Shown: one piece after another, positions 1 through 64,000 of the stretch
Numbering within the stretch: position 1 is the first letter of the stretch
How the letters are laid out: the number at the start of each line of letters is the position of its first letter
Assembly: GCF_003018255.1 (NCBI RefSeq)
Contig: NZ_CP027440.1
DNA: 64,000 nucleotides
Direction: 5' to 3' (one strand)
Source of the DNA: Escherichia coli
Lineage (GTDB): Bacteria > Pseudomonadota > Gammaproteobacteria > Enterobacterales > Enterobacteriaceae
Made by a program: the position numbers and the translations under genes
The notes under the pieces: model-generated
Databases searched by the model: none
Told to the model about the DNA's origin: nothing
Seen by the model: only the letters and a program-made list of their open reading frames with translations

Positions 1-2161
1 TGTTGTCTGGGCGTTGCTTGCCGTCTCACTGGTGCGCCACACCGATGGTACGCCGCTCTATTTTATCGCTCAGATTGAAGACATTAACGAGCTAAAACGC
101 ACCGAACAGGTGAACCAGCAACTGATGGAGCGCATCACGCTGGCTAACGAAGCGGGCGGGATTGGCATCTGGGAGTGGGAGCTAAAGCCGAATATTTTTA
201 GCTGGGATAAGCGGATGTTCGAGCTGTATGAAATTCCTCCGCATATCAAACCGAACTGGCAGGTGTGGTACGAGTGCGTACTGCCGGAAGATCGCCAGCA
301 TGCCGAAAAAGTGATTCGTGATTCGTTGCAATCACGCTCGCCCTTTAAGCTGGAATTTCGCATTGCCGTGAAAGATGGCATCCGCCATATCCGCGCCCTC
401 GCCAACCGGGTACTGAATAAAGAAGGCGAAGTCGAACGCCTGCTCGGCATTAATATGGATATGACCGAAGTGAAACAGCTTAACGAGGCATTGTTTCAGG
501 AAAAAGAGCGCCTGCACATTACGCTGGATTCCATCGGCGAAGCCGTGGTCTGTATTGATATGGCAATGAAAATTACCTTTATGAATCCGGTGGCGGAGAA
601 GATGAGCGGCTGGACGCAGGAAGAAGCGTTAGGTGTTCCGCTCCTGACGGTGTTGCATATTACTTTTGGCGACAACGGACCATTAATGGAGAACATTTAC
701 AGTGCCGACACCTCACGTTCCGCGATTGAACAAGATGTGGTGTTGCACTGTCGGAGCGGCGGCAGCTACGACGTGCATTACAGTATTACGCCGTTAAGTA
801 CTCTGGACGGCAGCAATATAGGCTCGGTTCTGGTGATTCAGGACGTCACCGAATCGCGTAAAATGCTGCGCCAGCTGAGCTACAGCGCCTCCCATGATGC
901 ACTGACGCATCTCGCCAATCGCGCCAGTTTTGAGAAGCAACTACGCATCCTGCTGCAAACGGTAAACAGTACACATCAGCGACATGCACTGGTGTTTATC
1001 GATCTTGATCGCTTTAAAGCGGTGAATGACAGCGCCGGGCACGCCGCTGGCGACGCTTTACTGCGCGAACTGGCGTCATTGATGCTGAGTATGCTGCGCT
1101 CCAGCGACGTGCTGGCGCGACTCGGTGGCGATGAATTTGGTCTGCTGCTGCCAGATTGTAATGTCGAAAGTGCGCGTTTTATCGCTACACGCATTATCAG
1201 CGCCGTGAATGACTATCACTTTATCTGGGAAGGACGTGTACATCGGGTAGGTGCCAGTGCCGGGATTACCTTGATTGATGACAACAATCATCAGGCGGCT
1301 GAAGTGATGTCGCAGGCTGATATCGCCTGTTATGCCTCCAAAAATGGTGGACGGGGCCGGGTGACGGTTTACGAACCGCAGCAAGCTGCCGCACATAGCG
1401 AACGGGCGGTGATGTCGCTTGATGAACAGTGGCGGATGATTAAAGAGAATCAGTTGATGATGATCGCCCACGGTGTCGCTTCGCCGCGGATCCCGGAAGC
1501 GCGTAATTTGTGGCTGATTTCACTTAAGCTCTGGAGTTGCGAAGGCGAGATTATTGATGAACAAACATTTCGTCGTAGCTTCAGCGATCCGGCACTTAGC
1601 CATGCTCTTGACCGACGGGTATTCCACGATTTTTTCCAGCAGGCCGCAAAAGCGATTGCCAGTAAAGGCTTAAGCATCGCCCTCCCCCTTTCCGTTGCCG
1701 GTTTGAGTAGCGCCACGCTGGTGAATGAACTGCTTGAGCAGCTGGAAAATAGCCCTCTACCCCCACGGTTATTACATCTGATTATTCCGGCAGACGCGAT
1801 TTTAGATCACGCAGAAAGCGTGCAAAAACTGCGGCTGGCGGGATGTCGGATCGTATTCAGTCAGGTGGGCCGCGATCTGCAAATCTTCAACTCGCTGAAA
1901 GCGAATATGGCAGATTACCTGCTACTTGATGGTGAGTTATGCGCCAATGTGCAGGGAAATTTGATGGATGAGATGCTGATTACGATCATTCAGGGGCACG
2001 CTCAGCGGCTCGGGATGAAGACCATCGCCGGGCCAGTAGTTTTACCCCTGGTGATGGATACGCTTTCTGGCATCGGCGTCGATCTGATTTATGGCGATGT
2101 GATTGCCGATGCCCAACCGCTGGATTTGCTGGTGAATAGCAGTTATTTCGCGATTAACTGA
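1..2161 (+). CDS. dgcE: Diguanylate cyclase DgcE (YegE), C-terminal ~715 aa; the 5' end lies upstream of the window
   Basis: The frame is open from the window edge to the stop at 2159-2161. The translation shows PAS-type repeats, an intact GGDEF motif (ARLGGDEFGLLLP) and a C-terminal EAL-like domain lacking the EAL signature. It is recognisable as E. coli YegE and is followed by alkA, as in E. coli. Confidence 0.9.
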   Translation, partial: VVWALLAVSLVRHTDGTPLYFIAQIEDINELKRTEQVNQQLMERITLANEAGGIGIWEWELKPNIFSWDKRMFELYEIPPHIKPNWQVWYECVLPEDRQHAEKVIRDSLQSRSPFKLEFRIAVKDGIRHIRALANRVLNKEGEVERLLGINMDMTEVKQLNEALFQEKERLHITLDSIGEAVVCIDMAMKITFMNPVAEKMSGWTQEEALGVPLLTVLHITFGDNGPLMENIYSADTSRSAIEQDVVLHCRSGGSYDVHYSITPLSTLDGSNIGSVLVIQDVTESRKMLRQLSYSASHDALTHLANRASFEKQLRILLQTVNSTHQRHALVFIDLDRFKAVNDSAGHAAGDALLRELASLMLSMLRSSDVLARLGGDEFGLLLPDCNVESARFIATRIISAVNDYHFIWEGRVHRVGASAGITLIDDNNHQAAEVMSQADIACYASKNGGRGRVTVYEPQQAAAHSERAVMSLDEQWRMIKENQLMMIAHGVASPRIPEARNLWLISLKLWSCEGEIIDEQTFRRSFSDPALSHALDRRVFHDFFQQAAKAIASKGLSIALPLSVAGLSSATLVNELLEQLENSPLPPRLLHLIIPADAILDHAESVQKLRLAGCRIVFSQVGRDLQIFNSLKANMADYLLLDGELCANVQGNLMDEMLITIIQGHAQRLGMKTIAGPVVLPLVMDTLSGIGVDLIYGDVIADAQPLDLLVNSSYFAIN

Positions 2162-2176
2162 GGCGTGCTTCTCCAT

Positions 2177-2262
2177 CGCCTGATACGACGCTAACGCGTC
2201 TTATCAGGCCTACAAATCGCTCATTCCCCAGGCCGGATAAGGCGCTCGCACCGCATCCGGCG
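2177..2262. repeat. REP/BIME element (two REP-type palindromic units)
   Basis: CGCCTGATACGACGCTAACGCGTCTTATCAGGCCTAC and GGCCGGATAAGGCGCTCGCACCGCATCCGGCG are imperfect palindromes typical of E. coli REP units. They lie between the convergent genes dgcE and alkA. Confidence 0.8.
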
Positions 2263-2269
2263 ACCAACG

Positions 2270-3118
2270 TCATGCTTCGTCTGGTTGCCAGCCTTCCGTA
2301 TACCAGATATGCAACAGCGCATAAGAACGCAAGGGCTTCCAGCGTTCGGCATAACGGCGGATTTGTGCCGGTGTCATTCCCGGAAATCGCTGTTTAATCA
2401 GATAATCATCCGGCAGGAAAACATCTTTCGCCTGCCAGCCGCGCAAGGCGAAATAATTCGCCGTCCAGCGCCCGATACCCGGAAAAGTTTGCAGCGTTTT
2501 CATCGCCTGCTCCACATCGCCCGGTATTGTCATTGGTAAGGTGCCCTCCAGCGCCGCATTTGCCAGATGAATCAGCGCCTCTGCCCGTTTCAACGGCATA
2601 CCTAACGCTTTTAATGCCTGCGGATCTGCTGCTGCCAGCCGCTGAGGCGTGGGGAAGCAGACATAATCCGGAAAATCATCCAGCCTTTCGCCATAAAGCT
2701 GTGCCACTCTGGCGGTCAATTTTGCCGCCATCGCCACGCTCACCAGCTGGCCTAAAATCGCCCGCACGCCCTGCTCAAAAGCATCAACACAACCGGGTAA
2801 ACGCAATCCGGGCCGTGCCGCGCCTAACTTGCCCAACGCACCGTTAACAATCTGCGGGTTACATTGCAGATCAAACAGGCGGCTCATTTTCGCCAGACAC
2901 TCTGCGGCAACGGGTTCTAAACCTGCACTTAAATTTATGTGCAGAGTATGGCTGGCTATATCCGGAATAGCAGTCACCACGCCGCGACATTCGCCCACCG
3001 CCAGACTACGGGCATAATAATCGTCAGCGACCGTTTCCACACCGTTCACCGCACGGGCGGCGAGAAATCCCAACATCCACGACCAGTCATACGGCGGCTG
3101 CCAGTTCAGGGTATACAT
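2270..3118 (-). CDS. alkA: 3-methyladenine DNA glycosylase II (AlkA)
   Basis: 282-aa ORF with an HhH-GPD glycosylase signature (FPGIGRWTANYFALRGW ... LPDDYLI). Size and sequence agree with E. coli AlkA as I remember it. Confidence 0.95.
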   Translation of the reverse strand: MYTLNWQPPYDWSWMLGFLAARAVNGVETVADDYYARSLAVGECRGVVTAIPDIASHTLHINLSAGLEPVAAECLAKMSRLFDLQCNPQIVNGALGKLGAARPGLRLPGCVDAFEQGVRAILGQLVSVAMAAKLTARVAQLYGERLDDFPDYVCFPTPQRLAAADPQALKALGMPLKRAEALIHLANAALEGTLPMTIPGDVEQAMKTLQTFPGIGRWTANYFALRGWQAKDVFLPDDYLIKQRFPGMTPAQIRRYAERWKPLRSYALLHIWYTEGWQPDEA

Positions 3119-3160
3119 CGCATCTCCTTGTTAATCCGCTTTCAGCATAAACGTTATTCA

Positions 3161-3180
3161 GACGCTACGCTTTGCTTTCA
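3161..3180 (-). promoter_or_regulatory. Putative Ada box of the alkA promoter
   Basis: The minus strand reads TGAAAGCAAAGCGTAGCGTC about 45 nt upstream of the alkA ATG. This resembles the Ada-binding AAAGCAAAGCG element, and a TATGCT -10-like hexamer lies downstream. Confidence 0.55.
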
Positions 3181-3251
3181 TATTCCGGTTGTCGCGACGG
3201 CAACATTTCGCTAAAGTCACGCCCCTTCTTCACCGGCATGGGGATTATTTC

Positions 3252-4604
3252 GTGTTTATTGGTTTTGATTACGGTACAGCAAACTGTTCAGTGGCGGTCA
3301 TGCGCGACGGTAAGCCGCAATTACTGAAAATGGAAAACGACAGCACGCTGCTGCCTTCAATGCTTTGCGCGCCAACGCGTGAAGCGGTAAGCGAATGGCT
3401 GTACCGCCATCATGATGTTCCGGCAGACGACGATGAAACGCAGGCGCTGTTGCGTCGGGCGATTCGTTATAACCGCGAAGAAGATATCGATGTTACGGCG
3501 AAAAGCGTGCAGTTCGGTCTTTCCTCACTGGCACAGTACATTGATGATCCAGAAGAGGTGTGGTTTGTGAAATCACCAAAATCATTCCTCGGTGCCAGCG
3601 GCTTAAAACCGCAGCAGGTAGCGCTGTTTGAGGATCTGGTCTGCGCAATGATGTTGCACATTCGCCAGCAGGCGCAGGCGCAGCTGCCGGAGGCAATTAC
3701 TCAGGCGGTGATTGGTCGCCCGATCAACTTCCAGGGGCTGGGCGGCGATGAAGCAAACGCCCAGGCGCAAGGGATTCTGGAACGCGCGGCGAAGCGTGCC
3801 GGGTTTAAGGATGTGGTATTCCAGTACGAGCCGGTCGCGGCTGGGCTGGATTACGAAGCCACCTTGCAGGAAGAAAAACGGGTGCTGGTGGTGGATATCG
3901 GCGGTGGTACGACTGACTGTTCATTGCTGCTGATGGGGCCGCAGTGGCGTTCGCGTCTCGATCGTGAAGCCAGCCTGCTGGGTCACAGTGGTTGCCGTAT
4001 TGGCGGTAACGATCTGGATATCGCACTGGCGTTTAAAAACCTGATGCCGTTACTGGGCATGGGTGGCGAAACCGAAAAAGGCATCGCCCTGCCGATTCTG
4101 CCGTGGTGGAATGCGGTTGCCATCAACGACGTTCCTGCGCAAAGTGATTTCTACAGTAGTGCCAACGGTCGTCTGCTTAACGACCTGGTACGCGATGCCC
4201 GCGAACCGGAAAAAGTGGCCCTGTTACAGAAAGTCTGGCGTCAGCGTTTAAGCTATCGCCTGGTACGTAGCGCAGAAGAGAGCAAAATTGCGCTTTCAAG
4301 CGTAGCGGAAACCCGCGCCTCACTGCCGTTTATCAGCGATGAACTGGCTACGCTGATTAGCCAGCAAGGGCTGGAAAGCGCCCTCAGCCAGCCACTGGCG
4401 CGGATTCTGGAACAGGTGCAACTGGCGCTGGATAACGCCCAGGAAAAACCGGATGTTATCTATCTGACCGGCGGTAGCGCCCGTTCACCGCTGATTAAAA
4501 AAGCGCTGACAGAACAGTTGCCGGGCATTCCGATTGCAGGTGGCGATGACTTTGGCTCCGTCACCGCCGGGCTGGCACGCTGGGCGGAAGTGGTGTTTCG
4601 TTAA
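3252..4604 (+). CDS. yegD: Hsp70/actin-fold ATPase-like protein YegD
   Basis: Track ORF 3189..4604. I place the start at GTG 3252 (VFIGFDYGTANCSVAVM, phosphate-1 motif), which gives the 450-aa size of E. coli YegD. DIGGGTTD (phosphate-2) and YLTGGSARSP (adenosine motif) are present. Confidence 0.88.
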   Translation: MFIGFDYGTANCSVAVMRDGKPQLLKMENDSTLLPSMLCAPTREAVSEWLYRHHDVPADDDETQALLRRAIRYNREEDIDVTAKSVQFGLSSLAQYIDDPEEVWFVKSPKSFLGASGLKPQQVALFEDLVCAMMLHIRQQAQAQLPEAITQAVIGRPINFQGLGGDEANAQAQGILERAAKRAGFKDVVFQYEPVAAGLDYEATLQEEKRVLVVDIGGGTTDCSLLLMGPQWRSRLDREASLLGHSGCRIGGNDLDIALAFKNLMPLLGMGGETEKGIALPILPWWNAVAINDVPAQSDFYSSANGRLLNDLVRDAREPEKVALLQKVWRQRLSYRLVRSAEESKIALSSVAETRASLPFISDELATLISQQGLESALSQPLARILEQVQLALDNAQEKPDVIYLTGGSARSPLIKKALTEQLPGIPIAGGDDFGSVTAGLARWAEVVFR

Positions 4605-4616
4605 TTGAAAACTGGC

Positions 4617-6566
4617 TCAGCAACGGCTTAAATCAGCCTGCGCCTGAGCCAGTTTTTCTGCCGCCTGACGTAGCGGTTCCATCAACGGCATGGTCCGTGC
4701 TGGAGCATGAAGGCGGAATCGCTGCAACTCTGTCGCACCGACATTCAGCGCCGATTCCAGCCGATGTCGTTTGGCGGCCATTTTTGCCATTACCGCTTGT
4801 CTGTCTGCAGGCGTTACCGCTTCGTTCGGCCTGAACACAAAACGGCGTTCACAGCTCGCTTTCCAGTCGATAACCGCCTGGGTCAGATGATCACCAAAAC
4901 CTTTCACTTGCTTAACGCTCCGTCGGGTAACATCCGCTGCTGTTTCAATACCAAAGGACCGTAACGCCGCTTTACGCGCAGGGCCAACGCCGGGAATAGA
5001 GGCAACATCAATAAAAAATCCCTCCAGAAACTTCTGCTTCTGCCGTTCCCTTGCGGTGTCCTGAAGTGCTGCCAGATCGCGCTTTTCTTCTTCCGGTAAC
5101 CCAAGAATTTCGTCCTTCATTTTTTCGAGCATCGTCCGTTTGGCGATAAAACCTTCCAGCCCGCCCAACTGCTGGATCTGGCTGACTAAATGGTCATAGT
5201 CCATTTTCGCGCGATTAAACGCCTCACGGCGTTGCTGGATTTCTGCTTTGTACGCTTTGCTTGTCAGGCTGCCAATAATCCAGATAGCCGCCAGCACAGG
5301 AACCAAAATAATATAACGTGGTTCTGTCTGAAGGCCGCAAAGCAGCAGCGATAACGCTGACAGTGCGATCTCAATCAGAATGATGTATTCACGCCTTAAC
5401 AGGCCTAAAGGAAGCGGCCTGCCAGTCGGTTGGAAATGATCGGGTAATGGTAATTGCAATGCTGGCGGTGCTACTGACGCCATCACCATCGCCCAGACTT
5501 TCGCCAGCACAAAATCACCGCTGGTGGTAATGACCTCTTCGCCGAGATCAATAAAATAGATAACGCCTTGATTATCCAGAGCACACCACGGGCAGTCAGC
5601 CAAATGACCGGGATAAACATGCATTGCCGAAACGGTACATTTCTTTAACTGTTGGCGTAGTAAATCAAGTGCCGCTACCCACGCTTTTGCCGTCGGACGC
5701 CCGGTTGCCACGCCACTTTCCGTGAATGCCTGCTGAAACATGGCTTCAACATCGCCCGGTAACATCGACAGCGGAATAGATCGTGGCGGCGGTTTTAAAC
5801 CACGTCGCTGATTATCTGACGCGTAGGCATAACGGAAATGGGCAATATCCGTCTCCAGTGCATTACCCGCATCAGAGACAAGCGGTACACCGGAATAAGG
5901 ATGCCGCCCACCAAACAAGACGTGAAAAATCAGCAACGCAAGGCCAAAATTATCGTGATTCGCGGTGCGTTCAAAGCCGACAAATGATGGCAAGGTTTGT
6001 TGCTCTGGCGGCGTAAAATGCGACACGCCGACTTCGCATAAATGCAGCGTGCCATTGGCGTTAATCTGAAAGGAGTCGCTATCAATCAACACCACTTTGC
6101 TGTCGCGACCTACCATAAAGCTGTTCTGGTTTACGTCACCCACGACGTGCCCGTGCTCGTGAATCGTAGCAAAAGATGAAGCAATATTGCGCGCAACATA
6201 GAGTAGAAAATCCCACGCACAATGAGGGTAACGTTGACGACGATGTGCCGGGCTATAGATCATATGAATCGGTTCTTTACCAGAAACTTTTGGCATCATA
6301 AAACCGATTACTTTTCCGCCTCGTCCACCGTGAAGCGTTGCCTGCGGCCAGGCGACATAATTCAACAACTGCGCGTCAGCTGTCGCAGCCATAAAGGCAA
6401 GTTTGTCCTGTTTTAAGGCGGGTGGCGGCGTGTGATAAATCTTGGCGACGCTATCGACAAACTCCTCGATATCATAAACCGCGCCTTCACCGCCTTTGCC
6501 CAGTTCACAGCCTGGCGTAACGCACTCACCAGTAGCAGTATATAAAGTGGGTTTCATGGTAACCAC
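4617..6566 (-). CDS. yegI: Membrane Ser/Thr protein kinase-like protein YegI with a C-terminal helix-hairpin-helix region
   Basis: 649-aa ORF. Kinase-like N-terminus: GKGGEGAVY loop, VAKIY lysine, HVVGDVNQNSF catalytic loop, IDSDSF. Two hydrophobic helices follow (YIILIEIALSALSLLLCGL and YIILVPVLAAIWIIGSL), then a charged coiled-coil-like stretch and tandem HhH motifs (IPGVGPARKAALRSFGI, VKGFGDHLTQAV). The track start is GTG 6566; an ATG at 6557 overlaps the yegK stop as ATGA. Confidence 0.88.
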   Translation of the reverse strand: MVTMKPTLYTATGECVTPGCELGKGGEGAVYDIEEFVDSVAKIYHTPPPALKQDKLAFMAATADAQLLNYVAWPQATLHGGRGGKVIGFMMPKVSGKEPIHMIYSPAHRRQRYPHCAWDFLLYVARNIASSFATIHEHGHVVGDVNQNSFMVGRDSKVVLIDSDSFQINANGTLHLCEVGVSHFTPPEQQTLPSFVGFERTANHDNFGLALLIFHVLFGGRHPYSGVPLVSDAGNALETDIAHFRYAYASDNQRRGLKPPPRSIPLSMLPGDVEAMFQQAFTESGVATGRPTAKAWVAALDLLRQQLKKCTVSAMHVYPGHLADCPWCALDNQGVIYFIDLGEEVITTSGDFVLAKVWAMVMASVAPPALQLPLPDHFQPTGRPLPLGLLRREYIILIEIALSALSLLLCGLQTEPRYIILVPVLAAIWIIGSLTSKAYKAEIQQRREAFNRAKMDYDHLVSQIQQLGGLEGFIAKRTMLEKMKDEILGLPEEEKRDLAALQDTARERQKQKFLEGFFIDVASIPGVGPARKAALRSFGIETAADVTRRSVKQVKGFGDHLTQAVIDWKASCERRFVFRPNEAVTPADRQAVMAKMAAKRHRLESALNVGATELQRFRLHAPARTMPLMEPLRQAAEKLAQAQADLSRC

Positions 6567-7315
6567 AGCGCCAGTGCCAACGTTTTATCATCATCGGTAC
6601 GCTCGTTTACCGCCGGGCCGGACAAAAACTGCTTTAACAATTCAGGTAATAAATCGAGTTGTTCCTGCGTTGCTGACGCCAGCCCATTGAAAAACGGGGT
6701 AAAGAAAGGCACATGCGGAGAATTATCCAGCATATTTAACGCCAGCCGCTGGATACCATCCGTAAATGCTGCAACTTTGTGCGCACGCTCAGTGCTGGTG
6801 AAAGTTTCCAGTCTGGAAACGGCATCTTCATCGGTAATGAAGTGCGTCATATTGGTATATTCACCCACCATCGGCGTGAGCGGCAGTTGCAAACCGTGCC
6901 CCAAATCTACCACCACGCCGCCATCGCCAATCTGCATAATCAAGGTGCCATTAGCTGATGAAATCAATCCCAAAAACGTGCAGGCAAAATCGCGAACCGC
7001 TAATTCTTTGGCTTCCGCCTCGGCAAAAAGTCGCTGACGAATGGTCAGCACAATGTCCGTTGCGAGAACATCATTAAGCCCCAATTCCCCGCCCTGCACT
7101 TTTTGCGACATATAAGCCATCGCTTCATTGACGGCGAGCATCGCACCTTCGCCTCCCTGCGAGGCGCTACCTGCGCCATCAGCGACAAATACCGACAATA
7201 ATGGCTGCTGGTCATTTAACCAGGCAACCTGCATCTGGCAGGCATCCTGGCAAGGCAAGTCCGCGCTGATGTGCGACGTTCCAACGGTTGATGCATAGAC
7301 CAGACGCCAGCTCAC
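6554..7315 (-). CDS. yegK: PP2C-like Ser/Thr phosphatase YegK (PphC)
   Basis: 253-aa ORF whose GTG start overlaps the yegL stop (GTGA). PP2C-type acidic metal-site motifs are present ([22 protein letters not shown]). It matches E. coli YegK. Confidence 0.88.
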
Positions 7316-7971
7316 ACTGACGTCCAGCCTTTTGGCGCTTCCAGCACAACTTCCGTTCCCGGCGTGGAGCGGGAAACCGAACGCAGCGAACTGGATAACC
7401 AGCTAAATAGTTCGCGGAATTGTAATCCTTGAAGAGGCAAAGGCTGACGAACGCTGATTTGGGCCAGCGTCTTCATATCCGCCCCCTGAACACCGATGGA
7501 AAAGAAGGCAAACTTCTTATCTTCTTCCCCCTGAAACACCTTGTTGGCAGCAGCCTGCCACTCATCGGTTGGTGCGCCATCGGTAATCAGGAAAATCCAC
7601 GGACGATAATAGGAAATACCATTGGCGCGATACTCACGTTTGCGCTCCTCAACCATATCCAGGGCTTTGGTAATGGCGGCCCCCATTGGTGTATCGCCCT
7701 GGGCAAACAGGATGGGCGGGAAAAAATTAGCGGCGCTGGTAAATGGTTGTTCCACATGCACCGGGCCGAACGTCACAATGCCGAGTTCCACTCTTTTTAA
7801 GGCCAGCGGATCGGCAAGCAGCTCATCGCGAAAGGTAACCAATCCGGCGTTAAGTTCATTAATAGGTCTACCGTTCATAGAACCAGAAACATCCAACAGC
7901 AAAATGCAGGGGCAACGTGGTTCCGGGTTACTGGCAAAATCGCTGGTGGCAAACGTGATTTGTTCGCTCAT
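7312..7971 (-). CDS. yegL: von Willebrand factor A (TerY-like) protein YegL
   Basis: 219-aa ORF with a complete MIDAS: [24 protein letters not shown]. It is the first gene of the yegL-yegK-yegI string. Confidence 0.9.
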
Positions 7972-8149
7972 AAGAAATCCTTTCTTAGAGAATTATTGAG
8001 GCCCGGTATCATACCGACTGCAACAATGAAATAAGAGCAAACGAAGAAACTTTCAGAATTAGGCCCGGCGGCGCAGAAAATTTTGCTATTCGCCTCGCAA
8101 GAACGGAGAGCCGTCGATTGACACTAAGGGCGGAGTGACATAATTTCAG

Positions 8150-8300
8150 GAGTGAGGGTTAGGGAGAGGTTTCCCCCTCCCCCTGGTGTTCTTAGTAAGC
8201 CTGGAAGCTAATCACTAAGAGTATCACCAGTATGATGACGTGCTTCATCATAACCCTTTCCTTATTAAAAGCCCTCTTCTCCGGGAGAGGGTTTCCCGTT
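8150..8300 (+). ncRNA. sibA: Sib antitoxin sRNA, copy 1 (SibA-like); ends approximate
   Basis: TTGACA (8118) and CATAAT (8139) promoter elements. The transcript is fully antisense to ibsA. Terminator hairpin GCCCTCTTCTCCGGGAGAGGGT is followed by TTCCCGTTT. Confidence 0.75.
8192..8251 (-). CDS. ibsA: Ibs type I toxin peptide, copy 1: MMKHVIILVILLVISFQAY
   Basis: My own translation of the minus strand gives 19 codons plus TAA, with an AAGGAAAGGG SD-like stretch upstream. The peptide matches IbsA as I recall it. Confidence 0.85.
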   Translation of the reverse strand: MMKHVIILVILLVISFQAY

Positions 8301-8485
8301 TCAGCGTCCCGCTGAAATCGTCGGCTTACCTCCTTTCGCCCTGAATGCAGTCTATCGCTAACGCGTGAACAAAATAGTTTCCTCTGTGATTATTGCGTAA
8401 CGACTCGCAAAGAATATTTGCTGGCAGGATCGCAGACTACAAAGCCTGCGGATTGACAATCTTATCGTGAAGGCATAATTTCAGG

Positions 8486-8629
8486 AGTGAGGGTAGAGCG
8501 GGGTTTCCCCCGCCCTGGTAGTCTTAGTAAGCTGGCCAGCTAATAACTAAGAGCACCACGATGATGAGTAGCTTCATCATGACCCTTTCCTTATTTAAGG
8601 CCCCTTCCTCGGGAGGGGCTTTCCCGTTT
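8486..8629 (+). ncRNA. sibB: Sib antitoxin sRNA, copy 2 (SibB-like); ends approximate
   Basis: TTGACA (8453) and CATAAT (8474). Antisense to the ibs ORF. Hairpin GGCCCCTTCCTCGGGAGGGGCT plus T-run. Confidence 0.75.
8524..8580 (-). CDS. ibsB: Ibs type I toxin peptide, copy 2: MMKLLIIVVLLVISWPAY
   Basis: Minus-strand translation gives 18 codons plus TAA, at the same position within the repeat unit as copy 1. Confidence 0.82.
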   Translation of the reverse strand: MMKLLIIVVLLVISWPAY

Positions 8630-8813
8630 CAGCGTCCCGCTGAAATCGGCGGCCTACCTCCTTTCGCCATGCAAGCAGTCTATCGCTAACTTGCAGATAA
8701 AATAGTTTCACATGTGATTATTGCGTAACGTCTCGCAAAGAATATTTGCTGGCAGGATCGCAGACTACAAAGCCTGCGGATTGACAATCTAATTGTGAAG
8801 GCATACTTTCAGG

Positions 8814-8957
8814 AGTGAGGGTAGAGCGGGGTTTCCCCCGCCCTGGTAGTCTTAGTAAGCCGGGAAGCTTATGACTAAGAGCACCACGATGATGATCCAC
8901 TTCATCATGACCCTTTCCTTATTTAAGGCCCCTTCCTCGGGAGGGGCTTTCCCGTTT
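8814..8957 (+). ncRNA. Sib-family antitoxin sRNA, copy 3; ends approximate
   Basis: TTGACA (8781) and CATACT (8802). Antisense to the third ibs ORF, with the same hairpin plus T-run as copy 2. Confidence 0.7.
8852..8908 (-). CDS. Ibs-family toxin peptide, copy 3: MMKWIIIVVLLVISFPAY
   Basis: Minus-strand translation gives 18 codons plus TAA, with the conserved MMK...(V/I)S(F/W/Y)PAY frame. Confidence 0.78.
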   Translation of the reverse strand: MMKWIIIVVLLVISFPAY

Positions 8958-9141
8958 CAGCGTCCCGCTGAAATCATCGGCTTACCTCCTTTCGCCCTGA
9001 ATGCAGTCTATCGCTGACTTGCGGATAAAATAGTTTCACATGTGATTATTGCGTGACGTCTCGCAAAGAATATTTGCTGGCAGGATCGCAGACTGCAAAG
9101 CCTGCGGATTGACAATCGGACCGTGAAGGCATACTTTCAGG

Positions 9142-9285
9142 AGTGAGGGTAGAGCGGGGTTTCCCCCGCCCTGGTAGTCTTAGTAAGCTGGGTAGCTAAC
9201 GACTAAGAGCACCACGATGATGAGTATCTTCATCATGACCCTTTCCTTATTTAAGGCCCCTTCCTCGGGAGGGGCTTGCCCGTTT
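9142..9285 (+). ncRNA. Sib-family antitoxin sRNA, copy 4; ends approximate
   Basis: TTGACA (9109) and CATACT (9130). Antisense to the fourth ibs ORF. Hairpin GGCCCCTTCCTCGGGAGGGGCT is followed by TGCCCGTTT. Confidence 0.7.
9180..9236 (-). CDS. Ibs-family toxin peptide, copy 4: MMKILIIVVLLVVSYPAY
   Basis: Minus-strand translation gives 18 codons plus TAA. Confidence 0.78.
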   Translation of the reverse strand: MMKILIIVVLLVVSYPAY

Positions 9286-9443
9286 CAGCGTCCCGCTGAA
9301 ATCGTCGGCCTACCTCCTTTTGCCCTGAATGCAGTCTATCGCTAACGCGTAGATAAAATAGTTTCCTGTGTTATTACTGGATGGGTGCTCGCAAATGTGC
9401 CCGCCATTCAGACGATTCCCGATAGTGTTTCATAATTCCTCCA

Positions 9444-9461
9444 TTTTTCTCCCTGATTGGC
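9444..9461 (+). promoter_or_regulatory. BaeR-binding box upstream of mdtA
   Basis: TTTTTCTCCCTGATTGGC lies about 55 nt upstream of the mdtA ATG. It is nearly identical to the remembered BaeR consensus TTTTTCTCCATDATTGGC. Confidence 0.65.
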
Positions 9462-9514
9462 TGGCTACACTAGTATCATTCCGCGAATCGTTTCAGGAAG
9501 AGAAACTCTTAACG

Positions 9515-10762
9515 ATGAAAAGCAGTTATAAATCCCGTTGGGTAATGGTAATCGTGGTGGTTATCGCCGCCATCGCCGCATTCTGGTTCTGGCAAGGCCG
9601 CAATGACTCCCGGAGTGCAGCGCCAGGGGCGACGAAACAAGCGCAGCAATCGCCAGCGGGTGGTCGCCGTGGTATGCGTTCCGGCCCATTAGCCCCGGTT
9701 CAGGCGGCGACCGCCGTAGAACAGGCAGTTCCGCGTTACCTCACCGGGCTTGGCACCATTACCGCCGCTAATACTGTTACGGTGCGCAGCCGCGTGGACG
9801 GTCAACTGATGGCGTTGCATTTCCAGGAAGGCCAGCAGGTCAAAGCAGGCGATTTACTGGCAGAAATTGACCCCAGCCAGTTCAAAGTTGCATTAGCACA
9901 AGCCCAGGGCCAACTGGCAAAAGATAAAGCCACGCTTGCCAACGCCCGCCGTGACCTGGCGCGTTATCAACAACTGGTAAAAACCAATCTCGTATCTCGT
10001 CAGGAGCTGGATGCCCAACAGGCGCTGGTCAGTGAAACCGAAGGCACCATTAAGGCTGATGAAGCAAGCGTCGCCAGCGCGCAGCTGCAACTCGACTGGA
10101 GCCGCATCACCGCACCAGTCGATGGTCGCGTTGGTCTCAAGCAGGTTGATGTTGGTAACCAAATCTCCAGTGGTGATACCACCGGGATTGTGGTGATCAC
10201 CCAGACGCATCCTATCGATTTGCTCTTTACCCTGCCGGAAAGCGATATCGCTACCGTAGTGCAGGCGCAAAAAGCCGGAAAACCGCTGGTTGTTGAAGCC
10301 TGGGATCGCACCAATTCAAAGAAATTAAGTGAAGGCACGCTGTTAAGTCTCGATAACCAAATCGATGCCACTACCGGTACGATTAAAGTGAAAGCACGCT
10401 TCAATAATCAGGATGATGCGCTGTTTCCCAATCAGTTTGTTAACGCGCGCATGTTAGTCGACACAGAGCAAAACGCTGTGGTGATCCCAACAGCCGCCCT
10501 GCAAATGGGCAATGAAGGCCATTTTGTCTGGGTGCTGAATAGCGAAAACAAGGTCAGCAAACATCTGGTGACGCCGGGCATTCAGGACAGTCAGAAAGTG
10601 GTGATCCGCGCAGGTATTTCTGCGGGCGACCGCGTAGTGACAGACGGCATTGATCGCCTGACCGAAGGGGCGAAAGTGGAAGTAGTGGAAGCCCAGAGCG
10701 CCACCACTCCGGAAGAGAAAGCCACCAGCCGCGAATACGCGAAAAAAGGAGCACGCTCCTGA
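9515..10762 (+). CDS. mdtA: RND efflux membrane-fusion protein MdtA
   Basis: Track ORF 9368..10762. I place the conserved start at ATG 9515 ([26 protein letters not shown]), giving the 415-aa E. coli MdtA. The stop overlaps the mdtB ATG. Confidence 0.93.
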
Positions 10763-13700
10763 TGCAGGTGTTACCCCCGAGCAGCACAGGCGGCCCGTCG
10801 CGCCTGTTTATTATGCGTCCTGTCGCCACCACGCTGCTGATGGTGGCGATCTTACTCGCCGGGATTATCGGTTATCGAGCCCTGCCCGTTTCGGCGCTGC
10901 CGGAAGTGGACTATCCGACCATTCAGGTAGTCACGCTCTACCCAGGTGCGAGCCCGGATGTCATGACCTCTGCCGTTACCGCGCCGCTTGAACGCCAGTT
11001 TGGGCAGATGTCTGGCCTGAAACAGATGTCGTCGCAAAGTTCCGGCGGTGCGTCAGTTATCACTTTGCAGTTCCAGCTAACATTACCGCTCGATGTCGCC
11101 GAGCAGGAAGTGCAGGCCGCGATTAACGCTGCGACCAACTTGTTGCCGAGCGATCTGCCTAACCCGCCGGTTTACAGCAAAGTGAACCCGGCAGATCCGC
11201 CGATCATGACGCTCGCTGTCACCTCAACCGCCATGCCGATGACGCAAGTGGAAGATATGGTGGAAACCCGCGTCGCGCAGAAAATCTCGCAGATTTCCGG
11301 CGTCGGCCTGGTGACACTTTCCGGCGGTCAGCGTCCGGCTGTTCGCGTCAAACTTAACGCTCAGGCGATTGCCGCCCTCGGCCTGACCAGCGAAACCGTG
11401 CGCACCGCCATTACCGGCGCTAACGTCAACTCGGCAAAAGGTAGCCTCGACGGCCCTTCTCGTGCGGTTACGCTTTCCGCTAACGACCAGATGCAATCCG
11501 CCGAAGAGTATCGCCAGCTAATCATCGCCTACCAGAACGGCGCGCCGATTCGTCTGGGCGATGTCGCAACCGTAGAGCAAGGTGCAGAAAACAGCTGGCT
11601 TGGCGCATGGGCTAACAAAGAACAGGCCATTGTGATGAATGTTCAGCGCCAGCCCGGTGCTAACATTATCTCCACCGCCGACAGCATTCGGCAGATGCTG
11701 CCACAGCTCACCGAGAGTCTGCCGAAATCGGTGAAGGTGACGGTACTTTCTGACCGTACCACCAATATTCGCGCATCCGTGGATGATACTCAGTTTGAAT
11801 TGATGATGGCTATCGCGCTGGTAGTCATGATTATCTACCTGTTTTTGCGTAATATTCCGGCGACCATCATTCCCGGCGTCGCAGTGCCGCTGTCGTTAAT
11901 CGGCACCTTCGCGGTCATGGTGTTTCTCGATTTTTCAATCAATAACCTGACGCTGATGGCGTTAACTATCGCCACCGGATTTGTGGTCGATGACGCCATC
12001 GTGGTGATCGAAAACATTTCCCGCTATATCGAAAAAGGCGAAAAACCGCTGGCGGCGGCGCTCAAAGGCGCAGGTGAAATCGGTTTTACCATTATCTCGC
12101 TGACCTTCTCGCTGATTGCAGTGCTGATCCCGCTACTGTTTATGGGCGATATCGTCGGGCGACTGTTCCGCGAATTTGCTATTACTCTGGCAGTCGCGAT
12201 TTTGATCTCAGCCGTGGTGTCGCTGACCCTGACACCGATGATGTGTGCGCGGATGCTCAGCCAGGAGTCGCTGCGTAAACAGAACCGCTTCTCCCGTGCC
12301 TCGGAAAAAATGTTCGACAGGATAATCGCCGCCTATGGTCAGGGACTTGCGAAAGTGCTGAATCATCCGTGGCTGACCTTAAGCGTGGCGCTCAGCACGC
12401 TGCTGCTTAGCGTGCTGTTGTGGGTGTTCATTCCGAAAGGTTTCTTCCCGGTACAGGACAACGGCATTATTCAGGGCACTTTGCAGGCACCGCAATCCAG
12501 CTCCTTTACCAATATGGCCCAGCGGCAACGCCAGGTCGCGGATGTGATTTTGCAAGATCCGGCGGTGCAAAGTCTGACCTCATTTGTTGGCGTTGATGGC
12601 ACTAACCCGTCGCTGAACAGTGCGCGTTTGCAGATCAACCTCAAACCGTTGGATGAACGTGATGATCGGGTGCAAAAAGTCATCGCCCGCCTGCAAACGG
12701 CGGTGGATAAAGTGCCGGGCGTCGATCTCTTCCTGCAACCAACGCAGGACCTGACCATCGATACTCAGGTCAGCCGCACCCAGTACCAGTTTACCTTGCA
12801 GGCCACGTCACTGGATGCGCTCAGTACCTGGGTGCCACAGTTGATGGAAAAACTCCAGCAACTGCCACAGCTTTCTGATGTCTCCAGCGACTGGCAGGAC
12901 AAAGGGCTGGTGGCGTATGTCAATGTTGATCGCGACAGCGCCAGCCGTCTGGGGATCAGCATGGCGGACGTCGATAACGCCCTTTACAACGCGTTTGGTC
13001 AGCGACTGATTTCCACTATTTATACTCAGGCCAACCAGTATCGCGTGGTGCTGGAGCACAACACCGAAAATACTCCTGGGCTTGCGGCGCTGGATACTAT
13101 TCGCCTGACCAGCAGCGACGGCGGCGTGGTACCGCTAAGCTCAATTGCCAAAATTGAGCAGCGTTTTGCGCCGCTTTCCATCAACCATCTGGATCAGTTC
13201 CCGGTAACGACCATCTCCTTTAACGTGCCGGATAACTATTCGCTGGGCGATGCGGTGCAGGCGATTATGGACACCGAAAAGACGCTGAATCTGCCGGTGG
13301 ATATCACCACGCAGTTCCAGGGCAGCACCCTCGCCTTCCAGTCGGCGTTGGGCAGCACTGTCTGGCTGATTGTCGCGGCGGTGGTGGCGATGTATATCGT
13401 GCTCGGCATTCTGTACGAGAGCTTTATTCACCCGATCACCATTCTCTCGACGCTACCCACCGCAGGGGTCGGCGCACTGCTGGCGTTACTGATTGCCGGT
13501 AGCGAGCTGGATGTGATTGCGATTATCGGCATTATTTTGCTGATCGGTATCGTGAAGAAGAACGCCATCATGATGATCGACTTCGCGCTGGCTGCTGAGC
13601 GCGAGCAAGGCATGTCGCCGCGCGATGCAATCTACCAGGCTTGTCTGTTGCGTTTTCGTCCGATCCTGATGACCACCCTGGCGGCTCTGCTTGGCGCGCT

Positions 13701-13884
13701 GCCGCTGATGTTGAGTACCGGGGTCGGCGCGGAACTGCGTCGTCCGTTAGGTATCGGCATGGTCGGCGGTCTGATTGTCAGCCAGGTGCTGACGCTGTTC
13801 ACCACGCCGGTGATTTATCTGCTATTCGACCGCCTGGCATTGTGGACCAAAAGCCGCTTTGCTCGTCATGAAGAGGAGGCGTAA
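10762..13884 (+). CDS. mdtB: RND efflux permease MdtB
   Basis: 1040-aa ORF with AcrB-like 12-TM RND architecture, in the mdtABCD context. Confidence 0.96.
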
Positions 13885-16800
13885 GTGAAGTTTTTTGCCC
13901 TCTTCATTTACCGCCCGGTGGCGACGATTTTACTGTCGGTCGCCATTACCCTGTGCGGCATACTGGGTTTCCGTATGCTGCCAGTCGCCCCGCTGCCGCA
14001 GGTCGATTTTCCGGTGATTATGGTCAGCGCCTCGCTGCCCGGTGCGTCACCAGAAACAATGGCGTCTTCCGTTGCCACGCCGCTGGAACGTTCGCTTGGA
14101 CGCATTGCCGGGGTCAGTGAAATGACCTCCAGCAGTTCGCTCGGCAGCACGCGCATTATTTTGCAGTTTGATTTTGACCGCGATATCAACGGCGCAGCGC
14201 GCGATGTGCAAGCGGCGATCAACGCCGCGCAAAGTTTGCTGCCCAGCGGGATGCCAAGCCGTCCGACCTATCGCAAAGCGAACCCGTCGGATGCGCCAAT
14301 TATGATCCTCACGCTGACATCCGATACTTATTCGCAGGGTGAACTGTACGATTTCGCCTCGACGCAGCTGGCTCCGACGATTTCGCAAATCGACGGTGTC
14401 GGTGATGTCGATGTTGGCGGCAGCTCACTGCCCGCCGTACGCATCGGGCTGAATCCGCAGGCGCTGTTTAATCAGGGCGTGTCGCTGGACGATGTGCGCA
14501 GCGCCATCAGCAATGCCAACGTGCGTAAGCCGCAGGGGGCGCTGGAAGATGATACCCATCGCTGGCAGATCCAGACTAACGATGAACTGAAAACCGCCGC
14601 CGAATATCAGCCGTTGATTATTCATTACAACAACGGCGGCGCGCTTCGTCTGGGCGATGTGGCGACGGTGACCGACTCGGTGCAGGATGTGCGCAACGCC
14701 GGGATGACCAACGCCAAACCGGCTATTTTGCTGATGATCCGCAAGCTGCCGGAAGCCAATATTATCCAGACGGTTGACAGCATCCGGGCAAAATTACCGG
14801 AGTTGCAGGAGACCATTCCGGCGGCGATTGATCTGCAAATTGCCCAGGATCGCTCCCCCACCATTCGCGCCTCGCTGGAGGAAGTCGAGCAAACGCTGAT
14901 TATCTCGGTGGCGCTGGTGATTCTGGTGGTCTTTTTATTCCTGCGCTCGGGTCGCGCCACTATTATTCCCGCCGTTGCGGTGCCGGTTTCGCTGATTGGT
15001 ACGTTTGCGGCGATGTACCTGTGCGGATTCAGTCTCAATAACCTTTCGTTAATGGCGCTCACCATCGCTACTGGTTTCGTGGTGGATGACGCCATCGTGG
15101 TGCTGGAAAACATTGCCCGTCACCTGGAAGCGGGGATGAAACCGCTACAGGCCGCGCTGCAAGGCACTCGCGAAGTCGGTTTTACGGTGCTGTCGATGAG
15201 TCTGTCACTGGTGGCGGTGTTTCTGCCGCTGCTGTTGATGGGCGGATTGCCGGGTCGCCTGTTACGCGAGTTTGCCGTGACGCTTTCTGTCGCCATTGGT
15301 ATTTCGCTGCTGGTTTCTCTGACGCTAACGCCAATGATGTGCGGCTGGATGCTAAAAGCCAGTAAGCCGCGCGAGCAAAAGCGACTACGTGGTTTTGGTC
15401 GCATGTTGGTAGCCCTGCAACAAGGCTATGGTAAGTCGCTGAAATGGGTGCTTAATCATACCCGTCTGGTGGGCGTGGTGCTGCTTGGCACCATTGCTTT
15501 GAATATCTGGCTGTATATCTCGATCCCGAAAACCTTCTTCCCGGAGCAGGACACCGGCGTGTTGATGGGCGGGATACAGGCGGATCAGAGTATTTCGTTT
15601 CAGGCGATGCGCGGTAAGTTGCAGGATTTTATGAAAATTATCCGTGACGATCCGGCAGTGGATAATGTCACCGGATTTACCGGCGGTTCGCGGGTGAACA
15701 GCGGGATGATGTTTATCACGCTGAAGCCACGCGGCGAACGCAGCGAAACGGCGCAGCAAATTATCGACCGTCTGCGCGTGAAGCTGGCGAAAGAACCGGG
15801 GGCGAATCTGTTCCTGATGGCGGTACAGGATATTCGCGTTGGCGGACGTCAGTCGAACGCCAGCTATCAGTACACGTTGCTGTCCGACGACCTGGCGGCA
15901 CTGCGCGAATGGGAGCCGAAAATTCGCAAAAAACTGGCGACATTGCCGGAACTGGCGGACGTGAACTCCGACCAGCAGGATAACGGCGCGGAGATGAATC
16001 TGGTTTACGACCGCGACACCATGGCACGGCTGGGAATCGACGTGCAGGCCGCCAACAGCCTGTTAAATAACGCCTTCGGTCAGCGACAAATCTCGACCAT
16101 TTACCAGCCGATGAACCAGTATAAAGTGGTGATGGAAGTGGATCCGCGCTATACCCAGGACATCAGTGCGCTGGAAAAAATGTTCGTTATCAATAACGAA
16201 GGAAAAGCGATCCCGCTGTCGTATTTCGCTAAATGGCAACCGGCGAATGCTCCGCTGTCGGTGAATCATCAGGGATTATCGGCAGCCTCGACCATCTCGT
16301 TCAACCTGCCGACCGGGAAATCGCTCTCGGACGCCAGTGCGGCGATCGATCGCGCAATGACCCAGCTTGGTGTGCCTTCGACGGTGCGCGGTAGTTTTGC
16401 CGGCACGGCGCAGGTGTTCCAGGAGACGATGAACTCGCAGGTGATCCTGATTATCGCCGCCATCGCCACGGTGTATATCGTGCTGGGTATCCTTTACGAG
16501 AGTTACGTACATCCGCTGACGATTCTCTCCACCCTGCCCTCGGCGGGCGTTGGAGCGCTGCTGGCGCTGGAGCTGTTCAATGCCCCGTTCAGCCTAATCG
16601 CCCTGATAGGGATCATGCTATTAATCGGCATCGTGAAGAAAAACGCCATTATGATGGTCGATTTTGCGCTTGAAGCCCAACGGCACGGTAACCTCACGCC
16701 GCAGGAAGCTATTTTCCAGGCCTGTCTGCTGCGTTTTCGCCCGATTATGATGACTACCCTGGCGGCGCTGTTTGGCGCGCTGCCGCTGGTATTGTCGGGC

Positions 16801-16962
16801 GGTGACGGTTCGGAGCTGCGGCAACCCCTGGGGATCACCATTGTCGGCGGTCTGGTCATGAGCCAGCTTCTGACGCTGTATACCACGCCGGTGGTGTATC
16901 TCTTTTTCGACCGTCTGCGACTGCGTTTTTCGCGTAAACCTAAACAAGCGGTAACCGAGTAA
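13885..16962 (+). CDS. mdtC: RND efflux permease MdtC
   Basis: 1025-aa ORF with a GTG start directly after the mdtB TAA. It is a paralog of MdtB. Confidence 0.96.
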
Positions 16963-18378
16963 ATGACAGATCTTCCCGACAGCACCCGCTGGCAATTGTG
17001 GATTGTGGCTTTCGGCTTCTTTATGCAGTCGCTGGACACCACCATCGTTAACACCGCGCTTCCCTCAATGGCGCAAAGCCTCGGGGAAAGTCCGTTGCAT
17101 ATGCACATGGTCATTGTCTCTTATGTACTGACCGTGGCGGTGATGCTGCCCGCCAGCGGCTGGCTGGCGGACAAAGTCGGCGTGCGCAATATTTTCTTTA
17201 CCGCCATCGTGCTGTTTACTCTCGGTTCACTGTTTTGCGCGCTTTCCGGCACGCTGAACGAACTGTTGCTGGCACGCGCGTTACAGGGCGTTGGCGGCGC
17301 GATGATGGTGCCGGTCGGCAGGTTGACGGTGATGAAAATCGTACCGCGCGAGCAATATATGGCGGCGATGACCTTTGTCACGCTGCCCGGTCAGATCGGG
17401 CCGCTGCTTGGCCCGGCGCTCGGCGGTCTGCTGGTGGAGTACGCATCGTGGCACTGGATCTTTTTGATCAACATTCCGGTGGGGATTATTGGCGCGATCA
17501 CCACACTGATGTTAATGCCGAACTACACCATGCAGACGCGGCGCTTTGATCTCTCCGGCTTTTTATTGCTGGCGGTTGGCATGGCGGTATTAACCCTGGC
17601 GCTGGACGGCAGTAAAGGTACAGGTTTATCGCCGCTGGCGATTGCTGGCCTGGTCGCAGTTGGCGTGGTGGCACTGGTGCTTTATCTGCTGCACGCCAGA
17701 AATAACAACTGCGCCCTGTTCAGTCTGAAACTGTTCCGTACTCGTACCTTTTCGCTGGGTCTGGCGGGGAGTTTTGCCGGACGTATCGGTAGCGGCATGT
17801 TGCCCTTTATGACGCCGGTTTTCCTACAAATTGGCCTTGGCTTCTCACCGTTTCATGCCGGACTGATGATGATCCCGATGGTGCTCGGCAGCATGGGGAT
17901 GAAGCGAATTGTGGTACAGGTAGTGAATCGCTTTGGTTATCGTCGGGTACTGGTGGCGACCACGCTGGGTCTGTCGCTGGTCACCCTGTTGTTTATGACT
18001 ACTGCTCTGCTGGGCTGGTACTACGTTTTGCCGTTCGTCCTGTTTTTACAAGGGATGGTCAACTCGACCCGTTTCTCCTCCATGAACACCCTGACGCTGA
18101 AAGATCTCCCGGACAATCTGGCGAGCAGCGGCAACAGTCTGCTGTCGATGATTATGCAATTGTCGATGAGTATCGGCGTCACTATCGCCGGGCTGTTGCT
18201 GGGACTTTTTGGTTCACAGCATGTCAGCATCGACAGCGGCACCACACAAACCGTCTTTATGTACACCTGGCTTAGCATGGCGTTGATCATCGCCCTTCCG
18301 GTGTTTGTCTTTGCCAGAGTGCCGAGCGATACGCATCAAAATGTAGCTATTTCACGGCGAAAAAGGAGCGCGCAATGA
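16963..18378 (+). CDS. mdtD: MFS transporter MdtD (IceT)
   Basis: 471-aa ORF with a multi-TM MFS profile. The ATG abuts the mdtC TAA. Confidence 0.94.
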
Positions 18379-19778
18379 AGTTCTGGCGACCCGGTATTAC
18401 CGGCAAACTGTTTCTGGCGATTTTCGCCACCTGCATTGTCTTGCTGATCAGTATGCACTGGGCGGTGCGTATCAGTTTTGAGCGTGGCTTTATCGATTAC
18501 ATCAAGCATGGTAATGAACAACGGCTGCAAATGCTCGGCGATGCGCTTGGTGAGCAGTACGCCCAGCACGGGAACTGGCGCTTCCTGCGTAATAACGATC
18601 GCTTTGTATTTCAGATCCTACGTTCACTGGAGCATGATAACAACGAAGATAAGCCCGGCCCCGGTATGCCACCACACGGCTGGCGCACGCAATTTTGGGT
18701 GGTTGATCAAAATAATAAAGTGCTGGTTGGCCCGCGAGCACCGGTTCCACCCGACGGCACACGGCGGCCCATTATGGTCAATGGTGCGGAAGTTGGCGCG
18801 GTGATCGCCTCCCCTGTTGAACGACTGACCCGTAATACTGATATCAATTTTGACAGACAACAGCGGCAAACCAGTTGGCTGATTGTGGCTTTATCTACCT
18901 TATTAGCGGCGCTGGCGACATTCCCACTGGCGCGCGGTTTGCTGGCTCCGGTAAAACGACTGGTGGATGGCACGCACAAACTGGCAGCGGGTGATTTCAC
19001 TACTCGCGTAGCCCCCACCAGCGAAGATGAGTTGGGCAGACTGGCAGAGGATTTCAATCAACTCGCCAGCACACTGGAGAAAAACCAGCAGATGCGCCGC
19101 GATTTTATGGCCGATATTTCTCATGAACTGCGCACGCCTTTAGCAGTACTGCGCGGCGAACTGGAAGCCATTCAGGATGGTGTGCGTAAATTCACGCCGG
19201 AGACGCTGGCTTCTTTACAGGCGGAGGTCGGTACACTGACCAAACTGGTTGACGATCTTCATCAGTTGTCGATGTCTGATGAAGGCGCTCTCGCCTATCA
19301 AAAAGCACCGGTAGATTTGATCCCACTGCTGGAAGTGGCGGGCGGCGCATTTCGCGAACGATTTGCCAGCCGTGGCCTGAAACTGCAATTTTCCCTGCCA
19401 GACAGTATTACCGTATTTGGCGATCGCGATCGTTTAATGCAGTTGTTCAATAACTTACTGGAAAACAGCCTGCGCTACACTGACAGCGGCGGCAGCCTGA
19501 AAATCTCTGCCGAGCAGCACGACAAAACGGTGCGCCTGACCTTTGCCGACAGCGCGCCGGGCGTCAGTGACGATCAGCTACAAAAATTGTTTGAACGTTT
19601 TTATCGCACCGAAGGTTCCCGCAACCGTGCCAGCGGCGGTTCCGGGCTGGGACTCGCGATTTGCCTGAACATTGTTGAAGCACATAATGGCCGCATTATT
19701 GCTGCCCATTCGCCTTTTGGCGGGGTAAGCATTACAGTAGAGTTACCGCTGGAACGGGATTTACAGAGAGAAGTATGA
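18375..19778 (+). CDS. baeS: Envelope-stress sensor histidine kinase BaeS
   Basis: 467 aa with an H-box ([11 protein letters not shown]), N/G boxes (GGSGLGLAI) and an ATGA overlap with mdtD. Confidence 0.96.
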
Positions 19779-20497
19779 CCGAGTTACCAATCGACGAAAA
19801 CACACCGCGTATTTTGATCGTGGAAGATGAACCGAAGCTGGGACAGTTGCTCATTGATTATCTGCGTGCCGCGAGCTATGCGCCGACGCTTATCAGCCAC
19901 GGCGATCAGGTACTGCCGTATGTGCGCCAGACACCACCGGATCTGATCCTGTTGGATCTGATGCTCCCTGGCACCGATGGCCTGACGCTGTGCCGGGAAA
20001 TTCGTCGTTTTTCTGACATTCCGATCGTGATGGTGACGGCAAAAATCGAAGAGATCGACCGCCTGCTGGGGCTGGAGATTGGCGCCGATGACTACATCTG
20101 CAAGCCGTACAGCCCACGGGAAGTGGTAGCGCGTGTCAAAACCATTTTGCGCCGTTGTAAACCGCAACGCGAACTTCAGCAACAGGATGCCGAAAGCCCG
20201 TTGATGATCGACGAAGGTCGTTTTCAGGCTTCATGGCGCGGTAAAATGCTTGACCTGACGCCTGCGGAATTTCGTCTGCTGAAAACGCTCTCTCATGAAC
20301 CAGGAAAAGTGTTCTCCCGCGAGCAATTGCTCAATCATCTTTATGACGACTACCGCGTAGTAACCGACCGCACCATCGATAGCCACATTAAAAACCTGCG
20401 CCGCAAGCTGGAATCTCTCGACGCCGAACAGTCATTTATCCGTGCCGTTTACGGTGTCGGTTACCGCTGGGAAGCCGACGCCTGCCGCATCGTTTAG
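19775..20497 (+). CDS. baeR: OmpR-family response regulator BaeR
   Basis: 240 aa with a receiver domain (ILIVEDE...[11 protein letters not shown]) plus a winged-helix C-terminus. ATGA overlap with baeS. Confidence 0.96.
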
Positions 20498-20687
20498 TTT
20501 TAGCGACATGACTTTGTTAGCCGGAGATGGCGTTCAGATCAGATCCGGCAACATTATCCCACGTATGGTCAGCAAACTGACATTATCTCTCCGCCCTGGC
20601 AGGCACCAGAAAATCGCTCATACTTTAATCGGTAAACAGCACCTTTAGATGCTGTTTTCGATACGCAATTTCAATCAAGGAGTCATT

Positions 20688-21020
20688 ATGGCTGGTTGGT
20701 TTGAACTCAGTAAGAGCAGTGATAATCAATTCCGGTTTGTGCTAAAAGCGGGCAATGGTGAGACTATCCTCACCAGCGAGCTGTATACCTCAAAAGCCTC
20801 TGCGGAAAAGGGCATCGCGTCGGTGCGTAGCAACAGCCCGCAAGAAGAACGCTATGAGAAAAAAACGGCAAGCAATGGCAAATTCTATTTCAATCTGAAA
20901 GCCGCCAATCATCAAATTATCGGCTCCAGCCAGATGTATGCCACCGCGCAATCTCGTGAAACCGGAATTGCCTCCGTTAAAGCAAATGGCACAAGCCAGA
21001 CGGTGAAAGACAATACGTAA
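20688..21020 (+). CDS. yegP: YegP (tandem DUF1508-type repeats)
   Basis: Track ORF 20649..21020. The start is ATG 20688, after a GGAG SD, giving 110 aa (MAGWFELSKSSDNQFRF...). Two internal repeats are visible. Confidence 0.9.
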   Translation: MAGWFELSKSSDNQFRFVLKAGNGETILTSELYTSKASAEKGIASVRSNSPQEERYEKKTASNGKFYFNLKAANHQIIGSSQMYATAQSRETGIASVKANGTSQTVKDNT

Positions 21021-21167
21021 TTACGATGCCGGGCGCGTGTTGTTGGCGTCCGGCGCTTTACCAGCTCCCCCCTACAGCGCTACAATGCCCGCCCTTAAAG
21101 TGGGGGCACTCCCCTGGCCGCTTCATCAGGTGAAGCGGATCTGACCTGTCATCAGAACGAGAGAATT

Positions 21168-22529
21168 ATGTTTAAACCGGAACTCCTTTCCCCGGCGGGA
21201 ACGCTGAAAAATATGCGTTACGCTTTCGCTTATGGCGCAGATGCTGTTTATGCGGGCCAGCCGCGTTACTCCCTGCGTGTGCGCAACAACGAATTCAACC
21301 ACGAAAATCTTCAGCTCGGCATCAATGAAGCCCACGCGCTGGGGAAAAAGTTTTATGTCGTGGTCAACATTGCACCGCACAACGCCAAGCTGAAAACCTT
21401 TATCCGTGACCTGAAACCGGTGGTGGAAATGGGGCCGGATGCGCTAATAATGTCCGATCCAGGGCTGATTATGCTGGTGCGTGAGCACTTCCCTGAAATG
21501 CCGATCCATCTCTCGGTACAGGCTAACGCCGTGAACTGGGCGACGGTGAAATTCTGGCAGCAAATGGGACTGACCCGCGTGATCCTCTCTCGCGAGCTGT
21601 CGCTGGAAGAGATTGAAGAGATCCGCAATCAGGTGCCAGATATGGAGGTAGAGATCTTCGTTCACGGCGCGCTGTGCATGGCCTACTCTGGTCGCTGCCT
21701 GCTCTCTGGCTACATCAACAAGCGCGATCCGAATCAGGGCACCTGCACTAACGCCTGCCGCTGGGAGTACAACGTCCAGGAAGGCAAAGAAGATGACGTT
21801 GGCAACATCGTACACAAGTACGAGCCAATTCCGGTGCAAAATGTTGAGCCGACGCTGGGTATCGGCGCACCAACTGACAAAGTGTTTATGATCGAAGAAG
21901 CCCAGCGTCCGGGCGAGTATATGACCGCGTTTGAAGATGAGCACGGCACTTACATCATGAACTCGAAAGATCTGCGCGCCATCGCCCATGTAGAACGCCT
22001 GACCAAAATGGGCGTGCATTCGCTGAAAATCGAAGGTCGTACCAAATCTTTCTACTATTGCGCACGCACCGCGCAGGTTTACCGTAAAGCTATCGATGAC
22101 GCCGCTGCGGGAAAACCATTCGATACCAGCCTGCTGGAAACTCTGGAAGGTCTGGCGCATCGTGGCTATACCGAAGGTTTCCTGCGTCGTCATACTCACG
22201 ACGATTATCAGAACTACGAATACGGTTATTCAGTTTCTGACCGCCAGCAGTTTGTTGGTGAGTTTACCGGTGAGCGCAAGGGCGACCTCGCGGCGGTAGC
22301 GGTGAAAAATAAATTCTCCGTTGGCGACAGTCTTGAGCTGATGACGCCGCAAGGGAACATTAACTTTACCCTTGAGCATATGGAAAACGCCAAAGGTGAA
22401 GCTATGCCGGTCGCACCAGGCGATGGTTATACTGTGTGGATCCCGGTGCCGCAGGATCTTGAGCTAAATTACGCGCTGCTGATGCGTAATTTCTCCGGGG
22501 AAACCACGCGTAACCCCCACGGTAAGTGA
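21168..22529 (+). CDS. yegQ: Peptidase-U32-family protein YegQ (TrhP, implicated in tRNA ho5U34 formation)
   Basis: 453-aa ORF with U32-family features and a conserved Cys cluster (CMAYSGRCLLS...CTNACRW). It matches E. coli YegQ. Confidence 0.93.
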   Translation: MFKPELLSPAGTLKNMRYAFAYGADAVYAGQPRYSLRVRNNEFNHENLQLGINEAHALGKKFYVVVNIAPHNAKLKTFIRDLKPVVEMGPDALIMSDPGLIMLVREHFPEMPIHLSVQANAVNWATVKFWQQMGLTRVILSRELSLEEIEEIRNQVPDMEVEIFVHGALCMAYSGRCLLSGYINKRDPNQGTCTNACRWEYNVQEGKEDDVGNIVHKYEPIPVQNVEPTLGIGAPTDKVFMIEEAQRPGEYMTAFEDEHGTYIMNSKDLRAIAHVERLTKMGVHSLKIEGRTKSFYYCARTAQVYRKAIDDAAAGKPFDTSLLETLEGLAHRGYTEGFLRRHTHDDYQNYEYGYSVSDRQQFVGEFTGERKGDLAAVAVKNKFSVGDSLELMTPQGNINFTLEHMENAKGEAMPVAPGDGYTVWIPVPQDLELNYALLMRNFSGETTRNPHGK

Positions 22530-22560
22530 TTAATTTCGATTATTTTTCCCGGATGGAAAA

Positions 22561-22582
22561 TTCTTAGAAACCGATCACATAC
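22561..22582 (+). promoter_or_regulatory. Putative class II CRP site of the cyaR promoter
   Basis: The TCACA half-site is at 22575-22579 and a weak left half (TTAGA) lies 6 nt upstream. The site is centred about 42 nt upstream of the cyaR 5' end. TATCAT -10 at 22601-22606. Confidence 0.5.
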
Positions 22583-22613
22583 AGCTGCATTTATTAAGGT
22601 TATCATCCGTTTC

Positions 22614-22700
22614 GCTGAAAAACATAACCCATAAAATGCTAGCTGTACCAGGAACCACCTCCTTAGCCTGTGTAATCTCCCTTACACGGGCTTATTTTTT
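22614..22700 (+). ncRNA. cyaR: CyaR (RyeE) Hfq-dependent sRNA
   Basis: GCTGAAAAACATAACCCATAAAATGCTAGCTGTACCAGGAACCACCTCCTTAGCCTGTGTAATCTCCCTTACACGGGCTTATTTTTT matches CyaR as I remember it. It includes the terminator hairpin and U-run. Confidence 0.92.
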
Positions 22701-22870
22701 ATACATAAACCATAGAGACGGATTGATCCCAGGTCACCGTCTTCCATTGACCACATCGATAGAATCTCCCTTCATAGCACGATGCCTTTCACGTAACGGC
22801 ATCGTGCTCGCACAGGTTCCGGCTAAGCACAACCAGAACGCGGATGTTTGACGCTTACCAAAAAATATTC

Positions 22871-23188
22871 TCACTCTCCACATTTGAATGTCAGACGAGC
22901 GACGCCATGTAATCCTGCACCTTCTGTCTTCAGGTCAACTATCTGCATTTTTTTGCCCTGAGTAACACAGAAATGAACTGCATCATTTTTTACTATATTT
23001 TCTGCACCAGATATTCTACCCCTGGCTAAAGAAGCTTCGGCTTCGGTGTAGTATTGGTTATCGAGTTTACGCTGAATATTACTTTTATATGCAAGACCAA
23101 ATTTACCGATACTTGTCTCATCATTATGTACAGCACACCCAGACATAAGAAAAACACTAATTAATGATATAGCAGCTATCTTTTTCAT
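22871..23188 (-). CDS. yegR: Small lipoprotein YegR
   Basis: Track ORF 22871..23248. The start is placed at ATG 23188 (MKKIAAISLISVFLMSGC lipobox), giving 105 aa. Confidence 0.85.
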   Translation of the reverse strand: MKKIAAISLISVFLMSGCAVHNDETSIGKFGLAYKSNIQRKLDNQYYTEAEASLARGRISGAENIVKNDAVHFCVTQGKKMQIVDLKTEGAGLHGVARLTFKCGE

Positions 23189-23602
23189 CTCACCTTCCCC
23201 CATTAAATACCAACGACACGCTCTGGTGTTTAAATATAATAATGGCATGATTATTATAATTGAATAGGATTATAATAAATGTTCTGTACAACATTTCCTA
23301 CATAAGTAGGAATTACATACACGGATGCCCTTCCAGGTAACCCCATGGGGGGGTTAATATATTTTTAATAGTATATTGAAGATGCCACTGTTTAGTTGAA
23401 TATTAGGTATATGTTCTTTTTTGAAATTTACCGGTGGCTACCGTTAATATTCGCTGTTCCCATTGCAAGCTCCTGGTGGTAACCACTGAATCCTCCATAC
23501 TTGAACTGACTTTTTATCCTCCGACTTTCATCCTGTTCTGACTCCACCTTTTCTTTTCTGCTCTACACTATCTACAGTCCAATCATAAAGGCACATACGA
23601 TC

Positions 23603-24502
23603 ATGGCAGAATTTCCCGCCAGCTTACTGATTCTTAATGGCAAAAGTACTGACAATCTACCCTTGCGCGAAGCAATTATGCTGTTGCGTGAGGAAGGAAT
23701 GACGATCCATGTGCGGGTCACCTGGGAGAAAGGCGATGCCGCACGATATGTAGAGGAGGCACGGAAGTTGGGCGTCGCAACGGTGATTGCCGGTGGTGGC
23801 GATGGCACCATTAATGAAGTTTCTACGGCGTTGATTCAGTGTGAGGGGGATGACATACCCGCGCTGGGAATTTTACCATTAGGAACCGCCAATGATTTTG
23901 CCACCAGTGTAGGGATTCCTGAGGCACTGGATAAGGCGCTGAAACTGGCAATTGCCGGTAACGCCATTGCGATAGATATGGCGCAGGTCAATAAACAAAC
24001 CTGTTTTATTAATATGGCGACAGGCGGATTTGGGACGCGTATTACCACAGAAACGCCGGAAAAATTAAAAGCCGCGCTGGGTGGCGTCTCTTACATCATT
24101 CATGGCTTAATGCGCATGGATACTCTGCAACCGGACCGTTGTGAGATCCGCGGTGAAAACTTTCACTGGCAAGGTGACGCCCTGGTCATTGGTATTGGTA
24201 ACGGGCGTCAGGCCGGTGGCGGTCAGCAATTGTGCCCGAACGCGTTAATTAACGATGGCTTGCTGCAACTGCGCATTTTTACCGGCGATGAAATTCTTCC
24301 AGCTCTCGTATCAACCTTAAAATCTGACGAAGATAACCCGAATATTATCGAAGGCGCTTCGTCGTGGTTTGATATACAAGCCCCACACGAAATCACTTTT
24401 AATCTTGATGGCGAACCGTTGAGCGGACAAAACTTTCATATTGAAATACTTCCGGCGGCGTTGCGTTGTCGATTACCACCAGATTGTCCATTGTTGCGTT
24501 AA
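23603..24502 (+). CDS. yegS: Lipid kinase YegS (DAG-kinase-like fold)
   Basis: 299-aa ORF with the GGDGT nucleotide-binding motif ([12 protein letters not shown]). It matches E. coli YegS. Confidence 0.94.
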
Positions 24503-24537
24503 TCAAACTATTCTCTCTTGAACCAGGGAGAATCCGT

Positions 24538-24574
24538 AATGCCGGATGCGGTGTAAACACCTTATCCGGCATAC
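24538..24574. repeat. REP element
   Basis: AATGCCGGATGCGGTGTAAACACCTTATCCGGCATAC palindrome between the convergent genes yegS and gatR. Confidence 0.8.
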
Positions 24575-24583
24575 AGAACAATA

Positions 24584-25363
24584 CTACACCGTAATTAATT
24601 TCACCCGTGTCTTCTGCAATGCCAGTTTATCCACCTCTGACACAGCATCGTCGGTAATAATAATGTCGATTTTTTCGATTGGCAGTACCTGATTAAAACC
24701 GCGACGATTAAATTTCGATGAATCGAGAACGGCAATCACTTTATTTGCGGCGGTGACCATCGCCCCGCTAATCGAATAACCTTCATTAAAGGTCGTAATA
24801 CCATTAACCGCATCAATACCATCAGCACCGACAAACATTAAATCGGCATTAATATCCTGCAATGAACGCTCGGCAATGGAACCATGCATCGAGCGTGTTT
24901 TATGGCGGACGGTCCCACCACAGACGACCAGAGTAATGTCTTTATTTTCGGAAAGGGCAAACGCCGCCGGGAGACTGTTGGTAATCACCGTGATATTTTT
25001 GGCGGTCATTAAACCTTCGGCGATAAGCATTGTGGTACTTCCGCTGTCGAGAATAACGGTCATCCCTTCGTGGATCATTTTGACTGCCGCCTGCGCTATT
25101 CTGTTTTTTGGCGCACTGGCGAGCTGAAATCGCTCTTTAAACCCAACTTCCTGGGTCTCGGTTTCGCTATTACCGGACATTATTTTCGCCGCACCGCCAT
25201 GAAAGCGCGTAACCACGCCTTTTTGTTCGAGAAAGCGCAAATCGGCACGGATTGTCGCTTCCGAGGCAGCAAATACTCCCGCCAGATCCTGAACAAGCAC
25301 GGTTCCCTGTTCATTCACTAATTGGATGATCTTATTCCTTCGCTCGAATGAATTCATCGTCAT
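24584..25363 (-). CDS. gatR: DeoR-family galactitol operon repressor GatR (intact)
   Basis: Uninterrupted 259-aa ORF with an N-terminal HTH (RRNKIIQLVNEQGTVLVQDLAGVFAASEATIRADL) and a DeoR C-terminal sugar-phosphate domain. Confidence 0.93.
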   Translation of the reverse strand: MTMNSFERRNKIIQLVNEQGTVLVQDLAGVFAASEATIRADLRFLEQKGVVTRFHGGAAKIMSGNSETETQEVGFKERFQLASAPKNRIAQAAVKMIHEGMTVILDSGSTTMLIAEGLMTAKNITVITNSLPAAFALSENKDITLVVCGGTVRHKTRSMHGSIAERSLQDINADLMFVGADGIDAVNGITTFNEGYSISGAMVTAANKVIAVLDSSKFNRRGFNQVLPIEKIDIIITDDAVSEVDKLALQKTRVKLITV

Positions 25364-25462
25364 TTACCCATATTCAATTGTGGCTAGTGTAAACGAAGGG
25401 GGACCATTGGTGAATGATCTGTTTTGCACAATACCGGGCCAGCATCACGCTGGCCCGCGGTT

Positions 25463-26503
25463 TCAGGGAATGAGCAACACTTTGCCCGGCATAGCATTAC
25501 GAGCGATGTCACGCACCGCCTGGGCGAAGCTTTCAAAGCTTCCACGGTGAACGATTAATGGCTCCAGGCTTAACTTACGTTCTGTCAGCAACCGACTCGC
25601 CGTTTCCCACTCCTGCCCCGGCCAAGGGCTGGAGTAGTTCATCCAGCTGCCGATCACCGTCAGCTCTTTACGTAATATTTTGCCAAACGTTGTCGATGTT
25701 AAATGCAGATCCTGATGCAACGTGCCCACCAGCGCCAGCTGGGCATGAGGCCCGGCAATCTCTACCGCCAGTTCGACAGTTTGCGGGACGCCAGCCGTCT
25801 CGAGGATAAGCTGATTAAAGCGCAGCTCGCGTAAAACGCCCTGCATTTGCGGCGCGCTCATTTCAAGGCTGTTAAATGTTTGCATCGCACCGAAAGATTT
25901 TGCCAGTGCCAGTTTTTCTGAGCTAATGTCGATAGCCGTCACACTCTTTGCTCCCAGCGCGACAGCGCACTGAATAGCCAGCAGGCCAATGGTTCCGGCA
26001 CCAATAATAATAACGTTTTTATTCTCACAACCTTGCGCTAAATGAAAAGCATGCAGGCCAACGGTAATCGGCTCAATAAAAGCCCCATCCTCAATAGGCA
26101 TATCCGTGGGTAGAGCAAAGACATTTTTTCGCTTAACGACAATATATTCAGCAAGTCCACCATCACGCCGCGAGCCAATAAAATCATATTTTGCGCACTG
26201 GGAATAAAACCCTTTCAAACACTCTGGACAAGTAAAACAGGGTAATAACGGCACACAGGCAACCACATCGCCAGGGTGTAAATCATCAACACCGGATCCC
26301 ACCGCATCAATATAGCCGCTAAATTCATGACCTAACGTTATTGGATAATAATGTGCACCATTTTTAAATATCCTGGGTAAATCGGAACCACATAAGCCCG
26401 AGCTGGCAATTTTTACCCGCACCTCATCCTGATGTTTAATTTCAGGAATGACGCTTTCTGCTACGCGCACGATACCATCAGTATCATTCACCACTGATTT
26501 CAT
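25463..26503 (-). CDS. gatD: Galactitol-1-phosphate 5-dehydrogenase
   Basis: 346 aa; Zn-dependent MDR dehydrogenase (GHEFSG, CxxCxxC structural zinc, GAGTIG Rossmann motif). Confidence 0.96.
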   Translation of the reverse strand: MKSVVNDTDGIVRVAESVIPEIKHQDEVRVKIASSGLCGSDLPRIFKNGAHYYPITLGHEFSGYIDAVGSGVDDLHPGDVVACVPLLPCFTCPECLKGFYSQCAKYDFIGSRRDGGLAEYIVVKRKNVFALPTDMPIEDGAFIEPITVGLHAFHLAQGCENKNVIIIGAGTIGLLAIQCAVALGAKSVTAIDISSEKLALAKSFGAMQTFNSLEMSAPQMQGVLRELRFNQLILETAGVPQTVELAVEIAGPHAQLALVGTLHQDLHLTSTTFGKILRKELTVIGSWMNYSSPWPGQEWETASRLLTERKLSLEPLIVHRGSFESFAQAVRDIARNAMPGKVLLIP

Positions 26504-26550
26504 AAAAACTCCTGATTGTTAAGGGGGATAACATCCCCCTCAGGTAAAAA

Positions 26551-27906
26551 TTATTCTGCGAGAACGGCTTTCTCTTGTTTAATAAAACCACGCGCTCTAC
26601 GCCAGGTCATGAAAATACCGGTAAGATAAATTGTGCCGATAATAATGAAGCCGGGAATATTTTGCGGGGAGAAAACCTGAATCAGTAACCAGGTAATGGG
26701 AGAACCGCCCTGATCCATTGAAGCCACCATACCCCCGGCTTTTAACGCCCCAGCATTAGCCGCCAGTTGGGTGTGCAAACCAATAGTTTGCGTCGCGATC
26801 CACAGGGTGATGCTCATAATGATGACACCCGAGATTAAGGTGCGGAACAGATTTCCACGATGCACCGCGACCGCCATCGCTACAAAGAAACCGATGGTGG
26901 CAAGGTCGCCAAACGGCAGTACCTGATTACCCGGAACACAAACAGCAATTAAAATGGTGAGCGGGATAAAAATCAGGCTTGCCGATACCACCGCCGTATG
27001 CCCCAGCAGCAACGCCGGATCAAGGCCAATCAGGAACTCCTGACCGCCGAACTTCGCCTGTAAACGACTACGGGCCTGCTTAGCGATGGGCGTTAAACCA
27101 TCCATGATGGGTTTAATCACCCGTGGCATCAGCAGCATAACTGCCGCCGTTTTTACCGCCAGCTGCAATACACCTTTGACATCGTAACCCGCGAGGATGC
27201 CGATAATCAGCCCCATCACAAAGCCCACGGTGACAGGTTCGCCAAATGGGCCAAATTTGCGCTGAATATCGTCGGCGCTAAATTTAATACGGTTAACGCC
27301 TGGGATTTTCTCGATGATAGCATCCACCAGCACCGCAATTGGCCCCAGATACGCCGACGTACCGTGCGGAATAGCAATGCCTTCCAGCTCAAAGAAATTT
27401 CGGGTATCGCGGGCAAACCAGTCGCCGAGCTTATAAACAAACGCCGCGTGAATTACCACACCCGCCATCCCTATCATCCATGAACCGGTTGCCAGATGCA
27501 GCAATGCGCCGGTGAAGGTCATATGCCAGATATTCCAGATATCAACATTTACCACCCGCGTCATACGGGTCAGTAGCATCGCCACGTTAACCAGAATCGC
27601 AATCGGAATCGCCACCAGCGCAATTTGCGACGCCCAGGTCATTGGTGAAGAGCCCGGCCAACCGACATCGACCACATGCAGATTCAGGTCAAAATTTTCC
27701 GCCATCGCTTTCGCCGCCGGGCCAATGGAATCCAGCATTAAGCCAATCACAAGGCCAATACCAACAAAGCCAATCCCGATATGCAGACCTGCTTTAAAGC
27801 AATCGCCTGCCTTCATGCCTAATATTTTAGAAAAAATAATGATGACAATCGGCAGCATCACCGTAGGGCCGAGGTCGAGAATATAACGCATGACTTCTGA
27901 AAACAT
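26551..27906 (-). CDS. gatC: PTS galactitol EIIC
   Basis: 451-aa polytopic membrane ORF in the gat operon. Confidence 0.96.
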   Translation of the reverse strand: MFSEVMRYILDLGPTVMLPIVIIIFSKILGMKAGDCFKAGLHIGIGFVGIGLVIGLMLDSIGPAAKAMAENFDLNLHVVDVGWPGSSPMTWASQIALVAIPIAILVNVAMLLTRMTRVVNVDIWNIWHMTFTGALLHLATGSWMIGMAGVVIHAAFVYKLGDWFARDTRNFFELEGIAIPHGTSAYLGPIAVLVDAIIEKIPGVNRIKFSADDIQRKFGPFGEPVTVGFVMGLIIGILAGYDVKGVLQLAVKTAAVMLLMPRVIKPIMDGLTPIAKQARSRLQAKFGGQEFLIGLDPALLLGHTAVVSASLIFIPLTILIAVCVPGNQVLPFGDLATIGFFVAMAVAVHRGNLFRTLISGVIIMSITLWIATQTIGLHTQLAANAGALKAGGMVASMDQGGSPITWLLIQVFSPQNIPGFIIIGTIYLTGIFMTWRRARGFIKQEKAVLAE

Positions 27907-27909
27907 AGG

Positions 27910-28194
27910 TCACCCCTGTAAGATAGTCAGAATTTTATTTTGTAATGCTTCGATACCGACACCAGAAACAAAAGGCATGCCGTGAACTAACGGAATATCG
28001 CCAAAACTTCGATCCACCCTGGCAGTGGTGCATATCAAATGCACGCCATCCATATAGGTTTCTATTTCATTAACCCGACACTGGATTAATTCAACAGGAA
28101 TATTATGACTCTGACACAACTCTTTAATTTCTTCCGCCGCCATCGTAGAGGTCGCAACCGCGCCTCCGCAAGCGACAATAATCTTGCGTTTCAT
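27910..28194 (-). CDS. gatB: PTS galactitol EIIB
   Basis: 94 aa with an N-terminal active-site Cys ([13 protein letters not shown]). Confidence 0.95.
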
Positions 28195-28224
28195 AAATAG
28201 TCCTTTTTATTGTTACAGAGGGAT

Positions 28225-28677
28225 TTATTCGTCTGAATCTAAAACATACTTTGTGAAGTATTCCTTTAACTGGGTTTCAGGAAGAGTGATTAGTGTCTCG
28301 ACGATCTCGGGCTGTTGTAACTTGCCAAATAAACAGCGTAAAAGTTTCAATTGCTGCTGCGGATTTTCCACAATTAACGCAATAACCAACGATACCGCCA
28401 CGTCGTTATCATCATCCGCTTGCTGAAAATGAACTTTATTTGTTGGCCTTAACAGATAAATGGCTGACGACTTAGCATGAATCGCCTCACAATGCGGTAT
28501 TGCAATGGCGTGCTGCTCAAGCATTATCCCGGTAGGGAATTCTGCTTCTCTGGCAATTAATGCCTGTGGCCAGGTATCATGAACCACACCTTTCGCGAGC
28601 ATCTCATTACCGATATGGGTTAAAACTTCGCTACGATCGACAAAAGAAATTCCGCTACGAACAAACAGGTTAGTCAT
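28225..28677 (-). CDS. gatA: PTS galactitol EIIA
   Basis: 150 aa; EIIA(Mtl/Fru)-type with an active-site His region (AIAIPHC). Confidence 0.95.
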   Translation of the reverse strand: MTNLFVRSGISFVDRSEVLTHIGNEMLAKGVVHDTWPQALIAREAEFPTGIMLEQHAIAIPHCEAIHAKSSAIYLLRPTNKVHFQQADDDNDVAVSLVIALIVENPQQQLKLLRCLFGKLQQPEIVETLITLPETQLKEYFTKYVLDSDE

Positions 28678-28686
28678 ATACCGTCC

Positions 28687-30886
<2,200 letters not shown>

Positions 30887-30948
30887 TTAAATGTCGCGAT
30901 AACGATCACAAAAACGACAATATGAAAATCAATCCAGGAATGAAAGGC

Positions 30949-30977
30949 AAAAAAAACGGCCTCCCGGGGGAAGCCGT
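30949..30977 (-). terminator. Rho-independent terminator of fbaB
   Basis: The minus strand reads ACGGCTTCCCCCGGGAGGCCGT followed by TTTTTTTT. Confidence 0.8.
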
Positions 30978-30998
30978 AACAAAGTACGCGTGGTTTTA

Positions 30999-31033
30999 TG
31001 CCGGATGTGGCGTTAACGCCTTTTCCGGCCTAC
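30999..31033. repeat. REP element
   Basis: ATGCCGGATGTGGCGTTAACGCCTTTTCCGGCCTAC palindromic unit just downstream of fbaB. Confidence 0.75.
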
Positions 31034-31060
31034 GGGGTAGTGCTGTTCGTATGAAGCGCA

Positions 31061-32113
31061 TCAGGCGATAGTAATTTTGCTATCGAGATAAACGTCCTGC
31101 ACGGCGTTAATCAGTTTCACGCCGTCAGCCATCGATTTCTTGAACGCCTTACGTCCAAGAATCAGCCCCATTCCGCCTGCGCGTTTGTTGATAACCGCAG
31201 TACGCACTGCATCGCTGAGGTCAGTTTCACCGCCTGCAGCACCGCCGGAGTTTATCAACCCGGCCCGGCCCATATAGCAGTTAGCTAACTGATAACGCAC
31301 CAGGTCAATCGGGTTTTCACTGGTCAGTTTGCTGTAGACTCGATCGTCGGTATAACCGTAGTTAATCGCTTTATAACCGCCGTTATTTTCCGCCATTTTT
31401 TGTTTGACGATATCTGCACCTATGGTCGCCGCCAGATGGTTTGCCTGACCGGTCAGGTCGGCGAAAACATGGTAATCAACGCCATCTTTCTTAAAGGCGG
31501 AGTTACGCAAATAGGCCCACAGCACTGTCACCATGCCCAGCTCGTGCGCACGTTCAAAAGCCGCAGAAATTTCTTCAATCTGGCGACGTGACTCTTCCGA
31601 ACCAAAATAGATAGTCACACCAACCGCCACCGCGCCCATGTTGAAGGCCTGCTCCACGCTGGCATACAGCGTTTGATCGTAGGTATTCGGGTAACTTAGC
31701 GTCTCGTTGTGATTAAGTTTGACGAGGAATGGAATGCGATGCGCGTAACGCCGCGATACCGATGCCAGCACGCCGTAAGTTGACGCCACACAGTTACAGC
31801 CCGCTTCGATCGCCAGTTCAACAATGTTTTTCGGGTCAAAGTAGAGCGGGTTAGCGGCAAATGAAGCTCCGGCAGAGTGCTCAACGCCCTGGTCAACCGG
31901 CAGAATAGAAAGATATCCTGTGCCAGCCAGACGCCCAGTGTTGTACAACGTCTGCATATTACGTAACACCGCTGGCGGGCGATTATTGTCAATCATCACG
32001 CGGTCTACGTAGTCATGTCCGGGGAGATAAAGCTGGTCAGAAGGAATAGTCATACAACGGTGCTGTAAAAGGTTGTCGGCGTCTTTGCCAAGCAACTGCG
32101 CAATATCTGTCAT
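31061..32113 (-). CDS. fbaB: Class I fructose-bisphosphate aldolase FbaB
   Basis: The track ORF extends to 32185. The conserved start is [16 protein letters not shown] at ATG 32113, giving 350 aa. Confidence 0.93.
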
Positions 32114-32369
32114 TACTATGCTCCCGTAAATTCCGATTGGATATCGGCTATGGATTGTCCTGGCCCGCCTTTTGCGGGCAATCATAATCCTGGTCGTTAC
32201 AGGCGAGTTTTTCCATCTTTTGGATGTTTTTTCAGCGTTTTCTGTTGGCTCGATTCATCAGAAAAAATGTTACCGCGGTCAAGTTTTCACCGCAAAGGTA
32301 TTTAAAAGGTATTATTAAATGGTATTGTCATCGCGTACCTTACATTACCTGTCATGAAGGAATTAAAAG

Positions 32370-33647
32370 ATGAAAACAACAGCAAAGCTGTCGTTCATGA
32401 TGTTTGTTGAATGGTTTATCTGGGGCGCGTGGTTTGTGCCATTGTGGTTGTGGTTAAGTAAAAGCGGTTTTAGTGCCGGAGAAATTGGCTGGTCGTATGC
32501 CTGTACCGCCATTGCGGCGATCCTGTCGCCAATTCTGGTTGGCTCCATCACTGACCGCTTTTTCTCGGCGCAGAAAGTGCTGGCGGTATTGATGTTCGCT
32601 GGTGCGGCGCTGATGTATTTCGCTGCGCAACAGACCACTTTTGCCGGGTTCTTCCCGTTACTGCTGGCCTACTCGCTAACCTATATGCCGACCATTGCGC
32701 TGACTAACAGTATCGCTTTTGCCAACGTGCCGGATGTGGAGCGTGATTTCCCACGCATTCGTGTGATGGGCACTATCGGCTGGATTGCCTCCGGTCTGGC
32801 ATGTGGATTTTTGCCGCAAATGCTGGGTTATGCCGATATCTCTCCGACTAACATCCCGCTGCTGATTACCGCCGGAAGTTCTGCTCTGCTCGGTGTGTTT
32901 GCGTTTTTCCTGCCCGACACGCCGCCAAAAAGCACCGGCAAAATGGACATTAAAGTCATGCTCGGCCTGGATGCGCTGATCCTGCTGCGCGATAAAAACT
33001 TCCTCGTCTTTTTCTTCTGTTCATTCCTGTTTGCGATGCCACTGGCGTTCTATTACATCTTTGCCAACGGTTATCTGACAGAAGTCGGCATGAAAAACGC
33101 CACCGGCTGGATGACGCTCGGCCAGTTCTCTGAAATCTTCTTTATGCTGGCATTGCCGTTTTTCACTAAACGCTTTGGTATCAAAAAGGTATTGTTGCTT
33201 GGTCTGGTCACCGCTGCGATCCGCTATGGCTTCTTTATTTACGGTAGTGCGGATGAATATTTCACCTACGCGTTACTGTTCCTCGGCATTTTGCTGCACG
33301 GCGTCAGTTACGATTTTTACTACGTTACCGCTTACATCTATGTCGATAAAAAAGCCCCCGTGCATATGCGTACCGCCGCGCAGGGGCTGATCACGCTCTG
33401 CTGCCAGGGCTTCGGCAGTTTGCTCGGCTATCGTCTTGGCGGTGTGATGATGGAAAAGATGTTCGCTTATCAGGAACCGGTAAACGGACTGACTTTCAAC
33501 TGGTCCGGGATGTGGACTTTCGGCGCGGTGATGATTGCCATTATCGCCGTGCTGTTCATGATTTTTTTCCGCGAATCCGACAACGAAATTACGGCTATCA
33601 AGGTCGATGATCGCGATATTGCGTTGACACAAGGGGAAGTTAAATGA
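32370..33647 (+). CDS. yegT: Nucleoside:H+ symporter-family (NupG/XapB-like) MFS transporter YegT
   Basis: 425-aa 12-TM ORF; first gene of yegTUV. Confidence 0.9.
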   Translation: MKTTAKLSFMMFVEWFIWGAWFVPLWLWLSKSGFSAGEIGWSYACTAIAAILSPILVGSITDRFFSAQKVLAVLMFAGAALMYFAAQQTTFAGFFPLLLAYSLTYMPTIALTNSIAFANVPDVERDFPRIRVMGTIGWIASGLACGFLPQMLGYADISPTNIPLLITAGSSALLGVFAFFLPDTPPKSTGKMDIKVMLGLDALILLRDKNFLVFFFCSFLFAMPLAFYYIFANGYLTEVGMKNATGWMTLGQFSEIFFMLALPFFTKRFGIKKVLLLGLVTAAIRYGFFIYGSADEYFTYALLFLGILLHGVSYDFYYVTAYIYVDKKAPVHMRTAAQGLITLCCQGFGSLLGYRLGGVMMEKMFAYQEPVNGLTFNWSGMWTFGAVMIAIIAVLFMIFFRESDNEITAIKVDDRDIALTQGEVK

Positions 33648-34648
33648 AAACAGAACGTATTCTCGGTGCTCTTTATGGGCAGGCGTTAGGGGATGCGATG
33701 GGGATGCCCTCCGAGCTTTGGCCGCGCAGTCGCGTCAAAGCACACTTTGGCTGGATTGACCGTTTTCTGCCTGGGCCAAAGGAGAATAACGCAGCCTGTT
33801 ATTTTAACCGCGCCGAATTCACCGACGATACCTCGATGGCGCTGTGTCTGGCGGATGCGTTACTGGAACGTGAAGGCAAGATCGATCCGGATCTGATTGG
33901 GCGTAATATTCTCGACTGGGCGCTGCGTTTCGACGCCTTTAACAAAAACGTACTAGGTCCGACCTCGAAGATTGCTCTCAACGCCATTCGCGACGGTAAA
34001 CCCGTTGCTGAACTGGAAAACAACGGCGTGACCAACGGCGCAGCGATGCGCGTCTCGCCATTAGGTTGTTTGCTTCCGGCGCGTGATGTTGATTCCTTTA
34101 TTGATGATGTGGCGCTGGCCTCCAGCCCGACACATAAATCCGATCTGGCGGTTGCGGGGGCGGTAGTCATCGCATGGGCGATTTCTCGTGCCATTGACGG
34201 AGAAAGCTGGTCAGCGATTGTTGATTCACTGCCTTCAATTGCGCGACATGCTCAACAAAAACGCATCACTACCTTCAGCGCCTCACTGGCAGCACGTCTG
34301 GAGATTGCGCTGAAAATTGTGCGCAATGCCGACGGCACCGAATCCGCCAGCGAACAGCTTTACCAGGTCGTTGGCGCAGGTACCAGCACTATTGAGTCCG
34401 TTCCGTGCGCCATTGCGCTGGTTGAACTGGCACAAACCGACCCGAACCGTTGCGCCGTCCTGTGCGCTAACCTTGGCGGCGACACAGACACCATCGGTGC
34501 TATGGCGACGGCAATTTGCGGCGCGTTGCATGGCGTTAATACTATCGATCCTGCGTTAAAGGCGGAACTGGATACAGTAAATCAGCTTGATTTCAACCGC
34601 TATGCCACGGCGCTGGCGAAGTATCGCCAACAACGGGAGGCGATATGA
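33644..34648 (+). CDS. yegU: ADP-ribosylglycohydrolase-family protein YegU
   Basis: 334 aa with the N-terminal GDAMGMP motif and the C-terminal GGDTDTIGAM motif typical of the DraG/ARH fold. ATGA overlap with yegT. Confidence 0.9.
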   Translation: MKTERILGALYGQALGDAMGMPSELWPRSRVKAHFGWIDRFLPGPKENNAACYFNRAEFTDDTSMALCLADALLEREGKIDPDLIGRNILDWALRFDAFNKNVLGPTSKIALNAIRDGKPVAELENNGVTNGAAMRVSPLGCLLPARDVDSFIDDVALASSPTHKSDLAVAGAVVIAWAISRAIDGESWSAIVDSLPSIARHAQQKRITTFSASLAARLEIALKIVRNADGTESASEQLYQVVGAGTSTIESVPCAIALVELAQTDPNRCAVLCANLGGDTDTIGAMATAICGALHGVNTIDPALKAELDTVNQLDFNRYATALAKYRQQREAI

Positions 34649-35610
34649 GCGGCGCTCGATTACACACGCTGCTGCCTGAATTAACCTCGCGTCAGCCAGT
34701 TATGGTGATTGGCGCGGCGGTCATTGATGTGATCGCCGACGCTTATGCCCTCCCCTGGCGTGGGTGCGATATCGAACTGAAACAGCAGAGCGTTAACGTT
34801 GGCGGCTGTGCACTGAATATTGCCGTGGCATTAAAGCGCCTCGGCATCGAAGCGGGTAATGCCTTGCCGCTCGGTCAGGGGGTGTGGGCGGAGATTATTC
34901 GCAACCGGATGGCAAAAGAGGACTTAATCAGCCTGATCGATAACGCCGAAGGTGATAACGGCTGGTGTCTGGCGCTGGTTGAGCCTGATGGCGAACGCAC
35001 TTTTATGTCATTCAGCGGTGTGGAAAATCAGTGGAATCGCCAGTGGCTGGCGCGATTAACCGTTGCGCCTGGCAGCCTGCTCTATTTTTCCGGTTATCAA
35101 CTGGCCTCGCCCTGCGGCGAATTGTTAGTGGAATGGCTGGAAAAGCTGCAAGACGTGACGCCGTTTATCGATTTTGGCCCACGTATTGGCGATATCCCGG
35201 ATGCATTACTGGCGCGGATCATGGCCTGTCGACCTTTAGTGTCACTCAATCGTCAAGAGGCTGAGATTGCCGCCGAACGTTTTGCTTTATCCGCAGAGAT
35301 AACAACACTTGGCAAGCAATGGCAGGAGAAATTTGCCGCGCCGTTGATCGTTCGTCTCGATAAAGAGGGCGCATGGTATTTCAGCAACGACGCTTCTGGC
35401 TGCATTCCGGCATTTCCAACGCAAGTTGTAGACACCATTGGGGCGGGCGACAGTCATGCCGGTGGCGTACTTGCCGGGCTGGCCTCTGGTCTGCCACTGG
35501 CGGATGCCGTATTACTGGGCAATGCAGTGGCGTCGTGGGTTGTCGGGCATCGGGGCGGTGATTGTGCGCCAACGCGCGAGGAACTACTCCTCGCACACAA
35601 AAACGTATAG
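34645..35610 (+). CDS. yegV: PfkB-family sugar/nucleoside kinase YegV
   Basis: 321 aa with the VDTIGAGDSHAGG PfkB signature. ATGA overlap with yegU. Confidence 0.9.
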   Translation: MSGARLHTLLPELTSRQPVMVIGAAVIDVIADAYALPWRGCDIELKQQSVNVGGCALNIAVALKRLGIEAGNALPLGQGVWAEIIRNRMAKEDLISLIDNAEGDNGWCLALVEPDGERTFMSFSGVENQWNRQWLARLTVAPGSLLYFSGYQLASPCGELLVEWLEKLQDVTPFIDFGPRIGDIPDALLARIMACRPLVSLNRQEAEIAAERFALSAEITTLGKQWQEKFAAPLIVRLDKEGAWYFSNDASGCIPAFPTQVVDTIGAGDSHAGGVLAGLASGLPLADAVLLGNAVASWVVGHRGGDCAPTREELLLAHKNV

Positions 35611-36330
35611 ATCGCTGCGACAGTGGCTGATGCTGTACTCAATAGGCCGTTGCTGTTGGTCAAGCGCCACTTGCTTGATCACCAGCACCGGTATTTTGCT
35701 ATCTAACTGAATATGTGACTGAAACTCGGCATCCGGCATCCGGGCGCTAACGCGGGAACGCGTACGTTGTGGGTAAATGTGCTGGCTGCGGAAGTAGTCA
35801 TAAAGAGAAATCCCGATGGCATCAACATCATGAATTAAATGTGCCGGAACCCACGATTCCTCAATCGATACCGCCTCTTCATCGACATAGCGAATACGCT
35901 TAAGCAAAAAGACATCACTTCCCGCTTCGACCGCCAGCTGCTGCGCGACTTCTTCGGGACATTTCACGACACGCTTGTTAACCCATAACGTATCGGGCTT
36001 TTTCCCGCGCAATACCACCTGCTGAGAAAACCCCCGCGCTTCTTTCAGCGAGTATTCGAAGATGTTGTTGATCTGCGTGCCGTAACCACGCGAACGCGTC
36101 ACCACGCCCTCTTCTTCCAGCGACTGCATCGCCTTGCGCACCGTAATGCGCGAAACGCCGGTTAACTGACTTAAATCACGCTCACCGGGCAAAATATTGC
36201 CATGCTCCAGCACCCCGCTGCGCACGGCATTTTTTACCGTTTCGGCAAACTTAATATAAAGCGGCGTGTTATCCGCCGCTAAAATACGCTCGTTCAGTTG
36301 GGCAATCAGCTGGGTATGCGCTTGTTCCAT
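35584..36330 (-). CDS. yegW: GntR/HutC-family transcriptional regulator YegW
   Basis: 248 aa with an N-terminal winged HTH (LPGERDLSQLTGVSRITVRKAM) plus a UTRA-like C-terminus. It is convergent with yegV and overlaps it by 27 nt. Confidence 0.9.
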   Translation of the reverse strand: MEQAHTQLIAQLNERILAADNTPLYIKFAETVKNAVRSGVLEHGNILPGERDLSQLTGVSRITVRKAMQSLEEEGVVTRSRGYGTQINNIFEYSLKEARGFSQQVVLRGKKPDTLWVNKRVVKCPEEVAQQLAVEAGSDVFLLKRIRYVDEEAVSIEESWVPAHLIHDVDAIGISLYDYFRSQHIYPQRTRSRVSARMPDAEFQSHIQLDSKIPVLVIKQVALDQQQRPIEYSISHCRSDLYVFVCEE

Positions 36331-36381
36331 TTGTCTTTTTCCTGCCGGGGAATCTGGTGGGAGTATATCACTGCTTCTTAT

Positions 36382-37200
36382 TTAAGGCGTTTCTTTAATC
36401 CCATCAACGAATGCCTGCAACTCCTCCACCGTGCCATTAAACACATTAAAATCCACCGGACCATTAATGCCATCGACCTGTCCACGGTCGGAATGCTGCC
36501 AGAAGCGCCAGGCCATGCCGTCATTGTCCGGGCGACGTTGATAATAGTGAGCCACCCACCACGGATATTCATTGAAATAGCCCGCCAGATTGGTGTGATA
36601 AAAAACGGCTCCTGAGTAAATAATTGGCTTTTTACCCGTACGTTTTTCGACCATTTTTAGCCACTGACTTACCCGCTTGCGTAATTCTTTTGCCGATAAT
36701 TTTCCCCGTTCTTCTACGTCCAGCACGGCAGGGAAATCGCCTTGTGAGAAATCCACCGTTTGCAGAAATAATCTCGCCTGAACTGAAGCAGATACCGACG
36801 GGGAAAAATAATGATACGCCCCGCGCAGCAGGCCATTTTCGCGGCTTAGTTGCCAGTTACGCGAAAAATAGGGGTCCACCAGCTTTTCGCCTTCCGTCGC
36901 CTTAATAAAAGCAAACTGTAAGCGGATACCGTTGTCGCGCATTTTTGCCACACGCTGCCAGTCGATCCGCTCCTGCCAGCGTGAAACATCTATTCCGTGA
37001 ATGGTGTAACTGGCAGGAATGCGAATAGCGAAAGATTTAACCGGGCGATAACCGTAGAAGTGGATGTAGTCTTTAATCTGAATTGCTGTCGAATAGAAAA
37101 AATTCACCGTCTGACGCGGATAAATTGCAACGATGGAAATTAGCCCAAGAGCGCATAATAAAACGGTGAATTTTTTTCGACTGGTGATTCTCAACTGCAT
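36382..37200 (-). CDS. yegX: Glycoside hydrolase family 25 (lysozyme-like) protein YegX with an N-terminal membrane anchor
   Basis: The track ORF starts at 37209 (MKPMQL); the E. coli annotation starts at MQLRITS. GH25 hallmarks are present: HGIDVSRWQERIDW and FAFIKATEG. Hydrophobic N-terminus FTVLLCALGLISIVAIY. Confidence 0.87.
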   Translation of the reverse strand: MQLRITSRKKFTVLLCALGLISIVAIYPRQTVNFFYSTAIQIKDYIHFYGYRPVKSFAIRIPASYTIHGIDVSRWQERIDWQRVAKMRDNGIRLQFAFIKATEGEKLVDPYFSRNWQLSRENGLLRGAYHYFSPSVSASVQARLFLQTVDFSQGDFPAVLDVEERGKLSAKELRKRVSQWLKMVEKRTGKKPIIYSGAVFYHTNLAGYFNEYPWWVAHYYQRRPDNDGMAWRFWQHSDRGQVDGINGPVDFNVFNGTVEELQAFVDGIKETP

Positions 37201-37264
37201 TGGTTTCATCCCTGAATGTCAGCACCAAAGGCTGACAATAACCAAAGCAGCTATAGTACGGTGC

Positions 37265-38065
37265 TCACCACCAGGCGTGGAAGTGGTGAACCGGACCAAT
37301 ACCGTGACCAACTTCCAGCGTGTCGGCCTGGGCTAATGCCGATGAAAGCCAGCTTTTTGCCTCCTGTACGGTGTCAGCCCAGTTTGTATGGCGCGGGCGT
37401 AGTGCAGCCAACGCCGCAGAGAGCGTACAACCAGTGCCGTGGGTGTTTTTGGTCATAATGCGCGGTGCAGTAAATCGTTGTTCCCCCTCACGAGTAAACA
37501 GCCAGTCCGGGCTTTGCTCATCATCCAGATGACCACCTTTCATTAGCACTGCGCCACAGCCCATCACCAACAGCGATCGCCCTTGTTCCAGCATTTCCTG
37601 TTCGGTGCGCGCGTGTGGCGCGTCGAGCAAGGCGGCTGCTTCGGGCAAGTTTGGCGTTATTAATGAAACATGTGGCAATAATCGACTGCGCAGCGTAGCA
37701 ACCGCCGAAGGTGAAAGCAGCGGGTCGCCGCTTTTTGCCAGCATAACGGTGTCGAGTACCACGTTTTGGATCTGATAACGTTGCAACCGTTCTGCCACCG
37801 CTTCAACAATATCGGTTTCCGCCAACATACCGATTTTAGTGGTGTCGATTCGCACATCACTGAACACCGAATCGAGCTGGGCGGCGACAAAATCAGGCTC
37901 AATGCGATACACCGACTGTACACCACGGGTATTTTGCGCCACCAGTGCAGTAATAACTGAGCAACCATAAGCGCCAAGTGCCGAGAAGGTTTTAAGATCG
38001 GCCTGAATCCCCGCACCACCACTCGGATCAGTACCGGCAATCGTCAGAGCGTTAATTCGTTTCAT
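37265..38065 (-). CDS. thiD: Hydroxymethylpyrimidine / phosphomethylpyrimidine kinase ThiD
   Basis: 266 aa with [20 protein letters not shown]. Overlaps the thiM stop. Confidence 0.96.
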
Positions 38066-38850
38066 GCCTGCACCTCCTGCGTCAATTGCCAGAGCGCATC
38101 AAGGAAATGTGGAACAAAACTGCCTGGCCCCTCGCTTCTGGCAACTGCGCGTTCTCCGGCTTGTTTCATCCAGTGACAGGCAGATGCGATATTTTCCAGC
38201 GTATCGCCTGGTAGCGCACAACAGGCAGCGACAACCGCCGATAGTGCACAGCCAGTTCCTACCACTTTGGCCATTAGCGGATCGCCACCGTGAATGCCAA
38301 CGGTGCGACGACCATCGGTAACATAATCCACCTCGCCAGTGACCACGACGATTGCGCCAGTTTCCCGTGCCAGTGTTTGTGCAGCGGGTATCGCATTAGC
38401 TGCGGCGTCAGTGGTATCCACTCCCCGTCCACCATTAGCAACGCCAGCTAATGCCATGATTTCCGAAGCATTACCACGTATGGCGGTTGGCTTATGGGAC
38501 AGAAGTTCCACACAAAAACGGCGGCGATAATCGAGCGCACCAACCGCAACCGGATCAAGCGTCCAGGGCGTTTGTGATCGTGTTGCTTGCTCAACGGCAG
38601 CACTCATCGCTTGCGCTCGTGGCTGCGTCAGTGTGCCAACGTTAATCAGCAACGCACTGGCGATAGCCGCAAACTGACTGGCTTCTTCGGTTTCGATAAC
38701 CATCGCTGGCGATGCACCGAGCGCCAGCAAGGTATTGGCAGTAAAGGTTTGCACCACATCGTTGGTCATACAGTGCACAAGAGGGGAATGTTGGTGAAAA
38801 AGGTGTAACGCGTGCGCAGATTGCGCTGAACTCAGCAGGTCGACTTGCAT
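38062..38850 (-). CDS. thiM: Hydroxyethylthiazole kinase ThiM
   Basis: 262-aa ORF preceded by the TPP riboswitch. Confidence 0.96.
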
Positions 38851-38985
38851 AGTTTGCTCCTGCCATAACGTGAAGAAGCAATGACCTGGTGGTCCGTGAC
38901 TTCCCTACGCTGGCATTATCCAGATCAGGTGATACGGGTATTTCTCAGCCTTCACAAAGAAGGGCACCCCGAGTCGTTTGGTTGC
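38851..38985 (-). promoter_or_regulatory. TPP (THI-box) riboswitch of thiMD
   Basis: The minus strand reads ...GGGGTGCCCTTCTTTGTGAAGGCTGAGAAATACCCGTATCACCTGATCTGGATAATGCCAGCGTAGGGAAGTCACGGACCACCAGGTCATTGCTTCTTCACGTTATGGCAGGAGCAAACTATG. This is the classic thiM aptamer plus SD-sequestering expression platform. Confidence 0.93.
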
Positions 38986-39072
38986 GATAATAAATCGCAG
39001 AGGAGGATGGTAATGTCCAGCGCACGCGTTGTAAACGGGGAAAAACGGCGGTATTACAATCGCGTTAATAAA

Positions 39073-39345
39073 TTATTTGATATAAGAATCCAGCACCTTC
39101 AGAACGACATCCAGATCTTCTTCACGTTTTAGCTCATCCCCCTGGTGAACGATGTGTTCCGTCAGATGGCCTTTAATCACTTCCCGCATCAGACCGTTTA
39201 CCGCGCCACGGATAGCAGCAATCTGTTGTAAAACTGCAGCGCATTCATGCGGTTCGTCGAGCATTTTCTTGAGCGCCACGACCTGGCCCTGAATCTTACT
39301 GGCACGCGCTTTCAGTTTCTGTTTATCACGGATTGTATGAGACAT
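39073..39345 (-). CDS. rcnR: Ni/Co-responsive repressor RcnR (CsoR/RcnR family)
   Basis: 90 aa beginning [21 protein letters not shown].... Confidence 0.95.
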
Positions 39346-39393
39346 GGCAACACCTGGTTAACAAGAATATGAAAAATCATAGCACTATTAATC

Positions 39394-39428
39394 TACTGGG
39401 GGGTAGTATAAGGTACTGGGGGGGAGTA
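39394..39428. promoter_or_regulatory. Two RcnR operator sites (TACT-G6/7-N-AGTA)
   Basis: TACTGGGGGGTAGTA (39394-39408) and TACTGGGGGGGAGTA (39414-39428) lie in the rcnR-rcnA divergent intergenic region. Confidence 0.8.
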
Positions 39429-39465
39429 GAATCAGATTGCCGAATTAATACTAAGAATTATTATC

Positions 39466-40290
39466 ATGACCGAATTTACAACACTTCTTCAGCAAGGAAA
39501 CGCCTGGTTCTTCATCCCCAGCGCCATCTTACTTGGTGCGCTTCATGGCCTGGAACCGGGGCACTCAAAAACGATGATGGCGGCGTTTATCATCGCCATC
39601 AAAGGCACCATTAAACAGGCGGTGATGCTCGGACTGGCAGCAACTATTTCGCATACCGCAGTGGTCTGGTTAATTGCCTTTGGCGGGATGGTGATCAGCA
39701 AACGCTTTACTGCTCAATCAGCAGAACCGTGGCTCCAGTTGATTTCCGCAGTGATCATTATTAGCACCGCGTTCTGGATGTTCTGGCGTACCTGGCGCGG
39801 CGAACGCAACTGGCTGGAGAATATGCACGAGCATGATCATGAGCATCATCACCACGATCACGAAGATCACCACGACCATGGACATCATCACCATCACGAA
39901 CATGGCGAGTATCAGGATGCCCATGCACGAGCCCATGCCAATGACATTAAACGACGCTTTGATGGTAGAGAGGTCACCAACTGGCAAATTTTGCTATTTG
40001 GCTTAACCGGTGGCCTTATCCCCTGCCCGGCAGCAATTACCGTGCTGTTGATTTGCATTCAGTTGAAAGCCCTGACACTGGGCGCAACACTGGTCGTCAG
40101 TTTCAGCCTCGGCCTGGCGTTAACGCTTGTCACCGTAGGCGTTGGCGCAGCAATCAGCGTTCAGCAGGTCGCAAAACGCTGGAGCGGATTTAACACTCTC
40201 GCTAAACGCGCTCCCTATTTTTCCAGTCTGTTGATTGGCTTAGTTGGTGTGTATATGGGCGTACATGGCTTCATGGGCATAATGCGATAA
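39466..40290 (+). CDS. rcnA: Ni/Co efflux protein RcnA
   Basis: 274-aa membrane ORF with a His/Asp/Glu-rich loop (HEHDHEHHHHDHEDHHDHGHHHHHEHGEYQDAHARAHAND, nt ~39826-39936). Confidence 0.95.
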   Translation: MTEFTTLLQQGNAWFFIPSAILLGALHGLEPGHSKTMMAAFIIAIKGTIKQAVMLGLAATISHTAVVWLIAFGGMVISKRFTAQSAEPWLQLISAVIIISTAFWMFWRTWRGERNWLENMHEHDHEHHHHDHEDHHDHGHHHHHEHGEYQDAHARAHANDIKRRFDGREVTNWQILLFGLTGGLIPCPAAITVLLICIQLKALTLGATLVVSFSLGLALTLVTVGVGAAISVQQVAKRWSGFNTLAKRAPYFSSLLIGLVGVYMGVHGFMGIMR

Positions 40291-40508
40291 CTCAATCCTT
40301 TAGGCTTGCATGTTATCTTCAGCCCAGGATGATTCTTAAATCAGCTATTTCCGCTGACTCTCTGCTCGCTAAGGATGCTTTTAGGGCATCCTTTCATTTA
40401 CACTTTTTACGAAATCATGGGATCACTAACAAAATATCGCTTGTCAGTTATATTGTATGGCAGGAAAGATATGCGACTGATATTACAGATCCCCAAAGTG
40501 GAGAGTTT

Positions 40509-40847
40509 ATGACCATTAAAAATAAGATGTTGCTGGGTGCGCTTTTGCTGGTTACCAGTGCCGCCTGGGCCGCACCAGCCACCGCGGGTTCGACCAATAC
40601 CTCGGGAATTTCTAAGTATGAGTTAAGCAGTTTCATTGCTGACTTTAAGCATTTCAAACCAGGTGACACCGTCCCAGAGATGTACCGCACCGATGAGTAC
40701 AACATTAAGCAGTGGCAGTTACGTAACCTGCCCGCGCCTGATGCCGGGACGCACTGGACCTATATGGGTGGCGCGTACGTGTTGATCAGCGACACCGACG
40801 GTAAAATCATTAAAGCCTACGACGGTGAGATTTTTTATCATCGCTAA
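40509..40847 (+). CDS. rcnB: Periplasmic Ni/Co homeostasis protein RcnB (YohN)
   Basis: Track ORF 40329..40847. The conserved start is ATG 40509 (MTIKNKMLLGALLLVTSAAWA signal peptide), giving 112 aa. Confidence 0.9.
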   Translation: MTIKNKMLLGALLLVTSAAWAAPATAGSTNTSGISKYELSSFIADFKHFKPGDTVPEMYRTDEYNIKQWQLRNLPAPDAGTHWTYMGGAYVLISDTDGKIIKAYDGEIFYHR

Positions 40848-40874
40848 AAAAAAGCCCCCTCGGAGAGAGGGGGG
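40846..40874 (-). terminator. Hairpin terminator between rcnB and yehA (T-run on the minus strand)
   Basis: The minus strand reads CCCCCCTCTCTCCGAGGGGGC followed by TTTTTTTT. It may also stop rcnB transcription. Confidence 0.7.
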
Positions 40875-40928
40875 AATGCAGACACCTTAATATTTTTATT
40901 ATTAGCCACTTGCTCGTCTTGCTTGTTA

Positions 40929-41963
40929 TTAGTCGTATTTCACGTTGATTAATGCGGTTGCCTCCAGTGCGCCAGATTTAACTTTGTTTGTATCGTAGAC
41001 GTAGTAACTGGCCGTTATCGGAATTGAAACCGTTGTATCTGTAAGTTTTGACTTTGCCGCAATTTCTTTTAAATTTGTATATCCTTTACTGCTGTTAGTG
41101 ATATTTAAAAGTGTGACTGGCGTACCATTACTTTCAAGAATAAATCCTACGCCATTATCTTCCGCACCTTTCAGGATCGTGTTGCTGTTGGTTAACAAGT
41201 CAGAACTTGATAAATACACCTGCATTTTCCGTGATGTTTGATTTTGTTGACCTAATAAATTTTTACAACGCAGAATAATATCCCCTTTTTTACTATTTAT
41301 TGTTGTTTTGTTACCTGTGGCTGGTAATTGTGAAACGGGAATACTCTCTAACGTAATTAATAAATCGTCCGGTTTGCAGGTTGTGGTTATCGGGTTGTAT
41401 GACAATGTCAGATTAAAGGAATAGACACCTGCATTTTGTGCCAATGCATTTCTGTAGCTATTTACACATGCATCCCATGACTTACCACCTAATAAACACA
41501 GTAGAAATTGTACTGCGGCACTCCCGCGTGTCGATGATGAAGCACTGGATAATGTCGCAACTCCATTAATCATCACTGAACCACCGCCCCCCGCAGAAAC
41601 ATTCACTTTTGCATTACTGGCCGCAGGTGTCACCGTCACCGAATAACCACTGGTGAAACTGGTCTGATTATTTGACAACGTAATGTTGTTTTTATTGGTC
41701 CATTCAAAATGTAAATTTAATTTAATGGTATCGTTATAAAGTCCAACAATAATATCCGACGGGCTCATAGGTGTGATAGTATTTGTACTCACGCATGACG
41801 AATCATTAAAATTATGCTCATATGTCGCCATTTGTGTTTGAGTAAGTGCAAAATCCCCCTGAACAACCAAATTGTGCTGAACAGATAACTCACTATAACA
41901 TGCCGCATAGCTCACAGGCATAACCATCATCATTACTATAAATAGCATTATGCGAATTTCCAT
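40929..41963 (-). CDS. yehA: Yeh fimbrial tip adhesin-like subunit YehA
   Basis: 344 aa with a signal peptide and a Ser/Thr/Asn-rich beta-type composition. It is the last gene of the chaperone-usher operon. Confidence 0.88.
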   Translation of the reverse strand: MEIRIMLFIVMMMVMPVSYAACYSELSVQHNLVVQGDFALTQTQMATYEHNFNDSSCVSTNTITPMSPSDIIVGLYNDTIKLNLHFEWTNKNNITLSNNQTSFTSGYSVTVTPAASNAKVNVSAGGGGSVMINGVATLSSASSSTRGSAAVQFLLCLLGGKSWDACVNSYRNALAQNAGVYSFNLTLSYNPITTTCKPDDLLITLESIPVSQLPATGNKTTINSKKGDIILRCKNLLGQQNQTSRKMQVYLSSSDLLTNSNTILKGAEDNGVGFILESNGTPVTLLNITNSSKGYTNLKEIAAKSKLTDTTVSIPITASYYVYDTNKVKSGALEATALINVKYD

Positions 41964-41978
41964 AGAACCACCTGACTA

Positions 41979-44459
41979 TTACTGGCAAATATAATTTCTA
42001 CTTTCATCAATCTCTTTACCGAAGGTGATTGTGCATGAAAGCCCTTGTTGCTTATCAATTGCCACATTAACCGATGGCGGTACTTCATTGGTGCGAATAA
42101 ATAACTGGCTTCCCTGGCCGACAACACCAATATTATGACCATGGATATCATTGACTTCATAACCAAACGTTAATGGTTGCCCATCCGCTCTTAACGCTTT
42201 TATAAACCATGGCTTGCGCTGATCGGTATCAAAATTAACCAGTACAACCGCGCCGCGATAAGGGGCGGCAATTTTCCGGTTGCCACGTAATTCTGCTTCG
42301 CTATCGCTTTGTGACACATCCAACATCAGGTAATTTTCCCGATAAGGTGTCATTCCGTCGTATACCACCACTCCATTACGGTTTGTTGTGCGATATTTTT
42401 GCCCATTGACATAAGCATCTTTAATTCCTGGCGCATTCATCACAGCAAACGTTTCAGAAAGACGGTTTGCCAGATTAACGCCACCCGACCAGGCGACAAT
42501 GCCCCCTGAAACACTGGCTCCAGCCTGTCGATAAGCACTCGACTGACTATAACTGCCATTCACTGTCGCAACCGGCGCGTTCCAGGTTAAATTCGCCCCA
42601 GCTGTCGTTTCATTTCCCTGATACTGATAACTCAGGTTGACCCCATAGTTAAACTGATCCCGGCTTCCAACGGTTCCTGATAATCCCGTATTATTTGAGG
42701 CAACCCCCTGATCATCAAACGTCGTTGAGTTAGACATATATATTTGCCGACGAGGCGTCGTAACGTCATCACCCCAATCAAAGGGAATCGATATAAAAAT
42801 ATTAAAACGTTTCTCTTCATGATGATTCTCGTCATAAGCATGGCTTGCCGCGAGGGTATAGCTTATCCTTCGCAGGTTGTTGGAATAACTCAACTGATAA
42901 TCCTTACTGCTGCCGCTACGCCCCCAGTAATCTCGCCATAACGTACTTAAGGACACAGAACCCCAGCCTTCTGGCAATGACTGACTCATATTGGCAGAGA
43001 AGCTATTTTTACGGCCAAAATCGTTCTGGTAATAATCGGCAATGTCATAGATATCGTTTTCATCACGGCGATAATTATCTTTATTGTTTGCCCATACGTG
43101 ATCATTAAATGTCCGATAATCACGCGACGAATAACGCCAGGCCGCCAGACCAAAACGTGTCGACGTTTGGCTCACAAATTTGTTGTAGGCAATTTGATAA
43201 CTTTGCCCGTCAAACACATCGCCGTTGTCTTGTTTACTATGCGACTTCGTGGCATCGACGGAAATGGCACCAATGCGTGTATTCCAGCCAGTCCCCAAAG
43301 TGAACGCGTAATAATTATTCGCGACCATCGAGCCACCATACAGCGTTAATAAGTTATTAAAACCATACTGATGACCCGCCTGGACAAAATCACTTTGTTT
43401 GCTCGCCCCTTCAATATGGCTACGACCCGCCGCAAAATCATATTTCGACACGCCGGGTTGCAGCATATTTGGTACCGCTGCATAAGGCACCAGATAGGTG
43501 GTTACCGAACCGTCCGCCTCTTTCACGCTGACATCAAGATCTGCTCCACCTCCGGCCAACTGCAAATCTGTAATCGCAAACGGGCCAGGAGGAACCTCTT
43601 TCTGATAAACCACAAAACCATTCTGTTCAATAGTTACCAGCGCGTTACTCTGAGCAATCCCCTGCACCCGTGGCGTAAAATTTTGTTTCGAGTTAGGCAA
43701 CATCTGCATATCACGAAACAACCGCACACCGCTGAAGCGAACAGAATCAAAAATATCGCTTGATGTGTACATATCACCCACACGAAGCGTGCCGAGAAGT
43801 TGGGCAAATCCACGTTCCAGATACAGGGTATTGCTTTTCCACACCCCTGGATTGTTATTTGTTTTACTGAAACTGGCATCAGAATGCAGTTGCCACCCCT
43901 GTAAATTTAACCCGCTGTTAAAACGTACATATGTACTCTTGCTATTACCCGACGCTTTATAGTCGCTGTAATACTGACTCACATAATAAGAGGTATAAAA
44001 CGCATTAATACCCCGCTCCCAGTTTTCCGGTGGAACATAGCCACTTTCCAGTTCTTCCACCCACGCCTGCGGGACACTGAAATCGAGACGAAAAACTCCG
44101 ATATCCCAGGTATAGCTCCCACCCTGAACAAGTTGCTCAAATGTTAAACATTGCTTACCGCTGGCAAAGTTATCGGTATTAATGCCTAACCGCTTGATAA
44201 TTTCCCTTGATAAACATGTTTCTTGCGGGTTGTCTTTAACAATAATCTCATATTTCCCGCGCCATTGCTTATTGACATAAATATCGATGTCATACTGCCC
44301 CGGCAAGGGTTGATTATCATCAAGACGAATATTTGCAACCTGCTGGTCTTTCATTCCACCTATCATGAAATGGGTATCAAAGGTTTCTTCAGCTGCATAA
44401 GCTTCAATGCCGAGCAATAACGCTACGATTGCTGATGCAAGTGGGGTCATTCTCAACAT
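41979..44459 (-). CDS. yehB: Fimbrial outer-membrane usher YehB
   Basis: The track ORF starts at 44474. The conserved start is MLRMTPLASAIVALLLGIEAYA (826 aa). PapC/FimD-like size and composition. Confidence 0.92.
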   Translation of the reverse strand: MLRMTPLASAIVALLLGIEAYAAEETFDTHFMIGGMKDQQVANIRLDDNQPLPGQYDIDIYVNKQWRGKYEIIVKDNPQETCLSREIIKRLGINTDNFASGKQCLTFEQLVQGGSYTWDIGVFRLDFSVPQAWVEELESGYVPPENWERGINAFYTSYYVSQYYSDYKASGNSKSTYVRFNSGLNLQGWQLHSDASFSKTNNNPGVWKSNTLYLERGFAQLLGTLRVGDMYTSSDIFDSVRFSGVRLFRDMQMLPNSKQNFTPRVQGIAQSNALVTIEQNGFVVYQKEVPPGPFAITDLQLAGGGADLDVSVKEADGSVTTYLVPYAAVPNMLQPGVSKYDFAAGRSHIEGASKQSDFVQAGHQYGFNNLLTLYGGSMVANNYYAFTLGTGWNTRIGAISVDATKSHSKQDNGDVFDGQSYQIAYNKFVSQTSTRFGLAAWRYSSRDYRTFNDHVWANNKDNYRRDENDIYDIADYYQNDFGRKNSFSANMSQSLPEGWGSVSLSTLWRDYWGRSGSSKDYQLSYSNNLRRISYTLAASHAYDENHHEEKRFNIFISIPFDWGDDVTTPRRQIYMSNSTTFDDQGVASNNTGLSGTVGSRDQFNYGVNLSYQYQGNETTAGANLTWNAPVATVNGSYSQSSAYRQAGASVSGGIVAWSGGVNLANRLSETFAVMNAPGIKDAYVNGQKYRTTNRNGVVVYDGMTPYRENYLMLDVSQSDSEAELRGNRKIAAPYRGAVVLVNFDTDQRKPWFIKALRADGQPLTFGYEVNDIHGHNIGVVGQGSQLFIRTNEVPPSVNVAIDKQQGLSCTITFGKEIDESRNYICQ

Positions 44460-44474
44460 AGGCAGCTCCTGCAA

Positions 44475-45149
44475 TTAAATTTTGTCACTAATATAGTTGC
44501 CATGGTCATCGATAATGGTCAGATGCCAGTTATTCGCATTATTACTTTTGACATTAATACTCTGACTTTCTAAGGGGGCAATCATAATAGTTTCATAATT
44601 GACTTTGACATTATTAGCTTTGACATCCGAAATCGTTACCCAATTTTCTGAGTCATTTTTTATCACCAATCCATTGCCACTGCGATTTACCAGTAACTTT
44701 TTAAATGTCGCTTTATTTACCGGAGCAATACCCGCTGGCCGGTAAAACAACTTAATTCTGTTTTGCATCGCAAACTTCAGTGCATTCTTACCTTCTTGTT
44801 CTGGACTATTTGGTGGAATATCCAGAACATTCAGATAAAAAATACTCTCTTTATTAGTGGGTAGTTTATTCGGCATAATTTTAATTTTTACTTGCTGCCC
44901 GGAATTTGCCCCTATTTTTGCCACTGGTGGCGTTAACATGAAAGGAACCTGAATTTTTTCTGGTGGTAATGACGTATCGCCATCATCAATCCACGCCTGC
45001 AGCAGCGAAGAACGGTTTCCCTGGTTCATCAACTGCACCATCACTTCTTTATTTTCTGCCGGGTAAATAATGCGCGTCCCGTAGATAACAATACCGGCAT
45101 GTGCAGGAAGGACCATAGAAGAAATGAGTAAAGCTAATAATCCTTTCAT
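44475..45149 (-). CDS. yehC: Periplasmic fimbrial chaperone YehC
   Basis: 224 aa with signal peptide MKGLLALLISSMVLPAHA and PapD-like motifs (IYGTRIIYP, RIKLFYRP). Confidence 0.9.
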   Translation of the reverse strand: MKGLLALLISSMVLPAHAGIVIYGTRIIYPAENKEVMVQLMNQGNRSSLLQAWIDDGDTSLPPEKIQVPFMLTPPVAKIGANSGQQVKIKIMPNKLPTNKESIFYLNVLDIPPNSPEQEGKNALKFAMQNRIKLFYRPAGIAPVNKATFKKLLVNRSGNGLVIKNDSENWVTISDVKANNVKVNYETIMIAPLESQSINVKSNNANNWHLTIIDDHGNYISDKI

Positions 45150-45161
45150 CTTAATGCCTCT

Positions 45162-45194
45162 TAAATTAAAAGGCCGCCATGGGGATAGCGGCCA
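45162..45194 (-). terminator. Intra-operon hairpin/attenuator between yehD and yehC
   Basis: The minus strand reads GGCCGCTATCCCCATGGCGGCC followed by TTTTAATTT. Confidence 0.5.
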
Positions 45195-45229
45195 TGTTTA
45201 TTACCTGGAGAAACTTGCAATTTTATTTA

Positions 45230-45772
45230 TTAATCCTGCGCCACACGCATAACCAGAGAAGATAACACATCACCTGATTGCACTGAATTATCTGTCAGCT
45301 TCAGGTATTTTGCTTTAAACGGAATAGCATATTGACCTTCCGCTGTTTTATAACTCTCAATGTTAAAAGGTGCAGAAATATCCAGGACATCACTGTTATC
45401 ACCTAAATAGAGATAGTAACCCACGGTATCGTTGCTACTGGCTATCGCCTTATCGTTGCCGGTTATTTTGTCGTTTGTGATCAACGAGAGTTTTACACCA
45501 GCAACTTCTTTCGGGCAGCTAATTTTTAACATGCTGCTGGTTACACCGACTGCATCATCATAGGTAGAATATTTAGCTTTACCTTCAAAGACAGTGGTTG
45601 GTACAGTTGGCATATTAATACTTACTGAATCGCCACCTGCTTCGAATTTACACGGAGATTCTGCAATATTCCCTTTAATGGTTAATGTTCCGGTATCAAC
45701 GTCTGCGGCAAATACCCCAGCGCTCATAAAAAAAGAAGAAAAAACAGCGGCAGCAATAATTGAACGTTTCAT
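45230..45772 (-). CDS. yehD: Major fimbrial subunit YehD
   Basis: 180 aa with a signal peptide, a Cys pair and a C-terminal beta-strand motif typical of type 1 pilins. Confidence 0.9.
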   Translation of the reverse strand: MKRSIIAAAVFSSFFMSAGVFAADVDTGTLTIKGNIAESPCKFEAGGDSVSINMPTVPTTVFEGKAKYSTYDDAVGVTSSMLKISCPKEVAGVKLSLITNDKITGNDKAIASSNDTVGYYLYLGDNSDVLDISAPFNIESYKTAEGQYAIPFKAKYLKLTDNSVQSGDVLSSLVMRVAQD

Positions 45773-45991
45773 AATATGCTCCTTAATAAAATCTATTTTT
45801 GGTTGTTAAGAGTCTGTATCTCTTGGAAACAAATTTCTCACACCCAAAAAGTTGCCGCAATGTAAACACATTGTTTTATTGATTTAAAGCAAATTAACCA
45901 TTGCAATATAAACACAACAAATACTTAAACGCATTAAATATTTATCAAATCTATTAATTAATGTAGATTTCTATAAATGGTATTATTAATA

Positions 45992-46035
45992 TCAATAAAA
46001 AAGCTTAAATCATTCATGTGAATGATTTAAGCTTT
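45992..46035 (-). terminator. Rho-independent terminator of yehE
   Basis: Perfect 17-bp arms AAAGCTTAAATCATTCA/TGAATGATTTAAGCTTT, followed on the minus strand by TTTTTATT. Confidence 0.75.
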
Positions 46036-46064
46036 CTAAATCCGATTAAAACCAGGGTGGCAAA

Positions 46065-46346
46065 TTAATCGTAGCGATTTAACACGATTCGACGTTTGCT
46101 ATCGCTATCTGCAGCAATCACTTCCGTCGTTACACCTTTAACTGGCGAAGAAACCTGATGACGGGTATCAACATTATACGTTAACTGACCACAATGCTGT
46201 TGAGGTTGACCATTAACCATAGCCATACTGCATGTCGGGGGACTGATCCTACCATTAATCGTTAATGTGGCAGTTTCTGAAGAGAACGCGGGAGAGGCCA
46301 ATCCATAGGCAAGAAAAATAATTCCTGACAGCCAATACTTATTCAT
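46065..46346 (-). CDS. yehE: Small secreted protein YehE
   Basis: 93 aa with signal peptide MNKYWLSGIIFLAYGLASPAFS. Confidence 0.85.
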   Translation of the reverse strand: MNKYWLSGIIFLAYGLASPAFSSETATLTINGRISPPTCSMAMVNGQPQQHCGQLTYNVDTRHQVSSPVKGVTTEVIAADSDSKRRIVLNRYD

Positions 46347-46536
46347 TGAACGTTATCCCTGTAGTAAAGGTTATGCCTGGATAGAATGAGTGCATAACAA
46401 ACTATAGCTGTACATCCACTACACAGCCACGAAGGATGATAATGAAGCATTGCCTGTACGATCAATCGACTTTGTAGAGTTTCGGACGAAGGTCCGCAGA
46501 ATATTCGCAGCATTAAATAAGTGTTCATTAATGCGG

Positions 46537-46580
46537 CAAAAACAAATACACCGCATCAATGTAACATCTCTGCGGTGTAT
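46537..46580 (-). terminator. Rho-independent terminator of mrp
   Basis: The minus strand reads ATACACCGCAGAGATGTTACATTGATGCGGTGTAT followed by TTGTTTTT. Confidence 0.7.
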
Positions 46581-46608
46581 GAAGAATAACCAGAATGGTT
46601 AATACGCG

Positions 46609-47718
46609 TTAGACCGCGCGGAAGGAAATCTCGCCTGGAATGACTTCACCCTGCCAGTAAAGCTGAGCTGCAACGCGGTCAGCCAGCTGGCGGTAGATAG
46701 CGGTAAATTCGCTCTCAGGACGGCTGATAACCGTTGGCGTGCCTTTATCGAGATCCTCACGTAAGGAGATGTGTAACGGCATCTGCCCCAGCAGCTGTGT
46801 GTGGTATTTCTCGGCCAGTTTCTCTGCACCACCGGTACCGAAAATCGGTTCATGGTGACCACAGTTACTGCAAATATGCACACTCATGTTCTCGACAATA
46901 CCGAGCACCGGAACCTCGACTTTCTCGAACATCACAATGCCTTTTTTCGCATCGATCAACGCGATGTCCTGCGGGGTGGTGACCACGACTGCACCGGTTA
47001 CTGGAATGTTTTGTGCCAATGTCAATTGAATGTCACCGGTACCTGGCGGCATATCAAGCACCAGATAGTCGAGATCCGGCCACAAGGTTTCCTGCAACAT
47101 TTGCATTAACGCCTTGCTCGCCATTGGGCCACGCCACACCATCGCATTGTCGTCTGTCACCAGATAACCAATTGAATTAGTTGCCAGGCCATGAGACATA
47201 ATCGGTGCCATATGGGTACCGTCCGGCGAAGTTGGACGCTGATTTTCTGCACCCAGCATGTTAGGGATTGATGGGCCGTAGATATCGGCGTCCAGAATGC
47301 CGACTTTCGCCCCTTCCGCCGCCAGTGCCAACGCCAGGTTTACCGCCGTGGAGGATTTACCCACGCCACCTTTACCGGAACTGACCGCGATAATGTTCTT
47401 CACGCCGTTAATTCCCGGCTGATTCTTCACGCGTTTCAGAGTGGCTATGTTATGCGACAGTTTCCAGTCGATAGCTTTCGCTCCGGTGATGCGCAGCAGT
47501 TCGGCGCTACATTGCTCTTTTAACTCTTCGAACGCGCTATGCCAGACGAATGGCATAACCAGTTCCACATGCAGCGTGTCGTCCATCCAGGCGACATGGT
47601 GCAACGCTTTCAGCGTTGTGAGGTTATGCTTCAGGGTTGGGTGCTGAAAATTGGCCAGTGTCCCGGCGACCATTGCGCGCAAGGCTTCTGGTGATTTGGC
47701 CTGGGATTGTTCGTTCAT
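46609..47718 (-). CDS. mrp: Fe-S cluster carrier ATPase Mrp (ApbC)
   Basis: The track ORF starts at 47748. The conserved start is MNEQSQAKSPEAL (369 aa). Deviant Walker A SGKGGVGKSS and the CxxC motif (CSNCG). Confidence 0.94.
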   Translation of the reverse strand: MNEQSQAKSPEALRAMVAGTLANFQHPTLKHNLTTLKALHHVAWMDDTLHVELVMPFVWHSAFEELKEQCSAELLRITGAKAIDWKLSHNIATLKRVKNQPGINGVKNIIAVSSGKGGVGKSSTAVNLALALAAEGAKVGILDADIYGPSIPNMLGAENQRPTSPDGTHMAPIMSHGLATNSIGYLVTDDNAMVWRGPMASKALMQMLQETLWPDLDYLVLDMPPGTGDIQLTLAQNIPVTGAVVVTTPQDIALIDAKKGIVMFEKVEVPVLGIVENMSVHICSNCGHHEPIFGTGGAEKLAEKYHTQLLGQMPLHISLREDLDKGTPTVISRPESEFTAIYRQLADRVAAQLYWQGEVIPGEISFRAV

Positions 47719-47849
47719 CCCGACTCCTTTTTTGTATAGATAAACCATCAGTTGATAGTTTACCTGAAGAATATAGAGAAGTACTTACTTAACATTTTCC
47801 CATTTGGTACTATCTAAGCCCTTTTCACTATTAAGAAGTAATGCCTACT

Positions 47850-49883
47850 ATGACTCAAGTCGCGAAGAAAATTCTGGTGACGTGCGCACTGCCGTACGCT
47901 AACGGCTCAATCCACCTCGGCCATATGCTGGAGCACATCCAGGCTGATGTCTGGGTCCGTTACCAGCGAATGCGCGGCCACGAGGTCAACTTCATCTGCG
48001 CCGACGATGCCCACGGTACACCAATCATGTTGAAAGCTCAGCAGCTTGGTATCACTCCGGAGCAGATGATTGGCGAAATGAGTCAGGAGCATCAGACTGA
48101 TTTCGCAGGCTTTAACATCAGCTATGACAACTATCACTCGACGCACAGCGAAGAGAACCGCCAGTTGTCAGAACTTATCTACTCTCGCCTGAAAGAAAAC
48201 GGTTTTATTAAAAACCGCACCATCTCTCAGCTGTACGATCCGGAAAAAGGCATGTTCCTGCCGGACCGTTTTGTAAAAGGCACCTGCCCGAAATGTAAAT
48301 CCCCGGATCAATACGGCGATAACTGCGAAGTCTGCGGCGCGACCTACAGCCCGACTGAACTGATCGAGCCGAAATCGGTGGTTTCTGGCGCTACCCCGGT
48401 AATGCGTGATTCTGAACACTTCTTCTTTGATCTGCCCTCTTTCAGCGAAATGCTGCAGGCATGGACCCGCAGCGGTGCGTTGCAGGAGCAGGTGGCAAAT
48501 AAAATGCAGGAGTGGTTTGAATCTGGCCTGCAACAGTGGGATATCTCCCGCGACGCCCCTTATTTCGGTTTTGAAATTCCGAACGCGCCGGGCAAATATT
48601 TCTACGTCTGGCTGGACGCACCGATTGGCTACATGGGTTCTTTCAAGAATCTGTGTGACAAGCGCGGCGACAGCGTAAGCTTCGATGAATACTGGAAGAA
48701 AGACTCCACTGCCGAGCTGTACCACTTCATCGGTAAAGATATTGTTTACTTCCACAGCCTGTTCTGGCCTGCCATGTTGGAAGGTAGCAACTTCCGCAAG
48801 CCGACCAACCTGTTTGTTCACGGCTATGTAACGGTGAACGGCGCGAAGATGTCCAAGTCTCGCGGCACCTTTATTAAAGCCAGCACCTGGCTGAATCATT
48901 TTGACGCTGACAGCCTGCGTTACTACTACACTGCGAAACTCTCTTCGCGCATTGATGATATCGATCTCAACCTCGAGGATTTCGTTCAGCGTGTGAATGC
49001 TGATATCGTCAACAAAGTGGTTAATCTGGCGTCCCGTAACGCGGGCTTTATCAACAAACGTTTTGACGGCGTGCTGGCAAGCGAACTGGCTGACCCGCAA
49101 CTGTACAAAACCTTCACTGATGCCGCTGAAGAGATTGGCGAAGCGTGGGAAAGCCGTGAATTTGGTAAAGCAGTGCGCGAAATCATGGCACTGGCTGACC
49201 TGGCTAACCGCTATGTCGATGAACAGGCTCCGTGGGTGGTGGCGAAGCAGGAAGGTCGCGATGCTGACCTGCAGGCGATTTGCTCTATGGGCATTAACCT
49301 GTTCCGCGTACTGATGACTTACCTGAAGCCGGTACTGCCGAAACTGACTGAACGAGCAGAAGCATTCCTGAATACGGAACTGACCTGGGATGGTATCCAG
49401 CAACCGCTGCTGGGCCATAAAGTGAATCCGTTCAAAGCACTGTATAACCGTATCGACATGAAGCAGGTTGAAGCACTGGTGGAAGCGTCTAAAGAAGAAG
49501 TGAAAGCCACTACCGCGCCAGTTACTGGCCCACTGGCAGATGATCCGATTCAGGAAACCATCACCTTTGACGACTTCGCTAAAGTTGACCTGCGCGTGGC
49601 GCTGATTGAAAACGCAGAGTTTGTTGAAGGTTCTGACAAACTGCTGCGCCTGACGCTGGATCTCGGCGGTGAAAAACGCAATGTCTTCTCCGGCATTCGT
49701 TCTGCTTACCCGGATCCGCAGGCACTTATTGGTCGTCACACCATTATGGTGGCTAACCTGGCACCACGTAAAATGCGCTTCGGTATCTCCGAAGGCATGG
49801 TGATGGCTGCTGGTCCTGGCGGGAAAGATATCTTCCTGCTAAGCCCGGATGCCGGTGCTAAACCGGGTCATCAGGTGAAATAA
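47850..49883 (+). CDS. metG: Methionyl-tRNA synthetase
   Basis: The track ORF starts at 47841. The conserved start is [25 protein letters not shown] (HIGH motif). KMSKS is present, as are Zn-knuckle cysteines. 677 aa. Confidence 0.97.
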
Positions 49884-49893
49884 TCCCCCCTTC

Positions 49894-49923
49894 AAGGCGC
49901 TGCATCGACAGCGCCTTTTCTTT
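49894..49923 (+). terminator. metG rho-independent terminator
   Basis: AAGGCGCTGCATCGACAGCGCCTT followed by TTCTTT. Confidence 0.8.
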
Positions 49924-50024
49924 ATAAATTCCTAAATTTGTTTTCTTGCGATTTTGTCTCTCTCTAACCCGCATAAATACTGGTAGCATCTGCATTCAAC
50001 TGGATAAAATTACAGGGATGCAGA

Positions 50025-53000
50025 ATGAGACACTTTATCTATCAGGACGAAAAATCACATAAATTCTGGGCGGTGGAGCAGCAGGGAAACGAACTGCACA
50101 TCAACTGGGGTAAAGTCGGCACCAACGGACAAAGCCAGGTAAAAAGTTTTGCGGATGCAGCAGCGGCGGAAAAAGCGGGACTGAAGCTGATTGCAGAGAA
50201 GGTGAAGAAGGGGTATGTGGAGCAAGCGAAGGATAATTCTTTGCAACCTTCCCAAACGGTAACGGACTCTCTCAAGGTAGCTGACTTATCCACCATTATT
50301 CAGGAACAACCCTCTTTCGTAGCAGAAACCCGTGCGGCTGACAAAAATACAGATGCTGTTTTACCGTGGCTGGCGAAAGATATTGCTGTCGTTTTTCCGC
50401 CCGAAGTTGTACACACCACGTTAAGTCATCGCCGCTTTCCCGGAGTTCCTGTTCAGCAAGCAGACAAATTGACCCAATTACGTCGCTTAGCCTGTAGTGT
50501 GTCGCAACGGGATAATAAAACAGCCACATTTGACTTCAGCGCCTGTTCTTTAGAATGGCAAAACACCGTCGCCCAGGCGATCAGTCAGATCGACGGCCTG
50601 AAAACAACACAGCTACCATCACCCGTAATGGCTGTACTCACTGCACTTGAAATGAAATGCACAAGATATAAAGAGCGTGAGGATGTTATGGATCAGATTA
50701 TTCAGGAAGGCGGTCTGGAATATGCTACTGATGTAATAATACATCTTCAACAAATATCTATTGAATGGGATTATGTCAACAATAATATTGTTTTCCTGTC
50801 GTCTGGCATTTCACCTGATTACTTGCAGCAATATTCCAGCTTTGAATTACGCCTACGTAAACATTTATCACTGGCGGAAGAGTCTCTCTGGCAAAAATGT
50901 GCACAAAAACTTATTGCCGCAATTCCACATATTCCAGAATGGCGGCAACCATTAATTGCTTTGTTATTACCCGAAAAACCAGAAATTGCACATGAAATTT
51001 CCCAGCGTCTACTGGGGCAAAAGAAATTACCCTCGCTTGAGTGGCTAAAAATAGTGGCGACTGATGAGCACATTCTTGCCTCATTAGAAAAATATCACGA
51101 GCCATATGCCATTTTTGATGATTACTATTGTGGTGCGATATGGTCAGCCACCGTATTACAGGAGCAAGGTGTTACAGCCCTGCCCCGATTTGCTCCCTAT
51201 GCCGCAAGTGACTACTGCGCCGATGTGTTGCGTCATATCAATCATCCGTTCGCATTAACACTGCTTATACGTGTAGCCGGGCATACTAAACGCTGTCACG
51301 ATCGAATGACGAAAGCCTGCGCTGCGTTCCCACACGCAGCACTGGCAGCACTGGCGGAACTTCTAGTGCAAAAAGAAGAGAATAGTTGGCGCATTATGCT
51401 AATGACGATGCTTATCTCGCATCCGACACTAGCAGAACAGGTCATTCCCTGGCTTTCGACACCCGCAGTTGCAGTGCTGAAATCATGTCAGCAACAACTG
51501 ACACAGCCCTCAAACCATGCCAGCGCCGATCTACTGCCGGCCATAGTAGTCTCCCCACCATGGCTTTCGAAAAAGAAAAAATCGCCGATTCCGGTGCTGG
51601 ATTTAGCACCGCTCAACCTCGAATCCATATGCACAATAACCGACACAGAAGCTAAAGAGTTTCAAACTCATTGGGACTGGGAACCGCATAAGCCAAGTGA
51701 AGGTGCTAAAAATTTCCTTTACTCGCTGGGGTATCGCCGCTGGGATTTTGACACATATAAATATATCGGCGCTTCTGACTCGGCAATTGACGCATGGGAA
51801 CGTGAGGACTTCGCTACACTCATCCAAATGTTTAAAGCCCACCATGCACCGTATCAGGGGGAGTGGCATCTCAACTCACTTCCCTTTTTACCTATGCAAA
51901 AAGCGATTAAGCTATGGGAATTTCTCAGCAAAGAGCCGCATACCGCGATAAAACCAGTCATGCTTTATTTGCGACTGGCAGGTATGAGTGGTTTTCTACA
52001 CTCGTTTTCACGCTACCCTCAAGAAGGTTTTGCGGTTGCTAATTATTTTGCCGCAACGGAACTGGCTCCTGCCGTCGCCCGCGCCTTCAACAAACTCAAA
52101 ACATTACGACAAGACGCCAGTAGCTGGCTGCTGAAATACCCGGAACACGCCATTACCGGCCTGCTGCCTGCAGCGCTCGGCAAAGCCAGTGAAGCACAGG
52201 ACAACGCCCGTGCTGCCTTGCGTATGCTTACCGAAAACGGTCATCAGCCATTGCTGCAAGAAATCGCCCGGCGTTATAACCAGCCGGAAGTAACCGATGC
52301 GGTGAACGCTCTACTTGCGCTCGATGCCTTAGATAATCACCCGACAAAAATCCCCACTCTTCCGACCTTTTATCAGCCATCGCTCTGGACGCGCCCGTTA
52401 TTAAAAGCAAACGCCCAATCACTGCCTGATAGCGCACTCCTCCACCTCGGTGAAATGCTCCGCTTCCCTCAGGAAGAGGCACTGTATCCGGGATTATTGC
52501 AGGTGAAAGATGCCTGTACCACCGACTCACTGGCTGAATTTGCCTGGGATCTGTTTACCGCCTGGCAGACCGCTGGCGCGCCGTCGAAAGAGAGTTGGGC
52601 GTTCACTGCGTTAGGCGTTCTCGGTAACGATGACACCGCCCGCAAACTGACGCCTTTGATTCGCGCCTGGCCTGGTGAATCCCAGCATAAACGCGCCACC
52701 GTCGGGTTGGATATTCTCGCTGCTATCGGTAGTGATATCGCCCTGATGCAGCTTAACGGCATCGCCCAGAAACTGAAATTCAAAGCATTACAGGAGCGGG
52801 CAAAAGAAAAAATTGCCGACATTGCCGAGAGCCGCGAACTCACGGTGGCGGAGCTTGAAGATCGGTTAGCACCGGATCTCGGTCTGGATGATAATGGTTC
52901 GTTGTTGCTGGATTTCGGCCCACGCCAGTTCACCGTCAGCTTTGATGAAACCTTAAAACCGTTTGTGCGTGACGCTTCCGGCAGTCGTCTGAAAGACCTG

Positions 53001-53813
53001 CCCAAACCAAACAAAAGCGATGATGAATTACAGGCGAACAATGCTGTTAACCGCTACAAATTGCTGAAAAAAGATGCGCGTACCGTCGCCGCCCAGCAGG
53101 TAGCAAGGCTGGAATCCGCCATGTGCCTGCGTCGCCGCTGGTCACCGGAAAACTTTCAGCTCTTCCTGGTTGAGCATCCGCTGGTCCGCCACTTAACCCG
53201 CCGTCTGATTTGGGGCGTTTATAGCGCCGAAAACCAGCTACTGGCTTGCTTTCGCGTAGCGGAAGATAACAGCTACAGCACCGCTGACGATGATCTTTTC
53301 ACCCTGCCGGAAGGCGATATCTCTATTGGTATTCCTCACGTTCTGGAAATATCACCGACGGATGCTGCCGCCTTCGGGCAGCTTTTTGCCGACTACGAAC
53401 TGTTACCACCGTTCCGCCAGCTTGATCGTAACAGTTACGCGCTGACAGAAGCCGAGCGCAATGCCAGCGAACTGACACGCTGGGCAGGCAGAAAATGCCC
53501 GAGTGGTCGGGTAATGGGGCTGGCAAATAAAGGCTGGATGCGTGGTGAACCGCAGGACGGTGGCTGGATCGGCTGGATGATCAAACCTCTGGGCCGCTGG
53601 TCGTTAATCATGGAAATCGATGAAGGTTTTGCGGTCGGCATGTCGCCAGCCGAACTCAGTGCCGAGCAACTCTTAAGCAAGCTGTGGCTATGGGAAGGCA
53701 AAGCGGAAAGCTATGGCTGGGGGAGTAATTCAACACAGGAAGCGCAGTTCTCCGTACTCGATGCCATCACCGCCAGCGAGCTAATTAACGATATTGAAGC
53801 CCTGTTTGAATAA
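50025..53813 (+). CDS. yehH: WGR-domain / DUF4132-type giant protein YehH (intact MolR; remembered as a split pseudogene in K-12)
   Basis: Uninterrupted 1262-aa ORF. The N-terminal WGR-type motif is FWAVEQQGNELHINWGKVGTNGQSQVKSF...KLIAEKVKKGY. A long helical-repeat body follows, and the C-terminal region is shared with YehI (LDFGPRQFTVSFDE..., RLIWGVY). Confidence 0.88.
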   Translation: MRHFIYQDEKSHKFWAVEQQGNELHINWGKVGTNGQSQVKSFADAAAAEKAGLKLIAEKVKKGYVEQAKDNSLQPSQTVTDSLKVADLSTIIQEQPSFVAETRAADKNTDAVLPWLAKDIAVVFPPEVVHTTLSHRRFPGVPVQQADKLTQLRRLACSVSQRDNKTATFDFSACSLEWQNTVAQAISQIDGLKTTQLPSPVMAVLTALEMKCTRYKEREDVMDQIIQEGGLEYATDVIIHLQQISIEWDYVNNNIVFLSSGISPDYLQQYSSFELRLRKHLSLAEESLWQKCAQKLIAAIPHIPEWRQPLIALLLPEKPEIAHEISQRLLGQKKLPSLEWLKIVATDEHILASLEKYHEPYAIFDDYYCGAIWSATVLQEQGVTALPRFAPYAASDYCADVLRHINHPFALTLLIRVAGHTKRCHDRMTKACAAFPHAALAALAELLVQKEENSWRIMLMTMLISHPTLAEQVIPWLSTPAVAVLKSCQQQLTQPSNHASADLLPAIVVSPPWLSKKKKSPIPVLDLAPLNLESICTITDTEAKEFQTHWDWEPHKPSEGAKNFLYSLGYRRWDFDTYKYIGASDSAIDAWEREDFATLIQMFKAHHAPYQGEWHLNSLPFLPMQKAIKLWEFLSKEPHTAIKPVMLYLRLAGMSGFLHSFSRYPQEGFAVANYFAATELAPAVARAFNKLKTLRQDASSWLLKYPEHAITGLLPAALGKASEAQDNARAALRMLTENGHQPLLQEIARRYNQPEVTDAVNALLALDALDNHPTKIPTLPTFYQPSLWTRPLLKANAQSLPDSALLHLGEMLRFPQEEALYPGLLQVKDACTTDSLAEFAWDLFTAWQTAGAPSKESWAFTALGVLGNDDTARKLTPLIRAWPGESQHKRATVGLDILAAIGSDIALMQLNGIAQKLKFKALQERAKEKIADIAESRELTVAELEDRLAPDLGLDDNGSLLLDFGPRQFTVSFDETLKPFVRDASGSRLKDLPKPNKSDDELQANNAVNRYKLLKKDARTVAAQQVARLESAMCLRRRWSPENFQLFLVEHPLVRHLTRRLIWGVYSAENQLLACFRVAEDNSYSTADDDLFTLPEGDISIGIPHVLEISPTDAAAFGQLFADYELLPPFRQLDRNSYALTEAERNASELTRWAGRKCPSGRVMGLANKGWMRGEPQDGGWIGWMIKPLGRWSLIMEIDEGFAVGMSPAELSAEQLLSKLWLWEGKAESYGWGSNSTQEAQFSVLDAITASELINDIEALFE

Positions 53814-53822
53814 GGAAAGAGC

Positions 53823-56800
53823 ATGGACAAGGAATTACCGTGGCTGGCGGATAACGCCCAACTGGAACTGAAATATAAAAAAGGCAAAACACCACTCAGC
53901 CATCGCAATTGGCCAGGCGAACCGGTACCTGTTATCACTGAAAACATCATTCAGACACTGGGTGATGAATTGCTACAAAAAGCAGAGAAGAAAAAAAACA
54001 TTGTCTGGCGTTATGAAAACTTTTCACTGGAGTGGCAGTCCGCCATCACGCAGGCCATCAACTTGATCGGCGAACACAAACCCTCAATCACGGCCCGGAC
54101 AATGGCGGCGCTAGCCTGTATCGCGCAAAATGATAGCCAACAGTTGCTCGACGAAATCGTCCAACACGAGGGGCTGGAATATGCAACTGAGGTGGTGATT
54201 GCACGCCAGTTTATTGTACGGTGTTATGAGAGTGATCCTCTGGTAGTAACATTGCAATATCAGAACGAGGACTATGGCTATGGTTATCGCTCAGAAACCT
54301 ATAACGAATTCGATCTCCGATTGCGTAAGCATCTCTCTCTGGCAGAGGAAAGCTGCTGGCAGCGTTGCGCCGACAAACTCATTGCCGCACTGCCAGGAAT
54401 AACCAAAGTTCGCCGCCCTTTTATTGCGCTGAACCTCCCGGAAAAACCCGAAATCGCCAACGAGCTGGTAAGCCTTGAATGTTCGCAAACTCATTTTCGC
54501 TCAAAAGAGTGGTTAAAAGTTGTTGCTGATGACCCTAAGGCGGTGAAAGAACTCGCACGTTACTGGAGCCAGGATATATTTAGCGATCGAGAAGCCAGCT
54601 ACATGTCGCATGAAAACCACTTCGGCTACGCGGCCTGCGCTGCCCTTTTGCGCGAACAAGGACTGGCAGCCGTTCCGCGCCTCGCGATGTATGCACATAA
54701 AGAAGATTGCGGCAGTCTGCTGGTACAAATTAACCATCCGCAAGTCATCCGCACCTTGCTACTGGTGGCTGATAAAAACAAACCCAGCCTGCAACGTGTG
54801 GCTAAATACAGTAAAAACTTCCCCCATGCGACGCTCGCCGCACTGGCAGAACTGCTGGCGTTAAAAGCCCCCCCTGCGCGCCCTGGTTATCCCATCATCG
54901 AAGACCAAAAGCTGCCTGCACAGCAAAAAGCACGTGATGAATACTGGCATACGCTGTTACAAACGCTGATGGCATCGCAGCCACAACTGGCAGAAGAGGT
55001 GATGCCGTGGTTAAGTACTCAAGCCCGGGCAGTGCTGAATAGTTATTTATCGGCACCGCCCAAAACGGTTATTGATAGCACCGATAACAGCCAAATGCCT
55101 GAAATCCTCGTTTCACCACCGTGGCGTAGTAAGAAAAAAATGACAGCTCCACGTCTTGATTTGGCACCGCTCGAATTAACCCCGCAAGTTTACTGGCAAC
55201 CAGGCGAACAAGAGAGGCTTGCCTCCACTGAGTCTGCCCGTTATTTCAGCACGGAATCTCTTGCTGAACGCATGGAACAAAAAAGTGGACGAGTTGTATT
55301 ACAGGAACTGGGTTTTGGGGATGATGTATGGCTGTTTCTGAATTATATACTCCCCGGAAAACTGGATGCTGCACGCAATTCACTCATTGTTCAGTGGCAT
55401 TACTACCCAGGGCGGGTTGAAGAGATCATGAATGGCTGGAGCTCCCCGGAAGCTCAATTAGCAGAACAGGCGCTTCGCAGCGGTCACGTAGAAGTGTTAA
55501 TTAACATATGGGAAAATGACAGCTACTCACGTTATCGTCCGGAAAAGAGTGTCTGGAACCTGTATTTATTGGCACAGTTGCCGCGTGAGATGGCTTTGCC
55601 TTTCTGGCTACGTATCAATGAGAAAAAGCATCTGTCTGCGGGTGAGGACTATTTTCTCAGTATCTTCGGATTGGATGCTCTACCAGGTCTGCTGTTGGCT
55701 TTTTCACATCGTCCAAAAGAAACATTTCCGTTAATTTTAAATTTTGGCGCAACAGAACTGGCCCTGCCCGTTGCCCGCGTCTGGCGACGTTTCGCGGCGC
55801 AGCGTGATCTGGCCCGCCAGTGGATTTTACAATGGCCGGAACATACGGCTACTGCACTTATCCCTCTTGTCTTCACCAAACCCAGCGATAATAGCGAAGC
55901 TGCATTACTTGCCCTACGTTTACTTTACGAACAGGGACATGGTGAATTGCTGCAAACCGCGGCAAACCGCTGGCAGCGTACAGATGTATGGCCTGCCCTG
56001 GAGCATTTACTTAAACAGAGTCCAATAGAGATTTACCCGGCACGCATGCCAAAAGCCCCTGATTTCTGGCATCCGCTAATGTGGTCCAGGCCGCGCCTAA
56101 TCATTAATCATCAACTTATTACCGATGACGCTCTGGAAATTATCGGCGAAATGCTGCGCTTTACCCAGGGGGGACGTTTTCATAGCGGGCTGGAACAACT
56201 GAAAACGTTCTGCCAGCCGCAAACGCTGGCAGCTTTTGCCTGGGATCTCTTCACTGCGTGGCAACAAGCTGGTGCCCCCGCAAAAGACAACTGGGCATTT
56301 CTGGCGTTAAGTCTCTTTGGTGACGAAAGCACGGCACGGGATCTAACGACACAGATCCTCGCCTGGCCACAAGAAGGCAAATCTACCCGTGCTGTCAGTG
56401 GCCTGAACATCCTTACCCTGATGAATAATGATATGGCGCTGATACAGCTGCATCATATATCGCAACGGGCGAAATCCCGCCCCTTACGTGATAACGCGGC
56501 GGAATTTCTTCAGGTGGTCGCAGAAAATCGCGGGCTAAGCCAGGAAGAGTTAGCGGACAGATTAGTCCCAACACTGGGCCTTGATGATCCGCAGGCGTTG
56601 AGTTTTGATTTTGGTCCCCGGCAGTTTACCGTTCGCTTCGATGAAAACCTTAACCCGGTTATCTTTGATCAGCAAAACGTTCGCCAGAAAAGCGTTCCCC
56701 GGTTGCGCACCGATGACGATCAACTGAAAGCGCCCGAGGCACTGGCCCGATTAAAAGGGCTAAAAAAAGATACGACTCAGGTGAGCAAAAACCTGCTCCC

Positions 56801-57455
56801 CCGTCTTGAAGCTGCCCTGCGTACCACCCGACGCTGGTCGCTGGCAGATTTTCATTCTCTGTTTGTTAATCATCCCTTTACCCGTCTGGTTACCCAGCGA
56901 TTAATATGGGGCGTGTATCCGGCAAATGAACCGCGTCGTTTACTCAACGCCTTTCGTGTGGCCGCAGAGGGGGAGTTCTGCAATGCGCAAGATGAGCCCA
57001 TTGACCTGCCTGCGGATGCTCTGATTGGCATTGCCCACCCGTTAGAAATGACAGAAGGAATGCGCAGTGAATTTGCACAGCTTTTTGCCGATTACGAAAT
57101 TATGCCGCCTTTTCGCCAGTTGGCGCGGCGCACGGTGCTGCTCACACCTGACGAGTCAACCAGTAACAGCCTGACTCGCTGGGAAGGTAAATCCGCTACC
57201 GTTGGGCAGCTTATGGGAATGCGATACAAAGGCTGGGAGTCAGGCTATGAGGACGCATTTGTCTATGGCCTGGGCGAGTACCGGCTGGTCCTTAAGTTTT
57301 CACCCGGTTTTAACCACTACAATGTTGATAGCAAAGCGTTAATGAGCTTCCGTTCTCTTCGAGTGTACCGTGACAATAAATCCGTCACTTTTGCCGAACT
57401 TGATGTGTTTGATTTGAGTGAGGCGTTAAGCGCACCTGACGTCATTTTCCATTAA
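53823..57455 (+). CDS. yehI: DUF4132-type giant protein YehI (paralog of YehH without the WGR domain)
   Basis: 1210-aa ORF starting 9 nt after the yehH stop, with an AAGGAAAG SD. It aligns by eye to YehH from about residue 105 (LPWLA..., LRLRKHLSLAEES.W..CA.KLIAA.P, FDFGPRQFTVRFDE, RLIWGVY). Confidence 0.9.
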   Translation: MDKELPWLADNAQLELKYKKGKTPLSHRNWPGEPVPVITENIIQTLGDELLQKAEKKKNIVWRYENFSLEWQSAITQAINLIGEHKPSITARTMAALACIAQNDSQQLLDEIVQHEGLEYATEVVIARQFIVRCYESDPLVVTLQYQNEDYGYGYRSETYNEFDLRLRKHLSLAEESCWQRCADKLIAALPGITKVRRPFIALNLPEKPEIANELVSLECSQTHFRSKEWLKVVADDPKAVKELARYWSQDIFSDREASYMSHENHFGYAACAALLREQGLAAVPRLAMYAHKEDCGSLLVQINHPQVIRTLLLVADKNKPSLQRVAKYSKNFPHATLAALAELLALKAPPARPGYPIIEDQKLPAQQKARDEYWHTLLQTLMASQPQLAEEVMPWLSTQARAVLNSYLSAPPKTVIDSTDNSQMPEILVSPPWRSKKKMTAPRLDLAPLELTPQVYWQPGEQERLASTESARYFSTESLAERMEQKSGRVVLQELGFGDDVWLFLNYILPGKLDAARNSLIVQWHYYPGRVEEIMNGWSSPEAQLAEQALRSGHVEVLINIWENDSYSRYRPEKSVWNLYLLAQLPREMALPFWLRINEKKHLSAGEDYFLSIFGLDALPGLLLAFSHRPKETFPLILNFGATELALPVARVWRRFAAQRDLARQWILQWPEHTATALIPLVFTKPSDNSEAALLALRLLYEQGHGELLQTAANRWQRTDVWPALEHLLKQSPIEIYPARMPKAPDFWHPLMWSRPRLIINHQLITDDALEIIGEMLRFTQGGRFHSGLEQLKTFCQPQTLAAFAWDLFTAWQQAGAPAKDNWAFLALSLFGDESTARDLTTQILAWPQEGKSTRAVSGLNILTLMNNDMALIQLHHISQRAKSRPLRDNAAEFLQVVAENRGLSQEELADRLVPTLGLDDPQALSFDFGPRQFTVRFDENLNPVIFDQQNVRQKSVPRLRTDDDQLKAPEALARLKGLKKDTTQVSKNLLPRLEAALRTTRRWSLADFHSLFVNHPFTRLVTQRLIWGVYPANEPRRLLNAFRVAAEGEFCNAQDEPIDLPADALIGIAHPLEMTEGMRSEFAQLFADYEIMPPFRQLARRTVLLTPDESTSNSLTRWEGKSATVGQLMGMRYKGWESGYEDAFVYGLGEYRLVLKFSPGFNHYNVDSKALMSFRSLRVYRDNKSVTFAELDVFDLSEALSAPDVIFH

Positions 57456-57516
57456 AAACACAGCGGGCAGTGATGCAACTGCCCGTTATCAACACGACTT
57501 ACCAGCGGGGAAAGCG

Positions 57517-57870
57517 ATGATCGTGCAAAAAGAGCTGGTTGCTATTTACGATTATGAGGTCCCTGTACCTGAAGATCCGTTTTCCTTCAGACTTGAGATC
57601 CATAAATGCTCTGAATTATTTACAGGTTCCGTCTATCGACTGGAGCGATTCCGGCTACGTCCAACATTTCATCAACGTGATCGAGAAGATGCTGACCCGC
57701 TAATAAATGATGCGTTGATTTATATAAGAGATGAGTGTATTGATGAGCGGAAATTACGAGGTGAATCACCTGAAACTGTAATAGCAATTTTTAATCGTAA
57801 ACTACAGAATATATTCAACCAACTAATAGAATATTACTTTATTAAAGGGGGAAGCGGTTTTCCCCCTTAG
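57517..57870 (+). CDS. yehK: Small protein of unknown function YehK (3' end runs into the zor terminator hairpin)
   Basis: 117-aa ORF (MIVQKELVAIYDYEVPVPEDPF...). The last codons (IKGGSGFPP*) are encoded by the GGGGGAAGCGGTTTTCCCCC hairpin. Confidence 0.8.
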   Translation: MIVQKELVAIYDYEVPVPEDPFSFRLEIHKCSELFTGSVYRLERFRLRPTFHQRDREDADPLINDALIYIRDECIDERKLRGESPETVIAIFNRKLQNIFNQLIEYYFIKGGSGFPP

Positions 57871-57889
57871 TTGCGTTTCAATTTGCCCA

Positions 57890-57979
57890 TTACTTCAACA
57901 AATCAATCAACCGTAACAGAGCCACTAATAGCTCCAGTACAGCAATGAGCACGGTTAACTTTTGTGTCAGCGTGTCCAT
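57890..57979 (-). CDS. zorO: Zor-family type I toxin, 29 aa: MDTLTQKLTVLIAVLELLVALLRLIDLLK (copy 1; O/P assignment not determined)
   Basis: My own minus-strand translation, with an AAGGAG SD 5 nt upstream. The peptide matches ZorO of the zor-orz family (first described in O157:H7) as I recall it. A TATAAT (minus strand, 58166-58161) lies about 175 nt upstream, consistent with the long 5' UTR reported for zorO. Confidence 0.8.
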   Translation of the reverse strand: MDTLTQKLTVLIAVLELLVALLRLIDLLK

Positions 57980-58217
57980 CCGCTCTCCTTATTAAGGAGC
58001 GCAACACCAGCACCTTACCCTTACACTGCCTGTCGACACTGGTTTACGTTTGTTGAGTCGCCATGTTGCACTCCGGATCAGAGCACTACCTGCGGCACCA
58101 CCCGTCCGGTAGCCAGGACTTGAAATGGGTTCGATCCGGCGCAACTTCCCAACAGTCAGGATTATAAATCTCATTATCTTAATTGCAACACGGTCCAGCG
58201 GTGGTTATAATTCGTTC

Positions 58218-58297
58218 GTTGAGATGCCATGTTGCACTATCAGTAACTTAACATCAAAGTAGTAAATAAAAGAACCTGCCTCACCAGCAGGTTCTTT
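58218..58297 (+). ncRNA. orzO: Orz-family antitoxin sRNA, copy 1 (ends approximate)
   Basis: TTGCAA (58183-58188), a 17-nt spacer and TATAAT (58206-58211). The 5' segment GTTGAGATGCCATGTTGCACT is complementary to the zor 5' UTR at 58052-58072. Terminator AGAACCTGCCTCACCAGCAGGTTCT plus TTTTATTTT. Confidence 0.72.
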
Positions 58298-58497
58298 TAT
58301 TTTCTGCGATCTACTTTCCAGATATTTTTCGCCAATAGCCCACCATAAATATTCACATCCCGGCCAAATAGTACGTTGATTATAAAATCGATGAATTTAT
58401 AAATAAAAATGAGTTATATGATGAATTAATAAAAACAGTAATCATTTTATTAAAGGGGGAAACGGTATTCCCCCTTAGATGCGTTTCAATTTGCCCG

Positions 58498-58587
58498 TTA
58501 CTTCAACAAATCAATCAACCGTAACAGAGCCACTAATAGCTCCAGTACAGCAATGAGCACGGTTAACTTTTGTGTCAGCGTGTCCAT
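58498..58587 (-). CDS. zorP: Zor-family type I toxin, 29 aa, identical peptide (copy 2)
   Basis: The 90-nt ORF is identical to copy 1, with the same SD and the same promoter arrangement (minus-strand TATAAT at 58774-58769). Confidence 0.8.
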   Translation of the reverse strand: MDTLTQKLTVLIAVLELLVALLRLIDLLK

Positions 58588-58825
58588 CCGCTCTCCTTAT
58601 TAAGGAGCGCAACACCAGCACCTTACCCTTACACTGCCTGTCGATACTGGTTTACGTATGTTGGTACGAAACGTTGCTCTCCGGATCAGGGCACCGCCTG
58701 CGGCACCACCCGTCCAGCAGCCAGGACTTAAAATTGGTCCGATCCGGCACAACCTCCCAACGGGCAGGATTATAAATCTCATTCACTGAATTGCAATGGA
58801 GTGTGGATATGGTTATAATTTATTC

Positions 58826-58908
58826 GTTGGTACGAAATGTTGCACAATCAGCAAGTTAGCGTCATTGTAGTAAATAAAAGAACCTGCCTCACCAGCAGGT
58901 TTTTTTAT
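58826..58908 (+). ncRNA. orzP: Orz-family antitoxin sRNA, copy 2 (ends approximate)
   Basis: TTGCAA (58791-58796), a 17-nt spacer and TATAAT (58814-58819). The 5' segment GTTGGTACGAAATGTTGCACA is complementary to the zor 5' UTR at 58660-58680. Terminator AGAACCTGCCTCACCAGCAGGTT plus TTTTTTATTT. Confidence 0.72.
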
Positions 58909-59017
58909 TTACTGTGATCTGCTTTCCAGATATTTTTCGCTCAAACAACTAATGCGGCAAACATTTATTGCGCGTAAAATATCGTTTATTTCATTAATAC
59001 ATTTCAGGGATGAATAT

Positions 59018-60106
59018 ATGTCACCGCAGAATAATCATCTGCAGCGTCCGCCTGCCGCTGTGTTATACGCCGATGAACTGGCAAAATTAAAACAAAATGA
59101 TCACGCACCTTGCCCGCCCGGTTGGCAGTTAAGTTTGCCTGCGGCCCGCGCTTTTATCCTTGGCGATAGCGCGCAAAATATTAGCCGTAAAGTCGTGATC
59201 AGTCCCTCCGCTGTCGAACGCATGTTAGTCACTCTCGCTACCGGGCGCGGTTTGATGTTGGTGGGGGAACCTGGCACCGCAAAATCGCTCCTGTCTGAAT
59301 TACTGGCAACCGCTATTAGCGGCGATGCCGGGTTAACCATCCAGGGCGGCGCATCTACCACCGAAGATCAAATCAAGTACGGCTGGAACTACGCCCTGCT
59401 TATCAACCATGGTCCGTCAACGGAAGCGCTGGTCCCTGCCCCGCTTTACCAGGGAATGCGCGACGGCAAAATTGTCCGTTTTGAAGAGATAACGCGTACA
59501 CCGCTGGAAGTACAAGACTGTCTGTTAGGTATGCTTTCTGACAGGGTAATGACGGTGCCGGAACTCACCGGTGAAGCCAGTCAGCTCTATGCGCGAGAAG
59601 GCTTTAATATTATTGCCACTGCCAATACCCGCGATCGCGGCGTCAATGAGATGAGTGCCGCGCTAAAGCGTCGCTTCGATTTTGAAACCGTCTTTCCGAT
59701 TATGGATTTCGCCCAGGAGCTGGAACTGGTCGCCAGTGCTTCGGCGCGTTTGCTGGCCCATAGCGGTATTCCGCATAAAGTGCCTGACGCGGTACTGGAG
59801 TTACTGGTCCGCACCTTCCGCGATCTGCGTGCCAACGGCGAAAAGAAAACGTCAATGGATACCCTGACGGCAATTATGTCCACCGCTGAAGCCGTGAACG
59901 TGGCCCACGCAGTGGGCGTCCGCGCCTGGTTTTTAGCGAATCGCGCAGGTGAGCCAGCCGATCTGGTGGACTGTATTGCCGGAACCATCGTCAAAGATAA
60001 CGAAGAAGATCGCGCTCGTCTGCGCCGTTACTTCGAACAGCGAGTCGCCACACATAAAGAAGCTCACTGGCAGGCTTATTATCAAGCTCGCCACCGCCTG
60101 CCGTGA
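59018..60106 (+). CDS. yehL: MoxR-class AAA+ ATPase YehL (AAA_5-type)
   Basis: Track ORF 58952..60106. The start is ATG 59018 (MSPQNNHLQRPPAAV), giving 362 aa. Walker A GEPGTAKS, Walker B-like IVRFEEITR, sensor-1 IIATANTRD, and an arginine region SAALKRRFDF. Confidence 0.9.
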   Translation: MSPQNNHLQRPPAAVLYADELAKLKQNDHAPCPPGWQLSLPAARAFILGDSAQNISRKVVISPSAVERMLVTLATGRGLMLVGEPGTAKSLLSELLATAISGDAGLTIQGGASTTEDQIKYGWNYALLINHGPSTEALVPAPLYQGMRDGKIVRFEEITRTPLEVQDCLLGMLSDRVMTVPELTGEASQLYAREGFNIIATANTRDRGVNEMSAALKRRFDFETVFPIMDFAQELELVASASARLLAHSGIPHKVPDAVLELLVRTFRDLRANGEKKTSMDTLTAIMSTAEAVNVAHAVGVRAWFLANRAGEPADLVDCIAGTIVKDNEEDRARLRRYFEQRVATHKEAHWQAYYQARHRLP

Positions 60107-60116
60107 GGAAAGATGC

Positions 60117-62396
60117 ATGAGCGAGCCGTTAATTGTCGGCATCCGGCATCATAGTCCGGCCTGCGCCCGGCTGGTGAAATCGTTAATCGAAAGCCAGCGG
60201 CCACGATACGTGTTGATTGAAGGCCCGGCTGATTTTAATGACCGGGTAGACGAACTGTTTTTAGCCCACCAGCTTCCGGTAGCTATTTACAGTTATTGCC
60301 AGTATCAGGACGGTGCAGCCCCCGGGCGTGGTGCCTGGACGCCATATGCTGAATTTTCGCCGGAGTGGCAGGCGCTACAAGCCGCTCGTCGTATTCAGGC
60401 ACAAACTTACTTCATCGATTTGCCTTGCTGGGCGCAGAGTGAAGAAGAGGACGATTCGCCTGATACGCAAGAGGAAAGCCAGACCTTGCTGCTGCGTGCC
60501 ACCCGCATGGATAACAGCGACACCCTGTGGGATCACTTGTTCGAAGATGAAAGCCAGCAAACTGCATTACCCTCTGCACTGGCGCACTATTTTGCACAAC
60601 TGCGGGGCGATTCCCCCGGAGATGCTCTCAATCGTCAGCGCGAAGACTTTATGGCCCGCTGGATTGGTTGGGCGATGCAGCAAAACAATGGCGACGTGTT
60701 AGTCGTCTGCGGTGGCTGGCACGCTTCTGCACTGGCAAAAATGTGGCGCGAATGCCCGCAGGAAATTAACACGCCGGAATTGCCCTCGCTGGCAGATGCC
60801 GTTACAGGTTGTTATCTCACCCCCTACAGTGAAAAGCGCCTTGATGTGCTGGCAGGATACCTTTCCGGTATGCCTGCCCCGGTCTGGCAAAACTGGTGCT
60901 GGCGGTGGGGCTTGCAGCAGGCAGGTGAACAACTGCTGAAAACGGTTCTTACCCGTTTGCGCCAGCACCACTTGCCTGCTTCAACAGCGGATATGGCTGC
61001 CGCTCATCTGCATGCGATGGCACTGGCACAGTTGCGTGGTCATACACTACCGTTACGCACTGACTGGCTGGATGCCATAGCAGGCTCGCTGATTAAAGAA
61101 GCCCTGAATGCGCCGTTGCCGTGGAGCTATCGCGGCGTTATTCATCCCGATACCGATCCGATTCTGCTAACGTTGATAGACACATTAGCGGGTGACGGAT
61201 TCGGTAAACTTGCCCCCTCTACGCCACAGCCGCCTCTGCCAAAAGATGTCACCTGCGAACTGGAACGTACAGGAATCTCTTTTCCGGCGGAGCTTACTTT
61301 AAATCGCTTTACCCCCGATGGACTGGCGCAAAGTCAGGTGTTACATCGGCTGGTAATACTGGAGATCCCAGGGGTTGTGCGCCAGCAGGGAAGTACACTG
61401 ACACTTGCAGGCAACGGTGAAGAACGCTGGAAATTAACCCGCCCGCTTAGCCAACATGCGGCATTAATTGAGGCCGCCTGCTTTGGTGCCACACTCCAGG
61501 AAGCCGCACGCAATAAATTAGAAGCCGATATGCTGGACGCGGGTGGAATCGGCAGTATCACCACATGTCTTAGCCAGGCGGCGTTAGCGGGTCTGGCGTC
61601 CTTCAATCAACAATTACTGGAGCAACTCACATTATTAATCGCCCAGGAAAATCAGTTTGCCGAAATGGGCCAGGCGCTGGAAGTGCTATATGCCTTATGG
61701 CGGCTGGATGAAATTAGCGGTATGCAGGGCGCGCAGATATTACAAACGACATTATGCGCGGCCATCGATCGCACGCTGTGGCTATGTGAATCCAACGGCA
61801 GACCGGATGAAAAGGAGTTTCACGCTCACCTGCATAGCTGGCAAGCGCTTTGCCATATCCTGCGCGATCTACATAGCGGCGTTAATTTACCCGGCGTTTC
61901 TCTTTCTGCGGCGGTAGCCTTACTGGAGCGACGCAGTCAGGCGATTCATGCCCCGGCGCTGGATCGCGGCGCGGCACTTGGCGCACTGATGCGTCTGGAA
62001 CATCCCAACGCCAGTGCCGAAGCGGCGCTGACAATGCTGGTGCAATTATCCCCGACACAATCCGGCGAGGCGCTGCACGGTTTGCTGGCATTAGCCCGTC
62101 ATCAACTGGCCTGTCAGCCGGTATTTATCGCCGGTTTCAGCAGTCATTTAAATCAACTGAGTGATGCCGATTTTATCAATGCCCTGCCCGATTTACGCGC
62201 GGCGATGGCCTGGCTACCACCACGAGAACGCGGGACGCTGGCGCATCAGGTGCTTGAGCATTATCAACTGGTGCAACTTCCCGTTTCGGCACTGCAAATG
62301 CCGTTGCATTGTCCACCACAAGACATTGCACATCATCAACAACTCGAACAGCAGGCACTGGCATCGCTGCAACACTGGGGAGTTTTCCATGTCTGA
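60117..62396 (+). CDS. yehM: Large protein of unknown function YehM
   Basis: Track ORF 59949..62396. The start is ATG 60117, which is 10 nt after the yehL stop and preceded by a GAGGAAAG SD (MSEPLIVGIRHHSPACARLV...). This gives 759 aa. The body is mostly Leu/Ala-rich and helical. Confidence 0.88.
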   Translation: MSEPLIVGIRHHSPACARLVKSLIESQRPRYVLIEGPADFNDRVDELFLAHQLPVAIYSYCQYQDGAAPGRGAWTPYAEFSPEWQALQAARRIQAQTYFIDLPCWAQSEEEDDSPDTQEESQTLLLRATRMDNSDTLWDHLFEDESQQTALPSALAHYFAQLRGDSPGDALNRQREDFMARWIGWAMQQNNGDVLVVCGGWHASALAKMWRECPQEINTPELPSLADAVTGCYLTPYSEKRLDVLAGYLSGMPAPVWQNWCWRWGLQQAGEQLLKTVLTRLRQHHLPASTADMAAAHLHAMALAQLRGHTLPLRTDWLDAIAGSLIKEALNAPLPWSYRGVIHPDTDPILLTLIDTLAGDGFGKLAPSTPQPPLPKDVTCELERTGISFPAELTLNRFTPDGLAQSQVLHRLVILEIPGVVRQQGSTLTLAGNGEERWKLTRPLSQHAALIEAACFGATLQEAARNKLEADMLDAGGIGSITTCLSQAALAGLASFNQQLLEQLTLLIAQENQFAEMGQALEVLYALWRLDEISGMQGAQILQTTLCAAIDRTLWLCESNGRPDEKEFHAHLHSWQALCHILRDLHSGVNLPGVSLSAAVALLERRSQAIHAPALDRGAALGALMRLEHPNASAEAALTMLVQLSPTQSGEALHGLLALARHQLACQPVFIAGFSSHLNQLSDADFINALPDLRAAMAWLPPRERGTLAHQVLEHYQLVQLPVSALQMPLHCPPQDIAHHQQLEQQALASLQHWGVFHV

Positions 62397-63525
62397 ACTG
62401 AACGATCTTCTGACCACCCGTGAGCTACAACGCTGGCGATTAATTCTTGGCGAAGCGGCAGAAACGACGCTTTGTGGGCTGGATGACAACGCCCGGCAGA
62501 TAGACCACGCGATGGAGTGGCTGTATGGGCACGATCCTGAACGGTTCCAGCGTGGTGAACGCTCCGGTGGATTAGGTTGCTCAAATCTCACCCCCCCTGA
62601 GTGGATCAACAGTATTCACACGCTGTTTCCGCAACAGGTGATTGAACGGCTGGAAAGCGATGCCGTACTGCGCTACGGCATTGAAGATGTGGTGACGAAT
62701 CTCGACGTGCTGGAACGTATGCAACCGTCTGAAAGCCTGCTACGCGCCGTTTTGCACACCAAACATCTGATGAATCCCGAAGTACTGGCTGCCGCCCGCC
62801 GGATAGTACGCCAGGTTGTTGAAGAAATTATGGCTCGACTGGCAAAGGAAGTTCGTCAGGCTTTTTCTGGTGTCCGCGATCGCCGCCGTCGCTCATTTAT
62901 TCCACTGGCGCGTAATTTCGATTTCAAAAGTACGCTGCGTGCCAACCTGCAACACTGGCATCCGCAACACGGCAAGTTGTATATCGAATCCCCCCGCTTT
63001 AACAGCCGCATTAAGCGCCATAGCGATCAATGGCAACTGGTCTTACTGGTTGATCAAAGCGGATCGATGGTTGACTCGGTGATCCACTCAGCGGTGATGG
63101 CGGCCTGTTTATGGCAGTTACCCGGCATTCGTACCCATCTGGTGGCGTTTGACACCAGCGTGGTTGATCTCACGGCAGACGTTGCCGATCCGGTAGAGTT
63201 ATTAATGAAAGTACAACTGGGCGGCGGGACCAATATCGCCAGTGCCGTGGAGTATGGTCGGCAACTTATTGAACAACCTGCAAAAAGTGTCATTATCCTC
63301 GTGAGCGATTTCTATGAAGGTGGTTCATCATCATTGCTGACGCATCAGGTGAAAAAGTGTGTCCAGAGCGGCATCAAAGTGCTGGGACTGGCGGCGCTCG
63401 ATAGCACCGCAACACCTTGCTATGACCGCGATATGGCCCAGGCACTGGTTAATGTCGGTGCACAAATAGCCGCCATGACGCCGGGCGAACTGGCGACCTG
63501 GCTTGCGGAGAATCTTCAGTCATGA
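62389..63525 (+). CDS. yehP: von Willebrand factor A (MIDAS) protein YehP
   Basis: Track ORF 62161..63525. The start is ATG 62389, overlapping the yehM stop (ATGTCTGA), giving 378 aa. MIDAS residues: LLVDQSGSM, GGGTNIASA, ILVSDFYEGG. Confidence 0.9.
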   Translation: MSELNDLLTTRELQRWRLILGEAAETTLCGLDDNARQIDHAMEWLYGHDPERFQRGERSGGLGCSNLTPPEWINSIHTLFPQQVIERLESDAVLRYGIEDVVTNLDVLERMQPSESLLRAVLHTKHLMNPEVLAAARRIVRQVVEEIMARLAKEVRQAFSGVRDRRRRSFIPLARNFDFKSTLRANLQHWHPQHGKLYIESPRFNSRIKRHSDQWQLVLLVDQSGSMVDSVIHSAVMAACLWQLPGIRTHLVAFDTSVVDLTADVADPVELLMKVQLGGGTNIASAVEYGRQLIEQPAKSVIILVSDFYEGGSSSLLTHQVKKCVQSGIKVLGLAALDSTATPCYDRDMAQALVNVGAQIAAMTPGELATWLAENLQS

Positions 63526-64000
63526 ATTCACTACGTCCGGAATTATTAGAACTGACACCACAGGCACTGACGGCGTTAAGCAATGCCGGTTTTGTTAAGC
63601 GCAGCCTTAAAGAACTGGAAAATGGCAACGTCCCGGAAATCAGTCATGAGAACGGCGCTTTAATCGCCACCTTCAGTGACGGTGTCCGCACCCAGCTGGC
63701 GAACGGCCAGGCACTGAAAGAGGCTCAGTGCAGCTGCGGGGCCAGCGGCATGTGCCGCCATCGCGTGATGCTGGTTTTAAGTTATCAGCGACTTTGCGCC
63801 ACCACCCAGCCTACGGAAAAAGAAGAAGAGTGGGATCCGGCAATCTGGCTGGAAGAACTGGCTACCCTGCCCGATGCCACCCGCAAACGCGCACAGGCGC
63901 TGGTCGCTAAAGGCATCACCATTGAGTTGTTCTGTACGCCGGGCGAAATTCCCTCTGCCCGCTTACCGATGAGCGATGTACGTTTTTATTCCCGCAGCAG
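63522..64000 (+). CDS. yehQ: SWIM zinc-finger protein YehQ, N-terminal 159 codons (continues past the window end)
   Basis: The ATG at 63522 overlaps the yehP stop (ATGA). My translation is MNSLRPELLELTPQALTALSNAGFVKRSLKELENG... with SWIM CxC-x7-CxH (CSCGASGMCRH, nt 63729-63761). The frame stays open to nt 64000. It is absent from the ORF track because no stop lies inside the window. Confidence 0.85.
   Translation, partial: MNSLRPELLELTPQALTALSNAGFVKRSLKELENGNVPEISHENGALIATFSDGVRTQLANGQALKEAQCSCGASGMCRHRVMLVLSYQRLCATTQPTEKEEEWDPAIWLEELATLPDATRKRAQALVAKGITIELFCTPGEIPSARLPMSDVRFYSRS

Follow-up and report, generated by a model that had tools for sequence, protein, structure and literature searches.

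The intergenic region between yegL and mdtA in the E. coli DNA analysed here (the window, 64,000 nucleotides in all) carries a tandem array of four Sib/Ibs type I toxin-antitoxin units. With a probability of about 90%, we read these as four intact modules that represent one state of a recombination-made polymorphism of one to five units, in which copies 2–4 are partly redundant and cross-repressing. We examined positions 8050–9365, which are flanked on the left by yegL (7312–7971, minus strand; ORF and RefSeq annotation of the identical record NZ_CP027452.1), the gene of a vWA-domain protein, and on the right by mdtA (9515–10762, plus strand; ORF and RefSeq annotation). In Tandem Repeats Finder the repeats come out as one array spanning 8139–9365 (period 328, 3.7 copies, 90% matches, score 1934). 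Alignment divides it into an A-type unit 1 (8072–8370), whose homology to the others starts at about column 37, and three B-type units of 328 bp (unit 2, 8371–8698; unit 3, 8699–9026; unit 4, 9027–9354), all taken on the plus strand; the right end of unit 4 matches the end of the K-12 B unit that lies nearest mdtA. In the four-unit alignment units 2–4 are 92.7–93.0% identical to one another with zero indels, and unit 1 is ∼76% identical to each of them.

This layout bears out a sequence-only reading made earlier, which had described four head-to-tail units of ∼330 bp (∼328 bp in our alignment), each with a plus-strand sRNA gene and a completely antisense ORF of 18–19 codons. The sRNA genes are recovered as four full-length plus-strand matches to the SIB_RNA family (RF00113) at 8118–8266, 8453–8595, 8781–8923 and 9109–9251, and all four exceed the gathering score of the covariance model by a wide margin (137–150 bits vs 56; E-values 4e-28 to 3e-31). 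When the annotated ends of K-12 SibA and SibB are transferred to the window, the RNAs are placed at 8154–8297 for Sib1 (SibA, 144 nt; Rfam 149.5 bits), 8489–8624 for Sib2 (141.0 bits), 8817–8952 for Sib3 (140.1 bits) and 9145–9280 for Sib4 (137.0 bits), the last three 136 nt long and all on the plus strand. Folding gives one architecture common to the four RNAs (–58 to –62 kcal/mol, z –4.4 to –4.9; for Sib1, –58.5 kcal/mol and –4.9), consisting of a P1 stem that closes the structure, a hairpin at the 5′ end, hairpins P5 and P6 (P6 being made of the complement of ATGATG, the ibs start), an unpaired anti-Shine-Dalgarno stretch and a GC-rich terminator hairpin.

All four units have a predicted sigma-70 promoter and a terminator hairpin that would give an RNA of ∼136–145 nt. 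The –35 hexamers, TTGACA in every case, start at 8118, 8453, 8781 and 9109, and a 17-bp spacer separates each from its –10 element, which is TAATTT for the predicted sib1 promoter (8118–8146, with the –35 at 8118–8123 and the –10 at 8141–8146) and sib2 promoter (8453–8481), and TACTTT for those of sib3 (8781–8809) and sib4 (9109–9137), all on the plus strand. The sib1 region is identical to that upstream of K-12 sibA, the sib2 promoter is likewise conserved with K-12, and TACTTT is the –10 element of K-12 sibB, whose RNA is known to be expressed; the inferred start of each Sib lies 7 nt downstream of the –10, as does the annotated K-12 5′ end. These –10 elements are weak, the U-tail comprises only 2–3 U, and a generic promoter and terminator scan picked up neither the promoters nor the terminators of the Sib genes. 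The assignment therefore rests on K-12, with whose annotated sibA and sibB ends the promoters and terminator hairpins align base for base. Of the hairpin plus U-run attributed to each unit beforehand, the hairpin stands and the U-run is short (UUU in copies 1–3, UU in copy 4); the K-12 Sib RNAs defined by experiment have an equally short tail. The sole oddity in the units is a T-to-G change at 9278, which turns the Sib4 tail from CUUUCC into CUUGCC, is absent from 13 other arrays inspected and might weaken Sib4 termination.

The antisense ORFs lie on the minus strand, each inside its RF00113 match, and encode four distinct peptides that had been predicted exactly, to the residue. These are ibs1, which is ibsA (8251–8192; MMKHVIILVILLVISFQAY; RefSeq WP_010723109.1, ‘toxin IbsA’), ibs2 (8580–8524; MMKLLIIVVLLVISWPAY; WP_100249772.1, ‘Ibs family toxin’), ibs3 (8908–8852; MMKWIIIVVLLVISFPAY; WP_012767741.1) and ibs4 (9236–9180; MMKILIIVVLLVVSYPAY; WP_100249771.1). 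Each ORF begins ATGATGAAG with the Shine-Dalgarno sequence AAGGAAAGGG upstream, so that every unit holds a hydrophobic 18–19-codon frame with its own ribosome-binding site, wholly inside and antisense to a Sib gene. The peptides all fit the pattern MMK...(S)(F/W/Y)(P/Q)AY; the hydrophobic core at residues 6–12 is IIVVLLV without variation in copies 2–4 and IILVILL for IbsA, and all four peptides share a C-terminal S-aromatic-(P/Q)-A-Y. Mutagenesis of IbsC, according to the summary in PMC8309996, shows residues 6–19 to be required. Judged by the conservation of core and C-terminus, Ibs1–4 would be expected to be toxic on overproduction, through membrane depolarisation. Upstream of the ibs genes, ∼130 nt of minus-strand sequence is conserved with K-12 ibsA and ibsB and includes a –10-like hexamer, TAGACT (putatively that of ibs1 at 8349–8354, minus strand), which recurs once per unit ∼100 nt upstream of the ibs ATG and is invariant across the four window units and K-12 ibsA/ibsB; we infer that it is a candidate ibs promoter. 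The sequence-only reading had named missing expression signals in the extra ibs genes as grounds for abandoning it, but the copies keep ATG, Shine-Dalgarno sequence and upstream region, and no disabling change is found in any of the four units.

The Rfam matches, antisense ORFs, common fold, K-12-like promoters and 3′ ends, conserved ibs upstream regions and RefSeq Ibs names thus agree in identifying all four units as Sib/Ibs modules. The pairing mechanism between Sib and ibs is established for K-12 SibC/ibsC. By analogy, the TTGACA/TA(A/C)TTT promoter of each unit would direct a structured Sib RNA of ∼136–144 nt, and the opposite strand would give an ibs mRNA translated into a hydrophobic membrane peptide of 18–19 residues. 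The Sib is complementary without a mismatch to both the coding region and the ribosome-binding site of ibs. Pairing would begin at exposed loops or single strands and lead to a translational block and mRNA decay, keeping the toxin off. From this perfect complementarity, Sib1–4 are predicted to repress their cognate ibs mRNAs.

That K-12 has two units at this locus, as the sequence-only reading stated, agrees with the MG1655 annotation of sibA/ibsA and sibB/ibsB (QUAD1a/1b; RyeC/RyeD), which have the same yegL–mdtA position and flanks as the window. K-12 sibA/ibsA corresponds to unit 1, with an identical peptide and a Sib RNA that is the same but for a single base in the terminator (G vs C). 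The B-type unit, of which K-12 has one and the window three, shares its promoter, fold, Shine-Dalgarno sequence and terminator with the B-type units here. However, K-12 ibsB has no exact DNA match among the three window copies, and IbsB (MMKLLIIVVLLVISFPAY) has F15 where copy 2 has W15, so that copy 2 is not IbsB. Instead the K-12 B unit is a mosaic that matches unit 2 at its left end and in the P6 patch, resembles unit 3 in the TRD1 patch and matches unit 4 at its right end. The B-type units therefore lack the one-to-one orthology needed to single out copies 3 and 4 as extras, and to call them extra paralogs, as had been done, is an oversimplification. In 14 other genomes the peptides are likewise combinatorial, with LL, WI, IL or RL at positions 4–5, I or V at position 13 and F, W or Y at position 15, and two identical tandem units occur in TUM13936 and in the five-copy CUVET19-1704. 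The mosaic informative sites and identical tandem duplicates point to unequal homologous recombination and gene conversion. Acting on ∼328-bp direct repeats, these processes would produce arrays of one to five units and would also exchange two short patches of variable sequence among the units.

The number of units at this locus was surveyed, as the sequence-only reading had proposed, by a sample drawn from 5,426 complete genomes. Coverage by a whole-array BLAST query was of no use for counting copies, with two-copy genomes reaching 96% through overlapping pieces, and we therefore adopted a query built from the unique left and right flanks, 1.5 kb of each, joined end to end, and measured the span between the two in 60 records spaced evenly down the ranking. 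Among the 57 records that were resolved, one genome has a single copy, 22 have two (at least 8 of them K-12 or laboratory derivatives), 26 have three (O157:H7 included), seven have four (O25b:H4-ST131 included) and one has five. The predicted number of ibs genes equals the annotated number in 14/14 loci fetched, and an independent spread sample obtained with the whole-array query contains four copies in 5/40. Four copies are thus present in roughly 12% of complete genomes (about one in eight), three are commonest and the range is 1–5. Describing the array as ‘expanded’ had taken K-12 as the norm, which these counts do not support.

The four-copy array is accordingly a common, already annotated copy-number variant of a well-studied family, and it is known. 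All 1,661 queried bases (7900–9560) are 100% identical by BLAST to E. coli 2014C-3338 (NZ_CP027452.1), on which PGAP annotates ibsA and three CDS named ‘type I toxin-antitoxin system Ibs family toxin’. Fozo et al. 2010 (PMC2887945) counted five ibs genes in K-12, six in O157:H7 EDL933 and seven each in Sakai, S. boydii, S. sonnei and E. fergusonii, and discussed lineage-specific ibs-sib duplications, so that strain-dependent ibs number has been in print since then. As a discovery the array carries little weight, given that publications already cover the family and how it works, its arrangement in tandem and its variation in copy number between strains, and that the array's genes have RefSeq protein accessions already found in hundreds of genomes; its modest value is corrective, in that the K-12 two-copy locus is not the species norm. 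Arrays of the same four-copy architecture are present in O25b:H4-ST131 isolate 32, strain 961 and strain C7, where PGAP annotates IbsA and three Ibs-family toxins and differences from the window are at the SNP level only. In strain 961 all four peptides are identical to those of the window; in ST131 and C7 the first three are the same and copy 4 differs only by I13 versus V13. The Sib4-tail T-to-G is found in none of these three and, among loci inspected, only in the window. The three-copy array of O157:H7 consists of IbsA, MMKWIIIVVLLVISFPAY (copy 3 of the window) and a variant with Y15 that is close to copy 4, and lacks the W15 unit (window copy 2).

A rival reading, that of the sequence-only reading, takes the four modules as mutually orthogonal pairs, diversified by selection until no Sib represses any ibs but its own. 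The alignment of the four units that it had called for locates their differences. Among units 2–4 there are 34 variable columns, distributed as 10/57 in the ibs ORF, 1/79 in the rest of Sib and 23/192 in the spacers, and alignment to SibC shows that the ORF changes cluster in two patches, one in the TRD1 region or P5 loop (ibs codons 12–17) and the other in the P6 loop (codons 4–5). In SibC the target recognition domain TRD1 is the P5 loop at +46 to +68 and TRD2 is the J1/7 anti-Shine-Dalgarno stretch at +99 to +115 (Han et al. 2010, PMC2943612). Over the 23 columns equivalent to TRD1 there are 4–5 mismatches per pair among Sib2–4 and 3–5 against Sib1, so that TRD1 differs between all four paralogues, much as SibC and SibD differ there by 4 nt, and a 3-nt change is enough to switch TRD1 specificity (PMC2943612); the P6 loops differ too. 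In the TRD1 patch roughly half of the substitutions leave the residue unchanged (those at codons 12, 16 and 17 and the ATA/ATT exchange at codon 13), which fits selection on the RNA rather than on the peptide. Acting alone, TRD1 with its 4–5 mismatches per pair would discriminate among Sib2–4.

TRD2, however, does not differ among Sib2–4. The equivalent region has zero mismatches, within identical runs of 50–53 nt (13–36 nt at TRD2 in the K-12 pairs compared), and only Sib1 is distinct, at three positions from each of the others. SibC and SibD share the RNA architecture of the window Sibs, including the P5 (TRD1) and P6 loops in which the variable patches lie, and differ in both TRDs, whereas of these domains Sib2–4 differ in TRD1 only. 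In SibC/SibD one TRD, either one, is enough for repression, and SibC carrying the TRD2 of SibD alone represses ibsD despite the differing P6 loops (Han et al. 2010, PMC2943612). With TRD2 identical and either TRD sufficient, these rules, derived from SibC/SibD and not from B-type Sibs, predict cross-repression and not the orthogonal pairs proposed earlier, and we infer by analogy that Sib2–4 should repress one another's targets as a partly redundant, cross-repressing set. The premise of strictly cognate repression by every Sib also has a published exception in ibsA, which is recognised by non-cognate Sibs (PMC2943612). Arrays with identical tandem units exist, so that distinctness between neighbours is not required, and the variability of the patches is no higher than that of the untranscribed spacers. 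Taken together, these observations make four orthogonal pairs rather unlikely. SibD and SibE, on the other hand, share a 36-nt identical run that touches TRD2, yet non-cognate K-12 pairs are treated as non-cross-reacting, bar ibsA (PMC2943612), and identical flanks are therefore no guarantee of cross-repression.

Selection for diversity also finds little support in the distribution of variable sites. Enrichment of the ORF over the rest of the unit is marginal in units 2–4 (10/57 vs 24/271, p = 0.058), as is that of the ORF over the rest of Sib in a population sample of 27 distinct B-type units from 14 genomes (11/57 vs 6/79, p = 0.064). Entropy in the 27 units is 0.19 for the ORF, ∼8-fold that of the rest of Sib (0.02), and 0.12–0.22 for the spacers. 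Within the ORF, codons 12, 16 and 17 vary synonymously only and codon 13 mostly so, and changes at codons 4, 5 and 15 alter the residue. Given the marginal p values and the spacer-like variability of the ORF, we stop short of claiming diversifying selection. What can safely be said is that conservation is strong in the Sib scaffold, anti-Shine-Dalgarno region and terminator and that two apical loops are free to vary.

The same conservation bears on whether some of the additional units are decaying, non-functional duplicates left by repeat expansion. The lineage-specific T-to-G in the Sib4 terminator tail could be read in this way, copy number is clearly dispensable, with genomes of one or two units being common, and relaxed selection on duplicated type I loci has been raised as one possibility (Fozo et al. 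2010, PMC2887945). Against this, all four units retain –35, –10, Rfam structure, ATG, Shine-Dalgarno sequence, open frame and ibs upstream region, and the non-ORF part of Sib in units 2–4 has the single variable site in 79 nt given above. At ≤1 mismatch, Sib2 is found in 627 E. coli records, Sib3 in 1097 (O157:H7 among them) and Sib4 in 223, which fits purifying selection instead, and we regard decay as improbable. That the four-copy state is an assembly artefact is hardly credible: short reads can mis-assemble tandem 328-bp repeats, but these units differ at ∼7% of positions and are hence individually distinguishable, the architecture recurs in independent complete genomes including ST131, strain 961, C7 and 582, and the record of 2014C-3338 matches without a difference across the locus.

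Within the reading that we prefer, of four intact modules with a cross-repressing B-type set, a more elaborate organisation is conceivable, and we offer it tentatively. The B-type units may be recombining cassettes in which the Sib scaffold and the anti-Shine-Dalgarno/TRD2 region are homogenised by unequal crossing-over and gene conversion and the P5/TRD1 and P6 patches are re-assorted, so that strains would carry varied combinations of partly specific antitoxins. The resulting network would be layered, in that any B-type Sib could back up any B-type ibs via TRD2 and TRD1 would confer a kinetic advantage on the cognate pair. We found no earlier description in the literature of such a layered cassette system for Sib/Ibs. 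With TRD2 in common and differences confined to two loops, the B-type variants that occur in nature are a convenient panel for gauging discrimination by TRD1 on its own.

Finally, tandem duplication of whole modules of toxin and antisense RNA within one intergenic region is likewise seen for ldrA-C/rdlA-C and for zorO-orzO/zorP-orzP. Their toxin and RNA families are unrelated to Ibs/Sib, and their antitoxins pair with the 5′ UTR, whereas Sib pairs with the whole ORF. An Rfam scan also places a zor-orz pair elsewhere within the 64,000-nucleotide window.

Two of the yegL-mdtA loci fetched from other E. coli genomes carry adjoining units that encode the same Ibs peptide, namely WP_001386899.1, present twice at positions 1974-2358 of the TUM13936 locus, and WP_100792650.1, present twice at positions 1975-2359 of the CUVET19-1704 locus. 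The CUVET19-1704 array comprises five units, and its adjoining pair matches at 34/34 informative sites. Such identical neighbours in these two strains point to unequal crossing-over that happened very recently.

In some strains, phages appear to use the 3′ end of a Sib gene for attachment. E. coli L725 (NZ_CP036202.1) carries a prophage with integrase, excisionase, RecT and lysis genes immediately upstream of mdtA (∼4733-5900 of its locus), and the host DNA on the mdtA side restarts with CCTTATTTAAGGCCCC..., which lies within the last sib unit, in its 3′ portion (anti-Shine-Dalgarno/terminator). The putative attachment site is proposed from this mdtA-side junction. Besides L725, H99 is another sampled record with split flanks.

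In the window itself, the short U-tail past the terminator hairpin of Sib4, the unit nearest mdtA, contains a T-to-G change at position 9278 and thus reads CUUGCC rather than CUUUCC. All 13 further arrays that were inspected lack this change, among them that of strain 961, whose peptides are identical, and it might weaken termination and allow same-strand read-through towards mdtA. The sole sigma-70-like consensus match that the promoter scan returned in the region (TTCAGA, 18-bp spacer, CATAAT; 9407-9436, plus strand) falls between the array and mdtA and is probably the mdtA promoter region.

The RefSeq annotation of E. coli 2014C-3338 (NZ_CP027452.1), in the part corresponding to window positions 8118-9280, lists four ibs coding sequences and zero sib ncRNA genes, whereas the curated K-12 record contains both ibs and sib genes. 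Annotation outside K-12 thus leaves out the antitoxin genes systematically.

Another type I system duplicated in tandem shares the window with the Sib/Ibs array. An Rfam scan identified two plus-strand OrzO-P antitoxin RNAs at 58225-58298 (90 bits) and 58833-58906 (89 bits), spaced ∼600 bp apart, and this pair is the tandem zorO-orzO/zorP-orzP toxin-antitoxin locus, known from O157:H7 and missing from K-12 (PMC3919570). Further Rfam matches are the CyaR/RyeE sRNA (22612-22697, plus strand, 100.7 bits) and a TPP riboswitch (38885-38981, minus strand, 71.2 bits), both of which are ordinary for E. coli.

What the first reader, a model, noticed from the sequence alone, without database searches (positions are those of the whole stretch)
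32370..36330. yegT-yegU-yegV plus convergent yegW: an orphan nucleoside-like catabolic/salvage module
Seen in sequence:
- The three genes are joined by ATGA overlaps: a NupG/XapB-type nucleoside:H+ symporter, an ADP-ribosylglycohydrolase-fold enzyme (GDAMGMP ... GGDTDTIGAM metal-site motifs) and a PfkB kinase (DTIGAGDSHAGG).
- A GntR/HutC regulator converges on the operon and overlaps yegV by 27 nt.

Established: a transporter + glycosidase + PfkB kinase is the logic of the pseudouridine (psuT/psuG/psuK) and similar utilisation loci. ARH-fold enzymes cleave ribosyl-X bonds.

Inference: the operon imports and processes an unidentified ribosylated compound. I know of no assigned substrate.
Basis: partly seen in the sequence, partly recalled or inferred. 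Interest (0 to 1): 0.5.

Follow-up and report, generated by a model that had tools for sequence, protein, structure and literature searches.

The report
Orphan riboside uptake-and-cleavage operon yegTUV/yegW
This is the known E. coli core operon yegTUV with its repressor YegW (GgaR): a transporter, a kinase and a metal-dependent ribosyl-bond hydrolase that almost certainly act together on an unusual riboside whose identity is still unknown.

Summary
The genes are yegT (nucleoside:H+ symporter family), yegU (ADP-ribosylglycohydrolase fold), yegV (PfkB kinase) and convergent yegW (GntR/HutC). They have two ATGA overlaps and a 27-nt tail overlap, and sit in 5424 of 5426 complete E. coli genomes.

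The locus is not new. YegW was published in 2024 as GgaR, a single-target repressor of yegTUV that ADP-glucose releases in vitro. A 2025 crystal structure of YegT found no significant binding of the four canonical nucleosides. No substrate is assigned to YegT, YegU or YegV in the papers or the June 2026 NCBIfam.

What I add:
- YegU-like and YegV-like proteins are adjacent in 57 of 70 loci across phyla, and are fused in both orders.
- Five transporter families swap around this pair; no other enzyme family recurs.
- YegU keeps the whole two-metal site of ARH3 but not its adenine clamp.
- YegT keeps NupG's ribose contacts with a different, invariant base pocket.
- YegV lacks ribokinase Lys43.
- A conserved GGTAT repeat operator overlaps the -10 box.

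Best reading: import, 5'-phosphorylation, then hydrolysis to ribose-5-phosphate plus aglycone. The aglycone, possibly alpha-linked, is unknown.

The parts
32286..32345 (+). yegT promoter with the predicted GgaR (YegW) operator. It has three direct GGTAT(T) repeats at 32297, 32308 and 32321, then an inverted GTACC. The repeats overlap the promoter-like -35 TTCACC (32286) and -10 TATTAT (32310-32315).
   Evidence: Repeats. Promoter-like site. GGTAT-N6-GGTATT occurs only twice in the 64-kb window against 0.01 expected. The consensus CAAAGGTATTtAAAAGGTATTAT...GGTAt...GTACC is kept upstream of yegT in 19 of 23 loci exactly (one more with one mismatch) across Enterobacterales and a Vibrio, while the spacers drift. 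The site lies inside the fbaB/yegT spacer that bound GgaR in ChIP-chip and gel shift (PMC10819704). That paper gives no motif.
32370..33647 (+). yegT, a nucleoside:H+ symporter (NHS) family MFS transporter and the predicted importer of the riboside.
   Evidence: Pfam PF03825 1.6e-183. TIGR00889 653.9 bits against a cutoff of 446. NupG ribose contacts R136, T140 and E264 are kept as R131, T135 and E255. Base-side residues are replaced by W138, A226, Y229, H310 and Y314. All of these are invariant in 24 YegT sequences (PMC8042404). Crystal structure published; ITC with U, A, C and G gave no significant result (PMC11979927).
33177..33193 (+). Second, weaker predicted GgaR site inside yegT (GGTATCAAAAAGGTATT).
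   Evidence: It is the only other match to GGTAT-N6-GGTATT in the window. It falls inside the paper's probe 5 (nt 571-869 of the ORF = window 32940-33238), which bound GgaR only at the higher protein dose. It lies in coding sequence (FGIKKVL) and is kept in only some orthologues.
33644..34648 (+). yegU, an ARH-fold (ADP-ribosylglycohydrolase family) two-metal hydrolase. Predicted to cleave the ribosyl-aglycone bond.
   Evidence: Pfam PF03747 6.7e-66. AlphaFold2 model with pLDDT 97.4. Best solved-structure matches are MJ1187 (1t5j), the Thermus ARH-related protein, ARH3 and DraG. The metal ligands and H164 (ARH3 H182) are conserved in the 34-sequence alignment A1; the ARH3 adenine clamp F143/Y149 aligns to N126/V129.
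34645..35610 (+). yegV, a PfkB (ribokinase-superfamily) kinase. Predicted riboside 5'-kinase.
   Evidence: Pfam PF00294 1.6e-55. It is below every NCBIfam equivalog cutoff; for ribokinase it scores 81.5 against 299.65 bits. Furanose-diol and catalytic residues D28, G53-G54, N58 and D269 are kept in all 59-60 aligned YegV-like sequences. Ribokinase K43 is Cys in 51 of 60, N14 is hydrophobic and E143 is variable. Pseudouridine kinase PsuK also lacks K43 and E143.
35584..36330 (-). yegW (= ggaR), a GntR/HutC-type repressor of yegTUV with a winged helix plus a UTRA effector domain.
   Evidence: Pfam GntR 2.5e-16 plus UTRA 2.3e-36. Published as a single-target repressor: about 30-fold derepression in the deletion strain, and ADP-glucose at 10-100 uM releases it from DNA in gel shifts (PMC10819704).
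35584..35610 (.). 27-nt tail-to-tail overlap of yegV and yegW, so the convergent transcripts must overlap.
   Evidence: The same 27-nt overlap occurs in 14 of 21 enterobacterial loci. yegV-yegW is listed among RNA-seq-supported overlapping pairs in E. coli (PMC12288877). No terminator-like site lies between the genes.

Best explanation
yegTUV is a tightly repressed uptake-and-cleavage operon for a non-canonical riboside.

1. YegT imports the riboside with a proton (inferred).
2. YegV phosphorylates its 5'-hydroxyl (inferred).
3. YegU, a two-metal ARH-fold hydrolase, cleaves the bond between C1 of the 5-phosphoribosyl group and the aglycone. This gives ribose-5-phosphate for central metabolism plus a free aglycone that needs no dedicated follow-up enzyme (inferred).
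4. YegW/GgaR represses the operon (shown in the literature). I predict it binds GGTAT repeats that cover the -10 box (predicted here, consistent with the published binding fragments). It leaves the DNA when an inducer binds its UTRA domain. ADP-glucose does this in vitro. The physiological inducer may be a phosphorylated pathway intermediate (inferred).

The logic is that of the pseudouridine psuT/psuK/psuG system, with a different glycosidase fold and different transporters. The aglycone is not identified.
For: - Functional coupling of YegU and YegV. They are adjacent in 57 of 70 loci across several phyla. They are fused as ARH-PfkB and as PfkB-ARH.
- Import of a small heteroaromatic riboside or vitamin-like compound. 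Five transporter families replace each other next to the pair: NHS (23 loci), NCS1 (17), PnuC-like (11; passes the TIGR01528 cutoff), ECF (8-12) and a binding-protein ABC system.
- A self-contained module. No other enzyme family recurs; 203 Pfam families were found among 150 flanking proteins, none in more than 5.
- Ribose recognition in YegT. NupG's ribose contacts are invariant and the base pocket is replaced by another invariant set (PMC8042404). ITC with canonical nucleosides gave no significant result (PMC11979927).
- Hydrolase competence of YegU. All ARH3 metal ligands and H182 are conserved, and the fold is confirmed at pLDDT 97.4.
- Kinase first. Every characterised ARH substrate carries a phosphate on the 5'' position of the ribose that is cleaved (PMC7050489). 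YegU keeps the ADP-ribose-binding His but lacks ARH3's adenine clamp. YegV keeps the furanose-diol and catalytic residues but lacks ribokinase K43, as PsuK does.
- Regulation. Published ChIP-chip, gel shift, Northern and qPCR data agree with the conserved GGTAT operator over the -10 box and with the second site inside yegT.
Against: - No enzyme assay exists for YegU or YegV, and no transport assay for YegT.
- The order of the two enzymatic steps rests on analogy and a few residues. E143 of ribokinase is kept in 17 of 60 YegV-like proteins.
- Adenosine binding differs greatly between ARH classes, so loss of the ARH3 clamp does not exclude an ADP-ribosyl substrate.
- The only experimental leads point elsewhere. 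ADP-glucose releases GgaR at 10-100 uM. A ggaR deletion raises glycogen and slows growth on glucose. A yegV deletion was glycogen-deficient on ADP-glucose medium. A simple riboside-catabolism model does not explain these results.
- Context hints to the aglycone are single and contradictory. A DeoD-type phosphorylase lies in L005. An isochorismatase-family gene lies in L093 and is not specifically PncA. A CobC-like phosphatase lies in L090 and scores below its cutoff.
Confidence: 0.55

Rival explanations
1. Hydrolase first. YegU cleaves the imported riboside to free ribose plus aglycone, and YegV is a dedicated ribokinase paralogue that captures the ribose.
For: The closest solved and curated relatives of YegV are ribokinases (1e-15; TIGR02152 is the best NCBIfam hit). 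Fusion and adjacency fit either order. 17 of 60 YegV-like proteins keep a Glu at the ribokinase E143 position.
Against: YegV scores 81.5 bits against the 299.65-bit ribokinase cutoff. Ribokinase K43 is Cys in 51 of 60 and N14 is hydrophobic. Known ARH enzymes act on ribose that is already 5''-phosphorylated (PMC7050489). E. coli already has RbsK.
Confidence: 0.2
2. ADP-glucose and glycogen function, as proposed in the literature. yegTUV imports, makes or modifies ADP-glucose or a related ADP-sugar and so feeds glycogen synthesis. GgaR senses ADP-glucose.
For: ADP-glucose, but not ADP or glucose, releases GgaR from its operator at 10-100 uM. A ggaR deletion gives 2-3 times more glycogen. yegTUV mRNA rises about 3-fold at high glucose (PMC10819704). 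A yegV deletion was glycogen-deficient on ADP-glucose plates (PMC6195507).
Against: ADP-glucose has no ribosyl-X bond of the kind ARH enzymes cleave. None of the three protein families is known to make or carry nucleotide sugars. ADP-ribose and other analogues were not tested as effectors. The same enzyme pair sits with PnuC-like, NCS1, ECF and ABC importers in bacteria from several phyla, which points to a small scavenged compound. The glycogen effect could be indirect, for example through the adenylate or pentose-phosphate pools when the operon is overexpressed (my inference).
Confidence: 0.1
3. YegU is a true de-ADP-ribosylating enzyme, like DraG, Tri1 or ARH3. It reverses ADP-ribosylation of a protein or nucleic acid, and the transporter and kinase are unrelated neighbours.
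For: Family membership and the intact two-metal site. The best NCBIfam hits are DraG and Tri1, but far below their cutoffs (80 against 337 bits; 68.8 against 490 bits).
Against: No ADP-ribosyltransferase gene recurs in the neighbourhood. Fusion to a PfkB kinase and constant linkage to importers do not fit a protein-repair role. ARH3's adenine-stacking residues are not kept.
Confidence: 0.05
4. The three genes have unrelated substrates and are merely co-transcribed.
For: No biochemical data link them.
Against: Translational coupling through ATGA overlaps. A single 3.3-kb transcript. Conserved adjacency across phyla and gene fusions in both orders.
Confidence: 0.03

Closest known systems
Pseudouridine utilisation genes psuT-psuG-psuK (yeiM-yeiN-yeiC) of E. 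coli
   Same: A nucleoside importer, a PfkB nucleoside kinase and a glycosidase that acts on the 5'-phosphate to give ribose-5-phosphate plus base. The genes are adjacent. PsuK, like YegV, lacks ribokinase K43 and E143.
   Different: The glycosidase PsuG belongs to a different fold family from the ARH fold of YegU. The transporter belongs to another family (from established knowledge, not tested here). The bond cleaved is a C-glycoside. No GntR/HutC repressor is encoded beside it in the fetched stretch.
Salmonella STM4065-4066-4067 operon (permease, aminoimidazole riboside kinase, putative ADP-ribosylglycohydrolase)
   Same: The same three-part composition. STM4066 phosphorylates a riboside (AIRs), and the STM4067 mutant is attenuated in the pig gut (PMC3161100). 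That a GntR repressor (STM4068) controls it is from my memory and was not verified.
   Different: It is not orthologous. The STM4066 structure 1tyy matches YegV only at E = 1.3e-4, whereas ribokinases match at 1e-15. Salmonella also carries its own yegU at 84% identity (P0107). The natural substrate of the STM operon is likewise unknown.
ARH3 / ARH1 / DraG / Tri1 (characterised ARH-family ADP-ribosylhydrolases)
   Same: The fold, the two-metal centre and the ADP-ribose-binding His. In the characterised members the metal geometry explains selectivity for alpha-1'' linkages and the need for the cis 2'',3''-diol (PMC7050489).
   Different: Sequence identity is 20-26%. ARH3's adenine clamp is not kept. 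The genomic context is import plus kinase, not an ADP-ribosyltransferase partner.
MJ1187 of Methanocaldococcus jannaschii (PDB 1t5j)
   Same: The closest solved structure to YegU (phmmer 1.3e-29; Foldseek TM 0.81/0.90).
   Different: Its function is also unknown, so it gives no substrate.
NupG and XapB nucleoside:H+ symporters
   Same: The same family, the same fold, the same TM10 GxxxD protonation site (G311...D315) and the same ribose-contact residues.
   Different: About 27% identity. The base-contact residues are replaced. ITC with uridine, adenosine, cytidine or guanosine gave no significant result.

Membership tests
NHS (nucleoside:H+ symporter) family, for YegT | Matches the family profiles above the curated cutoffs | tested here: met
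   PF03825 610.7 bits against 25.9. TIGR00889 653.9 bits against 446.1.
NHS (nucleoside:H+ symporter) family, for YegT | Ribose-contact residues (NupG R136, T140, E264) and the TM10 GxxxD protonation site | tested here: met
   R131, T135, E255 and G311...D315 are invariant in 24 YegT sequences. Their roles are taken from PMC8042404 and PMC11979927.
NHS (nucleoside:H+ symporter) family, for YegT | Binds or transports canonical nucleosides | not testable with these tools
   Published ITC with U, A, C and G gave no significant result (PMC11979927). The base-side residues differ from NupG.
ARH / ADP-ribosylglycohydrolase family (PF03747), for YegU | Family profile match and the all-alpha ARH fold | tested here: met
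   PF03747 223.3 bits against 26.2. AF2 model with pLDDT 97.4. Foldseek probability 1.00 to MJ1187, ARH3 and DraG.
ARH / ADP-ribosylglycohydrolase family (PF03747), for YegU | Two-metal centre ligands (ARH3 E41, T76-D77-D78, D314, D316, T317) | tested here: met
   E24, T60-D61-D62, D280, D282 and T283 by HMMER alignment. D61 and D282 are invariant; T60, D62, D280 and T283 are kept in at least 90% of 34 homologues. E24 is kept only in the closer relatives.
ARH / ADP-ribosylglycohydrolase family (PF03747), for YegU | Adenosine-binding residues of a characterised class (ARH3 F143/Y149) | tested here: not met
   They align to N126 and V129, and those columns hold no conserved aromatic residue. Adenosine binding differs between ARH classes, so this is weak evidence.
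ARH / ADP-ribosylglycohydrolase family (PF03747), for YegU | Hydrolyses an ADP-ribosyl conjugate | not testable with these tools
   No assay is published. The DraG and Tri1 equivalog models score far below their cutoffs (80 against 337; 68.8 against 490).
Ribokinase (RbsK equivalog), for YegV | Reaches the curated ribokinase score and keeps the ribose-contact residues N14, K43 and E143 | tested here: not met
   TIGR02152 81.5 bits against 299.65. N14 is V, K43 is C and E143 is A in YegV. K43 is Cys in 51 of 60 relatives. That these residues contact ribose is from my memory of the RbsK structure.
PfkB kinase superfamily, for YegV | Profile match, GG dipeptide, diol-binding Asp and Asn, and the catalytic Asp of the DTxGAGD motif | tested here: met
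   PF00294 189 bits. D28, G53-G54, N58 and D269 are kept in all 59-60 aligned relatives.
GntR family, HutC subfamily, for YegW | N-terminal GntR winged helix plus C-terminal UTRA effector domain | tested here: met
   PF00392 59.5 bits and PF07702 125.1 bits. It is below the cutoff of every named equivalog; for PhnF it scores 127.7 against 156.8.
psuKGT-type pseudouridine system | Glycosidase of the PsuG family acting on a C-glycoside 5'-phosphate | tested here: not met
   YegU matched only the ARH profile PF03747 in the Pfam scan and no other family. It is therefore not a member, although the proposed logic is the same.
Salmonella STM4065-4067 module | Orthology of the kinase to STM4066 (AIRs kinase, PDB 1tyy) | tested here: not met
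   1tyy matches YegV at only E = 1.3e-4 and 24.4 bits, behind more than 45 other PfkB structures.

The most novel reading that the evidence does not exclude
YegU keeps the metal geometry that makes ARH1 and ARH3 selective for alpha-1'' linkages. On this reading, yegTUV and its relatives in gut Bacillota are a dedicated route for alpha-linked ribosides, which ordinary nucleoside hydrolases and phosphorylases presumably cannot cleave. Candidates are the lower-ligand alpha-ribosides released from cobamides (alpha-ribazole, alpha-adenosine-type ribosides) and 2'-O-alpha-ribosyl-adenosine from poly(ADP-ribose) breakdown. YegV would make the alpha-riboside 5'-phosphate and YegU would hydrolyse it to ribose-5-phosphate plus base. 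This would be the first small-molecule catabolic role for the ARH fold. A second, less likely novel reading is that YegU is the NMN or pyridine-riboside-phosphate glycohydrolase of E. coli, whose gene a 2005 paper listed as not yet identified (PMC1249556).
Probability: 0.2. Interest if true: 0.7.

Novelty: already known. Interest (0 to 1): 0.4.

Why it matters
yegTUV is in essentially every E. coli genome, and relatives of the enzyme pair occur in Lachnospiraceae, lactobacilli, Paenibacillus, Vibrio, Aeromonas and others. Even so, neither enzyme has a substrate. The analogous Salmonella operon matters for persistence in the pig gut.

Finding the compound would assign function to a widespread orphan module. 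It would show what the ARH fold does outside ADP-ribosylation signalling. It might also explain the puzzling link between GgaR, ADP-glucose and glycogen.

The comparative results narrow the experiment to a short list: a riboside, 5'-phosphorylated first, with a free 2',3'-diol, possibly alpha-linked, and an aromatic or heteroaromatic aglycone that needs no dedicated downstream enzyme.

Tried and rejected
- Single-sequence AlphaFold2 of YegU gave an unusable model (pLDDT 43.9). The alignment-based model replaced it.
- The first protein search returned only near-identical Enterobacteriaceae among its best 120 hits. The representative-library search was needed to reach distant relatives.
- An Rfam scan of eight non-enterobacterial loci for a riboswitch that might name the ligand found only a tRNA.
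- Literature searches for an ARH enzyme characterised with a PfkB kinase or a riboside found nothing relevant.
- I suspected that the AIR-synthase-related protein in the ECF-type loci is the alpha-ribazole kinase CblS. NCBIfam gave no such match, and 120 homologues are named only 'AIR synthase related protein'. The Listeria paper was not held. The link is unverified and not used.
- A Pfam census of 150 flanking proteins, looking for a recurrent aglycone-processing enzyme, found none.
- The isochorismatase gene fused into the L093 operon is not specifically a nicotinamidase: it scores 25.6 bits against a 174-bit cutoff.
- The CobC-like phosphatase beside L090 is below its cutoff (114.6 against 162.9 bits) and is a single case.
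- The afdb50 fold library was not available.
- fbaB, yegX and thiDM were rejected as parts of the system. fbaB is not regulated by GgaR. yegX is missing between yegW and thiD in other genera. The thiD adjacency is confined to Enterobacteriaceae.

Full report
**Observation**

The window is E. coli chromosome. The 5.5-kb stretch around the finding matches 5424 of 5426 complete E. coli genomes at 95-99.9% identity, and RefSeq names the genes yegT, yegU, yegV, yegW and yegX.

Both + strand junctions are ATGA stop/start overlaps, and yegV and yegW overlap tail to tail by 27 nt.

Pfam assigns the following:
- Nuc_H_symport, 1.6e-183;
- ADP_ribosyl_GH, 6.7e-66;
- PfkB, 1.6e-55;
- GntR plus UTRA.

The quoted sequence motifs are present. 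The neighbours are fbaB (divergent), yegX (a GH25 enzyme) and thiD-thiM.

**What is already published**

YegW was characterised in 2024 and renamed GgaR (PMC10819704).
- ChIP-chip found one peak in the whole genome, at the fbaB/yegT spacer, with a weaker shoulder inside yegT.
- Gel shifts confirmed a strong site within 190 bp upstream of yegT and a weak site in nt 571-869 of the yegT ORF.
- yegTUV is one 3.3-kb mRNA. It is undetectable in the wild type and about 30-fold derepressed in the deletion strain. fbaB is unaffected.
- ADP-glucose at 10-100 uM, but not ADP or glucose, released GgaR from DNA.
- The deletion strain stores 2-3 times more glycogen and grows more slowly on glucose minimal medium.
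- The authors state that none of the three operon genes has a clear function.

An earlier screen listed a yegV deletion among the glycogen-deficient mutants on ADP-glucose plates (PMC6195507).

YegT has a 3.1-A crystal structure (PMC11979927). Its fold and TM10 protonation site match NupG. Several uridine-contact residues are not conserved, and ITC with uridine, adenosine, cytidine and guanosine gave no significant result.

The June 2026 NCBIfam library has no equivalog model that YegU or YegV reaches. Literature searches found no characterised ARH-plus-PfkB system.

The locus and its orphan status are therefore known. The substrate is not.

**YegU and YegV work together**

A search of 1.84 billion representative proteins found 6829 YegU relatives, 232 of them at E <= 1e-30. 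Several of the best hits are 600-760 residues long. Pfam shows these are fusions of an ARH domain with a PfkB domain in both orders: ARH-PfkB in P0199, P0222, P0229 and P0255, and PfkB-ARH in P0191, P0202, P0204 and P0215.

I fetched 80 genome loci that encode YegU relatives of 34-87% identity. They come from Enterobacterales, Vibrio, Aeromonas, Chromobacterium, Paenibacillus, Bacillaceae, Lachnospiraceae, Lactobacillaceae, Melioribacter, Streptomyces and others. In 70 of them my ORF caller recovered the ARH gene. A YegV-like PfkB gene lies within five genes of it in 57, and a GntR/HutC gene in 55.

The enzymes do not have unrelated substrates.

**The transporter is interchangeable; nothing else is conserved**

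Five transporter families appear next to the pair:
- the NHS transporter YegT, in 23 loci (Enterobacterales, a Vibrio, some other Gammaproteobacteria);
- an NCS1 permease (PF02133), in 17 loci, inserted between the ARH and PfkB genes in Morganella, Providencia, Aeromonas, Photobacterium, Paenibacillus, Virgibacillus and lactobacilli;
- a PnuC-like protein (PF04973), in 11 loci, mostly Lachnospiraceae; it scores 147.9 bits against the 42.45-bit cutoff of the nicotinamide riboside transporter model TIGR01528;
- a dedicated ECF transporter, in 8-12 loci;
- a binding-protein-dependent ABC system, in one fusion locus.

A Pfam census of 150 proteins flanking the core blocks found 203 families, none in more than five loci. 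An Rfam scan of eight loci found no riboswitch.

The module is therefore self-contained: importer, kinase, hydrolase, repressor. The importer families are those that carry nucleosides, nucleobases and vitamin-like heterocycles.

**YegT recognises a ribose with a different partner**

The NupG study assigns R136, T140 and E264 to the ribose and Q225, N228, Q261 and Y318 to the base. It notes that the ribose triad is identical in YegT (PMC8042404).

I aligned NupG with YegT and 23 orthologues of more than 55% identity.
- R131, T135, E255 and Q252 are invariant.
- The base-side and stacking positions are replaced by another invariant set: W138, A226, Y229, H310 and Y314.

This is a conserved, more aromatic pocket. 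It fits a riboside with a non-canonical, probably aromatic or cationic aglycone. That last step is inference.

**YegU is a competent ARH-fold hydrolase**

The single-sequence model was poor. With a 34-sequence alignment the model reached pLDDT 97.4. Its best solved matches are MJ1187 (function unknown), a Thermus ARH-related protein, ARH3 and DraG (sequence-level matches).

Through the HMMER alignment to human ARH3, the residues map as follows:
- metal ligands E41, T76-D77-D78, D314, D316 and T317 correspond to YegU E24, T60-D61-D62, D280, D282 and T283;
- D61 and D282 are invariant, and the others are kept in at least 90% of the alignment; E24 is kept only in the closer relatives;
- H182, reported as essential for ADP-ribose binding (PMC11667697), corresponds to the invariant H164;
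- the adenine-stacking pair F143/Y149 (PMC7050489) aligns to N126/V129, with no conserved aromatic residue.

The review also states that substrate positioning needs both metals and the cis 2'',3''-diol, and that this arrangement explains the selectivity of ARH1 and ARH3 for alpha-1'' linkages.

**YegV looks like a riboside kinase rather than a ribokinase**

Its best solved and curated relatives are ribokinases, but far below the curated cutoff: 81.5 against 299.65 bits.

I aligned 60 YegV-like proteins with E. coli RbsK and PsuK.
- The diol-binding Asp and Asn, the GG dipeptide and the catalytic Asp are kept in all 59-60 aligned proteins (D28, G53-G54, N58, D269).
- RbsK K43 is Cys in 51 of 60.
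- N14 is hydrophobic.
- E143 varies.
- The pseudouridine kinase PsuK also lacks K43 and E143.

That N14, K43 and E143 contact ribose in RbsK is from my memory of that structure. I give this argument modest weight.

**Most likely mechanism**

1. YegT imports a riboside.
2. YegV phosphorylates its 5'-OH.
3. YegU hydrolyses the C1-aglycone bond of the 5'-phosphate to ribose-5-phosphate plus aglycone.

Kinase-first is favoured for three reasons. Every characterised ARH substrate carries a 5''-phosphate on the ribose that is cleaved. YegU keeps the ADP-ribose-binding His while lacking ARH3's adenine clamp. YegV lacks ribokinase hallmarks. This is the logic of psuT/psuK/psuG with another glycosidase fold.

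All three steps are inferred; none is shown. Hydrolase-first remains a serious rival.

The aglycone cannot be named from the present data. Isolated context hints point in different directions:
- a DeoD-type phosphorylase in L005;
- an isochorismatase-family gene translationally coupled to an ARH-PfkB fusion in L093, not specifically a nicotinamidase;
- a CobC-like phosphatase next to L090, below its cutoff.

**Regulation**

The yegT upstream region carries three direct GGTAT(T) repeats at 32297, 32308 and 32321, followed by an inverted GTACC. The first two repeats lie between and over a promoter-like -35 TTCACC and -10 TATTAT.

The pattern GGTAT-N6-GGTATT occurs exactly twice in the 64-kb window, against 0.01 expected. 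One match is in the promoter. The other is at 33177-33193 inside yegT, which falls within the published weak-binding probe (window 32940-33238). The paper reports no motif.

Upstream of yegT the GGTAT-N6-GGTAT pair is kept exactly in 19 of 23 loci (one more has a single mismatch) from Kluyvera to Rahnella and a Vibrio. The spacers drift, giving the consensus CAAAGGTATTtAAAAGGTATTAT...GGTAt...GTACC.

I therefore predict that this is the GgaR operator and that repression works by occluding the -10 box.

The 27-nt yegV/yegW overlap is conserved in 14 of 21 enterobacterial loci. The pair is listed among RNA-seq-supported overlapping transcripts. A derepressed operon may therefore also interfere with yegW expression; this is speculation.

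**How the glycogen data fit**

They are not explained by the riboside model. ADP-glucose was compared only with ADP and glucose, so it may mimic a phosphorylated ribosyl intermediate or ADP-ribose.

The glycogen excess and slow growth of the deletion strain could be indirect effects of 30-fold overexpression of a kinase and a phosphoribosyl hydrolase on the adenylate or pentose-phosphate pools. AMP is described as the main inhibitor of ADP-glucose pyrophosphorylase. This is inference and is testable with double mutants.

**Comparison and novelty**

The closest characterised logic is psuTGK. The closest composition is the Salmonella STM4065-4067 operon, whose kinase phosphorylates aminoimidazole riboside and whose ARH gene is needed for gut persistence in pigs (PMC3161100). 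Its kinase is not orthologous to YegV: 1tyy matches at only E = 1.3e-4.

YegU is a member of the ARH family by profile, fold and metal site, but it is not shown to be an ADP-ribosylhydrolase. YegV is a PfkB kinase but fails the ribokinase test. YegT is an NHS member, with no published evidence of binding canonical nucleosides.

The locus, its repressor and its orphan status are already in the literature, so the finding itself is not new. New here are:
- the fusion evidence and the transporter-swap evidence;
- the residue-level arguments for a 5'-phosphoriboside substrate;
- the operator prediction.

The most novel reading not excluded is that the module degrades alpha-linked ribosides. That would be a new role for the ARH fold.

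Noticed in passing
window 36382-37209 (yegX) and 37265-38850 (thiD, thiM): In E. coli a GH25 glycoside hydrolase gene (yegX) sits between yegW and thiD. In Kluyvera, Raoultella, Enterobacter, Buttiauxella and others yegW abuts thiD directly. yegX therefore looks like an insertion and not part of the module. The adjacency to thiamine salvage genes is confined to Enterobacteriaceae.
   Followed up: partly
L059 4638-5420, L075 4577-5404; also L067, L072, L076, L083: In Bacillota and Melioribacter loci with an ECF transporter, a 260-292 aa 'AIR synthase related' protein (PF00586 N-domain only) sits between the ECF S and A components, upstream of the ARH gene. In some of these loci no PfkB gene is present. 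It may be an alternative ATP-dependent kinase. A link to the alpha-ribazole kinase CblS could not be verified.
   Followed up: partly
L094 354-8500: A metagenomic locus encodes GntR, an ARH-PfkB fusion, a binding-protein ABC importer and a second stand-alone ARH paralogue. This is a fifth transporter type, and a hint that two ARH enzymes may act on related substrates.
   Followed up: no
P0163 (692 aa): This YegU relative has two tandem ARH domains and no kinase domain.
   Followed up: no
L027, L030, L031, L033 (Symbiopectobacterium, Brenneria): Here yegU and yegW are kept at about 65% and 52% identity, but yegT and yegV are not adjacent. A roughly 320-aa gene follows instead. D-2-hydroxyacid dehydrogenase domains were the most frequent family among all the flanking proteins, but I did not check which loci they come from. 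This could be a decaying or rewired version of the module.
   Followed up: no
L090 2181-2711 and 9589-12875: Next to a GntR-ECF-(PfkB-ARH fusion) operon lies a histidine-phosphatase gene whose best match is alpha-ribazole phosphatase CobC (114.6 bits, below the 162.9 cutoff). Downstream are an alkaline-phosphatase-superfamily gene, a second NCS1 permease and DeoC.
   Followed up: partly
window 31061-32185 (fbaB): The mechanical ORF for fbaB starts 24 codons upstream of the MTDIAQLL... sequence, and so runs into the shared fbaB/yegT control region. The real start is probably the internal Met. This matters only for where the divergent promoters lie.
   Followed up: no

Follow-up and report, generated by a model that had tools for sequence, protein, structure and literature searches.

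The window analyzed here is a stretch of 64,000 nts from Escherichia coli (contig NZ_CP027440.1), and it ends in seven same-strand open reading frames that span about 14 kb. All seven are found at the positions expected from the list of open reading frames and from the annotation of a 99.9% identical genome (L001 gives full-length yehQ). The row of genes is interrupted by a small zor-orz insert, just as the initial annotation had claimed. The features are:

50000-50015, + strand: LexA (SOS) box-like sequence CTGGATAAAATTACAG, 9 nt upstream of the yehH ATG
50025-53813, + strand: yehH, 1262 aa, intact in the window
50040-50231, + strand: WGR head of YehH (residues 6-69, Pfam)
51465-52184, + strand: hypervariable central segment of yehH (about codons 480-720)
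52980-53537, + strand: C-terminal DUF4132 module of YehH (Pfam, residues 986-1171)
53823-57455, + strand: yehI, 1210 aa
56682-57236, + strand: DUF4132 of YehI (residues 954-1138)
57517-57870, + strand: yehK, 117 aa
57833-58940, no single strand: zorO-orzO / zorP-orzP tandem type I toxin-antitoxin insert (Rfam, repeats, ORFs)
57890-57979 and 58498-58587, - strand: ZorO-type ORFs, 29 aa each (ORF search)
58225-58298 and 58833-58906, + strand: OrzO-P sRNAs (Rfam RF02083, 90.2 and 88.9 bits)
59018-60106, + strand: yehL, 362 aa
60117-62396, + strand: yehM, 759 aa
62389-63525, + strand: yehP, 378 aa
63522-64000, + strand: 5′ part of yehQ, the first 159 of 667 codons, the remainder lying past the window end
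L001:19498-21501: full-length yehQ, 667 aa

We refer to yehH and yehI as the array, and to yehL, yehM, yehP, and yehQ as the core. The junctions within each half are of the translational coupling type. Reading the sequence directly, we find TAA-GGAAAGAGC-ATG at yehH/yehI (a 9-nt gap with a Shine-Dalgarno), TGA-GGAAAGATGC-ATG at yehL/yehM (a 10-nt gap), the overlap ATGTCTGA at yehM/yehP, and the overlap ATGA at yehP/yehQ, which verifies the tight junctions reported earlier.

What lies between the two halves is not part of the system. The zor-orz pair is an Escherichia-only insertion that interrupts it, and not a component. The insert is a 608-bp tandem repeat (repeat families D1 and D2) with terminator-like hairpins; both OrzO-P matches exceed the Rfam gathering score, and the insert is missing from K-12. 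The 3′ end of yehK extends into the repeat unit. yehK itself, which has no Pfam match, is outside the conserved system and found only in Escherichia, with homologs in 4 of 81 loci (all Escherichia/Shigella).

YehL is a MoxR-type AAA+ ATPase (Pfam AAA_5, 119 bits) that weakly resembles GvpN/CbbQ-type and CobS-type ATPases, and it lends its name to one of seven MoxR subfamilies (PMC3893208). Its Walker A GEPGTAKS (residues 83-90), VRFEEITR, N197, R218/R219, and R268/R271 are 100% conserved in 74 loci. YehP matches VWA_CoxE with 241 bits and carries a MIDAS, DQSGS at 222-226 plus T281 and D307, of which D222, S224, S226, T281, and D307 are 100% conserved in 73 loci. A +1 frameshift-prone cassette in yehP, at 63247-63262, was already published (PMC2790909). 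Two stretches of YehQ match Pfam SWIM (33 bits): a first finger, CSCGASGMCRH at residues 70-80, with CxC..CxH conserved in 95% of cases, and a second one at residues 166-176, conserved in 78%, which the initial annotation had missed. Outside the SWIM fingers, YehQ has no detectable homolog.

YehM had been described as a 759-aa unknown protein. The length is correct, but the protein matches Pfam DUF5682 (320 bits) and has a recognizable fold. In a confident structural model, the N-terminal domain (about residues 1-245, nts 60117-60851) appears TraB/TIKI/ChaN/HopBA1/erythromycin-esterase-like, and it bears an invariant His/Glu/His set. It is followed by a middle alpha/beta region and then by a C-terminal HEAT-like solenoid. 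The polar motifs of YehM are fully conserved (73–74 loci). The kinship to TraB-like proteins would be one of fold only: neither the match to Pfam Erythro_esteras (E = 0.06 in 1 of 12 members) nor the hhalign comparison to YbaP (E = 0.33) is significant, and PDB profile searches gave no match. Unlike the TIKI/TraB/PrgY/GumN/ChaN/erythromycin-esterase/HopBA1 superfamily, to which it has no significant sequence-profile match, YehM has its domain fused to a solenoid of about 500 aa, inside a MoxR-vWA operon, and has the extra invariant residues R10, H12, C16, H51, D101, D135, D139, E143, R175, and E176. The domain is probably a metal-dependent hydrolase. Some TraB-superfamily members, ChaN for instance, merely bind ligands, and this counts against the hydrolase reading. 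Three separate 50%-identity clusters contain DUF5682-VWA_CoxE fusion proteins, which join YehM to YehP (P0412, P0502, and P0503).

The two array proteins are paralogs with 39% identity that share a C-terminal DUF4132 module (176 bits in YehH, 159 bits in YehI), as had been proposed. YehH starts with a WGR head (65.5 bits), which YehI does not have, and between head and module its middle is a helical solenoid. The earlier parts list (WGR on YehH, MoxR AAA+, vWA with full MIDAS) thus agrees with Pfam and with the motif positions. Pfam finds no CobN/Mg-chelatase or other enzyme domain in YehH or YehI. The AF2 model of YehH residues 861-1262 has a pLDDT of 95, and we looked for a PDB fold match to the DUF4132 module and found none.

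Within E. coli, YehH and YehI are mosaic and hypervariable, and their copy number varies: DUF4132 genes go from 2 to 3 in this species, and from 1 to 4 elsewhere. Among E. coli YehH alleles, identity is 20–49% in the central segment (pN 0.15–0.44, pS 0.37–0.86) vs. 91–100% in the DUF4132 module; the variation is focused in the head and the center, and dN/dS is <1 wherever counts are adequate. YehL and YehP, on the other hand, evolve in the manner of housekeeping genes. The dN/dS values within E. coli are 0.03–0.07 for yehL/yehP (0.03–0.05 for yehL), 0.09–0.16 for yehQ/yehM, and 0.18–0.29 for yehI/yehH (0.18–0.27 for yehI alone), and all seven genes show clear purifying selection. In 5413 of 5426 E. 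coli genomes, metG and yehR flank the locus, which thus has a fixed site, and 4537 of the 5426 retain 80% or more of the 14 kb. Losses and insertions are also found: K-12 carries natural mutations in both yehH, a pseudogene there, and yehQ; B19695 has lost yehL and yehM; and the region carries an IS421 insertion in VL40 and TnMB1860 in ST131.

Do the two halves belong together? The proposal that the WGR/DUF4132 genes and yehLMPQ make one multi-component NTPase system is supported by synteny in both directions, the halves co-occurring far beyond close relatives. Between one and four DUF4132 genes are present in 70 of 81 YehM-seeded loci, with a median gap to the core of about 50 nt. The 81 loci represent five or more phyla, with members of the Gamma- and Betaproteobacteria, Myxococcota, Actinobacteria, Acidobacteria, and Desulfuromonadaceae. 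In 65 of the positive loci, DUF4132 immediately precedes yehL in the same orientation (within 100 nt in 48 of them, overlapping in some); in the remaining positive loci it follows yehQ or has the opposite orientation. In actinobacterial loci, a stop/start overlap joins the last DUF4132 gene to yehL. Eleven YehM-seeded loci have no DUF4132, and 4 of these end at a contig edge. About 6–7 adequately flanked loci have LMPQ and no adjoining DUF4132 gene. In the reverse direction, with a DUF4132 sample skewed to YehH-like members, the core is present in 63 of 77 DUF4132-seeded metagenome loci and absent from just 3–4 adequately flanked ones; in addition, 4 of 5 DUF4132 proteins that we looked up adjoin AAA_5-DUF5682-VWA_CoxE-SWIM. 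Array and core are adjacent in >90% of evaluable loci across phyla. Since loci with only one of the two exist, their coupling is not obligatory in cis. Apart from these genes, nothing recurs among 112 flanking ORFs of 34 diverse loci, so the gene set is self-contained.

In E. coli, array and core are separate transcription units with different promoters and regulators, and in the window they are kept apart by the 1.1-kb insert and its terminators. The yehH promoter responds to LexA and to the activator BglJ-RcsB, while yehL/yehM are silenced by H-NS. The LexA-like box has the form CTG-N10-CAG with an AT-rich spacer, and its sequence does not differ between K-12-like and three-copy strains, regardless of which DUF4132 gene leads. 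molR (yehH) figures in the set of LexA-regulated genes whose SOS box is known (PMC6590174). In most other taxa, no LexA-like box was found; in Deinococcus, the DdrO DNA-damage regulon includes WGR and DUF4132 genes. The initial annotation had guessed at a stress or defense role: the regulon listing and the SOS box in the window support stress, and the PADLOC, flank, and phage/plasmid carriage results given below lend no support to defense.

The explanation that we tentatively prefer, at somewhat less than an even chance, is that these genes specify a single, modular protein machine powered by ATP, with an invariant four-gene core and a variable array of 1–4 DUF4132 proteins. The function that we infer for it is that of a sensor array, linked to DNA damage, which is coupled to a hydrolase core driven by MoxR/vWA. 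In the core, YehL would be the ring ATPase and YehP its vWA/MIDAS adaptor; YehM would couple the TraB/TIKI/ChaN-type domain to a HEAT-like scaffold; and YehQ, a double-SWIM zinc-finger protein, may anchor the complex to DNA or protein. The DUF4132 proteins, in the window the two WGR/solenoid/DUF4132 proteins YehH and YehI, would be exchangeable sensor/adaptor subunits, in which the fast-evolving head and central solenoid recognize a ligand and the conserved C-terminal module docks onto the core. The WGR head hints at nucleic-acid ends or breaks as that ligand. YehL and YehP would then spend ATP to remodel the complex, such that the YehM hydrolase is loaded or activated on its target, or a bound protein is extracted. 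In Escherichia, yehK and the type I toxin-antitoxin pair would have split array from core. With the array under its own promoter, LexA-repressed and BglJ-RcsB-activated, and the core H-NS-silenced, we propose that in E. coli the sensors are supplied upon DNA damage.

Like RavA-ViaA, CoxD-CoxE, NorQ-NorD, and CbbQ-CbbO, the Yeh set has an AAA_5/MoxR ATPase next to a full-MIDAS vWA protein, in tightly coupled genes. Unlike in those studied pairs, no known client enzyme is encoded near the Yeh genes, the partner array is hypervariable, and one half is under SOS control; and DUF5682/YehM, double-SWIM YehQ, and the WGR/DUF4132 array are three further conserved partners that all of the pairs lack. 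There may be a functional resemblance to Cdc48/p97 with SPRTN/Wss1 (DNA-protein crosslink proteolysis) and to Rea1/Midasin. By analogy, they would have in common an AAA+ motor with a MIDAS/adaptor, a DNA-damage-linked metalloprotease-like subunit, and DNA-sensing domains, such as WGR (as in PARPs) and SWIM. To our knowledge, homology with these is limited to the generic AAA+/vWA folds.

Unlikely, but worth serious thought, is immunity against phages or mobile elements, which would use the hypervariable DUF4132 proteins as receptors for molecules or DNA ends of the invader, and the MoxR/vWA core to switch on YehM as an effector that halts infection or kills the cell. The mosaic, copy-number-variable, and frequently inactivated sensor genes (K-12, B19695, VL40, ST131) fit this, as does the H-NS silencing; the flat YehM identity to E. 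coli across phyla (Serratia 47%, Variovorax 45%, Aeromicrobium 43%) suggests horizontal transfer; and the neighbors of the complete system on an Iodobacter MOBP plasmid include a type I R-M system, IS elements, and an integrase. Computational work has reportedly proposed vWA/NTPase cassettes as conflict systems. The vWA-MoxR "ternary" systems (Pfam bpMoxR, MoxR-vWA-beta-propeller), also proposed computationally as conflict systems, share with Yeh a MoxR + vWA core with large variable partners. However, YehL scores 18.6 bits against bpMoxR, under the 27-bit cut-off, and the Yeh set has no beta-propeller or recognized effector-domain partner. None of the 7 proteins matches any of 5027 PADLOC models, and a classical toxin domain is absent. 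The flanks hold mostly transport and metabolism genes, with few AriA-, LmuA-, or MzaA-like matches; the E. coli site is fixed and not a variable island; the system is essentially missing from 2.9 million viral contigs; plasmid carriage is rare and mainly on chromids; and dN/dS stays below 1.

We consider rather improbable a maturation or cofactor-insertion chaperone of the CoxD/CoxE, NorQ/NorD, CbbQ/CbbO, or CobS/CobT-CobN kind, where YehM or the large DUF4132 proteins would receive a metal or cofactor from YehL-YehP, in a metabolic role matching the old name molR, "molybdate metabolism regulator", a label that yehH still carries in papers. It draws on the strong VWA_CoxE membership of YehP, on the YehL resemblances noted above (including a weak match to a phage "porphyrin biosynthesis", CobS-like family), on the YehM-YehP fusions, on the dense invariant His/Asp/Glu/Cys set of YehM, which suits a metal site, and on the binding of haem by ChaN-type relatives. 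The layout of AAA_5 motor, vWA/MIDAS subunit, and large subunit of about 1200 aa or more, on which the motor acts in the chelatases, mirrors cobaltochelatase (CobN-CobS-CobT, with CobS = AAA_5) and BchH-BchI-BchD. Unlike those chelatases, Yeh has several alternative large subunits with no CobN/BchH homology, and no tetrapyrrole genes around it; the flanks show no recurrent cox, nor, cbb, cob, or molybdoenzyme genes either. One would not expect a metabolic maturation factor to have partners that are hypervariable, vary in copy number, and are often broken, SOS control would be unusual, and the molybdate genes of Deinococcus did not follow the WGR/DUF4132 genes. Moreover, as yehH is disrupted in K-12, the "molR" phenotype cannot rest on K-12 yehH.

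Quite improbable is that the E. coli region consists of a pair of independent units, or is a relic in decay, adjacent by history, with yehH-yehI(-yehK) an SOS pair with its own role and yehLMPQ a silent horizontally acquired operon: the separate regulators, the terminator-bearing insert, the pseudogenes of either half in different strains, and the few one-half loci elsewhere fit it, but the catalytic motifs are all intact here, purifying selection and retention are as described, and adjacency above 90% across phyla is not expected of functionally unlinked halves.

As the initial annotation had said, there is no experimental account of the function of the Yeh system in the literature searched. 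The proposed Yeh machine is conserved across phyla and is probably induced in part by DNA damage. What we add here is a probable hydrolase subunit, YehM, together with what would be fast-evolving, exchangeable "sensor" subunits.

The DUF4132 genes yehH and yehI (the array) and the genes yehL-yehM-yehP-yehQ (the core, or LMPQ) were taken in the initial annotation to be one multi-component system, a claim that stands or falls with the co-occurrence of the two halves outside close relatives. Forward and reverse locus searches both find them together. In the forward direction, one genome per GTDB species was scanned with a YehM alignment, and the best 80 of at least 581 confirmed places were kept; with L001, the locus of the best-matching E. 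coli genome, this makes 81 loci, whose six-frame ORFs were searched with the E. coli proteins, singly and then iterated. The best 80 loci span Enterobacterales, other Gammaproteobacteria, Betaproteobacteria, Myxococcota, Actinobacteria, Acidobacteria and Desulfuromonadaceae. Among the 81 YehM-seeded loci, we observe matches to YehL in 79, to YehP in 79, to YehQ in 74 and to DUF4132 proteins in 70, and the commonest order is one to four DUF4132 genes followed by yehL-yehM-yehP-yehQ on a single strand.

The two halves also lie close to each other. For the 65 loci with an upstream DUF4132 gene on the same strand, the median DUF4132-to-yehL distance is about 50 nt (at most 100 nt in 48 of them), and the two genes overlap in a dozen loci, mostly actinobacterial. 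Escherichia is the outlier, with a distance of 1.0-1.6 kb. Burkholderia and some Myxococcota have a DUF4132 gene placed after yehQ. Eleven of the 81 loci have no DUF4132 gene: four are cut by a contig end, and the other seven (L031, L053, L055, L058, L060, L064 and L071) have unrelated neighbours.

In the reverse direction, a scan of metagenomes with the DUF4132 module as seed recovered core genes in 63 of 77 loci. Most of the core-less loci end within 1.5 kb; the core would fit, yet is absent, only in L154, L165, L168 and perhaps L098. When five DUF4132 proteins were looked up singly, four adjoined AAA_5-DUF5682-VWA_CoxE-SWIM and one was an orphan. These reverse samples are skewed to YehH-like DUF4132 proteins, and distant members (for instance, in Deinococcus) may behave differently. 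No further flanking gene recurs, as no family appears more than four times among 112 flanking ORFs from 34 diverse loci, and we therefore describe the system as [DUF4132]n + LMPQ. This is one conserved gene set, and array and core very probably form a one-system architecture. That a variable DUF4132 array is coupled to LMPQ across phyla appears to be new.

The gene calls below come from the ORF list of the window and the annotation of the best-matching genome, which agree.

Features of the Yeh region and its upstream boundary
metG, end at 49883
49896-49925, terminator just after metG: GC-rich hairpin and T run (GGCGCTGCATCGACAGCGCC-TTTTCTTT)
49926-50024, after the metG terminator: yehH promoter region, then the SOS box (50000-50015)
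50025-53813, yehH
53823-57455, yehI
57517-57870, yehK-like ORF
59018-60106, yehL
60117-62396, yehM
62389-63525, yehP
from 63522, past the window end, yehQ

The genes, junctions and motifs of the initial annotation are all in the sequence, including the Walker A motif GEPGTAKS, the MIDAS motif DQSGS and the SWIM motif CSCGASGMCRH. GGAAAG is present in both the 9-nt yehH/yehI gap and the 10-nt yehL/yehM gap, and the overlaps are ATGTCTGA (yehM/yehP) and ATGA (yehP/yehQ). The proposed domains hold under profile HMMs: Pfam gives WGR and DUF4132 in YehH, DUF4132 in YehI, AAA_5 in YehL, VWA_CoxE in YehP and SWIM in YehQ, and also DUF5682 in YehM. In NCBIfam the only matches, all far below threshold, are GvpN, MadB and the WGR head of a Leptospira family. 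The window is E. coli chromosome; the 13,976-base stretch of the Yeh genes is matched in 5413 of 5426 complete E. coli genomes, with at least 80% covered at a single place in 4537 and a top match 99.9% identical. G+C differs between the halves, 44-45% in the first 1.5 kb of yehH vs. 54-56% in yehLMPQ. The Yeh genes and their domains were previously annotated, and the locus itself is no discovery. The literature searched contained no paper on the function of the Yeh system, only work on its regulation and on the yehP frameshift, in agreement with the earlier statement that no experimental description of the function exists.

The insert that parts yehK from yehL is a tandem duplication (57833-58940; period 608 bp). 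It is zorO-orzO/zorP-orzP, a type I toxin-antitoxin, with two OrzO-P antitoxin RNAs well above the Rfam gathering score and, on the other strand from these, two identical ZorO-type ORFs of 29 aa each. K-12 lacks the pair and has about 300 bp between yehK and yehL. The zor-orz repeat unit contains the last codons and the stop of yehK, whose C-terminus was thus rewritten by the insertion; the product has 117 aa in the window vs. 105 aa in K-12. YehK is matched in only 4 of the 81 YehM-seeded loci, all of them Escherichia or Shigella, and it is ruled out as a component of the system by this restriction. Both yehK and zor-orz are lineage-specific insertions.

The catalytic parts of the core are strongly conserved. 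YehL matches Pfam AAA_5 with 119.3 bits (cut-off 22), and the E. coli protein is the namesake and founding member of one MoxR subfamily (PMC3893208). Its GEPGTAKS, the Walker-B-like VRFEEITR, N197, R218/R219 and R268/R271 are 100% conserved in 74 non-Escherichia loci. By analogy with the MoxR class, YehL is predicted to form a hexameric ring with ATPase and chaperone-like activity. Its genomic vWA/MIDAS partner, yehP, is two genes downstream; YehP matches Pfam VWA_CoxE with 240.9 bits (cut-off 26.4), and the MIDAS residues D222, S224, S226, T281 and D307 are invariant in 73-74 non-Escherichia loci. Both the ATPase and the MIDAS motifs are intact. The yehP cassette published as prone to +1 ribosomal frameshifting, GTGGAGTATGGTCGGC, is unchanged at 63247-63262 (PMC2790909), and its 303-aa frameshift product would be without the MIDAS aspartate D307. 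YehQ matches Pfam SWIM with 33 bits (cut-off 19.6) in two stretches, one finger (C70/C72/C78/H80) being 95% conserved and the other (C166/C168/C174/H176) 78%. The second SWIM-like finger appears not to have been described before. Outside the SWIM fingers, YehQ has no detectable relative, including in a profile search of PDB sequences.

YehM (DUF5682) has an invariant polar set in our alignments, R10, H11, S13, P14, C16, E35, H51, D101, D135, D139, E143, R175, E176 and G199-G200-x-H202, and the elements G8-x-x-H11, E35 and G199-G200-x-H202 are 97-100% conserved; the YehM motifs too are intact. This set suggests a resemblance to the GxxH...E...GxxH pattern of the TIKI/TraB/ChaN/erythromycin-esterase superfamily. 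As an example, the motifs LIGSIHMGS, LIVEAD and VVAVGALHL of YbaP, the E. coli TraB-family protein, match in order IVGIRHHSP, VLIEGPAD and LVVCGGWHA of YehM; compared by sequence only, the order is the same in both proteins (G38-x-x-H41, E67 and G248-x-x-H251 in YbaP), and the spacing is similar for the first two motifs. The N-domain has the TraB-like alpha/beta fold common to the superfamily, and the other fold matches of YehM are HEAT/ARM solenoids (huntingtin, importins, symplekin, Scc2), which fit its C-terminal half. At the level of sequence, Pfam Erythro_esteras reached E = 0.06 in one of 12 YehM members, below significance; in hhalign of the N-domain alignment (A6) with YbaP, the third motif alone aligned (E = 0.33); and profile searches of PDB sequences with full YehM and with its N-domain gave nothing meaningful. 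Since these sequence-level tests are non-significant, membership of YehM in the superfamily rests on the modelled fold plus the motif pattern, the hydrolase activity is putative, and H11, E35 and H202 are putative catalytic or metal residues.

An exhaustive search of 1.84 billion proteins with the N-domain gives 1808 clusters at 50% identity, in which the domain is almost always N-terminal in proteins of 730-840 aa. Three longer representatives (the proteins P0412, P0502 and P0503), from three separate clusters and 39-44% identical to E. coli YehM, are DUF5682-VWA_CoxE, that is YehM-YehP, single polypeptides. Such fusions suggest direct coupling between YehM and YehP, with the qualification that they may be read-through calls across an overlapping stop and start. 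Both the fold assignment and the fusions appear to be new.

On the array side, YehH begins with a WGR domain (residues 6-69; 65.5 bits in Pfam, cut-off 22), and WGR heads are found in 49 of the 81 loci. By analogy with PARP1-3, the WGR of YehH would be a putative binder of nucleic-acid breaks or ends. The DUF4132 module has its own invariant polar set (in YehH numbering, D999, K1016, E1030, H1051, R1077, H1105, Y1124, Q1132, R1135 and E1252), and that DUF4132 has no relative of solved structure appears to be a new point.

The DUF4132 genes are also the most variable. Of 5638 records that match the adjacent metG, 5379 show 95-99% identity to the window. For yehH, 4576 of 5412 records reach only 90-95%, and no more than 4009 genomes cover at least 80% of the gene. 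Pairwise comparison of the window with four other E. coli strains gives a gradient of constraint across the genes, which appears to be new.

Pairwise dN/dS, window against four other E. coli strains
apbC, 0.01
metG, 0.03
yehL, 0.03-0.05
yehP, 0.05-0.07
yehQ, 0.09-0.12
yehM, 0.12-0.16
yehI, 0.18-0.27
yehH, 0.29

Positive selection (ω > 1) is not demonstrated, and the windows with pN/pS > 1 rest on very few changes. YehH alleles have a protein identity of only 78-86%; a central segment (about codons 480-720) is only 20-49% identical between alleles, vs. 91-100% in the DUF4132 module, so that the sensors vary around a constant C-terminal module. The divergence of yehH is mosaic, blocks with pS of 0.4-0.86 adjoining blocks with pS near zero, a pattern that points to recombination having shuffled old alleles. 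In strains B19695 and CAVp367, metG and yehH have a third DUF4132 gene between them (L089:9180-12977 and L090:9180-12980 in the loci of these searches; about 1266 aa), 47-48% identical to the window YehH. The first 100 residues of the window YehH are 70-72% identical to this third copy and 62-75% to the yehH of other strains. The sequences hint that the two-copy state came from recombination between copies.

Inactivated versions are common in E. coli. In K-12 MG1655 (L171; also L088), yehH is split into yehF, a WGR fragment, and a pseudogene, and an internal stop shortens yehQ to 614 aa from 667. In B19695, yehL is frameshifted and yehM carries a stop, VL40 has IS421 inside yehH, and a large ST131 sublineage has a resistance transposon in the Yeh region (PMC9334617). 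K-12 is therefore a natural yehH/yehQ double mutant, which appears not to have been recognised, and the standard knockout and overexpression collections built on K-12 may have left the intact system out altogether. This probably accounts for the absence of reported phenotypes.

A LexA (SOS) box, CTGGATAAAATTACAG, is found at 50000-50015, 9 nt before the yehH start codon, and it is kept in four other strains; the metG-yehH spacer is near-identical in five strains, whichever DUF4132 gene comes next. The whole window has 26 occurrences of CTG-N10-CAG, with 13.5 expected from shuffles, an excess that probably reflects how frequent the codons CTG and CAG are, not LexA sites; the sole intergenic occurrence with an AT-rich spacer is the one at 50000-50015. 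In a review of the SOS system, molR (= yehH) is one of the genes under LexA control that are given a "known SOS box" (PMC6590174). As a listed LexA target, yehH is predicted to be induced by DNA damage in the window strain. Far from E. coli, DR2173 (WGR) and DRA0166 (DUF4132) of Deinococcus radiodurans are strongly induced on depletion of DdrO, a repressor of the damage response (PMC8533742). LexA boxes of the gamma/beta type or the actinobacterial type are not consistently present upstream of the arrays of other taxa, and so we do not claim conserved SOS control. A DNA-damage link is supported in two distant lineages, with no claim of generality beyond them.

The two halves are regulated separately in E. 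coli. The yehH promoter is activated by BglJ-RcsB and not repressed by H-NS (PMC3950696), and yehL and yehM are up in hns/stpA mutants, with an H-NS site in the upstream intergenic region (PMC3686432). Between the halves, the window strain has hairpin terminators at the yehK end and after each OrzO RNA. Separate regulators and intervening terminators make array and core two transcription units in E. coli.

As the best explanation, we tentatively propose a sensor array joined to a YehM core that is driven by MoxR and vWA proteins. The DUF4132 proteins would be exchangeable specificity subunits. Ligand binding would fall to the variable head and solenoid (the WGR suggests nucleic-acid ends), and docking onto the core to the constant module. 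ATP hydrolysis by YehL together with YehP would bring about a remodelling that loads or activates the putative YehM hydrolase, or extracts a target, and YehQ would anchor the complex.

The leading rival, ranked below this explanation and in our judgement unlikely, is that the Yeh system is an immune system directed against phages or mobile elements. The variable sensor genes, often lost, would fit it, as would H-NS silencing and the flat YehM identity to E. coli across phyla (69-71% in Klebsiella, 47% in Serratia, 45% in Variovorax, 43% in Aeromicrobium, 39% in Polyangiaceae), which suggests horizontal transfer. A complete system also lies beside a type I restriction-modification system on one mobilisable Iodobacter plasmid. 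This locus (L172) is the 76-kb MOBP plasmid pl1 of Iodobacter fluviatilis, with two DUF4132 genes, AAA, DUF5682, vWA and SWIM, and its neighbours include type I R-M, several IS elements and an integrase. However, the seven proteins have no PADLOC v2.0.0 match at E ≤ 0.01, YehM occurs in only 38 of 72,556 plasmid records (mostly chromids, megaplasmids and mis-typed chromosomes), and the single IMG/VR match (L092) is 96% identical to E. coli. Most of the 112 flanking ORFs of 34 loci encode transporters and metabolic enzymes, and a few are AriA-, LmuA- or MzaA-like; in these raw counts there is no clear defence enrichment. Near-identical copies of all seven proteins are found in PHROGs families 20839, 36602, 36295, 30700, 33984, 31592 and 29006. 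The copies in virus libraries are most likely host DNA inside prophage calls and not of phage origin, and viral carriage is rejected, the IMG/VR match and the PHROG families being near-identical to E. coli.

The Yeh system works like the known MoxR-vWA pairs in joining a MoxR ATPase to a vWA/MIDAS protein, and a classical cofactor-maturation chaperone, perhaps for YehM itself, is another reading, although an improbable one because client genes (cox, molybdoenzyme) are missing. Like YehP, the vWA protein of CoxD/CoxE systems belongs to the CoxE family and has a MIDAS, but there the client metalloenzyme is co-encoded, whereas no cox or molybdoenzyme genes are found near the Yeh genes or in the 112 flanking ORFs. 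For the bpMoxR ternary system (PF20030), YehL scores 18.6 bits against a cut-off of 27, and the beta-propeller partner is absent from the Yeh operon. Unlike the CobN/S/T and BchH/I/D chelatases, YehH and YehI match only WGR and DUF4132, not CobN/BchH. The CoxDE, chelatase and bpMoxR identities all fail, by missing client or partner genes and a sub-threshold bpMoxR score. Weakest is the reading in which the E. coli cluster is a decaying relic or comprises two units independent of each other; in this species, array and core are two transcription units and several strains have broken genes, but the two halves co-occur outside close relatives, and we consider it very improbable.

Returning to the sensor array and its MoxR/vWA-driven core, a bacterial DNA-damage machine of a kind not recognised before is decidedly improbable as its specific form: SOS-induced, exchangeable WGR/DUF4132 sensors would find protein-blocked or broken DNA, or the ends of invader DNA, and would recruit a MoxR/vWA motor and YehM, as a TIKI/TraB-type metalloprotease, to remove or cleave the protein bound there. 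If true, it would be a functional analogue of eukaryotic p97-SPRTN/Wss1 crosslink repair made of unrelated parts, and DUF4132 would be a new protein fold serving as a docking module. All seven Yeh genes rank among the largest of E. coli that have no assignment. Should they encode a new immune system or a protease machine linked to DNA damage, this would be a new kind of MoxR-vWA function, and the DUF4132 fold would gain its first assigned role.

Follow-up and report, generated by a model that had tools for sequence, protein, structure and literature searches.

An intact molR (yehH)-yehI paralog pair in Escherichia coli and its possible role as adaptors of a YehLMPQ machine

Downstream of metG, the window (the whole 64-kb stretch of Escherichia coli DNA analyzed here) carries two long ORFs, yehH (molR) and yehI, followed by a yehK-like ORF, two toxin-antitoxin modules and the genes yehLMPQ (Table 1). 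Public annotation already records the intact gene, its paralog, the WGR and DUF4132 domains, and the pseudogene status of yehH in K-12.

Table 1. Features of the yehH-yehI locus in window coordinates
Feature	Position (nt)	Strand	Description
metG intrinsic terminator	49894..49917	+	9-pair stem then T run; separates metG from the yehH promoter region
Predicted LexA (SOS) box AACTGGATAAAATTACAGGG	49998..50017	.	3' end 8 nt before the yehH ATG
yehH (molR)	50025..53813	+	Intact, 1262 aa, ATG; B-clade WGR and DUF4132 protein; RefSeq WP_001563648.1, 100% identity
YehH WGR domain	50040..50231	+	aa 6-69; Pfam PF05406
Linker after WGR	50232..50351	+	aa 70-109; predicted disordered
YehH HEAT-like alpha-solenoid scaffold	50352..52832	+	aa ~110-936
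yehH codon 275	50847..50849	+	TTA (Leu); TGA in K-12, first lesion; from alignment with the K-12 locus
yehH central hypervariable cassette	51645..52004	+	aa ~541-660; minority allele class
YehH C-terminal alpha/beta module	52833..53810	+	aa 937-1262; conserved
GG run in yehH	52863..52864	+	Extra G in K-12 after gene nt 2839, second lesion (+1 frameshift)
YehH DUF4132	52980..53537	+	aa 986-1171, inside the C-terminal module; Pfam
yehI	53823..57455	+	1210 aa, ATG; I-clade paralog, solenoid, without WGR; RefSeq WP_001563649.1
YehI DUF4132	56682..57236	+	aa 954-1138; Pfam
yehK-like small ORF	57517..57870	+	117 aa; Escherichia-specific insertion between yehI and yehL
Two zorO/orzO type I toxin-antitoxin modules	57890..58906	.	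Between yehK and yehL; outside the system
yehL	59018..60106	+	MoxR-type AAA+ ATPase; Pfam AAA_5, 119 bits; RefSeq coordinates
yehM	60117..62396	+	DUF5682 protein; Pfam PF18934, 320 bits
yehP	62389..63525	+	vWA (CoxE-like); Pfam VWA_CoxE, 240 bits
yehQ	63522..64000	+	SWIM zinc-finger protein, runs past the window end; RefSeq

A preliminary description of this DNA had reported two neighboring ORFs that align over most of their length, and this was borne out with exact coordinates: BLASTP aligns YehH and YehI with 440/1182 identities (37%; 667 bits, E = 0). All three peptide pairs quoted in that description were located, starting at YehH/YehI positions 275/165, 962/928 and 1059/1025. Its further statement that YehI begins near the equivalent of YehH residue 105 and lacks the WGR segment also held, since YehI residue 2 aligns to YehH D110, placing YehI Met1 near YehH residue 110, and the Pfam profile search matched WGR in YehH (65.5 bits; cut-off 22) with no HMM match in YehI. 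Both proteins belong to the DUF4132 family (PF13569), scoring 176.1 bits (YehH) and 159.4 bits (YehI) against a gathering cut-off of 27, and relatives of YehH at E ≤ 1e-3 fall into 9214 clusters at 50% identity.

Recent gene conversion between the two genes is ruled out by the shared peptides, where only 37–44% of third-codon positions are identical; their likeness is therefore that of old paralogs under constraint. Across the conserved core, YehI shares 67% identity with the WGR-less copy of Klebsiella versus 45% with YehH (55–57% versus 37% at full length); of 120 conserved columns outside WGR, 25 in YehI do not match the family consensus. As judged from these alignments, yehH and yehI are real, anciently diverged paralogs. 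The genes are separated by a gap of 9 nt in which no terminator was found, suggesting that they are co-transcribed.

A tree of the enterobacterial copies resolves three ancient clades (A, B and I), all with members in both Escherichia and Klebsiella. The window holds clade B (yehH) and clade I (yehI) and is missing clade A, a third, older paralog kept in 1630 of 5426 E. coli genomes (~30%) and also in Klebsiella spallanzanii. Within yehH, the central cassette has only 38–59% nucleotide identity to the K-12 and T5_B alleles, between flanks that are 90–100% identical, and mean dN across cassette alleles is ~0.4. The window and K-12 cassette classes, at 43–49% protein identity, are as distant from each other as either is from Klebsiella; the window type was counted in 625 genomes versus 3384 for the K-12 type.

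The K-12 (O16:H48) record lists the yehH ortholog as a pseudogene (“frameshifted; internal stop”). The possibility that K-12 carries the same intact ORF is thus set aside by both the record and the alignment, which maps the lesions to a TTA-to-TGA change at codon 275 and an extra G near window position 52863. K-12 has the same locus, with molR in yehF/yehG/yehH fragments, yehI, metG upstream and yehK/yehL downstream. The window allele differs from it in having an open frame with neither lesion and a cassette of the other class; overall nucleotide identity of yehH is 89%, the yehI alleles differ by dN 0.030 and dS 0.111, and the two zor/orz modules between yehK and yehL are a further difference. 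The exact K-12 TGA-context 62-mer occurs in 706 of 5426 complete E. coli genomes and the exact +G 61-mer in 352 of 5426; another 3993 genomes differ from the latter at one position, and those inspected (BL21, wild isolates) have no extra G. Of 12 sampled RefSeq genomes, 8 have an intact yehH, and the identical 1262-aa protein, which RefSeq already annotates, occurs on at least 1000 contigs. In E. coli, an intact yehH is the norm and not an exception.

Because yehH is broken in K-12, that strain cannot reveal the function of molR. With yehH, yehI and yehLMPQ all intact, the strain studied here is a usable background for the locus and, as the preliminary description had proposed, a more complete one than K-12. 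The same description called its yehH the ancestral, probably functional form. Intactness, constraint and retained conserved residues favor the functional part, whereas the claim to ancestral or special status did not survive: intact genes are common, and with clade A missing and a minority cassette, “ancestral” appears too simple for this strain. A three-paralog strain with intact yehLMPQ would be nearer to the ancestral layout.

The dN/dS comparison suggested in the preliminary description points to purifying selection on both genes. Across many independent allele pairs and 1200 codons, intact yehH and yehI alleles give dN/dS of 0.10–0.35 (0.13–0.33 for yehI), with the strongest constraint in the C-terminal module (0.03–0.15); the ratio is below 1 everywhere except the central cassette, a replaced segment for which it is not interpretable. 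Inactivating changes not visible as stops were also looked for, but nothing pointed to cryptic inactivation: of the 127 family-conserved columns that could be tested, YehH keeps 125. Pseudogenes are frequent at the locus (K-12, D9, 2013C-4361 and O157; yehI in N169; yehL and yehM in Ec-050-T5-MAC), and in Shigella decay has removed all of it, so the yeh genes are dispensable under many conditions. These cases have arisen repeatedly and in different ways across E. coli, and the literature searched gives no phenotype for the locus besides the 1990 molR genetics, which would fit yehH and yehI being functionless remnants drifting to decay, with frames here merely not yet broken. We consider this improbable given the dN/dS values and retained columns, the 3.6–3.8 kb frames open in most sampled genomes, the conserved regulatory box upstream of yehH, and the maintenance of orthologs since before the Escherichia-Klebsiella split.

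The shared C-terminal module, for which the preliminary description had proposed structure prediction, is an alpha/beta module in a confident AF2 model (YehH aa 1-1200; pLDDT 89.9, pTM 0.80). The model runs in the order WGR, linker, HEAT-like solenoid and new alpha/beta module, and its WGR domain has structural matches to 2ra8 and PARP1. Pfam and NCBIfam searches of YehH returned nothing beyond WGR and DUF4132, and the model contains no recognizable catalytic fold, so that YehH and YehI are probably non-enzymatic. A caveat is that the D, H, R and Q positions that never vary in the C-terminal module could mark an unrecognized active or ligand-binding site.

Evidence on regulation comes from the region upstream of yehH, where the metG terminator is conserved in K-12, O157 and Klebsiella. 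The sequence AACTGGATAAAATTACAGGG is the sole CTG-N10-CAG site in the window with at least 13/20 LexA consensus matches, and it lies 5' of yehH, as in members of the LexA regulon. K-12, O157, Shigella and a three-copy strain all have exactly this sequence, and two Klebsiella species have a LexA box at the corresponding position, in a spacer that has otherwise diverged. molR is a long-listed SOS gene; Table 1 of PMC6590174 places it with the E. coli genes whose SOS box is known. The predicted box and this listing together suggest that yehH is under SOS (LexA) control. A scan of the 64-kb window found no LexA box at yehL, and a search for lineage-specific LexA boxes around the Betaproteobacteria, Actinobacteria, Alphaproteobacteria, Xanthomonadales and Myxococcota loci also found none; SOS-type control of WGR-DUF4132 loci is not general across lineages.

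The name molR reportedly goes back to genetics by Lee, Wendt and Shanmugam in 1990, and taken at its word it would make YehH a transcription factor for molybdate uptake or molybdoenzyme synthesis that binds DNA via WGR. CoxD and CoxE mature a Mo-Cu center, and YehP falls within the CoxE-type vWA family, which together with the name lends this idea some weight, as does the description of WGR as a DNA-binding domain of “MolR-like TFs” (PMC7824862). Pfam, NCBIfam and the AF2 model, however, give this 1262-aa solenoid protein no HTH, other classical transcription-factor module or molybdate-binding domain. K-12 and many wild strains have only a pseudogene, and its control appears to be by LexA and BglJ-RcsB rather than molybdate-related regulators. 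Its neighbors in the window are metG, apbC and yeh genes, and its conserved neighbors are YehLMPQ homologs (MoxR, vWA and SWIM genes), not mod, moa or moe; in Deinococcus, molybdenum genes did not shift with the WGR/DUF4132 genes (PMC8533742). The label “molybdate regulator” thus receives no support from the present analysis, and we regard such a function as very improbable.

Downstream of yehI, the yehK-like ORF has no Pfam, NCBIfam or PADLOC match, and Klebsiella loci lack it, yehL following yehI directly. The zorO/orzO modules, a type described previously (PMC2887945), consist of Rfam OrzO-P matches at 58225-58298 and 58833-58906 and ZorO-like 29-aa ORFs on the minus strand at 57890-57979 and 58498-58587. 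YehL forms its own “YehL subfamily” of MoxR ATPases (PMC3893208), and its nearest solved relatives are midasin AAA domains. No PDB relative of YehM was found by sequence; the full YehQ sequence, taken from the same genome, matches Pfam SWIM at 33 bits. With yehL (AAA_5) and yehP (VWA_CoxE), a MoxR-vWA gene association lies downstream of yehH and yehI.

This arrangement extends well beyond E. coli. In 56 of 80 loci, spread over five phyla (Enterobacterales, Burkholderiales, Xanthomonadales, Alphaproteobacteria, Myxococcota, Holophagales and Actinomycetes), DUF4132 genes stand immediately upstream of YehL-M-P-Q homologs and in the same orientation; yehM is syntenic in 53/80, yehP in 46/80 and yehQ in 45/80. 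Tandem arrays are frequent, with WGR-bearing copies first and WGR-less copies downstream; the nearest relative of a WGR-less copy is in most cases its own neighbor, indicating that WGR loss has been repeated independently. Against a link stand the separation of yehH and yehI from yehLMPQ in E. coli by yehK and the two zor/orz modules, the lack of a LexA box at yehL, and ~14 fully flanked loci whose DUF4132 genes have no yehLMPQ beside them. The set of WGR-DUF4132 proteins with MoxR, DUF5682, vWA and SWIM partners is conserved and has thousands of family members, and no experimental characterization of it was found in the literature searched. The preliminary description had left out these main functional clues, the SOS box before yehH and the conserved YehLMPQ linkage.

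We propose that YehH and YehI are sensor or adaptor subunits of a YehL/YehM/YehP/YehQ machine, a “split midasin-like” remodeling ATPase, and put this explanation as a whole at slightly better than even (roughly 55%). The connection to YehLMPQ derives from the synteny, and the idea of a split midasin-like motor from the closeness of YehL to midasin AAA domains together with the vWA/MIDAS domain of YehP; physical association of YehH/YehI with YehLMPQ, nucleic-acid binding by the YehH WGR, and a repair or defense output are all what we infer. DNA damage would trigger LexA cleavage and derepress yehH-yehI. The WGR head would anchor the scaffold at DNA ends, at nicks or at some other nucleic-acid cue, while the solenoid and its variable central cassette would bind a partner or target. 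The conserved C-terminal module could then couple to the vWA-AAA+ motor, leading to remodeling of the bound complex, with WGR-less copies such as YehI either partnering the WGR-bearing copy or acting as adaptors in its place.

A rival view of the biological role, compatible with the adaptor mechanism, is that yehH/yehI and yehLMPQ form an anti-phage or anti-mobile-element conflict system, with tandem diversifying DUF4132 proteins as invader sensors and the MoxR-vWA module triggering the response. E. coli strains have 2 or 3 copies and Massilia up to at least 8 in tandem, the deeply diverged cassette classes sit between near-identical flanks, dS between E. coli alleles rises to 0.36, and pseudogenization is recurrent and independent. 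The locus has also received the zor/orz modules and, in ST131, a resistance transposon (PMC9334617), and phages encode stand-alone WGR proteins that could be decoys. Yet YehH, YehI, YehK, YehL, YehM and YehP have no match in PADLOC-DB v2 (E ≤ 0.01), and no nuclease, TIR, protease or pore-forming effector occurs in the operon or is fused to the six longest of the 150 family representatives listed. The locus holds a fixed chromosomal position and was detected in 5425 of 5426 E. coli genomes, unlike typical mobile defense islands, and dN/dS outside the replaced cassette is below 1 throughout. A conflict role is therefore possible but rather unlikely.

In a broader picture, possible but rather unlikely, WGR-DUF4132 arrays with YehL-M-P-Q would be a widespread system, found in at least five phyla, that monitors cells for damaged nucleic acid or foreign DNA. 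Duplicated solenoids with swappable cassettes would act as diversifying sensors for a midasin-like AAA+/MIDAS motor, SOS-wired in enterobacteria. If true, molR, broken in K-12, would encode the sensor for a new pathway of immunity or repair that stays hidden in laboratory strains.

Parallels exist with several known systems. Depletion of the DNA-damage repressor DdrO in Deinococcus radiodurans derepresses WGR and DUF4132 proteins, DR2173 and DRA0166, which have the same two domains as YehH (PMC8533742); in this comparison, made by description, the domains are on separate proteins and replicons, and the regulator is unrelated to LexA. The WGR domain is also common to YehH, PARP1/2/3 and the Bacteroides fragilis protein 2RA8. 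YehH differs in having a W-G-K rather than W-G-R motif and a ~40-residue disordered linker to a solenoid, and is not a poly(ADP-ribose) polymerase, with no PARP catalytic domain C-terminal to WGR and no PARP helical regulatory domain.

MoxR-vWA “ternary” conflict systems have been proposed by comparative genomics, with their MoxR component represented in Pfam as bpMoxR (PF20030). Like the Yeh set, they combine a MoxR ATPase, a vWA protein and a variable, lineage-expanded third component; YehL matches bpMoxR weakly (18.5 bits; cut-off 27), and the Yeh set has no beta-propeller, recognized effector or PADLOC match. The combination of a MoxR-type ATPase and vWA found in YehL/YehP has parallels in the RavA-ViaA, CoxD-CoxE and NorQ-NorD chaperone pairs and in eukaryotic midasin/Rea1. 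To this the Yeh set adds DUF5682, SWIM and one to many WGR/DUF4132 scaffolds, which are absent from characterized MoxR-vWA pairs, and it resembles those pairs and midasin/Rea1 in that large helical proteins accompany the AAA ring and MIDAS domain.

RefSeq gives the gene order as yehB, yehC, yehD and yehE (minus strand), apbC (minus strand), metG, WP_001563648.1, yehI (WP_001563649.1), a small hypothetical gene, and yehL, yehM, yehP and yehQ. WP_001563648.1 is yehH (molR), named "DUF4132 domain-containing protein" in RefSeq. A gap of 9 nt separates yehH from yehI, and the 8.5-kb stretch around them matches the E. coli JNE112863 chromosome at 100% identity and has a match in 5425 of the 5426 complete E. 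coli genomes. BLASTP aligned YehH and YehI with 37% identity over 1182 positions (E = 0), placing YehH residue 110 opposite the YehI start, and Pfam assigns DUF4132 to both proteins and a WGR domain (aa 6-69) to YehH only. ORF coordinates, alignment and domain assignments thus bear out the preliminary description, which had reported two adjacent, alignable ORFs of these lengths with a WGR head on the first copy alone; the three near-identical YehH/YehI peptide pairs it quoted were all found. Third-codon identity in these pairs is only 37-44%, with no window of high nucleotide identity, ruling out recent gene conversion as their source and indicating constraint on old paralogs.

Features located in the window
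Feature	Position (nt)	Strand	Length	Remarks
SIB antitoxin RNAs, four in tandem	8118-9251			Rfam RF00113, 137-150 bits; spacing ~330 nt
CyaR/RyeE sRNA	22612-22697			Whole-window Rfam scan, 100.7 bits
TPP riboswitch	38885-38981	-		Whole-window Rfam scan, 71.2 bits
Putative LexA box	49998-50017			AACTGGATAAAATTACAGGG
yehH ORF	50025-53813	+	1262 aa	
yehI ORF	53823-57455	+	1210 aa	
yehK-like ORF	57517-57870		117 aa	"Hypothetical protein" in RefSeq, not YehK (105 aa in K-12)
ZorO-like ORFs	57890-57979, 58498-58587	-	29 aa	
OrzO-P RNAs	58225-58298, 58833-58906			

The SIB array is larger than the sibA/sibB pair of K-12 at this locus. Downstream of the window, in NZ_AP045072.1, the glycine betaine ABC transporter permease gene yehY carries an internal stop and is annotated as a pseudogene (L085, 14388-14401).

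That yehH is a pseudogene in K-12, as the preliminary description stated, is supported by both annotation and alignment. The ortholog in a K-12 (O16:H48) genome is annotated as "frameshifted; internal stop", and alignment to the window maps two lesions: a TTA to TGA change at codon 275, which hits the first residue of LRLRKHLSLAEES, a motif quoted in the preliminary description, and, at ~2840 of the gene, an additional G where the window has a GG run. The exact K-12 stop context occurs in 706 of 5426 genomes and the exact frameshift context in 352; 3993 further genomes are one position off the frameshift 61-mer, and the extra G is lacking in those inspected, among them BL21 and wild isolates. 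Among 12 inspected RefSeq genomes, yehH is intact in eight and broken in four (K-12, D9, 2013C-4361 and O157:H7), with lesions that differ among the four. An identical 1262-aa YehH is encoded on at least 1000 contigs. Together, the lesion frequencies, the RefSeq sample and the contig count indicate that intact yehH is the common state, with K-12 the exception.

Nei-Gojobori dN/dS is 0.10-0.35 among eight intact yehH alleles and 0.13-0.33 among ten yehI alleles, and constraint is strongest in the C-terminal ~480 codons (0.03-0.15). These selection data contradict the proposal that the locus is simply decaying in E. coli, which we consider unlikely. Cryptic inactivation of the window's YehH by damage at conserved residues, a case raised in the preliminary description, is ruled out: of 127 testable columns with conservation of 90% or more in a comparison with 74 diverse homologs, the protein retains 125. 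The two deviations are L508V and Q1128P, and YehI also has the Q1128P change. The yehL, yehM, yehP and yehQ genes are likewise intact in the window strain.

The suggestion that the window's yehH is a special, ancestral form holds in part: its frame is open where that of K-12 is not, but the intact form is the usual one, the strain has lost a paralog, and the gene is a mosaic with a minority cassette. Some E. coli carry three tandem paralogs after metG. All three are intact in Ec-050-T5-MAC; in O157:H7 the first (copy A) has a stop and the second (copy B) is split, with yehI intact. A tree of the enterobacterial copies resolves clade A, clade B with yehH and clade I with yehI; all three contain both Escherichia and Klebsiella genes, indicating that the three-gene array is older than the split between these genera and that the window strain, like K-12, lost copy A. 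Of 5426 E. coli genomes, 1630 have this copy. The window and K-12 yehH alleles share only 89% nucleotide identity, and dS between yehH alleles reaches 0.36. Allele alignments show a mosaic gene, with a central cassette (aa ~541-660) that has only 38-59% nucleotide identity between allele classes, as compared to 90-100% in the flanks. The window cassette type is found in 625 genomes, against 3384 for the K-12 type; the two share 43-49% protein identity, equal to the distance of either from the Klebsiella ortholog.

The YehH family comprises 9214 clusters (50% identity) at E <= 1e-3 and 2656 at E <= 1e-30. Gene neighbourhoods were compared for 80 loci from species-representative genomes, with lineages that include Enterobacterales, Moraxellaceae, Xanthomonadales, Burkholderiales, Alphaproteobacteria, Myxococcota, Holophagales and Actinomycetes. 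Homologs of YehL (MoxR AAA+), YehM (DUF5682), YehP (vWA) and YehQ (SWIM) lie beside the DUF4132 gene or genes in 56, 53, 46 and 45 of the 80 loci, respectively, many of the loci with no linked homologs being short contigs or arrays that extend past the fetched flank. These neighbours nearly always abut on the same strand. The number of tandem DUF4132 copies per locus ranges from one to at least eight (Massilia); loci of Massilia mucilaginosa and M. aquatica (L015, L016 and L025) have at least 5-8. WGR-bearing copies typically come first in an array, followed by WGR-less copies. Outside the enterics, the closest relative of a WGR-less copy is usually its own neighbour (core identity 54-85%), which indicates repeated duplication followed by WGR loss. 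Hence, a WGR head on the first copy only is a recurrent architecture and not a peculiarity of E. coli.

In Klebsiella, yehL directly follows yehI; in Escherichia the two genes are parted by insertions, namely yehK and two zorO/orzO type I toxin-antitoxin modules. The yehK-like ORF, which is frameshifted in strain S87, has no family match; among the loci examined, only those of Escherichia and Shigella have it. The zorO/orzO modules, which in the window lie between yehK and yehL, are absent in K-12, as reported in work on O157:H7 (PMC2887945). Decay of the proposed sensor genes is uncoupled from that of the motor genes: Ec-050-T5-MAC, with its intact DUF4132 genes, has a frameshifted yehL and a yehM with an internal stop. 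In a Shigella flexneri locus (L017), the ORFs matching yeh genes are mostly short fragments. A blaCTX-M-15 transposon, TnMB1860, lies in the metG/DUF4132/yeh region of 184 ST131 isolates in work on sublineage L1a (PMC9334617), indicating that a successful clinical lineage can withstand disruption of this locus.

The putative LexA box upstream of yehH ends 8 nt before the start codon, and is the only CTG-N10-CAG site in the 64-kb window with at least 13 of 20 matches to the LexA consensus. Its sequence is the same in K-12, O157, Shigella and the three-copy strain, and a LexA-type box is retained at this position in two Klebsiella species despite divergence of the surrounding spacer. A review tabulates molR among the E. 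coli genes whose SOS box is known (PMC6590174), and it cites publications that reported this membership from 2000-2001 onwards. In K-12, BglJ-RcsB also activates the molR promoter, which H-NS does not repress (PMC3950696). SOS control as a general property of the family is unsupported, given that lineage-specific LexA motifs were not found upstream of loci in Betaproteobacteria, Actinobacteria, Alphaproteobacteria, Xanthomonadales or Myxococcota. The strong LexA boxes near Massilia arrays are the lexA gene's own. In L025, lexA has two strong SOS boxes (8387 and 8404) ~1 kb upstream of an array starting at 10001, and L016 has the same double box at 4466 and 4483; the closeness of lexA to the arrays may be coincidence.

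An AlphaFold2 model of YehH aa 1-1200, built with a 75-sequence alignment, has a pLDDT of 89.9 and a pTM of 0.80. The model starts with a WGR head (1-66), which a disordered linker (70-109) joins to a long solenoid of helical repeats that has small beta inserts; the C-terminal region is mixed alpha/beta, and modelling its C-terminal module by itself (aa 937-1262) gives a pLDDT of 96.1. A profile search of PDB sequences with YehH returned only 2ra8 (a WGR protein), the WGR of PARP3 and alphaRep repeats, which are HEAT-like. No catalytic fold can be recognised. YehM and YehQ had no match in the PDB sequence search. Effector domains were absent from the six longest of 150 listed family representatives, which have only WGR and DUF4132, bar one protein (P0242, 1776 aa) with a HAMP-HisKA-HATPase histidine kinase ahead of WGR-DUF4132 that is probably a merged gene call and less probably a true fusion.

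The analysis shows gene anatomy, fold, regulatory signal, synteny and selection; for the interactions, ligand and biological output of the Yeh system we infer the following. YehH and YehI would be sensor or adaptor scaffolds, lacking a recognisable catalytic fold, for a YehLMPQ AAA+/vWA machine, a reading to which we assign a probability of roughly 55%. The WGR head would anchor the scaffold at a nucleic-acid cue. Partner binding would fall to the solenoid and its variable cassette, and coupling to the motor would fall to the conserved C-terminal module. In E. coli, LexA cleavage would turn on the sensor genes. A role against phages or mobile elements is possible, though distinctly less probable; diversity of copy number and alleles, recurrent decay and phage-encoded WGR proteins support it, but it has no known effector and the locus holds a fixed core position. 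No locus component matches PADLOC, which argues against membership of a known defence system. Among viral structures (BFVD), only small WGR proteins matched, with no viral match to the solenoid or DUF4132 module. Agrobacterium phage Atu_ph07 is one of the phages that encode stand-alone WGR proteins of 90-140 aa, as do uncultured Caudovirales; that these proteins are decoys for host WGR sensors is speculation. The historical role in molybdate regulation is very improbable, with no support from architecture, genomic context or the K-12 pseudogene status.

Since public annotation already covers yehH, yehI, the domains of both and the K-12 pseudogene, and SOS membership of molR is known, the preliminary finding is confirmed yet ordinary. 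No functional report on DUF5682 or DUF4132 was found in the literature searched. The locus holds moderate interest: it encodes a widely conserved, uncharacterised system on which K-12 cannot report. As for known systems, depletion of the damage-response repressor DdrO in Deinococcus radiodurans strongly derepresses one WGR and one DUF4132 protein (PMC8533742). YehP is a CoxE-type vWA protein, and YehL, whose nearest solved relatives are midasin AAA domains, belongs to a separate MoxR subfamily of which it is the type member (PMC3893208).
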